Below are positions 1-34,852 of a stretch of 34,852 bases of DNA, in pieces. Location of the stretch: the NCBI GenBank assembly GCA_043778225.1, contig JAYWGM010000030.1, positions 1 to 34,852 on the forward strand, written 5' to 3'. The notes beneath the pieces were generated by a model. That model was not told the DNA's origin and ran no database searches. It saw only the letters and a list, made by a program, of their open reading frames with translations. The DNA comes from Deinococcales bacterium (GTDB lineage: Bacteria; Deinococcota; Deinococci; Deinococcales; JAAFIG01). A program made the translations under genes and the position numbers. Positions within the stretch are counted from its first letter, which is position 1. The number at the start of each line of letters is the position of its first letter.

Positions 1-91
1 CGTTTGGATACCATGATGGCATCAAAGTTGCACATGAAAAAAGACGATATGATCATGAAATGAGTAAAAGGCAATCGAGAGTTAGGGAAAC

Positions 92-439
92 CTAGAGTGT
101 GTATAGTGTTTGACAACCATTATGATGTAATTCGATTTGGTGATACCATTTTGAAATCAAACCACTCTGACCATCATCTACTAAAACATATGATTGCTTC
201 TGGATTTGCTCAGATGGGTCTATCCGAATTCTGATGCTTTGCCGACCAAGGGGAATCAATCCAAATAAATACATTGTTGCTGCATAATCAGTATCTGCTT
301 GCCATTGAAGCGGAAATGCTCCAATGGCAATAAATTTAATCAGTGGTGCAGCCACAAAATCAAGTAGTGAAGGGCTTTTTACCAAATCCAAAACTTGTTC
401 AATTGGTAAATCCAACAAGGTACACCGCCGTAATTTCAT
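92..439 (-). CDS. hypothetical protein, possibly SRPBCC/ligand-binding-like; may be C-terminally truncated
   Basis: 115-aa ORF whose ATG overlaps the ATPase stop (ATGA at 436-439). The sequence 'LFGLIPLGRQSIRI...DDGQSG...W.H.I' resembles small SRPBCC-like proteins. AT-rich and contains no CTCGAG. Confidence 0.55.
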   Translation of the reverse strand: MKLRRCTLLDLPIEQVLDLVKSPSLLDFVAAPLIKFIAIGAFPLQWQADTDYAATMYLFGLIPLGRQSIRIRIDPSEQIQKQSYVLVDDGQSGLISKWYHQIELHHNGCQTLYTL

Positions 440-2640
440 TTTTCACCCCTTGTTGGTTTGAATGCCAGTAAACGCAGCGCATTGGCGGTCACAATTGCAG
501 TCGCGCCAGTATCCGCCAAAATTGCCATCCAGAGTGTGGTGTATCCAAATAAGGTTGTGACCAAAAAAATCGCTTTTAAGCCCAGTGCAAAACCAATGTT
601 TTGCCGAATGTTGCCCATCACGGCTCGAGAAAGTTGCACCAAATCCACCACCCCCGTCAGGTTAGAGCGCAAAATGGCAGCATCGGCTGTCTCGAGCGCC
701 ACGTCTGTGCCAGAACCCATGGCAATCCCGACATCGGCTTTGGCAAGGGCTGGGGCATCGTTGATGCCATCGCCAACAAAAGCAATTTTATGGTTCGTGG
801 CGTACTGGGTCATTAACTCGAGTTTGTCTTCGGGCATCAGTTCGGCTTTGACTTCTAAGCCAAGTCCATCGGCAATGGCTTGTCCTGTGCGGGCATTATC
901 GCCAGTCAGCATGATGCTCAGTATACCCATGGCTTTAAGTTGTAGCATGGCTTGTTTGGCATCGGGACGTGGCTCGTCACGGATGGCAATAATACCCAGG
1001 GCAACACTACCCTCGAGTAAGACCACCACGGTTTTACCTGAATTCTCGAGTGCCATAATTTGAGTTTGTAAGCCAGTCTCGAGCGGTGCAAGTTCTGAGG
1101 CGTACTTTGGGCTACCAACAGCAAAAACACGGTTATCCACTGTAGCAATAGCAGCTTTACCCTGAATGGCTCGAGCCTCGGTGCTGGTTGGAGCAGCAAT
1201 CCCCTGAGCTTTGGTGTGTTCTAAAATGGCTTTGGCAAGCGGATGCGAACTGCTTTGTTCCACACCTGCCGCAAGGCGCAGCATTTCGGATTGCTCGAGT
1301 CCAAAAGTAAAAACATCGATCACAACTGGTTTACCTGCTGTTAGCGTGCCTGTTTTATCAAAAGCAATCATCGTGACGCTACCAACATTCTCGAGCGCAG
1401 CCCCGCCTTTAATCAGTAAGCCACGCCGAGCGCCACTCGAGAGTCCAGAAGTAATCGCGGCTGGCACAGACAGCACCAAAGCACACGGGCAGCCAATCAG
1501 CAGTAAGCTCACACCTTTGTAAATCCATTCGTTCCAAGTTCCAGCCCCAAATAGTGGCGGTAAAATGGCGACCAAGCTCGAGACCAACAACACCGCAGGA
1601 GTCCACATTTGGCTAAACCGGTCTATAAACCGTGCGGTGTTGCCTTTGCCATCTTGGGCTTCCTCGACCAGTTTAATAATTCTAGCTATCGTATTGTCAG
1701 AAGCTGCTTTGGTCACACGGACTTTAAGGGCGGAGTCGCCATTGATGCTACCCGCAAAAACCGAATCGCCAACTTGTTTATTGACCGGCATACTCTCGCC
1801 GGTCACAGGAGAATCGTCTAAGCTCGAGAAACCCGTTTCGATAATCCCATCGCATGGCACTCGAGAACCGGGTTGAACCAGCACCAACTGCCCAACTTTT
1901 AATCGTTCGGCTGGAATCTCATCGGTGTGTTCTGCCGCATGAGCGCCTTGTCCACCGCTATGAATCAGCAAAGCTGTTTTAGGCGTTAATGCCGCCAGTG
2001 CTTTAATTCCCGCCCGTGCGCGACCCGCCGAGATGCCCTCGAGCCATTCGCCAATCATAAAGAAAAACACGACCACCGCCGCTTCTGGGGCTTCGCCAAT
2101 GCCAATTGCACCAATTGCCGCCACACTAACAAGGGTTTCTATCGTAAACGGATTACCGAAACGTGTCGCAGCCCACGCCCGACGTGCCAAGGGAATTGCA
2201 CCAACCACAGTGGCAGCAATGTAGCCATAAACTGCAAGGTCCGAAGCAAGACTGCCAAAGAGCCATGCCGCCAGCAGCAAACCACCTGTTAAAAAAACCA
2301 GTTTAGAAGCTCGAGTGGCATACCAAGCCGTATTTTCTTCGGGAGCATGGACATGACCAGCCGCATTATGGTCTTGAGCATCATGCGCGAGTTCAACATC
2401 CACTTTTAAGGTTGACGGATAGCCAAGGGCTTTAAGGTTTGCCTCGAGCTTGCTGCGTGGTGTTAATTTTTCGTCCAGCACCACGCGCAAAGTTTCGGTG
2501 GTGAAATTGACTTTGGCGTGGCTTGCACCGGGAGTTTTCTCGAGCAGATTCTCGATTTTCTTAGCGCAATTGGCACAATCCATGCCAACAACATGGTACT
2601 CGAGTTCGGGGGTTTTTATATTATCTGAATGAATGTTCAT
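436..2640 (-). CDS. cadA: heavy-metal translocating P1B-2 ATPase (Zn/Cd/Pb, CadA/ZntA type)
   Basis: HMA motif GMDCANC, His-rich linker, TGES, CPC, DKTGT, HP, GDGINDAPAL, Lys in TM7 (LGLKAIF) and Asp-Thr-Gly in TM8 (LADTG). Start placed at ATG 2640 (MNIHSD) because the longer ORF start overlaps the divergent repressor gene. Confidence 0.95.
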   Translation of the reverse strand: MNIHSDNIKTPELEYHVVGMDCANCAKKIENLLEKTPGASHAKVNFTTETLRVVLDEKLTPRSKLEANLKALGYPSTLKVDVELAHDAQDHNAAGHVHAPEENTAWYATRASKLVFLTGGLLLAAWLFGSLASDLAVYGYIAATVVGAIPLARRAWAATRFGNPFTIETLVSVAAIGAIGIGEAPEAAVVVFFFMIGEWLEGISAGRARAGIKALAALTPKTALLIHSGGQGAHAAEHTDEIPAERLKVGQLVLVQPGSRVPCDGIIETGFSSLDDSPVTGESMPVNKQVGDSVFAGSINGDSALKVRVTKAASDNTIARIIKLVEEAQDGKGNTARFIDRFSQMWTPAVLLVSSLVAILPPLFGAGTWNEWIYKGVSLLLIGCPCALVLSVPAAITSGLSSGARRGLLIKGGAALENVGSVTMIAFDKTGTLTAGKPVVIDVFTFGLEQSEMLRLAAGVEQSSSHPLAKAILEHTKAQGIAAPTSTEARAIQGKAAIATVDNRVFAVGSPKYASELAPLETGLQTQIMALENSGKTVVVLLEGSVALGIIAIRDEPRPDAKQAMLQLKAMGILSIMLTGDNARTGQAIADGLGLEVKAELMPEDKLELMTQYATNHKIAFVGDGINDAPALAKADVGIAMGSGTDVALETADAAILRSNLTGVVDLVQLSRAVMGNIRQNIGFALGLKAIFLVTTLFGYTTLWMAILADTGATAIVTANALRLLAFKPTRGEK

Positions 2641-2643
2641 ATG
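2620..2643. promoter_or_regulatory. SmtB/ZiaR-type operator (imperfect inverted repeat) overlapping the ATPase start codon
   Basis: The minus strand reads ATATGAACATTCATTCAGATAAT, a TGAA-N6-TTCA core closely resembling SmtB operators. It lies next to an SmtB-like repressor gene, with a -10-like TATGCT at 2658-2653. Confidence 0.8.
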
Positions 2644-2722
2644 TTTTAGGTTAGCATAGATTTTGACTGCCAACCACAATTGCAAATTGTTTCTCAATAA
2701 GCACTTACGGTAGACTAAGCTC

Positions 2723-3079
2723 GTGCCAAGCCCAATCGAAAGCTGTGAAATTCGCCAAATTAACCCCCAAGCCGTGGCTCGAGCCAGCGCCGCCATGCCA
2801 GCTTTGGCAACGCTTCAAAAAGCAGTCGAAATTCTCAATGCTGGAGCGGATTTAACCCGTTTACGTATCCTGATGGGCTTGATGGTTGGCGAACTGTGTG
2901 TTTGCGATTTAGCCGCCTTGACAGAGGTGAGCGAAAGTGCGGTCAGCCATCAGTTGCGCGACCTCAAAGATGCCAAGTTGGTCAGCAGCGAGCGGCGCGG
3001 GCGAATGGTGTATTATCGTCTCGACGATAATCATGTACGGCGTATCCTCGAGAATGCCATAGACCATGCACTAGAATAG
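2723..3079 (+). CDS. ArsR/SmtB-family metal-sensing repressor (alpha3N plus alpha5 sites)
   Basis: ELCVCDLA and SAVSHQL HTH, an N-terminal Cys, and alpha5 motif DxHx10Hx2E (DNHVRRILENAIDHALE). The GTG start is 6 nt after TAGACT (2711-2716), consistent with a leaderless mRNA. Confidence 0.93.
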   Translation: MPSPIESCEIRQINPQAVARASAAMPALATLQKAVEILNAGADLTRLRILMGLMVGELCVCDLAALTEVSESAVSHQLRDLKDAKLVSSERRGRMVYYRLDDNHVRRILENAIDHALE

Positions 3080-3081
3080 CC

Positions 3082-3279
3082 ATGGCTTTCTCGAGTAAAC
3101 TGGGGCTTATGTGGGTCAGTACCCTTATTCTTTCGATTTTATTGCTGCTTGACCTGATGGTTATTTTTATTGTCGGGGCGGCTGTAACGCAGGGTCGGGC
3201 TTTTGACTGGAATACTTTTTTTGTAACGCTGATTATTAATTTTCTTGGGGCGTACTTGTGGCGCAAAAGCCGCGAATGA
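3082..3279 (+). CDS. small membrane protein (2 predicted TM helices)
   Basis: 65-aa hydrophobic ORF, 2 nt after the repressor stop, whose stop overlaps the next ATG (ATGA). Confidence 0.7.
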   Translation: MAFSSKLGLMWVSTLILSILLLLDLMVIFIVGAAVTQGRAFDWNTFFVTLIINFLGAYLWRKSRE

Positions 3280-4181
3280 TAAAAGCGTACTCGAGCAGCC
3301 ATTACACAATGCCCTTACCAATCGGGCATAAATTTCCGATGCACAAGTATGCGGCTGTGCGTTTTTTACTCGAGCAGGCTGGCTTAGCGGTTCTCGAGCC
3401 ACCGCGAGCGCCGTGGGAATTGGTCGAGCGAGTCCATGACCCTGTGTATTTGCGACAGTTGCGTTTTGGGACACTGCCGAGTAAAGCCATTCGCCTGCTT
3501 GGTTTTCCATGGTCAGAAATGCTGGTCGAGCGGGCATTGCGTGCCACTGGCGGGACATTATCGGCTGCCCAAGATGCGCTCAAACATGGGTTAGGCATTA
3601 ACTTGGCTGGCGGAACACACCATGCGTTTCCCGACCACGGCGAGGGCTTTTGTGTGTTGAATGATGTCGCCATTTGCACCTTGGCGTTGCTCGAGACTGG
3701 CATAACGCGAATTTTTATTTTGGATTTGGATGTTCACCAAGGCAATGGCACGGCTTTTATTTTTAGACACGAGCCTCGAGTTTTTACGCTCTCGGTGCAT
3801 GGTGAGCGCAATTACCCGTTTCATAAAGAAAGCTCGAGCCTCGATATTGCTTTGCCCGATGGCACAGACGACTTTGGCTTTTCGGCGGTTCTCGAGCAGC
3901 GTGTTCTGCCCGCACTGCTGGCGTTTAAGCCGCAATTGGTTTTTTACTTGGCGGGTGTGGATGTGCTGGCTCGAGACCAATTTGGGCGTTTTGGATTATC
4001 GCTTGAGGGTGCAAAAGCCCGCGATGCTCAAGTTTTTAAGGCTTGCCGCACGGCTGCTATTCCAGTCGTCAGCTTGATGGCTGGCGGTTACAACAAAGAC
4101 CCCAACTTAACGGTTCAAGCCCACACCAATACAGTTCTGGCAGCCCTTGATGTTTTTGACGTTATCCACAGGCTGGCTTAA
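3276..4181 (+). CDS. histone deacetylase-family protein (class IV-like / AcuC-type Zn deacylase)
   Basis: HKFPM, NLAGGTHHA, GFCVLND, DLDVHQGNGT, AGVD..D and GGY motifs. Start at ATG 3276 is coupled to the previous stop. Confidence 0.92.
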   Translation: MIKAYSSSHYTMPLPIGHKFPMHKYAAVRFLLEQAGLAVLEPPRAPWELVERVHDPVYLRQLRFGTLPSKAIRLLGFPWSEMLVERALRATGGTLSAAQDALKHGLGINLAGGTHHAFPDHGEGFCVLNDVAICTLALLETGITRIFILDLDVHQGNGTAFIFRHEPRVFTLSVHGERNYPFHKESSSLDIALPDGTDDFGFSAVLEQRVLPALLAFKPQLVFYLAGVDVLARDQFGRFGLSLEGAKARDAQVFKACRTAAIPVVSLMAGGYNKDPNLTVQAHTNTVLAALDVFDVIHRLA

Positions 4182-4321
4182 CCTGTGGATAACTCGAGAT
4201 GGTGCGGACTGAGTGGCTAAGAAAACAGTCAGAGAAGCCGTCAAAAACAGCCTATAGCCATGTTCAACATTTATGTCATGGGCTTGTCAATCCCCAGCCT
4301 TATCCACAGGCTTGTGGATAA
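4162..4321. promoter_or_regulatory. cluster of four perfect DnaA boxes in two inverted pairs
   Basis: TTATCCACA at 4162-4170 and 4300-4308; TGTGGATAA at 4184-4192 and 4313-4321. Confidence 0.8.
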
Positions 4322-4369
4322 CTTTGAGGGCTTTCGCTTTTGGACTGCGGCGCGTTAAACTCGGGTTTC

Positions 4370-7300
4370 ATGGATTACCATTTGCACTTGGTTGGGGCTT
4401 GCGTTCTCGAGCGCGATGCTGTCCCCGTGCCATTGGGTAAACGTTCCAATGCGCTGCTTGCCTATTTGGCACTCGAGGGCGTGACGGCTCGAGGCACAAT
4501 TGCCACGCTTTTATGGAACGAAACCGACGAAGAGCGGGCGCGTGCCAGTTTGCGCCAAGAGGTTTATCGCATGAACCAACTTGGCGAAATCATTCTTAAC
4601 GACCGCCACCATGTCTGGCTTGCGCCCAATGTCCAGCACGACCTCGAGCAGTTTAATCAACGCGAGGGCGAATTTGCGGCAGGCTTAACGCTCGATGAAC
4701 TCGAGTTTGAAGCGTGGCTTGATGGCGCCCGGGCTTTACTGCGCGATAAACGCAGTGCTTTTTTAGAATCCGAAGTGCGGCGTTTAAGTCTGGCACGGCA
4801 ATGGCGCGAAGCGATGTTGGTGGCACGACAGGCTTTGGCGCTTGACCGCTTTGCCGAAAACCTGCACCGCGATTATATTCGTTTGGCATACCTTGCCGAT
4901 GACCGTATGGCGGTTCGCACCGCCATCCTCGAGTTGCGGCGGGTGCTGCGCGAAGAACTCTCTACCTTTCCCGAACCCGAAACCAGCCACTTAATCCAAG
5001 CCATCGAAGAAGGGCGTTTACCCAAACCCGATGCACCACAAAATCGGCGCATCCCGATGACCGTCTTGCGCCCACCAAAACTGGCTGGCTCGAGGGCATG
5101 GCAAGCCTTGGTTGGTGGTGTGACTCGTGGCAAAGCGATGTTTGTTTCGGGCGAATTGGGCAGTGGGAAAACACGCTTGTTATCCGAATTGGCGGCTTCA
5201 CGCAGCGCCCTTGGAGCAAAAGTTCTCGAGTTGCGCTGCCGTGAAACCGAAAGTACGATTCCTTTTGCCGCCCTGATTCAAGCCGTGCGCGATCATGTGA
5301 TGCTCGAGAAACACCTTGGGCAACGCTCGAATTTTCCCGAATTGTGGCGTGGCGAATTGGCGCGGCTGATTCCAGAATTGCGCGACCAAGATGTGGTTTA
5401 CCGCTCGATTGAACAAAGCAGCGAATTTGGCGATGCTCGAGCCAGAGTTTTAGAATCTTTTACCCAATATGCCCTTTCGATTGCTGCCCCAAATGGAATG
5501 CTGATGCTCGACGATTTGCACTGGGCAGACCCCGCCACGCTCGAGTGGCTGAGCTACGCGATACCGCGCTTATTGCCTTTTGGGGTGGCGGTGCTGGCGG
5601 CGTTCCAGAACTTAGAAGCTGGCGCAGCCTTGCGCGATTTAATTTCAAAACTCGAGGCTGGAGGATTAGCCAACCACCTTGACCTCGAGCCATTTGGATT
5701 GCCAGAAATCGAAGAATTGCTGGGCGGCATAGACCGCCGCGCCACCCCACTGGCTTCTGAGTTGTTGCGTGTCACCGGTGGTAACCCACTTTTTATGGTC
5801 GAAACCTTAAAGCACCTGCTCGAGACTGGGCAACTCGATGAACAATGGCAATTGCAGGGTATCCTCGAACCGCCAGAGCGAATCGGGGCGCTGTTGCGGC
5901 GGCGTTTGGAGCGCCTCAGTCCACTATCGCGGCGGGTCTTGAGCATGATTGCACTGCTGGACTCGAGCGACAGTGCCTTGGTCGCCAACACCCTCCGAGC
6001 CGACGAACTCGAGGTTGCCCAAGCGATTGCCGAAGCCCAACTCAGCCATATGTTGCGCGAGGATGGCGCGTTTTCGCACGATGCCCTGCGCCGTACTGCG
6101 CTTGAGTTTTTACCCGAAGCGGTACAACGGGCGCTGCACCGTCGGGCTGCCCAGATTTTAGAAAGCCAAAATGCCGATACCAACCGCATTGCTGGTCATT
6201 ATATTCGTGCCAGCGATGCCCGTTCGGCTGCGCCCCACCTGATTCGGGCAGCCGAATTAGCGCTTGAACAACTCGAGCCAAGCCGAGCGTTGAGTTTACT
6301 CGAGGGTTTAGACAAACAGCATCTTGAAGCCAACCTCGAGACCCGTTGGCGGATTGCCCATGCCGAGGCGCTGTTGGCAGTCAAACGCTACCTCGAAGCC
6401 GAAACCGAAGCTCGAGCCGCCTTAATTTTGGCAAAACGTCAGGGGGATGTGCTGTTGCTGCACCGCGCCAGTTTGGTGCTTTCAGAAGCCTATTTATTGC
6501 AAGGGCAGGTGCTTGAAGTTCGCACAATGCTCGAGCCTTTGCTGCCAAGTTTGGGCTTTGACCATCGACTGAGGGCGCATGGCTTACTCGGTTGGGCAGA
6601 AATCATTCTTGGCGATAGCCCACGGGCGGTCAAAGCCTTTGACCAAACCCTGCCGTGGGGTCCAGAGGCTCAACTGGGGCGGGCATTAACGGCGTGGTAC
6701 ACTGGAAAAACCCGCGATTCGTTACACGCTGCTCAGGTTGCCCTCGAGAACAGCCCTGACGGTTTTAAGCGGGTTCAGAGCAGCCTTGTTTTAGGGGTAG
6801 CACTCTGGACTCGAGGACAATTCAGCGATGCCCTACTAACCTTAAATACCGCCCTTGAGCATCCCGAAGCCTTGGTGCAGCAGTGCCATACAGCCTTGTT
6901 GGCACGTGCGCCAATTTATTTGTCCAGAGGACAATTTGACCATGCCCTCAAAGATATCCAAGCTGTGTTGAACGACCCACAACCGTATCAAATCAACAGC
7001 CAAATTGCCGATGCCGAGAATCAACTTGGGCTTTTGTATGGCTTGTGCGGCAACCTCGAAGCCAGCCTGAGCTATTTTTCGGACAGCATCCGCCGTTGCC
7101 AAACCAACAACGACGCTTCGGTTTTGATACCACGTGGGCTGAGAACCGCAATTTTGGCACTGCACCGCGACCCGCGCCACAGCGAGGCTGCCAAAGAAGT
7201 GCTGCCCTACCTCGAGTCTTCGCCTCACGCCTTGGGGCGTTGCTATGCAGTGCTTGGGTTAGCCGAAAGTGCCTTGGCGGCTAACAATCTGCCCCAAACC

Positions 7301-7594
7301 CTCGAGTATGGACAACGGCTGCTGAGCATGGCACTCGAGTACGAAATGCCCGAAGCTCGAGCCTATGCCCAGCTTTTTATTGGCATCAGTCAACCCAACT
7401 CCAATGCCCTCGAGAGTGCCTTAACCTTGGCTCAAAGCATCGGGCTAACCCTTGTGATTGCTCGAGCCGCGATTGCTTTGCAGCGCACAAGCCTCGCCCA
7501 AAGCGCCCTCGAGCTGCTTTTAGAGCATATTCCAAGTCAATTGCGTGGGTTTGCCGCCCAAAGCGTGGCGGCACAATTGCTGAGCTTGACCTGA
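4370..7594 (+). CDS. SARP/BTAD-domain transcriptional regulator with AAA (STAND-like) ATPase and TPR repeats
   Basis: N-terminal ALLAYLAL...LLW...ASLRQ wHTH, BTAD region, Walker A GELGSGKT, Walker B LMLDDLHW, GGNPLF and a C-terminal TPR-like helical region. ATG 4370 follows TAAACT (4356-4361). Confidence 0.88.
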   Translation: MDYHLHLVGACVLERDAVPVPLGKRSNALLAYLALEGVTARGTIATLLWNETDEERARASLRQEVYRMNQLGEIILNDRHHVWLAPNVQHDLEQFNQREGEFAAGLTLDELEFEAWLDGARALLRDKRSAFLESEVRRLSLARQWREAMLVARQALALDRFAENLHRDYIRLAYLADDRMAVRTAILELRRVLREELSTFPEPETSHLIQAIEEGRLPKPDAPQNRRIPMTVLRPPKLAGSRAWQALVGGVTRGKAMFVSGELGSGKTRLLSELAASRSALGAKVLELRCRETESTIPFAALIQAVRDHVMLEKHLGQRSNFPELWRGELARLIPELRDQDVVYRSIEQSSEFGDARARVLESFTQYALSIAAPNGMLMLDDLHWADPATLEWLSYAIPRLLPFGVAVLAAFQNLEAGAALRDLISKLEAGGLANHLDLEPFGLPEIEELLGGIDRRATPLASELLRVTGGNPLFMVETLKHLLETGQLDEQWQLQGILEPPERIGALLRRRLERLSPLSRRVLSMIALLDSSDSALVANTLRADELEVAQAIAEAQLSHMLREDGAFSHDALRRTALEFLPEAVQRALHRRAAQILESQNADTNRIAGHYIRASDARSAAPHLIRAAELALEQLEPSRALSLLEGLDKQHLEANLETRWRIAHAEALLAVKRYLEAETEARAALILAKRQGDVLLLHRASLVLSEAYLLQGQVLEVRTMLEPLLPSLGFDHRLRAHGLLGWAEIILGDSPRAVKAFDQTLPWGPEAQLGRALTAWYTGKTRDSLHAAQVALENSPDGFKRVQSSLVLGVALWTRGQFSDALLTLNTALEHPEALVQQCHTALLARAPIYLSRGQFDHALKDIQAVLNDPQPYQINSQIADAENQLGLLYGLCGNLEASLSYFSDSIRRCQTNNDASVLIPRGLRTAILALHRDPRHSEAAKEVLPYLESSPHALGRCYAVLGLAESALAANNLPQTLEYGQRLLSMALEYEMPEARAYAQLFIGISQPNSNALESALTLAQSIGLTLVIARAAIALQRTSLAQSALELLLEHIPSQLRGFAAQSVAAQLLSLT

Positions 7595-7607
7595 TAACCT
7601 AAGTGCT

Positions 7608-8492
7608 ATGCAAATACGCATTCTTGGTATTCCAATGGATTTAGGAGCGGGTCGTCGTGGCGTAGATATGGGCGCAAGTGCGCTGCGCTACGCCCGACTT
7701 GCTGAAAACTTGCGCGAACTCGGACACGAAGTCAAAGACCTTGGCAATATCCCCGTGGCAGTGGTCGAAACCATAGACCGCTCGAGTGGCAATGCCCATT
7801 ATCTCGAGGAAATCTGCGCCGCTTGTCAAACGGCTGCCGAAATCCTAGCAAGACTCGAGCCAGAGGTTTTTCCGATTTGCATAGGTGGCGACCACAGCAT
7901 GAGCCTTGGAACGGTGGCAGGTGCATTTCGTGGCGAACGACGCGGCTTAATCTGGGTGGATGCCCACACCGATTTTAATACCCCAGACTCGAGTCCAAGC
8001 GGTAACATCCATGGGATGCCAGTTGCCAGTCTGGTTGGGCTGGGCGACCCGCGTTTAATCAACATTGGCACAATTGGCGCAAAAGTTCGCCCCCAAGACA
8101 TTGTGATGATTGGCATTCGCAGCGTAGACAGCCACGAGCGCCAACTCTTAAAAGAACACGGCATCAAAATTTTTACGATGAAAGACATTGACCGCCTTGG
8201 CATGGCAAGCGTGGCTCGAGAAGCCTTTGAACATTTGGCGCATCTCGAAAAGTGGCACGTTTCGTTTGATGCCGACAGCCTTGACCCAAGCATTGCTCCG
8301 GGGGTTGGAACGCCCGTGGCTGGTGGTTTATCGTACCGCGAAGCCCACCTTTTGATGGAGCTTTTAGCCGACACACAGCGCGTTGCCAGCCTCGATTTGG
8401 TCGAAGTCAATCCTGTTTTAGACCGTGAAAACATGACGGCAGCCCTGCTGGTCGAAATGACCGCCAGTTTGCTGGGTAAAAAAATTCTTTAA
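7608..8492 (+). CDS. rocF: arginase
   Basis: GGDHS, WVDAHTDFN, SPSGNIHGMP, SFDADSLDP, GTPVAGG and VEVNP motifs. TAACCT lies 7 nt before the ATG (leaderless-type). Confidence 0.95.
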   Translation: MQIRILGIPMDLGAGRRGVDMGASALRYARLAENLRELGHEVKDLGNIPVAVVETIDRSSGNAHYLEEICAACQTAAEILARLEPEVFPICIGGDHSMSLGTVAGAFRGERRGLIWVDAHTDFNTPDSSPSGNIHGMPVASLVGLGDPRLINIGTIGAKVRPQDIVMIGIRSVDSHERQLLKEHGIKIFTMKDIDRLGMASVAREAFEHLAHLEKWHVSFDADSLDPSIAPGVGTPVAGGLSYREAHLLMELLADTQRVASLDLVEVNPVLDRENMTAALLVEMTASLLGKKIL

Positions 8493-8538
8493 CATATCGA
8501 ATCATCTATCGGTTTGATTTGCCCTTTGGACTCTCATG

Positions 8539-8556
8539 AAAATTGTGTACAATTTT
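8539..8556. promoter_or_regulatory. perfect 8-2-8 palindrome overlapping a -10 element (TACAAT)
   Basis: AAAATTGT-GT-ACAATTTT, with TACAAT at 8548-8553, upstream of the gene at 8604. Confidence 0.45.
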
Positions 8557-8603
8557 TTCTTGCACCCTCGAGAGACCTCGAGTGGATATTTTTTAGGAGA
8601 ACT

Positions 8604-9569
8604 ATGCCACGCAAAAAGAAAGAAATTGAAGAAGTGACCGAAGAAAGTTTAATTCCAGACGAAACCGATTTGGATGAAGATACACTTTCCATGAGCCAAA
8701 CTGATGATTTGTCCATGACTGAGGACGAAGACAGCGACGAGGATTACGAATTGGCAACCGAAGCCGACCTCGAAGGCTTAGACGAAGAAGCGGTCAGTGG
8801 AATCGAATTACAACTTGGTATTTTAACCGCTCGAATCGAAGAACTGACCACAATTGTGCGTAAACTCGAGAAAAAACTCGAGAAAGCTGCCATTGGCGAT
8901 AGCCCAGCCCCAGTCAAGCGCGAGGGTGGTTTTGGACGCGAAGGCGGCGGTTTTGGTGGCGGAAATCGTGATGGCGGAGGCTTTAAGCCCCGCGAAGGTG
9001 GCTTCAAGCCCCGTGAAGGCGGTAGCAGTTTCCGTCCTCGAGAAGGCGGCAGCAGCTTTGGTGGGGGAAGCCGTGATGGTGGCAGTTTCCGTCCACGTGA
9101 AGGTGGCGGCAGCCGTGACGGTGGATTCCGTCCCCGTGACGATTCACGTCCTCCGCGTGAAGGTGGCTTTAAGCCCCGCGAAGGTGGTAGCAGCTTCGGT
9201 GGCGGTAGCCGCGATGGTGGTTTCAAACCACGCGAAGGTGGATTCCGTCCCCGTGATGATTCACGCCCTCCACGCGAAGGTGGCGGTTTTAGCAGCGCTC
9301 CTCGAGAAGGCGGATTCCGTCCGCGTGACGGTGGCAGCAGCGCCCCTCGAGAAGGTGGCTTTAGACCCCGCGACGGCAGTAGCAGCGCCCCACGTGAAGG
9401 CGGCGGTTTTGGACGCGGTTTCGGCGGCAGCAGCGCTCCGCGTGAAGGTGGCTTCAGACCGCGTGACGATTCGCGCCCAGCCCGTGATGATTCCCGAGGC
9501 TCGAGCAGCCCAAGTGGTTTTGGTGGCAAACGCCGCGACCACGGGTTTTCTAAGCGCCGCGAAGATTAA
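8604..9569 (+). CDS. low-complexity protein: acidic N-terminus, short coiled coil, long F(R/K)PR(E/D)GG repeat tail
   Basis: RBS AGGAG at 8595-8599 before ATG 8604 (MPRKKKE). The repeats vary at synonymous positions, and a terminator follows the stop. Confidence 0.8.
   Translation: MPRKKKEIEEVTEESLIPDETDLDEDTLSMSQTDDLSMTEDEDSDEDYELATEADLEGLDEEAVSGIELQLGILTARIEELTTIVRKLEKKLEKAAIGDSPAPVKREGGFGREGGGFGGGNRDGGGFKPREGGFKPREGGSSFRPREGGSSFGGGSRDGGSFRPREGGGSRDGGFRPRDDSRPPREGGFKPREGGSSFGGGSRDGGFKPREGGFRPRDDSRPPREGGGFSSAPREGGFRPRDGGSSAPREGGFRPRDGSSSAPREGGGFGRGFGGSSAPREGGFRPRDDSRPARDDSRGSSSPSGFGGKRRDHGFSKRRED
8920..9500 (+). repeat. coding degenerate tandem repeats (PREGG / FRPRDDSRP units)
   Basis: Recurrent CG(C/T/A)GAAGG(T/C)GG(C/A/T) units and a duplicated GGATTCCGTCCCCGTGA(C/T)GATTCACG block. 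Confidence 0.85.
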
Positions 9570-9585
9570 ACAGCTTTGTTTTGTC

Positions 9586-9613
9586 AATCCCATCTCTCGA
9601 GGTGGGATTTTTT
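9586..9613 (+). terminator. intrinsic terminator
   Basis: AATCCCATC-TCTCGA-GGTGGGATT hairpin followed by a T-run, 16 nt after the stop at 9569. Confidence 0.8.
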
Positions 9614-9696
9614 GTTGAGTGCTTTACACAACCTACTCATCTTGGTGTATCATCCTATGCTGCGGCTCGAGGAGGTCGCTGAACGTATTCACCACA

Positions 9697-9890
9697 GGGA
9701 AGCGCAAGGTCTCGAGGACGCATCGGTCAAACGATTTCTCACTCGAGAACACGAGGTAGACGTTATCGAAAAGCAGTGAATTAAATCACTGAAATCTGCG
9801 GATGCGTCTCGGCTGCACACCCCAGCCGCCCGAACCAAGAAGCACTTAGAAAATGCGTCGTGAGACGAACACAAACTAAGGTGCAGGGAA
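9697..9890 (+). ncRNA. glmS ribozyme (glucosamine-6-phosphate-activated self-cleaving riboswitch), variant
   Basis: Cleavage motif A|GCGC (A9701/G9702). P1 is TCTCGAG 9710-9716 with CTCGAGA 9742-9748. Conserved ACGAGG, TTATCGAA and GCGGATG segments are present. P2 AGACGT/GCGTCT; P3 CGGCTG/CAGCCG; P4 GCACTTAG/CTAAG-GTGC; P4.1 CGTC-GTGA-GACG (GNRA loop). Directly upstream of glmS. Confidence 0.92.
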
Positions 9891-9941
9891 AAAATCCAGA
9901 CTCGAGAATTGCTCGAGTTGACGTATTTGTGAGGTTTTTTG

Positions 9942-11762
9942 ATGTGTGGAATTGTTGGTTATATTGGAACGCGGAACGCTACCCAAGTGCTGCTTTCAGG
10001 TCTTTCTAAACTTGAGTACCGTGGCTATGACTCTTCGGGTGTGGCAGTCCACGATGGTACAAATTTGGTGGTGCGAAAAAACGCTGGCAAACTGGCGGTG
10101 CTGCAAGGAGAACTCGAGCAGCAAAACTTAATCGGTACGCTCGGCATCGGGCATACACGCTGGGCAACCCATGGTAAGCCAAACGATGTCAACGCTCATC
10201 CGCACGCTTCCGAAGATGGGCAGATTGTGATTATCCACAATGGAATTATCGAAAATTATCTGCCCCTAAAAGAAGGCTTGATGGTTCGCGGTCATGTTTT
10301 TAAGTCCGAAACGGATTCCGAAGTTTTGGCGCATTTAATCGAGGAAAAATACACGGGTAATCTCGAGGAAGCTGTACGGGCTGCCTTATCCGAGGTTCGC
10401 GGCGCGTATGGAATTGTTGTGACTCACAAAAATCACCGTGAAATTGTGGCTGCCAGAACCGTTTCGCCACTGGTCATGGGTGTGGGAATAGGGGAGATGT
10501 TTTTGGCTTCCGATGTTCCAGCCCTGCTCTCTTACACTCGAGAAGTTGTTTTTCTGCACGATGGTGACATGGTGGTGTTGACCGACTCGAGTTACCGCAT
10601 CATGGACTTGGCTGGCAAGGCTGTGGCTCGAGATGTGACCCACATTGACTGGGATGCCGAAGCTGCCGAAAAAGGTGGTTTTGACACCTATATGCTTAAA
10701 GAAATCTATGAGCAGCCGCAAGCGCTCTCGAACACACTTTTGGGGCGTTTGCACGACGAGACTGGCGAGGTTAATTTAGAACTGAACCTTGACCCAGCCA
10801 GTTTTAAGCGAATATCTATCATTGCTTGTGGTACTGCCTTTTATGCTGGTTTGGTCGGCGAGTATTTGATCGAACAATTGGCTCGAGTTCCGGTCGAAAT
10901 AGATGTTGCTTCTGAGTACCGCTATCGTCAGCCGTTGGTTTCTGAAAATACCTTAGCGATTGTTATCTCGCAAAGTGGCGAAACCATAGATACCCTTGAA
11001 GCCTTGCGTGAAGCCAAGAAAAGCGGCGCAAAAACCCTTGGAATTATCAATGCCAAAGGCAGCAGCATGACTCGAGAAGTAGACGATACGCTCTACATTC
11101 ATGCTGGACCAGAAATTGGTGTGGCAAGCACCAAGGCATACACCAGCATGGTCAGTGCAATGCTGATGCTGGCATTGTGGCTTGGACGCGCTCGAGGCAC
11201 ACTGGATGCCGTCAAAGGCGCAGAACTGATTCGCAGCGCTCGAGAACTGCCGCGCTTGGTCGAAGAAGCCCTGTCCGAAACTCGAGTTGCCAACATCAAA
11301 CGGGTGGCAGAAAAATACAAAGATGCTCGAGACTATTTATTTTTGGGGCGTGGCGTGAACAGCCCAACGGCTTATGAGGGCGCACTAAAACTTAAAGAGA
11401 TTAGTTATATTCATGCCGAAGCCTATGCTGCTGGCGAAATGAAACATGGACCGATTGCCTTGATAGACGAAAACCTGCCCGTCGTGGTAATTGCCACCGA
11501 CAGCGTGCTGCTCGAGAAGACCATCTCAAACATCCAAGAAGTCCGCGCTCGAGGTGGTCGGGTTATTGCCGTGGTGAGTGATGGTGATACCGAAGCCAGC
11601 CGTCATGCCGATGACATTATTATTGTGCCAAAAAGCCATGAGATGGTCTCGCCGGTGGTCAATGCTGTAGCCATGCAGCTTTTGGCGTACTTTACAGCCA
11701 CAGCCCTAGGTAAGGACGTGGATAAACCACGCAACTTAGCTAAATCCGTGACGGTGGAGTAA
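9942..11762 (+). CDS. glmS: glutamine--fructose-6-phosphate transaminase (isomerizing)
   Basis: N-terminal MCGIVG, LEYRGYDS, GHTRWATHG, HNGIIEN, SQSGET, ASTKA, EMKHGP and C-terminal PRNLAKSVTVE. RBS GAGG at 9931. Confidence 0.98.
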   Translation: MCGIVGYIGTRNATQVLLSGLSKLEYRGYDSSGVAVHDGTNLVVRKNAGKLAVLQGELEQQNLIGTLGIGHTRWATHGKPNDVNAHPHASEDGQIVIIHNGIIENYLPLKEGLMVRGHVFKSETDSEVLAHLIEEKYTGNLEEAVRAALSEVRGAYGIVVTHKNHREIVAARTVSPLVMGVGIGEMFLASDVPALLSYTREVVFLHDGDMVVLTDSSYRIMDLAGKAVARDVTHIDWDAEAAEKGGFDTYMLKEIYEQPQALSNTLLGRLHDETGEVNLELNLDPASFKRISIIACGTAFYAGLVGEYLIEQLARVPVEIDVASEYRYRQPLVSENTLAIVISQSGETIDTLEALREAKKSGAKTLGIINAKGSSMTREVDDTLYIHAGPEIGVASTKAYTSMVSAMLMLALWLGRARGTLDAVKGAELIRSARELPRLVEEALSETRVANIKRVAEKYKDARDYLFLGRGVNSPTAYEGALKLKEISYIHAEAYAAGEMKHGPIALIDENLPVVVIATDSVLLEKTISNIQEVRARGGRVIAVVSDGDTEASRHADDIIIVPKSHEMVSPVVNAVAMQLLAYFTATALGKDVDKPRNLAKSVTVE

Positions 11763-11764
11763 CC

Positions 11765-12538
11765 TCAGAGCCGTATGATACTGGTGGCTTGAGAAGCCTG
11801 TATTTCAATCAGTACCGCGCCAAGTTCAACTGTTCCTGTCGCTAATTTCATTGGTTGTCTGACATACCCTTGGGTGCGGAATCGCTCGGCAAACGAAGCT
11901 GGGTTGTAACCTTGAGCGCCGCCACTTGGTCCGGTCATACCAACATCGCTGACATAGGCAACACCACCCTCGAGAATCCGGGTATCGAGGGTGGGTACAT
12001 GGGTGTGGGTACCCAATAACGCACTGATTTGACCTGATAGCGCATAGGCAATCGAAATTTTTTCAAAGACACTTTCACCATGAAAGTCTATTAAAATCCC
12101 GTCTAGCTCAGTATCTCGCCAAGCCTCGAGTTGAGCTTCGATAGCCAAGAACGGTGTGTCTACATCGGCAATGGCACTGCGGCTGGCAATGTTCATCACG
12201 CCTAATTTCAGTCCATTCTGCTTGAGCATTATTGCGCCTCGTCCAGCCCAGTTTTTACCGCGATTTAATGGGCGCAGCACGTACTCGAGGTCGTGAACGG
12301 TTCTGCCTTCGCTGCCATCCCAAGAGTGATTTCCGCCTGTGATGGCTTGGACACCCAAAGCATGGAGTCGTTCAACAGCATTTTTGGTTAGTCCAGCCCC
12401 AGAGTCGTTTTCGGCTAGGTTTTCGCCATTTGCCACAATAAAATCTGGGTTGTGCTGGGTTTTTAAGGCTGGGAGGTGTTGCTCGAGATACTCGAGTCCT
12501 GCGTTTCCAACAATATCGCCAATAAATAATAATTTCAT
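11765..12538 (-). CDS. YmdB/TIGR00282-family metallophosphoesterase (phosphodiesterase)
   Basis: MKLLFIGDIVG, ANGEN, TGGNH, RPLN, DFHGE, GTHTHV and SDVGMTG motifs. Start at ATG 12538 after an AAGGA RBS. Confidence 0.9.
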   Translation of the reverse strand: MKLLFIGDIVGNAGLEYLEQHLPALKTQHNPDFIVANGENLAENDSGAGLTKNAVERLHALGVQAITGGNHSWDGSEGRTVHDLEYVLRPLNRGKNWAGRGAIMLKQNGLKLGVMNIASRSAIADVDTPFLAIEAQLEAWRDTELDGILIDFHGESVFEKISIAYALSGQISALLGTHTHVPTLDTRILEGGVAYVSDVGMTGPSGGAQGYNPASFAERFRTQGYVRQPMKLATGTVELGAVLIEIQASQATSIIRL

Positions 12539-12540
12539 GG

Positions 12541-13356
12541 TTATCCTTTGACTGCTCCGTCGGTAAATGTAGCCAATAAGCCTTTGCGAACCAGCAAAAA
12601 CAAAACAATCGTGGGCAAGTTGGTCAGCACCGAAGCTGCCATTAAAGCACCCCAGTCGTTGCCGCCTTCGCCACCCGCAAAGCGTTGCACGCCAACGGTG
12701 AGGGTATAGACCCGTGGACTCGAGGCAATCAGCATGGGCCAAATCAGTTGATTCCAGCTTTGAATAAATAAGTAAATGCCTAACGAAACAATCGCAGCCA
12801 TGTTCGCAGGCACAAGTACGCGCCACAGCACTTGGCTGCTGCTTGCGCCGTCCACCACCGCAGCCTCGAGAATGCTGCTGGGAAATGCCCTAAAGTGCTG
12901 ACGCAGTAAGAAAACACTGTAACCACTGCCTAAGAACGGCAGGATCATGCCGGGCAGTGTGCCGAGTAAATTCCAACTGGCGATGGTCAGGTAATTGGGA
13001 ATGTAAGTAATCACAAATGGAATCATCATGGATAGTACAATTAACGAGAAAAGTAGGTTTTGTCCGTAAAATTGGCGGTGACTAAAGGCATAGGCGGCTG
13101 GAATCGCTAGTCCAATCTGACCAAGGGTGACTGCGCCCGAAAACAGTAAGCTATTAAGTAAGTACAAACCCATTGGTAAGCGGTTCAACACCCCTTGATA
13201 ATGCTCGAGCGTCGGTTGTAAGGGAAATGGGCTGAGGGGATTGCCAAAGAACTCGGTGGGCGATTTGAAGCTCAGTCCGACTTGGTAGACCAACGGCAGC
13301 AGCAACAAAGCCGTGGCAAAAATTAGTGTAACTCGAGCCATATTTCTAGCGTTCAT
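12541..13356 (-). CDS. carbohydrate ABC permease (UgpE/MalG-like)
   Basis: Hydrophobic helices, EAA loop (LEAAVVDGAS) and WNQLIWP. Confidence 0.9.
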   Translation of the reverse strand: MNARNMARVTLIFATALLLLPLVYQVGLSFKSPTEFFGNPLSPFPLQPTLEHYQGVLNRLPMGLYLLNSLLFSGAVTLGQIGLAIPAAYAFSHRQFYGQNLLFSLIVLSMMIPFVITYIPNYLTIASWNLLGTLPGMILPFLGSGYSVFLLRQHFRAFPSSILEAAVVDGASSSQVLWRVLVPANMAAIVSLGIYLFIQSWNQLIWPMLIASSPRVYTLTVGVQRFAGGEGGNDWGALMAASVLTNLPTIVLFLLVRKGLLATFTDGAVKG

Positions 13357-14215
13357 AAGAAACTCGCTTCTCGAGCAAACGAAATTGCCAGAAAATTAGG
13401 GCAGCAAACGCAGCGATTAAAAGCACCGATAGCGCCGCCGCTCGTCCAGCCCTAAAGAACTTAAAGCCTTCGTTATAAACTGTATACATTAGGTTATCGG
13501 TTGCGCCCGCAGGACCACCAACGGTCAGCACTTCGATGGGAACAAAAACCTGCTCGAGCGACTGTAATAAGGTTGACACCAACAAGAAAATTGCACTTGG
13601 CGCAAACAGTGGCAGGATGATAAAATAAATTAAATTCCAACCACTCGCACCATCCACCCGGGCTGCCTCGAGAAATTCTTTGGGAATGGCACGCAGTCCA
13701 GCCAAGGCAATTAAGTAATTAAAGCCCAAAAACTTCCAATTGGCAACCAAGGACACCGCCGGTAATGCCAAACTCGGGTCATTCAGCCAAGCAGGTCGTG
13801 GCAATTGCAGCGCCCCAAGAATCGCATTAAATAAACCACCTGCCGGCAAATAAAACCACAACCAAATCAGTGTGCCAATAGAAACAGCAATCACGGCTGG
13901 AATAAAAAGCAGTGTCTGGTAAACTTCGGCTTCACGGCTCGAGACTTGCAGGGTTAAAAGCGCTAAACCTATTGGCAGTAAAAAATTCCCAATCAATGCC
14001 AAACCCATGTAGTACAGGCTTTGCAGCAGCATCGTCACAAAATCAGGTGTTTTTATAATCTCGAGGTAATTGTCAAAGCCAATAAATTCGCGTTTAGGAT
14101 TGACCAAATTCCATTCAAAGAAACTGATAAAAACCGTGCGGAAAAGTGGATAGAAGACAAAAAGTGCCAGTGGGATAAAGACTGGCACAACAAACCAAAG
14201 GGGTTTTACTTGCAC
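13346..14215 (-). CDS. carbohydrate ABC permease (UgpA/MalF-like)
   Basis: FIGFDNY, EAA loop (LEAARVDGAS), GGPAGAT and YNEGF motifs. Confidence 0.9.
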   Translation of the reverse strand: MQVKPLWFVVPVFIPLALFVFYPLFRTVFISFFEWNLVNPKREFIGFDNYLEIIKTPDFVTMLLQSLYYMGLALIGNFLLPIGLALLTLQVSSREAEVYQTLLFIPAVIAVSIGTLIWLWFYLPAGGLFNAILGALQLPRPAWLNDPSLALPAVSLVANWKFLGFNYLIALAGLRAIPKEFLEAARVDGASGWNLIYFIILPLFAPSAIFLLVSTLLQSLEQVFVPIEVLTVGGPAGATDNLMYTVYNEGFKFFRAGRAAALSVLLIAAFAALIFWQFRLLEKRVSYER

Positions 14216-15480
14216 TTCTCCCCAGCAATCAAACGATTAACCTCGAGCGCTGCATTTTTTAGGGTAACTTCGGCAGTGGCTTGCCCAGACAAGGCTTGCT
14301 GCACACCCTTAAATAAGGCTTGACCGGCGGCTAAACCATTTGCTCCAGGCAGGCTGGTCCAACGAATCGTGTTGCCAAGTTGTTTGATGCCCACTTGTTG
14401 AATTGGGTTTTGGGCAATAAAATCCTTTAAGTACCTCGAGTCCAAACTGAGGCTTGGCAAAAGCGGCACATAACCCGTTCCCTTGGTCCACGTGCTAAAA
14501 CCGCTTCCTGAAGTCAGGTATTGAATAAATTTCCACGCTGCCGTTTGTTTGGCAGGGTCTTTGGCAAAGCTAACCAGCACATTGCCACCACCAGGAATCC
14601 GCACGGGTTTGTTGCCAAAACGCGGGTAAGGGATACCGCGCAATTCAAATTTGGCATTCTTTTGGTAATTGGCTCGAGATGCAATGGTCGTAAAATGCAC
14701 CAGTGTTTCGCCAGCCAAGAATGCCTGTTCGCCTTGTTGATAATTGGCGTTTAACCACGTGCCGTTCTTGACCAAATCCGACCAGAGTTGTAGCGCAGTT
14801 GCACCTTCTTTACTATCAAACACAGCTTTTTGCATTCCGTTCTGGCACTCGAGGATATTGCCGCCGTTGCTCGAGACCAGCCCTTCGATACTCCAGTTAT
14901 CGTCGTTGTAACCCATTGAAATGGCGTATTTACCAGTTTTGGCTTTGATTTCTGGGGCGAGTTTGCGCCAAGCCTCCCAAGTGTTGGGGAGTTTATTCAG
15001 GTCTAAACCTGCTTTTTTTGCCAAATCGGTGTTGACATAACCGATCATGTTAGAAAGCGAGTACGGCAGCCCAACCAAATCTGTGCCGACTGTGCCAAGG
15101 GCAAAAACGCTTTTAGGGAAGGTCTCGAGGTGCTTTGTGCCACCGTTCTGAGCCGCAAGTTTGCGAATTTCTTGGAACGGCAGGTTCTCCGAGACATAAT
15201 TGGTGTACAAATAGCCAACTTGCACCACTTCGGGTGGGTTGCCACCAGCAATCGCGGCTTGGGTGTTTTGCAATAAACCGGTGTAACCCGTTTGCGCTCG
15301 AGATTCGATTTTGATGCTTGGATTGGCTTTTTCAAACGAAGCAATTAAATCACGCACGGCAGGAGCGCCAAAGGCTTCGGTATTGATATTCCAATACCCG
15401 ATGGTGGTGACAGAATTTTGCGAGAAAGCCACTGCCCCAAAAGCCAGCAACAAACCCATTCCTAAAAACCGTTTTTTCAT
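14206..15480 (-). CDS. ABC substrate-binding protein (UgpB-like, CUT1)
   Basis: Signal peptide MKKRFLG...AFS, LPYSLSN, AAWKFIQYL and TGYVP. RBS GGAGG precedes ATG 15480. Confidence 0.88.
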   Translation of the reverse strand: MKKRFLGMGLLLAFGAVAFSQNSVTTIGYWNINTEAFGAPAVRDLIASFEKANPSIKIESRAQTGYTGLLQNTQAAIAGGNPPEVVQVGYLYTNYVSENLPFQEIRKLAAQNGGTKHLETFPKSVFALGTVGTDLVGLPYSLSNMIGYVNTDLAKKAGLDLNKLPNTWEAWRKLAPEIKAKTGKYAISMGYNDDNWSIEGLVSSNGGNILECQNGMQKAVFDSKEGATALQLWSDLVKNGTWLNANYQQGEQAFLAGETLVHFTTIASRANYQKNAKFELRGIPYPRFGNKPVRIPGGGNVLVSFAKDPAKQTAAWKFIQYLTSGSGFSTWTKGTGYVPLLPSLSLDSRYLKDFIAQNPIQQVGIKQLGNTIRWTSLPGANGLAAGQALFKGVQQALSGQATAEVTLKNAALEVNRLIAGEKCK

Positions 15481-15492
15481 AAAAACCTCCAC

Positions 15493-15537
15493 TTGTTATT
15501 TCTGCTCAGTAGAAATATAATTCTGCTGTGAAGAAAG
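15493..15537 (+). promoter_or_regulatory. iclR promoter (TTGTTA-17-TATAAT, leaderless) with a palindromic IclR-type operator
   Basis: TTGTTA 15493-15498, TATAAT 15516-15521 and GTG 6 nt later. The inverted repeat TATTTCTGCT-C-AGTAGAAATA (15497-15517) fills the spacer, and a degenerate second copy lies at about 15519-15537. Confidence 0.7.
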
Positions 15538-16334
15538 CATACTCAGCCATTGTCAAGCCATCGTCAGACGCAGCCCTCGACTCGGCAACCAACAAATCAA
15601 GTACGGTTCAGGTCGTTAGCACCGCACTAGAACTGCTCGAGCAAATATCAGAATTACAACCGGTCGGGCTTTCTAGCCTCAGTCAAGAAGCTGGACTTAG
15701 CCTTAACCAGACCTTTCGACTGCTGGCAACCCTCGAGTCAAGCGGTTACTTGGTACGCGACGAACAAAAACGTTACTCGCTTGGGGCAAAACTGCATCTG
15801 TTGGGGTCTCGAGCGCCAATTTTTGAGAACCTGATTCAAGCGGCTGCGCCATACATGGATGCACTCTCGGAACTCAGTGGCGAATCGGTTTTACTGGCTG
15901 TTCGGGTCGGACTCGAGCGCATGGTGGTTGCCAAACGTGAAGCCAAGCATTCGTTGCGGGTCGAGTGGGCTATTGGATCGAGATTACCGCTTTATGTTGG
16001 TGGGCTTGGCTTGGCATTACTAGCTTTCTCGAGCCAAAGTATTCAAAAAGAAGTGCTGAAACAAAAACGCACTGCCTTTACTAATAAAACGCTGGTGAAC
16101 TCCCAAGAATTATCACTCGAGATTGCTCAGATTCGCCAAAACCTAATTCGAGTTTCAATAGACGATTATGCGATTGGAGAATTTGCCATTGCTGCGCCAA
16201 TTGTAGCCAACGAAAAGCTGTTTGGCGCAATCAACATTGCGGGATTTACAGCCCGTTTAACTGCCCAAAAACAAAAACTCTACCAGACTGCCTTAAAAAA
16301 AGCGGCTCGAGAAATTGCGGCAATTTTAAGCTGA
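15528..16334 (+). CDS. IclR-family transcriptional regulator
   Basis: N-terminal HTH (ALELLE...TFRLLATL...GYL...YSLG), ELSGES, GSRLPLY and AIAAPI effector domain. Confidence 0.92.
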   Translation: MKKAYSAIVKPSSDAALDSATNKSSTVQVVSTALELLEQISELQPVGLSSLSQEAGLSLNQTFRLLATLESSGYLVRDEQKRYSLGAKLHLLGSRAPIFENLIQAAAPYMDALSELSGESVLLAVRVGLERMVVAKREAKHSLRVEWAIGSRLPLYVGGLGLALLAFSSQSIQKEVLKQKRTAFTNKTLVNSQELSLEIAQIRQNLIRVSIDDYAIGEFAIAAPIVANEKLFGAINIAGFTARLTAQKQKLYQTALKKAAREIAAILS

Positions 16335-16384
16335 CAAATGGCTGACCATGCCAAGACACCACCCTGACAGATGAACTTCAGACT
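16332..16384 (+). promoter_or_regulatory. four 11-bp-periodic direct repeats (Pho-box/OmpR-like) ahead of a -10-like CAGACT
   Basis: TGACA 16332, TGACC 16343, AGACA 16354 and TGACA 16365, then 9 nt to CAGACT 16379-16384. Confidence 0.6.
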
Positions 16385-16406
16385 GCAATTCTCAATGGAG
16401 GTTCGT

Positions 16407-17519
16407 ATGAATAAGCGTACTGTACTGGTTTCATCTTTGGTGCTGCTCGGGCTAACCGCAGTTCTGGCGCAAGGCAAAACCACCACTCTTAACTTTTACT
16501 CGAGCGGTGATGTCAACGTTAAAAGCCTATGGGAAAACAACCTGATTCCGATGTACGAAAAAGCCACCCCGAACGTCAAAATCAATCTGATTTTCTCGCA
16601 GAGCGGCGTGGGAAACCAAGCCACGATAGACCGTTTGGCGGCGGCTAAAAAAACTGGGCAAGTCTCTGGCGTTGACTTAATAGAAGGACCAGTTGGCGAT
16701 GCTGGCGACGCTGGCTTACTGACCAAGCTCGACAGCAAAAAGATTTTTCGTTTAACCCGAGTCGAAGAAAATGTCTTTGCTCGGCTTAACGGCTTTGGAA
16801 TGCCCTACCGAGGCTCGAGTGTGGTGCTTGCTTACGACAGCAATAAGGTTAGCAAACCACCGCTTACAGTCGAGAGTTTACTGGCTTGGGTGGCAAAAAA
16901 TCCTGGGCAATTCACCTATAACACCCCAGATACAGGCGGCAGTGGCAATGCCTTTGTGACCCGAATTTTACGCATGGGTATCGAAAGTACCGATGCCAGA
17001 ACCTTTGAAACTGGCTATGACCCTGCTTTAATTAAACAATGGGACAAGGGATTTGAAGTCCTTAAAAACCTGAATAAATCCTTGTACAACAACGGGCAAT
17101 TTTCAAAGAACAACGCCGAAACGATTCAGTTGCTTGCCAAAGGCGCGATTACTTTAGGCCCAGTCTGGTCAGACCAAGGTTTAAGCGCCTTGACCAACGG
17201 TATTCTGCCAGCCAACATTAAACTGGCGCAAATTAACCCACCATTTTACGGTGGCAGTTCTTACCTTGGTGTCGTGGCTGATAGCCCTAACCAAGTATCT
17301 TCGTTTAAGTTCCTAAACTGGTTGCTGACTGAAGAAATCCAAACCATTATTACCGAAAAAATGAATGGCTATCCTGGCATCAAAGTTATTTTCATGCCCG
17401 ACGCTGTTCGCAATAAATTCAAAGCCTTGGCAAAAACCTTTTCTTTTGGTTTCTCGAGCAAATATGTTGCCGATATGAACCGTTTGTGGTACGAAAAAGT
17501 GGCTGGCACACCCAAATAA
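16407..17519 (+). CDS. ABC substrate-binding protein (PotD/YnjB-like fold)
   Basis: RBS GGAGG, signal peptide, PYRGSSVVLAYD, NPGQFTY..P..GGSG and FLNWLL. Leads a permease-permease-ATPase operon. Confidence 0.88.
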   Translation: MNKRTVLVSSLVLLGLTAVLAQGKTTTLNFYSSGDVNVKSLWENNLIPMYEKATPNVKINLIFSQSGVGNQATIDRLAAAKKTGQVSGVDLIEGPVGDAGDAGLLTKLDSKKIFRLTRVEENVFARLNGFGMPYRGSSVVLAYDSNKVSKPPLTVESLLAWVAKNPGQFTYNTPDTGGSGNAFVTRILRMGIESTDARTFETGYDPALIKQWDKGFEVLKNLNKSLYNNGQFSKNNAETIQLLAKGAITLGPVWSDQGLSALTNGILPANIKLAQINPPFYGGSSYLGVVADSPNQVSSFKFLNWLLTEEIQTIITEKMNGYPGIKVIFMPDAVRNKFKALAKTFSFGFSSKYVADMNRLWYEKVAGTPK

Positions 17520-17579
17520 TGATTTCGATCGAACTTGTCAATACAAAAGCAATTATGATTACTGTTACAAATGTTTTTT

Positions 17580-17605
17580 GTAGGGGCGAACCTTGTGTTC
17601 GCCCT
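17580..17605 (+). repeat. GTAG-type REP-like palindrome
   Basis: GTAG-GGGCGAAC-CTTGT-GTTCGCCC in the SBP-permease intergenic region. Confidence 0.65.
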
Positions 17606-17662
17606 GCTTTGAAATTGGTACGTGAGTTCCCTCGTCAAACGCTTGACTACTTTAGGTGATTG

Positions 17663-18541
17663 ATGAAATCAAATTGGCAAAACGTGATTGGTTTATTGCT
17701 GGTCGCTCCTGTGATGCTGGTGTTGGTGGTCTTAACGGTCATTCCAGCACTCGAGGCGGTGCGTTTTTCCTTGGGTTTTGTACCCGAAGATAACCCTGCT
17801 TATGCTTCAGGTTTGGATTTAATACGTTCCAATTCGGGGTCGCTCGAGGTTTTCAATAAATTATTTGCCAGTTCGTTTTTCTCGAGTAACTTGGCTTTGA
17901 CGTTGCGGGTTTCGTTTGTCACCGTGTTTATTTTGGTGTTGCTGGCGTATCCATTGGCGTTGTATGCACGTTTTGGTTCTGGGCGTTTGGCACAAATCAC
18001 CAAGGCATTGTATTTACTGCCGATGTTTGTTCCAGTGATTATTGCCACTTATGCGCTGATTACCTTTTATGGGGATAACGGTTGGCTCGAGGCAATTTTA
18101 GGGGTCTTTGGCATTGCCTACACGTCTTTAATTCGTCAGGAAGCTGGGATTATCATGGGTCATATCTGGGTGGGGATTCCATTTGCGGTTCTGATGCTAT
18201 CCAGTGGTCTCGAGGGGATTGGTTTTGAGAGCATCGAAGCAGCAAAAGACCAAGGGGCTTCGTTCTGGACGATTTTCTGGCGGATTATTCTGCCAATGAA
18301 CCTCGCGCCACTTTTGATTGTGCTAACTTTTAGTTTTATTGGTGTTTTTGGCAGTTACACCGTGCCATATATGCTTGGGGCAAGTGCGCCACAAATGCTC
18401 GGGGTGAGCATGAGTCTTAATTTTAGTGCTTTTCGGCAACCACAAACGGCAGTGGCAATGGCTGTGATTAGTTTTGCGGTGTGTGCCTTGGCGGGGGCGT
18501 TGTACGTCTGGGCGACCACGCAACGCGGAGCAGGGAAATGA
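17663..18541 (+). CDS. ABC permease (PotB-like)
   Basis: TM helices, LAYPLA, EAA loop (IEAAKDQGAS) and GSYTVPYMLG. Confidence 0.88.
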   Translation: MKSNWQNVIGLLLVAPVMLVLVVLTVIPALEAVRFSLGFVPEDNPAYASGLDLIRSNSGSLEVFNKLFASSFFSSNLALTLRVSFVTVFILVLLAYPLALYARFGSGRLAQITKALYLLPMFVPVIIATYALITFYGDNGWLEAILGVFGIAYTSLIRQEAGIIMGHIWVGIPFAVLMLSSGLEGIGFESIEAAKDQGASFWTIFWRIILPMNLAPLLIVLTFSFIGVFGSYTVPYMLGASAPQMLGVSMSLNFSAFRQPQTAVAMAVISFAVCALAGALYVWATTQRGAGK

Positions 18542-19362
18542 GTTTCTTTTGGTTTTGGCGCAATCCTGCGATGCGAAAAGCCTTTGGGATTTGTTTGCTG
18601 CTGGCATTTGGGGCTTTTTTACTGATGCCGCTTGTCACGCTGTTGCTTTGGGCATTTGCCGATAAATGGTTTTATCCTGCACTTGTACCACAAGAATTTG
18701 GTTTGCGTTGGTGGTCTTGGATTGTGGACAACACCGACTTGTCTAAAGCGGCGGCATATAGTTTTACGATTGCTCCGACGGTTACGGTACTTTCAATGCT
18801 GATTTGCTTACCTGCCGCCTATGCTTTTGCACGATTTGAGTTTCCTCTAAAACGCTTTTTCTATGTTTCGTTGCTGGCTTCTAATGCCTTTCCAAAACTG
18901 GGTTTGTACATTGCGATAGCCGCCATTTTCTTTCGGCTAAATCTAATCGGTACGTTTTGGGGTGTGGTTTTTGTGCAACTGCTGAATACCTTAGTGACCA
19001 TGACGTGGATTCCAGCCGCCGGTTTTGCCAGTGTGCCACGCGAACTCGAGGAGGCAGCCCGGGATTTAGGCGCAAGCCCGTGGCGGGTATTCTTTACAGT
19101 CACGCTACCGATTGCCATGCCCAGTGTGATTGTGGCGGCGATTCTAACTTTCTTAAATTCGCTCGATGAAGCCCAAGCCACGCTTTTAATTGGCTCACCA
19201 AATATCATCACCATGCCTGTACAAATGTACACTTTGGTTGGCAATTATCCAGAGCCTGTCGGGGCAATTTTTAGTGTGCTGCTGACCCTTCCCAGTGTGT
19301 TGTTGTTGCTGGCAGCCCGTAAGTATTTACTCGGTGGTTATATCGCCGCAGGATTTAGGTAA
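18538..19362 (+). CDS. ABC permease (PotC-like)
   Basis: ATGA overlap with the previous gene, PAAYAFAR, EAA loop (LEEAARDLGAS) and FLNSLDE. Confidence 0.88.
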   Translation: MSFFWFWRNPAMRKAFGICLLLAFGAFLLMPLVTLLLWAFADKWFYPALVPQEFGLRWWSWIVDNTDLSKAAAYSFTIAPTVTVLSMLICLPAAYAFARFEFPLKRFFYVSLLASNAFPKLGLYIAIAAIFFRLNLIGTFWGVVFVQLLNTLVTMTWIPAAGFASVPRELEEAARDLGASPWRVFFTVTLPIAMPSVIVAAILTFLNSLDEAQATLLIGSPNIITMPVQMYTLVGNYPEPVGAIFSVLLTLPSVLLLLAARKYLLGGYIAAGFR

Positions 19363-19365
19363 ATT

Positions 19366-20400
19366 ATGACTCCAATTTCTTTTTTGAACATCACTAAAAA
19401 ATACGGTGCAAAAGCCGTGGTCAATAACCTTAACCTCGAGATTGCTGGTGGCGAACTGATCAGTTTACTCGGACCTAGTGGTTGCGGTAAAACCACCAGT
19501 TTGCGAATGCTGGCAGGATTTATCACCCCTGACGGCGGCGACATTAAACTTGGCGGCTCGAGTATTTTGCCGCTTGGCGCTGAACACCGCCCGACCGCCA
19601 TGGTTTTTCAGCGTTACACGCTCTGGGGGCATATGAATGTTTTTCATAATGTTGCCTTTGGGCTTAAATTGCGTAAAATTAGCCAAACCGAAATTAAAAC
19701 CCGAGTTGCCGAAATGCTCGAATTGGTTGGCTTAGCAGGCTACGAAACCCGAATGCCAAGCCAGTTAAGCGGTGGTCAGCAACAACGAATTGCCTTGGCT
19801 CGAGCCTTGGTGGTGCGCCCGCAAGTGCTGTTACTCGACGAACCACTCTCGAGTCTCGATGCACGACTGCGGGTGGCGCTGCGTGATGAAATCAGGGCAA
19901 TCCAGCGTCGGCTTGGCATCACCACGGTCTTTGTGACCCATGACCAAGAAGAAGCACTAGCAATTTCGGACAGGATTGCGGTCATGAACGATGGTTTGCT
20001 GCATCAAGTCGCCTCGCCTTCGTTGTTGTACGCCCAACCCAAAACCTTGTTTGCAGCCCAATTTATTGGCAGTATGAATTTTTTACCTGCCAGAATTCAG
20101 GCTGGCAAACTCGAGGCTGGGGCTTTTGAGCTACCCGTGGATTTACCAGATGGCGATGTGACCCTTGCGATTCGACCCGAAGACTTGGTGTTTTCAGAAA
20201 ATGGCGTACCTGCCGAGATTGAACAAATTTCCGAGCTTGGGCATTACCGTTCACTCGAGGTTCGGGTTGGGCAGCAGAAACTGGTGGTATTTGCGGCTCG
20301 AGGCGCAACCAACACCAGCAACCTCCGTCTGACTCGAGCCGTGATTTACCAAAAAGACCAATTTGTTGGAGAGTGGAATGCAACAAAGGCGGTGGCTTAA
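19366..20400 (+). CDS. ABC transporter ATP-binding protein (PotA-like, TOBE domain)
   Basis: GPSGCGKT, LSGGQQQR, LLLDEP, VTHDQEEA and IRPED. Confidence 0.95.
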   Translation: MTPISFLNITKKYGAKAVVNNLNLEIAGGELISLLGPSGCGKTTSLRMLAGFITPDGGDIKLGGSSILPLGAEHRPTAMVFQRYTLWGHMNVFHNVAFGLKLRKISQTEIKTRVAEMLELVGLAGYETRMPSQLSGGQQQRIALARALVVRPQVLLLDEPLSSLDARLRVALRDEIRAIQRRLGITTVFVTHDQEEALAISDRIAVMNDGLLHQVASPSLLYAQPKTLFAAQFIGSMNFLPARIQAGKLEAGAFELPVDLPDGDVTLAIRPEDLVFSENGVPAEIEQISELGHYRSLEVRVGQQKLVVFAARGATNTSNLRLTRAVIYQKDQFVGEWNATKAVA

Positions 20401-20401
20401 A

Positions 20402-21118
20402 ATGGCTTTAACAGCGCATCTCGAGAATATCATTATGCAGCGTGGCTACCTTCGCAGCGCTCACCGTGGCGCACCAAGTTTTGCCGATGGCAACACCGAT
20501 GCGGCGGTTCTGGCAGCCCTGCAACATCATCCAGATTTAATTGAAATTGATGTTCATAGCTCGTCCGATGGTCAGATTGTTTTGTGGCACGATGACGATG
20601 TAAAAACCAGTGGTCAGCGCCTAAAAATTGCTGAGACTAAGCTCGAGGTACTGCGTGAACTGCGTTTTAAGGACAATGCCAAAATTATTACACTCGAGGA
20701 AGCGCTGGAAATCACCGATGGTCAAGCGGGATTGCTGATTGACTTAAAAGCCAAGCACCTCGAGCATAAAATAACCGAGATTTTGCAGCAGCATCATGCC
20801 GAGAATGCCGTGGTTTGTGGCGGATATATCTCGAGCCTAAAAGCCTTTCAAGCTTTCGGGATTAAAGTTTCGTACACCCCAGACCCTGTGCAAGATATTT
20901 TTTGGCAACGCCGCCAAGAACTCTGGACTTGGGATGCGATGACGGTGCATCATCGTACCGTTTCAAAAGCCTTATTAACTCGAGCCGAAGCGGTTGGAAT
21001 GCGCGTGATTGCTTGGACAGTAGACGATGCCAAACGAATGCAGGAATTGATAACGCTGGGTATTCATGGCATCACCACCAATAAAATTGAAATGTTGAGC
21101 GCTTTGGAGGTCGTATGA
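20402..21118 (+). CDS. glycerophosphodiester phosphodiesterase (GDPD/UgpQ-like)
   Basis: AHRGA, IEIDV..SSDG..VLWHD, IDLK, AWTVDD and GITTN. Confidence 0.9.
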   Translation: MALTAHLENIIMQRGYLRSAHRGAPSFADGNTDAAVLAALQHHPDLIEIDVHSSSDGQIVLWHDDDVKTSGQRLKIAETKLEVLRELRFKDNAKIITLEEALEITDGQAGLLIDLKAKHLEHKITEILQQHHAENAVVCGGYISSLKAFQAFGIKVSYTPDPVQDIFWQRRQELWTWDAMTVHHRTVSKALLTRAEAVGMRVIAWTVDDAKRMQELITLGIHGITTNKIEMLSALEVV

Positions 21119-22464
21119 ATTTTACTGGCACAGTTTCACCAAGCACACTCGCGCCGTATATCAATCACGAATTTCTTGTTCCAAACGGCACTAAACGAGT
21201 TCGCATAACCCTCGAGTACAACAAACCTGGAATTTGCCAATTGTACTTATCGGTTTTTGCTCCAAACGGCTACCGAGGCTCGAGAATGTTGCCAGCCGCA
21301 ATTGGCTTGGTCAGCCTCAAGTTGGATTTAAGTGCTGGGCTTGCTTCGCTGGGTGGGATTAAAGGCGAGATTGTACCGGGGACTTGGCGGGCGCAACTGG
21401 ATTTGGAACGCACCGCGTATACGGTAGATTATGCTTTGCGAATCGAGTTTTTTGAGGTTGAACCAGAAGCACACAAAGTACCTCAAAACTCCGAGGTGGT
21501 AATTAAGAACATGGCTGGTTGGTACAAAGGCGAATTGCACAGCCACAGCCATCACTCTGACGGACGCACCAGTGTCAGCGAATTGGTAGCTTCGGCTCGG
21601 CATTATGGCTTAGATTTTTTAAGTCTCACCGATCATTTTACCACGGCTGGCTGGGAAGAATTGGCTGCCTTACAAACACCAGATTTATGTTTAATTCGTG
21701 GTCTCGAGATTACAGGGCATCGGGGTCATGCCAATTTGCACGGTTTAGAAGAATGGATTAACCCTTTTGTGGACGAACCAGAATCTTGGAGTATCAATCA
21801 TGCAGCCCAAGAAATCCATGCTCAGAACGGATTATTTTGTGTCAATCATGCGTTTTCGCTCGATTTGGGATGGCGTTACCACGAATTTGACTGGAATAAC
21901 TGCGACCTGCTCGAGATTTATCATCATCAAGAAGGCGAGGACAACACCCGCCAACTTGGTCTGTGGGATGAATTATTGCGCTCGGGTAAACGCATTACGG
22001 GCGTGGCTGGCACAGATTCGCATGACCCTTTTCGTGGGCGGCACCGCCTTGGGCAAGTCTTTACGGTGGTCTATGCGGCGGCTCTCGAGTCCAGTGCGAT
22101 CCTGACTGGACTTCGCCAAGGTGCAGCCTATGTCACGCTAGGACCAAGCCTGAGTTTTACTGCCAGCAGTGCAACCCAAACGGCTGGAATGGGCGAAACA
22201 CTCGAGGTCAATGATGCAGTGCGTTTGAAGATCGAAATCGGTCATCTCGAGCAACCAGCCCGATTGGTGATTCTGAAAAACGGTTGGTATTTTAAGCACT
22301 TGGACTTAGCTGCTAAAGACCACAGTATTCAACTCGAGGACATCGAACCAATCAAAGGCTATTACCGCCTCGAAATTTTTGCTCGAGAATCACAAAACAC
22401 GCTTGGTTCAGGGCGAAATTGGGCGCAAACCCTGTGTTTATCCAATCCGATTTTTATGCAGTAA
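21115..22464 (+). CDS. PHP-domain metallohydrolase (CehA/McbA-like)
   Basis: WYKGELHSHSHHSDG, LTDH, GLE, GHAN, VNH, GTDSH and C-terminal SNPI. Confidence 0.85.
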   Translation: MNFTGTVSPSTLAPYINHEFLVPNGTKRVRITLEYNKPGICQLYLSVFAPNGYRGSRMLPAAIGLVSLKLDLSAGLASLGGIKGEIVPGTWRAQLDLERTAYTVDYALRIEFFEVEPEAHKVPQNSEVVIKNMAGWYKGELHSHSHHSDGRTSVSELVASARHYGLDFLSLTDHFTTAGWEELAALQTPDLCLIRGLEITGHRGHANLHGLEEWINPFVDEPESWSINHAAQEIHAQNGLFCVNHAFSLDLGWRYHEFDWNNCDLLEIYHHQEGEDNTRQLGLWDELLRSGKRITGVAGTDSHDPFRGRHRLGQVFTVVYAAALESSAILTGLRQGAAYVTLGPSLSFTASSATQTAGMGETLEVNDAVRLKIEIGHLEQPARLVILKNGWYFKHLDLAAKDHSIQLEDIEPIKGYYRLEIFARESQNTLGSGRNWAQTLCLSNPIFMQ

Positions 22465-22471
22465 ATAACGC

Positions 22472-23452
22472 CTAAAAAACCATTGGGTGTAACACTTCTA
22501 AAAATGCTTGGTCACCAATCTTTTGATGATGACATGGCGCTACAATTCGGGTTGTTCCGACTCGCCAAATACCTGAGTAAAATCCTCGAGTTGGCGTGAT
22601 TTGCTCCAAAATAGCTGGAATACCAACCTGAGCAATTTTTGCATCTTCCCAACGCCAAGCCAGCGTCCATTTTCCATCGGCAGCATCCACCCGAAAAGAA
22701 GTGCTGTCTACATTAGCAAATCCGCGCATCACATCAAGCTCGAGTTCATTCAACCGACCCAATGCCCGAGCCGCACCTAAACTCGAGGGATGACGATAAA
22801 CCTGTTCTGGCGTGCCGGTTTGCAAAATTTTGCCTTGCCCTAGCACAATTAAACGGTCAGCTACTGCAAAGGCTTCGTCGGGGTCGTGGGTCACGTGTAA
22901 GGCACTGCGTCCAGCCTGACGAATCAGACGGGCAACATCGGCGCGTAAACTTTCGCGCAAGATTGGATCAAGGGCGCTGTACGGCTCGTCGAGCAGAATA
23001 AGGGCTGGATTGACTGCCAAGGCTCGAGCTATCGCCACCCGTTGGCGTTGTCCGCCGGATAACCGCTCGGGGCGAGTGCTTTCAAAACCAGATAAACCAA
23101 CGGTATTCAGTAATTCTTTGGCGGTACGTTCTGGATTTTTTTGTTTTTGCATCACCAAGGTTAAGTTTTGCAAAGCATTCAAGTGGGGCATTAAGGCATA
23201 ATCTTGAAAAACATAGCCCAACCCTCGAGCTTCTGGCGGTAAAAGATTAGCAAGCCGCCCGCCAATCAGTAACTGCCCAGCATCAGGCGGGAACAACCCT
23301 GCAATCAGGCGCAACAATGTGGTTTTGCCACTGCCAGATGCACCCAGCAGCGCCACGATTTCGCCATTTTCGACGGTTAAATCAAGTTGCTCGAGAATTG
23401 TTTTTGTTCCAAAGCGCTTGGTGATTTGCTGCATTTCTAAGGCTTTGCTCAT
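22472..23452 (-). CDS. ABC transporter ATP-binding protein (FbpC/AfuC-like)
   Basis: GASGSGKT, VFQDYAL, LSGGQRQR, LLDEP and VTHDPDEA. Confidence 0.93.
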   Translation of the reverse strand: MSKALEMQQITKRFGTKTILEQLDLTVENGEIVALLGASGSGKTTLLRLIAGLFPPDAGQLLIGGRLANLLPPEARGLGYVFQDYALMPHLNALQNLTLVMQKQKNPERTAKELLNTVGLSGFESTRPERLSGGQRQRVAIARALAVNPALILLDEPYSALDPILRESLRADVARLIRQAGRSALHVTHDPDEAFAVADRLIVLGQGKILQTGTPEQVYRHPSSLGAARALGRLNELELDVMRGFANVDSTSFRVDAADGKWTLAWRWEDAKIAQVGIPAILEQITPTRGFYSGIWRVGTTRIVAPCHHQKIGDQAFLEVLHPMVF

Positions 23453-24939
23453 TTTTGCCTCGAGAGTAATAATGTCGGTAAGGACAGAACAATCAGCACG
23501 GTTGCCACTGCCGCCGCCGCTCGTAAATTACCTTCGTTCAGTAAGCCCAGCACTGCCACGCCAATGGTTTCTGCGCCTGGTGCATATAAAATACTCGAGA
23601 GTGTGATTTCGGCAAGCGCAAGTGGGTAAACCGTCATGACCGAAGCAATTAAATAGGGTTGTAGAAGCGGCAGCACCACCCGTCTAAAGGCAGTGCTGCG
23701 CGGTACACCATGAACTCGAGCCGCGAATTCTAAGGCATCGCCCCGAGCCTCCAAGCCACCTCTGGCACTTTGTAGACTTGGGGTCAAAAAACGCAGCGCG
23801 TAGGCTGCCAGTAAAATCCAAGGGGTCGCATAAAAACCACTAACGCCACCATAAGCCAAAATAAAGCCCAGTGCCAGAATTGTTCCCGGTAACAAGTACG
23901 TTAGGGCAATCGCACGGTTGAGCCATGCAATCAGTCGGCTCGAGCGTTCGGTGTACGCCAATAACAACCCTAATCCAGCCGTTAAAAAAGCTGCACTAAT
24001 GGCTAATAACAAACTGTTCTTAAAACCATTTTGGACTTGAGTTAAACCAAAAGCCAATTGGTAATGCTCCAAAGTTACGCCACTTGTATACGCTGGCTTG
24101 AATGCCAAAAAAGCAATGCTGCACAACGGAATAATACTCGAGACTGCAAACCAAATGCCAACTGCGACCCAAGCCAATTTTTGCCCTTGGGCGGCGCGTT
24201 CGCCCAGACTAGGCGCAGTATTGGTATCGCCAGAACGCAGCGCCAGCGCAGGCAAAGCAATCAAGCACAACAGCACCGCCACTCCACTGGCAGCCGAAAG
24301 CGGATTATCCAACGTGGGATTGAGTAAACGCGCATAAGCAAGTGTAGCCAAGGTGTAGACCTTAGCGGGAAAACCCATGATGGCGGGTACACCAAAATTA
24401 CCAAGCAGGGTTAAAGCCAGCAGCACCGCCGCCGCAACCAGCCCTGGACGAGCCAACGGCAGTGTTACCAAGCGCAGCGTGGCAAAAGCATTCAAGCCAT
24501 GAACCCGAGCCGCTTGGCTATAACTGGCACTTTGCGACTCGAGACTGGCACGAATTAAAATATATGCCAAAGGCGTGTAATGCGTTGTCCAAGCCAGTAG
24601 AATTCCTGTCCAGCCGTACAAATTAATAATCACATTACCCGTAATCGGATTTCCTGCACCCAGCGCCGCCAACCACGCCGTTGCTCCGATAAACGGTGGC
24701 ACGAGGTACGGCAAGAAAATTGCAATATCTAGCCAGCGCGGTAACTGCGCCTCAAAAACCAGCAGCGCAAGACCACCGCCCAAAACCAAGCAAAAAAGTG
24801 TTCCCAAACCAACCAAAGCAAACGTTGTTGTCACCACTTCAAATTCCTGCCAAGGCACAACACTCAGCCCTCGAGTCAGCACCAAACCGATTGGGAATAA
24901 CGCTGCAATCGCCAGTACAACCGCTAACACCTTAGTCAT
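23449..24939 (-). CDS. fused two-domain ABC permease (FbpB/AfuB-like)
   Basis: Two EAA loops (SQAARVHG, EFAARVHG), PPFIGA and GNFGVP. Confidence 0.9.
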   Translation of the reverse strand: MTKVLAVVLAIAALFPIGLVLTRGLSVVPWQEFEVVTTTFALVGLGTLFCLVLGGGLALLVFEAQLPRWLDIAIFLPYLVPPFIGATAWLAALGAGNPITGNVIINLYGWTGILLAWTTHYTPLAYILIRASLESQSASYSQAARVHGLNAFATLRLVTLPLARPGLVAAAVLLALTLLGNFGVPAIMGFPAKVYTLATLAYARLLNPTLDNPLSAASGVAVLLCLIALPALALRSGDTNTAPSLGERAAQGQKLAWVAVGIWFAVSSIIPLCSIAFLAFKPAYTSGVTLEHYQLAFGLTQVQNGFKNSLLLAISAAFLTAGLGLLLAYTERSSRLIAWLNRAIALTYLLPGTILALGFILAYGGVSGFYATPWILLAAYALRFLTPSLQSARGGLEARGDALEFAARVHGVPRSTAFRRVVLPLLQPYLIASVMTVYPLALAEITLSSILYAPGAETIGVAVLGLLNEGNLRAAAAVATVLIVLSLPTLLLSRQK

Positions 24940-24942
24940 TGG

Positions 24943-25062
24943 GTCTCTCCCACCTACATTTTAGATTTTTCAAAAAGCGGCAAATCTGTCACTTCGGTGG
25001 GAGAGACTTTTCCCTACTCCTGTTAGTCGGAAGTTTTTTAGCAAAAGACACTAAAAAACTTC
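24943..25062 (-). promoter_or_regulatory. two perfect 12-bp hairpins between SBP and permease; one sequesters the permease RBS
   Basis: GTCTCTCCCACC 24943-24954 pairs with GGTGGGAGAGAC 24996-25007; GAAGTTTTTTAG 25030-25041 pairs with CTAAAAAACTTC 25051-25062. Confidence 0.7.
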
Positions 25063-25072
25063 GGGATTATTT

Positions 25073-26041
25073 CTATTTCAAATCGAATAACTTGCTAAAC
25101 CGCTCACCGAGTTCAGCCTTGTTGCTGGCAATAAACGCCGAGGCACTGGTCATGGTATTGAACTTAGCAGGCACTCCGACTGGGCGGGTTGCACCACTGA
25201 CCACTGGCATATAGTTTTGTTTGACAAATAAATCTTGGGCTGGTTTGCTGTACAAGAATTTTAGGAAATCTCGAGCCAATTCACTTTGCTTACTGGTCTT
25301 TAGCACCCCAATTGGGGTTGGTACAAGAATTGCACCCTCGATAGGATAAATCACTTCGAGCGGTGCGCCTTTTAACTTCTCGGCACGCAAATTAAAATCG
25401 GTAGTGATTGCCACGCCGTACTCACCGTTAATCAGCTTGGTAATCGTAATTGGATTACTCTGCTCGATTTTCAGCCCATTGTTTTTTAAGCCCTCAAAGA
25501 AACTCCAACTGTACTTATTGACCAGTGTTCCTACTGTCGAAAGCGCCGCGCCACTAAAAAGCGGATTCGGCATGACCAACAAGTTTTTATACTCTGCTTT
25601 ACTTAAATCCTTGTAACCACGCGGTAAAACACTGACTTTTTTGGTATTCACACCCAGCACGTTGTACAACAAACGCGCTTCGTAGTATTTGCCGCCTTCG
25701 TAGACACTGGTGGCTGGAACACCCGTAAAGGTCGGGGCAACTCGAGCCAAACGATCCTTAACACTTAAACTCTGAAAATAGGTTTGGTCAGCTACCCAAA
25801 GTAAATCGGCTTGTGGATTGTTCGCCGCAAATTCCGCCTCGAGTTTGGCGGTTACTTCGCCAGTACCAGAACGAAATAAACGCACATCTACACTCGGGTT
25901 TTGGCTTTTAAACAAATCAATATGTTGTTGCACATTGGCTTGGGTTTCGGAAGTATAAAGCGTTAAAACCTTTTGTTGTTGCGCTAGACTCGAGACCGAA
26001 ACAACCAAGAACGCCCCACCAAGAAAAAAGAGTTTATTCAT
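25073..26041 (-). CDS. ABC substrate-binding protein (FbpA/AfuA-like family; ligand uncertain)
   Basis: Signal peptide, LYTS, RSGTGEV, ADLLW, PNPLFSGA and IYPIEG. TATCAT lies 6 nt upstream of the ATG (leaderless-type). Confidence 0.88.
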   Translation of the reverse strand: MNKLFFLGGAFLVVSVSSLAQQQKVLTLYTSETQANVQQHIDLFKSQNPSVDVRLFRSGTGEVTAKLEAEFAANNPQADLLWVADQTYFQSLSVKDRLARVAPTFTGVPATSVYEGGKYYEARLLYNVLGVNTKKVSVLPRGYKDLSKAEYKNLLVMPNPLFSGAALSTVGTLVNKYSWSFFEGLKNNGLKIEQSNPITITKLINGEYGVAITTDFNLRAEKLKGAPLEVIYPIEGAILVPTPIGVLKTSKQSELARDFLKFLYSKPAQDLFVKQNYMPVVSGATRPVGVPAKFNTMTSASAFIASNKAELGERFSKLFDLK

Positions 26042-26147
26042 GGCAGCATGATAATAAGAAATTTATCAGCTAACTGTCAGGAACACCAAAAAATCATGTC
26101 ATGAAAAGCTGACAATTGCGCGTCATAATGTTTTATGGAGGTCATCG

Positions 26148-27212
26148 TTGAATAAAATTCTTGCTCCGATAGTCACAGGCTTACTGGTTTTAGGTGTCGG
26201 TTACTTAATTTTTACGTCGGCTAGTCAACAATTATCTGGTCCAATTAAATTACGTGGTGCTGTAGGTTCGGAAAAAGAAGCGTTTTTTGCTGACCCCGAA
26301 TTGCAACAAGTGCTCAAAGATAAGGGTTTTAGTATAGAAATAGTCAAAGCTGGCTCGAGAAGTATTGCCACCACCTTTGATTTAACTGGTTTTGATTTTG
26401 CTTTCCCTGCTGGCTCGGCAAGTGCCAGTAAGCTCAAAAAAGACCGCAATGTCGCCACCAATTACGATGTTTTTTATAGCCCGATGGTGATTGCGACTTG
26501 GAAAACCATCTCGAGTATTTTAATTGCCAACAACGTTGCAAGCAATAAAGGCAAGTTTGACGAGTTAAACCTAACCGCTTTTCTCGAGTTGTTCAAAGCC
26601 GGTAAGCGCTGGTCAGACCTGAAAAATAGTGCTGATTATGATGTTTCTAAACCAGTTTTAATCAACACCACCGATGTTCGCAGCAGCAACAGCGCCGCCC
26701 AATACTTGGGCTTAGTCAGTTACATTCTGAACAACAAAAGTATTGTCTCGAGTAATGCCGAAATAACCACGGTTTTAGCCACAGCCACGGCGCTTTTTGC
26801 CAAACAAGGTTTTCAGGAATCCTCGAGTGCGGGTCCTTTTGAAGATTATTTCCTGATTGGCATGGGGAAATCGCCGCTTGTCTTTATTTATGAATCGCAA
26901 TTTCTCGAGAAAGTGGTGCAAAAAGTCTTGCGTCCCGAAATGCGTTTGATGTATCCAAGCCCGACTATTTTTACCAAGCATATTCTGGTGCCGTTAAGTG
27001 CCAATGGCATTAAACTTGGCGAACTGATGACCACCGATTTGAATGTTCAACGCATCGCTGCTAAGTACGGGTTTAGACCCAATAACCAAACCAGTTTTGC
27101 GGCTGCTGTGCAGCAGTATGCCTTGCCGATTAAGGACAACATTGTGAATGTGGTGGATGCACCCAGTTTTGAAATTTTGGAAAGCATGATTATGCAAATC
27201 GAGAAGCGCTAA
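26148..27212 (+). CDS. membrane-anchored solute-binding-like protein of a TelA/vWA locus
   Basis: RBS GGAGG with TTG start, N-terminal TM helix, GSEK..FF.D, FDFAFP, FYSPMVIA, SSNSA, YESQ and GFR motifs of a periplasmic-binding-like fold. Confidence 0.75.
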   Translation: MNKILAPIVTGLLVLGVGYLIFTSASQQLSGPIKLRGAVGSEKEAFFADPELQQVLKDKGFSIEIVKAGSRSIATTFDLTGFDFAFPAGSASASKLKKDRNVATNYDVFYSPMVIATWKTISSILIANNVASNKGKFDELNLTAFLELFKAGKRWSDLKNSADYDVSKPVLINTTDVRSSNSAAQYLGLVSYILNNKSIVSSNAEITTVLATATALFAKQGFQESSSAGPFEDYFLIGMGKSPLVFIYESQFLEKVVQKVLRPEMRLMYPSPTIFTKHILVPLSANGIKLGELMTTDLNVQRIAAKYGFRPNNQTSFAAAVQQYALPIKDNIVNVVDAPSFEILESMIMQIEKR

Positions 27213-27225
27213 AAGGAGAATTACC

Positions 27226-28419
27226 ATGGAATTATCACCACCAGAAACCTTAACCGCCCCAGAAGCCGTTCAGCCCGTTGCGCTCGAGAAAGCCGGTGGG
27301 ATGGTCAAACTTAAACCGGCGCAATTAACCGAACTCGAAGACCGAGCCGATGATTTTGTCGAAGATGTCTTAAAACTCGATGTCCAATCCGATGATTTTA
27401 AGGCGCGAATGGTGGCGATTAACGACCTTGGCAACGCCGAAGCTCGCCAAGCTGCCAGTGTTTCTAACCGCATGATGGATAGACCACTGGCTGCCAGTAA
27501 GGGCTTGCAGGATGGCAATACCCCTGTTTCAAAATCCTTAACTGAGTTGCGTCGAACTGTCGAAGACCTCGACCCAAGTAAGCAAGGTGATATGTTTGCA
27601 CCAAAAAAACTGTTTGGCTTAATTCCATTTGGTGATAAATTACGCGATTACTTCATGCGTTACGAAAGCGCTCAGGGGAATCTCAATAAAATCCTCGAGA
27701 GTCTGTACCGTGGGCAAGACGAACTCCGTAAAGATAACGCCAGCATTGAACAAGAAAAAGTCAATTTGTGGGCAGCCATGCAAGCCTTACAAGGGTACAT
27801 TTATGTTGGGCAGCAAATAGACCTTAAACTCGAGTCTCGAGTGACTGCATTACAAACTTCAGACCCCGAAAAAGCTCGGGTTGTACGTGACGAAATGCTC
27901 TTTTATACCCGTCAGAAAGTTCAGGATTTGTTGGTACAACTCGCGGTTAGCATTCAGGGTTACTTGGCACTGGATTTGGTGCGTAAAAATAATTTGGAAC
28001 TGATCAAAGGCTGTGACCGTGCCAGTACAACCACCGTTACGGCGCTGCGGACAGCCGTGATGGTCGCGCAAGCCCTTGCCAATCAAAAATTGGTACTTGA
28101 CCAGATTAACGCCCTCAACGCCACGACCAGTAATTTAATTGAAGCCACCTCTAAAATGCTGCTCGGGCAATCGGACGCTATCGCCAAGCAAAGCGTCAAT
28201 ACCAGCATTGGCATTGACAGCTTAAAAGCCGCTTTTGATAACATTTACCAATCCATGGATAACATGAGTAATTACAAAGCGGCGGCGCTCGAGAGCATGC
28301 AGCAAACCGTGGGGATACTTGCCGAAGAAGTTGGAAAATCCAAACAATACTTGGATCGCGCTCAAGCTCAGGTGCTGACTTCCGAAGTTAAATCGCTTGG
28401 CGAAGGATACAAAATCTAA
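27226..28419 (+). CDS. telA: toxic anion resistance protein (TelA/KlaA/YaaN family)
   Basis: RBS AAGGAG, a helical protein with L..LR..VEDLDP, KKLFGLIPF, ELRKDN, NNLEL and ALANQK. Confidence 0.85.
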   Translation: MELSPPETLTAPEAVQPVALEKAGGMVKLKPAQLTELEDRADDFVEDVLKLDVQSDDFKARMVAINDLGNAEARQAASVSNRMMDRPLAASKGLQDGNTPVSKSLTELRRTVEDLDPSKQGDMFAPKKLFGLIPFGDKLRDYFMRYESAQGNLNKILESLYRGQDELRKDNASIEQEKVNLWAAMQALQGYIYVGQQIDLKLESRVTALQTSDPEKARVVRDEMLFYTRQKVQDLLVQLAVSIQGYLALDLVRKNNLELIKGCDRASTTTVTALRTAVMVAQALANQKLVLDQINALNATTSNLIEATSKMLLGQSDAIAKQSVNTSIGIDSLKAAFDNIYQSMDNMSNYKAAALESMQQTVGILAEEVGKSKQYLDRAQAQVLTSEVKSLGEGYKI

Positions 28420-29909
28420 TGCACTGGACTCGAGTTTGCGTACTTGCCCTGAGTGTCTTTTTTATTGGGTGCAATGCTGAACCAAGCCGCTTAAATTTAA
28501 TCGCAGGCTCGGAAATTAGGGACCTTGAGCCTATTTTTGCCGAAATGCAAAAAGAAATTGGGATTGAACTTAACATTACTTATGCAGGAACACTCGATGG
28601 TGTCGAACGCATCCGGGGCGGCGAAACCTTTGATGCGGCGTGGTTTTCTCATGCCAAGTACCTGAAATTATCGGCTAAAGAAAAAGTTCAAGCCGAAGAA
28701 CGAATCATGCTTTCACCAGTGGTGCTGGGCGTTAAACGCAGTGTGGTACAAAAACTTGGTTGGAGTGGCAAGAGCATTACTTGGGCAGATATTGCCAAGG
28801 CATCCGAAAGCGGGCAATTGCGCTACGCGATGACCAACCCGACCACTTCTAACAGTGGTTTTACGGCGCTGATGGGGGTTCATTCAGCTTTTAATGGCTC
28901 AAGTGAAACATTAAAGAAGTTTTTCGCAGGGCAACGCTTAACCGCCGGCTCGAGCGGCTGGTTAGCCGAAGCCTTTGTGCGTGACCAAGCTAATTTAGAC
29001 GGCATGATTAACTATGAAAGTGTGCTTTTAAGCATTCAAACTCAGTTACAAGAACCACTCGAGTTGCTGTACCCCAAAGAGGGCATTGTGACGGCAGATT
29101 ATCCGCTTGTGCTGCTGGATAATTCTAAGCGCGAGTTGTATCAAAAAGTCGTGGATTATCTGCGCTTGGATAAAACCCAGAAACGAATCATGGACAGCAC
29201 TTTACGCCGCCCAGCCACAACCAATGTGCCACTCTCGAGTGCCTTCCCAAAAGCCTTGCTGATCGAATTGCCGTTTCCAGCTACTGCCCAAGAAGTGGAT
29301 TCAATTTTAGCCAAATTCTTATCTGACCAGCGCCGACCAGCCCACAGTGTCTTTATTTTGGATGTCTCGGGAAGTATGGAGGGCGAACGGTTTACTTCCC
29401 TTAAAAATTCGATTAAACGCCTCGCAGGAGCAGATACCAGCTTAACAGGTCGATACTCGAGTTTCCAGAACCGTGAAAAAGTCACGATTATCACCTTTAG
29501 CGGCAAGGTCAGCCAGCCAAAAACCCGAACCATTGCGGGTGAAACCACACGCCAAGAAATCAGAGAACAGACCGATGCACTGGTACTCGATGGTGGAACA
29601 GCTATTTATGATGCCTTAAACAGCGCTTATGCGTATCTCGAGGCAACTGTGCCAAATGAACCCAACAACGCCTTTAGTGTGGTGTTAATGACCGATGGTG
29701 AAAACAATACTGGAGCAGTTTACAACGATTTCGCAACTCGCTTTGCCACCTTCTCGAGTACCACCAAAGCCGTTAAACTCTTCCCGATTCTCTTTGGTGA
29801 AGCCAATACCGACGAAATGACCAATCTTGCCAACCTCACTGGCGGACGGGTGTTTGATGGGCGAAAATCACTCGAGAATGCCTTCAAAGAAATCAGGGGT
29901 TATCAGTAA
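28419..29909 (+). CDS. probable lipoprotein: solute-binding-like domain plus C-terminal vWA domain
   Basis: Lipobox-like FFIGC, SPVVLG, NPTTSNSG, YES and DYP; MIDAS LDVSGSM, GGTAIYD and LMTDG. Confidence 0.88.
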   Translation: MHWTRVCVLALSVFFIGCNAEPSRLNLIAGSEIRDLEPIFAEMQKEIGIELNITYAGTLDGVERIRGGETFDAAWFSHAKYLKLSAKEKVQAEERIMLSPVVLGVKRSVVQKLGWSGKSITWADIAKASESGQLRYAMTNPTTSNSGFTALMGVHSAFNGSSETLKKFFAGQRLTAGSSGWLAEAFVRDQANLDGMINYESVLLSIQTQLQEPLELLYPKEGIVTADYPLVLLDNSKRELYQKVVDYLRLDKTQKRIMDSTLRRPATTNVPLSSAFPKALLIELPFPATAQEVDSILAKFLSDQRRPAHSVFILDVSGSMEGERFTSLKNSIKRLAGADTSLTGRYSSFQNREKVTIITFSGKVSQPKTRTIAGETTRQEIREQTDALVLDGGTAIYDALNSAYAYLEATVPNEPNNAFSVVLMTDGENNTGAVYNDFATRFATFSSTTKAVKLFPILFGEANTDEMTNLANLTGGRVFDGRKSLENAFKEIRGYQ

Positions 29910-30520
29910 TGCGCGGATTTTGGTTGTACATTTACTCGGAACGCAATCTGTATGGCTGCTTATTTGCACTGGCTGGCTTAGCACTGTACTTTGCTGGAAT
30001 TATTAAAGACTACTGGTATTTAATCGTGCCGGGCTTGTATTTGGTCGGAATGATGCTCAACCCGCCCAGCCGTGCTGACCTTGAATTAAAAAACAACTTA
30101 CAAGACACAGAAATTAAAAATGCTCTCGAGCAAATGATTGGTAAAGCCAAGCGACGCTTGCCCCCAGAAGCTGTGGCACACTGCGAACGCATCAAAACAC
30201 TGGTGGTCGAAATGCTACCCCGAATTCGCACCGCCCAAGGCACACAAGATGCCTTTGCAATCAAACAAGCCGCACTGGATTATCTGCCGCACACGCTCGA
30301 GAATTACTTGGCGTTACCGCCCGCTTATGCCAATATCCACCCGATAAAAGACGGCAAAACCGCCAAAGTTATTTTGCTCGAGCAACTAACCCTTCTCGAG
30401 CAGAGTGTCCAAGAAGCCAGCAGCAATGTCCTCCAAGGTGATGCCCAGAAAATGCTGGTCAATAGCCGTTTTTTAGAAGATAAATTCGCTAAACCCGAAG
30501 AATTTTTCAAGACCAATTAA
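29909..30520 (+). CDS. two-TM plus helical-domain protein (possibly XpaC-like partner of TelA)
   Basis: Start overlaps the previous stop. Two N-terminal hydrophobic segments, DYLP.TLENY..LP and FLEDKF. Confidence 0.75.
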   Translation: MRGFWLYIYSERNLYGCLFALAGLALYFAGIIKDYWYLIVPGLYLVGMMLNPPSRADLELKNNLQDTEIKNALEQMIGKAKRRLPPEAVAHCERIKTLVVEMLPRIRTAQGTQDAFAIKQAALDYLPHTLENYLALPPAYANIHPIKDGKTAKVILLEQLTLLEQSVQEASSNVLQGDAQKMLVNSRFLEDKFAKPEEFFKTN

Positions 30521-30581
30521 ACCATTTGTCAGGCTTTTGTGACATACACTGCACTGACCTAAGCTGACTAGATTGACACTT

Positions 30582-31466
30582 GTGAATACGTCCGCCAATC
30601 TGCAAAGGCTTGTCTCGGCACTGCCGTATCTACTTCCAGCCCTGCTTATTTTTGGTTTTTTTACTTATTTCCCATTGGCTCGAGTGATTTACATGAGCTT
30701 CACCGATGCAGATTTCCTGAAACCCGTGCCAAATTGGGTCGGGCTGCAAAATTACAGCACGATGTTTGCCTCCCGCGAATTTTGGGGTAGCCTTGGCATC
30801 ACCACGATTTTTGCGCTCGGTGTGACCTTTCTCGAGGTCGGGCTGGGCATGGCGTTGGGCTTTTTAATGAACGCCAAAACTCGAGTCACCCCGCTTTTAC
30901 GGGCGGCTGTTTTTGCGCCAGTCGTGATTTCGATTTCGGCAACTGCAATTACATGGATGTTCTTTTTGAATACCCAAGGCGGACCGGTCAATCAGGCGTT
31001 AGCGGTGGTCGGGATTCCGCCAATCGGTTGGTTTACCGATCCAAAAATTGCGCTGCTGGGCGTGATTATCGTGGCGGTCTGGAAAGGTATCGGGCTACCC
31101 GCCGTGCTGTACTTGGCTGGCTTGCAAGGCATTTCTAAAGAACTCGAGGAAGCGGCAATTGTCGATGGCGCGAACCGCTGGCAGGTCGCTAGCCGCATTA
31201 CGATTCCACTTTTAGCACCAACAACGATGGTGGTCTTTTTTATCAGCCTGGTTGGCACGTTTCAAAGCTACAGCTTGGTGCTGCTTTTAACCAGGGGCGG
31301 ACCGGTTGGTTCGACCAGTTTACTAGGCTATTACATTTACGAAAATGCCTTTCAGTTTTTCCAGATGGGTTATGCCAGTGCTTTGTCGGTGGCGTTGTTT
31401 GTGCTGCTTGGCATATTGGCATTTTTACAATTTAAGGTCTCCGAAAGGCGGGTGCATTACCAATGA
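30582..31466 (+). CDS. carbohydrate ABC permease (UgpA/MalF-like)
   Basis: YLLPAL, VGLQNY, EAA loop (LEEAAIVDGA), TRGGP and YENAF. GTG 30582 lies 7 nt after TAGATT; TTG 30573 is the alternative start. Confidence 0.9.
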   Translation: MNTSANLQRLVSALPYLLPALLIFGFFTYFPLARVIYMSFTDADFLKPVPNWVGLQNYSTMFASREFWGSLGITTIFALGVTFLEVGLGMALGFLMNAKTRVTPLLRAAVFAPVVISISATAITWMFFLNTQGGPVNQALAVVGIPPIGWFTDPKIALLGVIIVAVWKGIGLPAVLYLAGLQGISKELEEAAIVDGANRWQVASRITIPLLAPTTMVVFFISLVGTFQSYSLVLLLTRGGPVGSTSLLGYYIYENAFQFFQMGYASALSVALFVLLGILAFLQFKVSERRVHYQ

Positions 31467-32335
31467 CCGCTGCCGACCGTTTTCGTCAACGCCATCAGAC
31501 ACAGCCAAATTTAAGTAAACGGCTGGCGGCTCGAGTCGAATTAGCGCAAGGGATTATCAGCTTTCTGGTCGCCCTGATTTTTCTTGTGCCGCTTTTATTT
31601 ATGCTTTTGGGGGCGTTCAAAGAACAACGCGAAATTTTTACGGGTGCGTTTATTCCCGAGCAGTGGGTCTGGCAAAATTTTCTCGAGGCGTGGAATGGTG
31701 CGCCATTTGCACGGTACTTTTTTAATTCGCTGCTGGTTTCGGTTATTGTGACAGTCAGTGTGGTGCTGACCTCGAGCTTAGCGGCGTTTGCTTTTGCGCG
31801 GATGAAATTTTATGGGCAGGCGGCTTTATTTTTATTTGTGATCGGACCACTGATGATTCCGGGTGATGTGCTGTTAATCCCTAACTTTATTACGATTCGC
31901 CAATTTGGCTGGCAGAACAGCTACCCAGCTTTAATCGTGCCGTTTTTAGCCAGTGCGTTTGGGATTTTTTTACTGCGCCAAGCCTACTTAAAAACCCCGC
32001 AAGAACTCGAGGATGCCAGCCGCATAGACGGGGCAACCCCATTGCAATTTTTATTTCGGATTCTCATGCCAGTCAATGCGCCATCCTTATCGGCACTGGC
32101 GGTGCTGACCTTTTTGGGCATTTGGAATGCGCTGGTTTGGCCATATATTGCTATTTCCAAAGACGAGTACCGCACCGTGCAAGTTGGCTTAGCCAGTTTT
32201 ATCAACCTCGAGGGCAGCAACGTTCCAGTCGTGCTGGCAGCCACAACCTTAGTTATTTTACCTGTGATGATTGTCTACATTTTTGCACAGAAGTGGTTTA
32301 TTGAAAGTGCGGCTTCAAGCGGCTTAAAGGGCTGA
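31463..32335 (+). CDS. carbohydrate ABC permease (UgpE/MalG-like)
   Basis: YFFNS, FGIFLLRQ, EAA-like loop (LEDASRIDGA), WNALVWP and GLKG end. Confidence 0.9.
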   Translation: MTAADRFRQRHQTQPNLSKRLAARVELAQGIISFLVALIFLVPLLFMLLGAFKEQREIFTGAFIPEQWVWQNFLEAWNGAPFARYFFNSLLVSVIVTVSVVLTSSLAAFAFARMKFYGQAALFLFVIGPLMIPGDVLLIPNFITIRQFGWQNSYPALIVPFLASAFGIFLLRQAYLKTPQELEDASRIDGATPLQFLFRILMPVNAPSLSALAVLTFLGIWNALVWPYIAISKDEYRTVQVGLASFINLEGSNVPVVLAATTLVILPVMIVYIFAQKWFIESAASSGLKG

Positions 32336-32389
32336 AATCTTATTTCGGTGTGTTCTGGCTCGAGGTGACTTGGGTGCAGGGGGTCTGGT

Positions 32390-33622
32390 ATGAAAAAACG
32401 TTTTGTGGCAATGGCAGCAGCATTTGGCGCTGGCGCGGTACTGCTCGGTGGGGCGCTCGGACAAGCTAAGCGCACCGAAGTGACTTTTTTGTATGGCTTA
32501 GGCGGCGAACTTGGCAAAGCCATCGAAGTGATGATTAAAGGCTTTAACGAATCGCAAAGCGATATTACGGTCAAAGGCGAATTTAGTGGACGCGACTACG
32601 AAGCCGTGGTACAAAAAGCCTTGGCGGGTATTGCGGCTGGTGCGCCAGCCGCTGATATTTTGCAACTCGAGGTTTCGTACTGGCCTCGTTTGGCGGCGGC
32701 TGGAGCGCTTGAGGAACTTTCTAAGTTTGACGGCTTTAAGCCAACCTTTGATACCTTCTGGCCCGTCTTTAAGCGCCAAGCCGACCCCGATGGCAACGGC
32801 AAAGTCTTTGCTATGCCGTGGAATAACTCCAACCCAGTCACGTATTACAACCCAGAATTATTGGCTAAATCTGGCGTTAAAGAATCCGACCTTCGCACCT
32901 ACACTGGTCTGCGCGAAGCGGCTAAAAAAATCAAAGCCGCCACTGGTTTGCCAGCCGTTGCCATCGAGAGTTTCCCGTGGGTACTCGAGGGTGCTATTGC
33001 CAGCAACAACGGCGAAATTGTCAAGAACAACCGCCTGAATATGGACAGCAAAGAAGCCATACAGGTAATCGAAAACTGGGCGGGCTTCTTCCGTGACGGT
33101 ACCGCGATTGTCAGCAACGCCAACAGCAACCTCGATTTTTGTGCTGGAAAATTCGCGATTCGTTTTTCATCGGTCGCCAGCCGCCCAAATATCAAAGCCA
33201 ACTGCAAATTTGCCTTTAAGGTTGCGCCATTGCCATACTTCAAAAAGCCGGCTGTGCCTGTAGGCGGCGCGACTCTGGCAATCTCAAAAGTTGCTCCAGA
33301 AAAACAAAAAGCCGCTTGGCAGTTTATCAAATGGTTAGCCCAACCCGAGCAGCAATTCACCTTTATCAAGATGAGCAACTATGTACCGATTACCCGTCCA
33401 ACTTCTGACCTCAAAGCCTTCAAAAATTATATCACTTCTGAACAAGGGCTGGACATGGGTGTGCGCCAATTGCCTTACGCCCGTCCACGCCCAAGCATCG
33501 GTGCATACTTCCAAGTCACCACTGAAACCATCAAGAGCCTCGAGAACATCTACCTCAACAACGCCCCAGTCGAAGTTACGCTCAAAGATTTGGTTAGCCG
33601 CACTGCGCCACTCTTTAAGTAA
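32390..33622 (+). CDS. ABC substrate-binding protein (UgpB-like, CUT1)
   Basis: Signal peptide, FNESQ, AMPWNNSNP..YYN, GGATL, AAWQFIKWL and YVP. Confidence 0.88.
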   Translation: MKKRFVAMAAAFGAGAVLLGGALGQAKRTEVTFLYGLGGELGKAIEVMIKGFNESQSDITVKGEFSGRDYEAVVQKALAGIAAGAPAADILQLEVSYWPRLAAAGALEELSKFDGFKPTFDTFWPVFKRQADPDGNGKVFAMPWNNSNPVTYYNPELLAKSGVKESDLRTYTGLREAAKKIKAATGLPAVAIESFPWVLEGAIASNNGEIVKNNRLNMDSKEAIQVIENWAGFFRDGTAIVSNANSNLDFCAGKFAIRFSSVASRPNIKANCKFAFKVAPLPYFKKPAVPVGGATLAISKVAPEKQKAAWQFIKWLAQPEQQFTFIKMSNYVPITRPTSDLKAFKNYITSEQGLDMGVRQLPYARPRPSIGAYFQVTTETIKSLENIYLNNAPVEVTLKDLVSRTAPLFK

Positions 33623-33630
33623 GGAGACCC

Positions 33631-34464
33631 ATGAACCCACTTATTTTAGGCGCAGCCCTACCGATTTCGGCACTCGAGACCAACCGCGACTGGTTGCACC
33701 AACACGGCGGGCGCGACCTCGAAATTCAAGACCCATGTGTGCCAGCCATGCTCGAGTCCGATTGGAAACCCTTGCTCGAGACGCTCAAAAATAACCTCGA
33801 GGGACACGGCGGACGAGTTGGCATTCACGCCCCGTTCGATGGCTACCAAATTGGTTCTTACGACCCGTTTGTGGGGCAGTTTGTCGCAACCCGAATGCTC
33901 AAAAGCCTCGAGTTTGTGGCAGCCGTTGGCGAAACCCTTGGTGTACGTGCGCCGCATATGGTCTTGCACAGTCCGTTTCTGTTCTTTGGGCATCCGTTGG
34001 TGGCGCACACCGAAGCCACCGATTTACGCCGTCAGATTGGTTTTATCCAGCGCACCCTCGAGCCAGTCTTGAAAAAAGCCACTGAACTTGGTTGTACCTT
34101 GGTGATTGAAAACATCCGCGACACCAACCCCTACGCCTTGCTCGAGACGGTAAAATCTTTTGATTCTGAATTTGTTCGCATGAGTTTAGATGCGGGTCAT
34201 GCTAACCTGATGCACCACTGCGGCGGACCCAAAGCTGACCAATGGGTACGCCAAGCTGGGGCGCTTTTGGGTCATGTGCATTTACAAGACAACGACGGAA
34301 TGCTCGACCACCATTGGCATCCGGGGCAAGGCGATATGAACTGGTGGGCAATCTGCATGGAACTCTCGAAGCTCGAGCATAAGCCGCGTTTGATTCTCGA
34401 GTTGCGCGACCACAATGTTCAAAAATCCGCCAAATGGTTTAACGACCACGAACTAGCACAATAA
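33631..34464 (+). CDS. sugar phosphate isomerase/epimerase-family TIM-barrel metalloenzyme
   Basis: RBS AAGGAG; GIHAPF, VLHSP, IEN, LDAGHA, HVHLQDNDG..DHH..PGQG and LE metal ligands. Confidence 0.85.
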   Translation: MNPLILGAALPISALETNRDWLHQHGGRDLEIQDPCVPAMLESDWKPLLETLKNNLEGHGGRVGIHAPFDGYQIGSYDPFVGQFVATRMLKSLEFVAAVGETLGVRAPHMVLHSPFLFFGHPLVAHTEATDLRRQIGFIQRTLEPVLKKATELGCTLVIENIRDTNPYALLETVKSFDSEFVRMSLDAGHANLMHHCGGPKADQWVRQAGALLGHVHLQDNDGMLDHHWHPGQGDMNWWAICMELSKLEHKPRLILELRDHNVQKSAKWFNDHELAQ

Positions 34465-34477
34465 CCTGTCCTAAACC

Positions 34478-34540
34478 GTAGGGGCGGGCGACCCTGCCCG
34501 TGAGGTGCGTGTATTGGGTCAAGACAGGCTTGCCTCGCCC
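34478..34540 (+). repeat. degenerate GTAG-type REP-like hairpin
   Basis: GTAGGGGCGGGCGACCCTG...CAGGCTTGCCTCGCCC; shares the GTAGGGGCG start with the element at 17580. Confidence 0.5.
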
Positions 34541-34558
34541 AAAACCCCAAGGAGTCCC

Positions 34559-34852
34559 ATGAAAAAAATAATCGTTGGTTTATATTGTGGTTGACTTAGG
34601 CGACCGTATCAACGACCTTAACTCCGCCACTGATGCAATGATTCAACAAGCTCTGCAAGCCATTTTTGCCAGTGTCGCAGCACCTCGAGTTCATTTATTG
34701 GGCAATCATGATGTGGTGAACCTGTCGGATGCTGAAAATGCTGCCTTACTACTGAGTACACTGTTAAATAAATTCGTAGAATTTTTGCGAGCTATGCGAG
34801 TGAACACAAAGTACATTGTTGACGAGTGCGGAGACTCTTTGGAGCGAAGCGG
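34559..34852 (+). pseudogene. frameshifted calcineurin-like metallophosphoesterase
   Basis: RBS AAGGAG with ATG 34559 gives MKKIIVGLYCG*. The +1 frame reads IVVDLGDRIND...LLGNHD (motifs II and III), and motif I (DxH) is absent. Confidence 0.7.

Follow-up and report, generated by a model that had tools for sequence, protein, structure and literature searches.

To our knowledge, the highly iterated palindrome HIP1 (GCGATCGC) has gone without explanation for three decades and is known from one phylum only. The USS of Pasteurellaceae and the DUS of Neisseria are longer words (known uptake sequences measure 9-12 nt), non-palindromic and present about once per kb, and in E. coli very-short-patch (VSP) repair by Vsr, together with Dcm, raises the frequency of the Dcm site, acting on one type of T:G mismatch and with small enrichments. 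HIP1 and the alternate HIPs of cyanobacteria are treated in Elhai 2015 (PMC4390886) and Xu et al. 2018 (PMC5861425), and the former describes high-frequency HIPs as accompanied by a cognate methyltransferase. Xu et al. 2018 (PMC5861425) attribute to the sites a periodic distribution with a scale of tens of kb. Excerpts of the HIP1 literature further relate that HIP1 improves the efficiency of natural transformation, for which an uptake-related or Chi-like role is suggested by the authors, and that its abundance correlates with type IV secretion proteins, a role as uptake sequence being hypothesised.

The window considered here covers 34,852 nucleotides from an uncultured Deinococcales bacterium (contig JAYWGM010000030.1, assembly GCA_043778225.1). 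A first-pass annotation had estimated by eye some 215 copies of CTCGAG, and the exact count agrees: 215 copies, or 6.2 per kb, falling as 79, 54, 55 and 27 into successive 10-kb blocks. The excess of about 25-fold proposed at the same time holds against the expectation of about 8.5 copies at 50% GC (order 0) and becomes 50-fold against 100 dinucleotide-preserving shuffles, which gave 4.27 +/- 2.02 copies (maximum 10) and reached 215 in 0 of 100 cases. The features discussed are the following:

624..34689, no strand: span containing all 215 CTCGAG copies (first site at 624, last at 34684-34689)
4193..4198, no strand: single intergenic CTCGAG, with a deacetylase-family gene on one side and an AAA/TPR gene on the other
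8567..8582, no strand: two copies with a 4-nt loop, making a 6-bp hairpin that precedes a T run; 75 nt past the stop codon of the arginase gene
9596..9601, no strand: intergenic CTCGAG in a 370-nt spacer that also holds copies at 9666, 9711 and 9742
9901..9917, no strand: in the spacer that precedes glmS, two copies with a 5-nt loop whose stem reaches 7 bp when the flanking A/T pair is counted; T-rich sequence comes next
9939..11762, + strand: glmS, a highly conserved gene with 13 CTCGAG, mostly in phase 1 (Ala/Thr-Arg-Gxx)
27829..27841, no strand: pair of copies whose starts lie 7 nt apart, the only short spacing over-represented genome-wide
32359..32364, no strand: intergenic CTCGAG, flanked by genes for an ABC permease and a solute-binding protein

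Eleven copies fall outside the 29 listed ORFs of the window. They include the sites at 4193, 9596, 9901, 9912 and 32359, which had indeed been annotated as intergenic; the pair at 8567/8577, placed in the same category, turns out to lie within a long TTG-start ORF (8514-9569) without Pfam match, the 5' part of which is probably non-coding. The hairpin at 8567..8582 is likely a secondary use of CTCGAG as a terminator stem. Genome-wide, pairs able to form hairpin stems show a 2.4-fold higher density outside ORFs, where 32 of the 85 pairs adjoin T runs.

The density of the window is that of the whole genome, a metagenome-assembled genome (MAG) 89% complete in contigs of at most 119 kb each, where 24,877 copies (6.2 per kb, about one per 160 bases) take up 3.7% of the bases. 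This amounts to 26.7 times the order-0 expectation and makes CTCGAG the top hexamer, 3-fold above the second, in keeping with the genome-wide HIP1-like palindrome first suspected from the window. All 107 contigs carry it, at 4.0-10.6 per kb, and a few low-GC islands are the only stretches without it. Since flanking positions hold at most 0.033 bits each, the motif is a bare hexamer and no piece of a longer repeat. Each of the nine classes of neighbour words is 18-172 times rarer than CTCGAG itself; most frequent among them are the transition neighbours, above all CTTGAG/CTCAAG, with an observed/expected ratio (O/E) of 1.40 and 4.8 times background among Leu-Glu dicodons. The notion that CTCGAG is the last palindrome standing after a general purge was discarded, other unpurged palindromes of this genome reaching only 1.1-2.5 times expectation. 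No 16S rRNA was found in the MAG, and among the sequencing runs the window was present only in two samples, likely its source.

The sites lie in genes of either strand and occupy every codon phase, as already noted in the first pass: 87, 33 and 27 copies in phases 0, 1 and 2 of the + strand ORFs of the window, 30, 15 and 12 in those of the - strand, and 12,808, 4,361 and 4,491 in the genome. Synonymous-codon shuffles (200) of the window ORFs leave 19.4 +/- 4.5 copies (maximum 34) against 205 observed. Genome-wide, the ORFs hold 21,701 copies; five rounds of synonymous shuffling leave about 2,290, and five rounds of codon-order shuffling about 1,015. Both kinds of shuffle served as nulls, as did the codon usage of sequence away from the motif; a dicodon-preserving shuffle is invalid for this purpose because it retains phase-0 sites by construction. 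Peptide contexts able to hold CTCGAG are filled with it in 69% (12,819/18,581), 56.5% (4,375/7,750) and 41.9% (4,507/10,767) of cases, against an expected 2.0-2.5% (odds ratios 99, 50 and 36). As the excess survives shuffling and fills 42-69% of capable contexts rather than about 2%, codon or amino-acid preference is insufficient to account for it, which upholds the initial reading. Density is equal within and outside ORFs (6.16 and 6.17 per kb), the non-coding class taking in short genes because ORFs were called mechanically as the longest non-overlapping frames of at least 120 aa.

The proteome bears the mark of the motif. Leu-Glu, with an O/E of 2.33, is the most over-represented of all dipeptides (Glu-Leu, 0.97), CTCGAG having added about 10,000 of them. 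Across lineages, a denser motif goes with a higher Leu-Glu O/E: motif-poor genomes stand at 0.84-1.25, and values reach 2.75. Away from Leu-Glu pairs, CTC makes up only 9% of Leu and GAG 23% of Glu codons; the nucleotides of CTCGAG are maintained against the genome's own codon preference. This 2.3-fold excess of Leu-Glu is a clear case of a DNA-level force reshaping a proteome. In glmS, motif-poor and distant relatives lack CTCGAG at all 13 positions wherever these align; the sites come about either through double synonymous recoding or through replacement of an amino acid.

Comparison of orthologues, which had been suggested as a check, reveals that positions are conserved. Between species at 73-79% DNA identity, 150/236, 65/125 and 49/62 sites are kept (52-79%), against 28% for other hexamers, in counts that pool 5-6 related and mutually non-independent genomes; per relative, 0.55-0.69 of CTCGAG sites are kept against 0.20-0.38 of controls. 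CTC at a conserved Leu survives 77% of the time when it belongs to the motif and 27% when it does not, and positional memory is 0.74 versus 0.33. Only 1 single-branch gain satisfied a strict definition, too few for use. The motif may have arisen once or more than once: shared positions in the glmS comparison recur in distant Trueperaceae, and the GlmS tree does not separate the branching of the family, G196, G197, G253 and L002/L006.

The expectation that related Deinococcota might share the excess was borne out by every one of the 18 further family genomes sampled (4.3-6.8 per kb) and by a survey of 301 Deinococcota genomes, in which CTCGAG ranges from hyper-enriched to purged. It is strongly avoided in genus g7 and in L006, purged in one genus represented by 100 sampled genomes, and moderately enriched in genera g13-g15. 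Two genomes with a common genus code hold 7.8 (G253) and 0.3 (G197) copies per kb, and in G196 the exact word has switched to an octamer variant, CCTCGAGG. Low GC was rejected as a cause, since G197 is motif-neutral at 50% GC and G196 motif-rich at 67% GC. A fossil Leu-Glu excess in G197, as the trace of a lost motif, was also dismissed, its O/E of 1.25 equalling that of the motif-free L006. Phage-like DNA in two family genomes carries 4.2-6.4 copies per kb, prophage evidence being confined to these two regions because the Terminase_6N profile matched in only 2/19 family genomes; a scan of viral contigs listed at least 127 stretches, mostly on GC-rich contigs of unknown host, and is uninformative on the phages of this family. 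The contrasts within the phylum (G253 against G197, the octamer of G196, the purging genus) could expose the gene responsible, and CTCGAG is usable as a practical marker of foreign DNA in family genomes.

Spacing along the genome is near random (CV 0.998), with 123 cases of a 7-nt start-to-start distance against 30-53 for distances of 8-11 nt. The use of CTCGAG for Leu-Glu stays level at 0.77-0.79 from 75 to 300 nt to the nearest other site, which agrees better with a process acting on each site than with a demand that saturates once sites are sufficiently many. At short range it drops, to 0.46 at 10-20 nt and 0.28 within 10 nt, a repulsion that could stem from redundancy of a functional signal or from hairpin avoidance.

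An origin of the excess in codon usage, amino-acid composition, a mobile repeat or an assembly artefact is scarcely credible and already refuted: although GC-rich relatives use CTC and GAG often and show a mild excess of the word, the large excess over the shuffles, the equal density in and out of ORFs, the scarcity of both codons away from Leu-Glu, the flanks without information, and the recurrence of the signal throughout the 18 other family genomes and in L001, a MAG deposited separately, all speak against it. The best explanation, favoured tentatively and with somewhat less than even confidence, would be a per-site biased repair or gene-conversion drive. A force on the DNA word itself, present in every cell of the lineage, would make and retain CTCGAG site by site, most likely through mismatch repair or gene conversion with a bias for this sequence; heteroduplexes resolved in favour of CTCGAG would lead to biased fixation with no fitness gain per site. 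A single protein recognising the word, other than a conserved canonical methyltransferase, Vsr or an XhoI-type enzyme, would presumably be involved. Such a drive agrees with equal density inside and outside ORFs, with the presence of the motif in resident phage DNA and with its lack in recently imported low-GC islands. As no candidate enzyme was found, the mechanism is read from the pattern alone, and from that pattern we infer biased repair or conversion rather than selection. Per-site selection equally predicts positional conservation and resistance to codon preference, and short-range repulsion is not an obvious property of repair bias. The main rival, possible if on the whole unlikely, is that CTCGAG functions as a mark of self DNA, either for uptake in the manner of USS/DUS or for recombination in the manner of Chi; its abundance would then come from selection, or from biased uptake and ensuing recombination, as now proposed for HIP1. 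This rival can draw on the transformation and type IV secretion results excerpted above, by which HIP1, the nearest analogue, is experimentally tied to natural transformation, on ComEC and DprA in this and four further genomes, on imported islands free of the motif, on a short-range repulsion compatible with redundancy and on AddAB-like genes in 13/18 other family genomes. However, ComEC and DprA occur in all five genomes tested, the motif-neutral G197 included, and were rejected as the distinguishing factor; the AddAB-like nucleases (PDDEXK_1) are patchy and show no correlation with CTCGAG, none having been found in the 89% complete genome studied here and the gene being present in the motif-neutral genus g9. 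Moreover, with one site per 160 bp a kb-sized fragment holds several, so that an extra site gains little, yet use remains at 77-79% at 75-300 nt. A Chi-like site would go with a RecBCD/AddAB-type enzyme and be oriented with replication; a palindrome has no orientation. We know of no uptake bias in Deinococcota.

Selection site by site for a structural or organising role in the chromosome, for example as a binding site of a nucleoid protein, appears quite improbable. Conserved positions, an argument also made for HIP1 in the excerpt of Xu et al. 2018 (PMC5861425), and the hairpin-forming pairs of spacers with their T runs would suit it, but about 25,000 sites that override codon preference and alter amino acids represent a heavy selective burden, and spacing is near random. 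We know of no CTCGAG-binding protein. The methylase-linked drive first envisaged for this DNA, akin to the methylation-dependent repair ratchet of Elhai, is improbable; it would require a CTCGAG-specific methyltransferase whose representatives in the various genomes are not orthologues, or one from a family that goes unrecognised. Cyanobacterial HIPs offer a precedent; CTCGAG and TCGA appear among the methylated motifs in the excerpt of a preprint on hot-spring communities; the genome encodes at least 18 DNA methyltransferase-family genes, and several occur in each family genome tested. Yet the search for an orphan enzyme gave no conserved candidate: among five Pfam classes of recognised families in 6 family genomes from 5 genera (MAGs 87-94% complete), no orthogroup was found in more than 3/6. 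L103, the sole TaqI/PaeR7I-like methylase of the genome, was excluded as driver, occurring in only 3/31 genomes, this one counted. G010 yielded no C5 methylase, and G013, assembled as a single contig, no PF01555 enzyme; in the other genera, the gamma-class enzymes belong to type I, type ISP or the MmeI-like group, and the D12 enzymes are non-orthologous (21-24% identity to those of this genome). TaqI_C, the TaqI-type specificity domain, does not follow motif density among the 301 genomes (31/31 in the motif-neutral g9, 4/10 in the family, 0/4 in g14, absent from the motif-rich G253 and G196). An XhoI-family endonuclease (PF04555) and Vsr were each found in 0/19 family genomes, and transition neighbours are enriched, not depleted. 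As far as gene content indicates, a link between the excess and a methyltransferase is not supported by any test run. To return to biased repair or conversion, a bolder version, speculative and rather unlikely as a whole, would have an undiscovered methyltransferase-independent system write CTCGAG into any resident DNA, recoding and changing proteins genome-wide; its presence or absence, amid heavy restriction pressure on palindromes, would flip the word between about 27-fold enrichment and near-elimination in close Deinococcota lineages.

Among known systems, VSP repair resembles the proposed drive as a repair bias enriching a methylase recognition word; it would entail Vsr and a depleted deamination neighbour, whereas the family lacks detectable Vsr and CTTGAG/CTCAAG is enriched. 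XhoI and PaeR7I recognise the identical word, and avoidance in g7 and L006 is what a restriction target would show, but the family is enriched about 27-fold and yielded no endonuclease. USS and DUS are likewise short genome-wide words, in several frames inside genes, with protein-level effects and possible spread without per-site benefit, and competence genes accompany CTCGAG too, although those tested do not separate motif-rich from motif-neutral genomes. The closest likeness is to the HIPs: a short palindrome in great excess throughout the genome, in every frame and outside coding sequence alike (the sense of Elhai 2015), part of no longer repeat, unexplained by codon use, conserved in position above control words (52-79% against 28%, the measure of Xu et al. 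2018), rare in newly acquired DNA and variable among related lineages, including a switch of word. It is not HIP1 proper, being CTCGAG rather than GCGATCGC, a hexamer rather than an octamer, in Deinococcales rather than cyanobacteria, and denser (6.2 per kb, 3.7% of bases); sister Deinococcota lineages purge it, and no conserved counterpart of the word-specific methyltransferase that accompanies HIPs wherever they are frequent was found among recognised families in the gene content of this family (MAGs 87-94% complete). A literature search found no report of CTCGAG hyper-abundance. CTCGAG appears to be a second, independent case of an iterated palindrome, and the apparent absence of a conserved methylase separates the general traits of such palindromes from cyanobacterial particulars.

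The excess of CTCGAG reflects a force acting at the DNA level on the hexamer itself, in every context and in resident phage DNA, and this force is old within the family to which the genome belongs (f1). The window contains exactly 215 copies, the figure that the first-pass annotation had estimated by eye (first site at 624, last at 34684-34689; 79, 54, 55 and 27 in successive blocks), against 4.27 ± 2.02 (at most 10) in 100 dinucleotide-preserving shuffles. As claimed there, the sites occupy all three codon phases in genes on both strands (87/33/27 for phases 0, 1 and 2 in plus-strand ORFs, 30/15/12 in minus-strand ORFs) and also intergenic DNA, with 11 outside the 29 listed ORFs. Window ORFs hold 205 sites vs 19.4 ± 4.5 in 200 synonymous-codon shuffles. 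The genes concerned are ordinary housekeeping and transport genes.

The genome that holds the window (G000; 4.03 Mb in 107 contigs, the window being contig 30; 48.7% GC, 89% complete) carries 24,877 copies, or 6.17 per kb. This is 26.7 times the order-0 expectation and three times the count of the next hexamer; the next ten hexamers with more than 5,000 copies overlap CTCGAG or are A/T runs, and 3.7% of all bases fall within a site, at six bases per site. The information content of the flanking positions does not exceed 0.033 bits, so CTCGAG is a bare hexamer and not a piece of a repeat element. It is present on every contig (4.0-10.6 per kb), and the few 5-kb windows (of 1,449) with eight sites or fewer are low-GC islands. 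One island on contig 44 (57.5-65 kb, outside the window; 33% GC, 0-3 sites per 5 kb) is probably a recent acquisition, and contigs 34, 41 and 93 have lesser low-GC, motif-poor islands.

Codon or amino-acid preference cannot be the sole cause, as had been argued from the window. With ORFs called mechanically (longest non-overlapping, at least 120 aa; 3,280 ORFs, 3.52 Mb), site density is 6.16 per kb within ORFs and 6.17 outside. The ORFs contain 21,701 sites, against about 2,290 in within-gene synonymous shuffles and about 1,015 in codon-order shuffles (n=5 each), and all phases contribute (12,808 / 4,361 / 4,491). The motif occupies 69% of Leu-Glu contexts (odds ratio 99), 56.5% of [S/P/T/A]-Arg-[V/A/D/E/G] contexts (50) and 41.9% of x-Ser-[S/R] contexts (36), where codon usage away from CTCGAG predicts 2.0-2.5%. 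The force thus overrides codon preference, and it alters proteins: Leu-Glu is the most over-represented dipeptide of the proteome (18,581 vs 7,982 expected, O/E 2.33; Glu-Leu 0.97). In samples of which some are small, Leu-Glu O/E climbs with motif density, being 2.75, 2.33, 2.23 and 1.95 in G253, G000, L001 (a separately deposited 'Deinococcales bacterium' MAG) and G196, 1.41-1.49 at Meiothermus and Trueperaceae loci and 0.84-1.25 in motif-poor genomes. In G000, Leu-Glu dicodons whose Leu codon ends in G fall below their background level (CTGGAA 0.17x, TTGGAA 0.24x, CTGGAG 0.33x).

In G000 the motif outnumbers each of its nine one-mismatch neighbour classes 18- to 172-fold. Transitions account for the three most frequent of these classes (O/E 1.17-1.40), and CTTGAG and CTCGAA reach 4.8 and 2.5 times the share expected from background among Leu-Glu dicodons other than the motif. 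This spectrum fits ordinary transition-biased decay of an abundant word against a restoring force at all six positions. A deamination-repair drive of the VSP type would predict the reverse.

Comparison of orthologues, suggested by the first-pass annotation, indicates that sites are conserved in position. In five same-genus genomes and L001 (73-79% identical to G000 in DNA sequence across five genes), pooled counts, in which comparisons are not independent because the genomes are related, give retention of 150/236, 65/125 and 49/62 sites for phases 0, 1 and 2, vs 28% for other hexamers; per relative, the values are 0.55-0.69 vs 0.20-0.38 for control hexamers. At conserved residues the codon itself is kept more often inside than outside the motif (CTC 77/27%, GAG 75/41%, CGA 68/30%, TCG 83/59%). 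Where a Leu-Glu pair is conserved, the relative carries CTCGAG in 74% of cases if G000 does and in 33% if it does not, a positional memory exceeding convergent codon choice. Among single-branch losses, 11/17 changed at least two bases, vs 24% of 836 control windows, which fits motif nucleotides held against background preference and relaxing after the word breaks. At a greater distance, none of the 13 CTCGAG positions of G000 glmS is CTCGAG, where aligned, in the orthologues of Meiothermus, Trueperaceae and two motif-poor relatives (L006, L002). The routes to the motif in this gene include double synonymous recoding (GCC-CGC-G to GCT-CGA-G) and replacement of Leu-Asp or Leu-Tyr by Leu-Glu.

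Mobile DNA resident in the family carries CTCGAG at close to host density. Two phage-derived regions, which together include primase and tail genes, were found in other f1 genomes:

G001:C242 (L369), phage-derived contig of 12.1 kb with terminase, portal, helicase and RecT genes; 6.43 sites per kb, host 5.2
G011:C40 (L367-L368), prophage with tape measure, head, portal and terminase genes; 4.2-5.9 sites per kb, host 6.3

In the G011 prophage a DNA methyltransferase gene adjoins the terminase gene. Among the matches listed, four IMG/VR contigs of unknown host (L230, L283, L241 and L271) also have CTCGAG as their commonest hexamer, at 2.0-7.7 per kb and 51-71% GC.

GlmS places G000 in the Deinococcales, the best named match being L001 (93% identity). 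The suggestion that related Deinococcota share the excess was borne out. All 18 other sampled f1 genomes, from five genera, carry 4.3-6.8 sites per kb, as calculated from rounded genome sizes, and the reverse palindrome GAGCTC is almost missing from most of them. A wider survey covered 301 Deinococcota genomes, including the unpublished G265, on which no result rests. Beyond f1, strong enrichment is limited to two genomes, G253 (24,536 sites in 3.5 Mb) and G196 (13,562 in 3.8 Mb). Genera g13-g15 have about 1.4-3.5 sites per kb, with GAGCTC far scarcer, and family f2 about 0.3-2.8 per kb; in genus g9 (31 genomes, about 2.2 Mb) the two words are about equal in number, and in genus g7 (100 genomes) CTCGAG is depleted, to 26-1,010 sites per genome. 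G197, which shares a genus code with G253, has 683 copies in 2.3 Mb. In sequence samples G253 has 7.75 sites per kb at 52% GC, G197 0.30 at 50% and G196 3.5 at 67%. Low GC is therefore ruled out as the cause of the excess, G197 being motif-neutral and G196 rich, and the 25-fold gap between G253 and G197, both at about 50% GC, makes them a natural pair for locating the responsible gene. The word of G196 is lengthened to CCTCGAGG (213 copies in 120 kb vs 4.6 expected; L219-L224), the base next to its CTCGAG sites being C at -1 in 68% of cases and G at +1 in 73%. Some positions are common to f1, G253 and G196, one glmS column being CTCGAG in seven f1 genomes and both others, and some of the shared positions reappear in the distant Trueperaceae. 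As the GlmS tree leaves the branching among f1, G196, G197, G253 and L002/L006 unresolved, a single origin with losses and repeated gains are indistinguishable.

The excess stands against a purge of other palindromes. In G000, O/E is under 0.1 for 34/64 hexamer palindromes and under 0.02 for 17 (median 0.077 vs 0.815 for non-palindromes); AGGCCT, GACGTC and GGGCCC occur once each in 4 Mb, and the tetramers GGCC and GATC have O/E of 0.01 and 0.13. The pooled O/E of the other 63 hexamer palindromes is 0.26-0.48 across the nine further f1 genomes that were sampled, 0.42 in G253, 0.40 in L006, 0.80 in G197 and 0.82 in G196. The purge is thus family-wide in f1 and extends to G253 and L006, not to G197 or G196. 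CTCGAG is the lone exception to it in one lineage and is itself purged in a close relative, L006 (no copy in 21.8 kb).

Gaps between sites in G000 are near exponential (mean 160.6, CV 0.998), with very short gaps depleted apart from 7 nt. Motif use at Leu-Glu is 0.28 when another site lies within 10 nt and 0.46 at 10-20 nt, and is flat at 0.77-0.79 from 75 to 300 nt. Pairs 7 nt apart (start to start) number 123, vs 30-53 for spacings of 8-11 nt. Outside ORFs, pairs with loops of 3-8 nt reach 2.4 times their density within ORFs, and 32/85 non-coding pairs adjoin T runs. From sequence, these looped pairs look like a secondary use of the motif as hairpin stems. Both kinds are present in the window:

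8567-8582, CTCGAG pair beside a T run
27829-27841, CTCGAG pair with 7-nt spacing

The spacer that precedes a permease gene contains a REP-like hairpin lacking the motif (17578-17611; 8-bp GC-rich stem, 5-nt loop). Across G000, 10 copies keep its stem exactly and 196 half-stems occur, and short matches to the hairpin are found at many places in each of the five same-genus genomes.

A methylase-linked drive, as first proposed, fared badly in every enzyme test, and a methylase-dependent ratchet appears improbable. The methyltransferases of G000 comprise five C5, one Dam-like, two N4/N6-type, three type I, two type ISP, one MmeI-like, two other type IIG-like, one smaller Eco57I-domain (L109) and one TaqI-like enzyme (L103). 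L103 was rejected as the driver, being present in 3/31 genomes including G000; its orthologue in G003 (G003:C4:28861-30789, 68% identity) has one in-frame TAA stop. In a search of five Pfam methylase classes in one genome per f1 genus, no orthogroup was common to more than 3/6 genomes: a C5 enzyme was not found in G010, nor a PF01555 enzyme in the single-contig G013, the gamma-class enzymes of other f1 genera are type ISP, MmeI-like or type I, and D12 enzymes showed no orthology between genomes. The TaqI_C domain does not track density, being found in 31/31 non-enriched g9 genomes, 4/10 f1 and 0/4 g14 genomes and neither G253 nor G196. XhoI-family endonucleases and Vsr were each found in 0/19 f1 genomes, and AddAB-like nucleases are patchy.

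Our favoured reading, held tentatively, is that repair or gene conversion would be biased towards CTCGAG site by site. It is preferred for three reasons: the density is far above the need of a saturating signal, local density no longer lowers motif use beyond about 75 nt, and selecting 25,000 sites singly would be a heavy burden. Full text outside subscription journals and supplements yielded no account of an excess of CTCGAG, or of iterated palindromes, in Deinococcota, and a full-text term search of the two main papers on HIP1, the highly iterated palindrome of cyanobacteria (PMC4390886, PMC5861425), found mention of neither subject. One preprint on hot-spring communities has CTCGAG among its methylated motifs and does not remark on its abundance. 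The main rival to biased repair or conversion, that CTCGAG serves as a self-signal for uptake or recombination, seems rather unlikely. ComEC and DprA are present in 5/5 genomes tested, including the motif-neutral G197. In its favour, a role as uptake or recombination self-signal is now proposed for HIP1.
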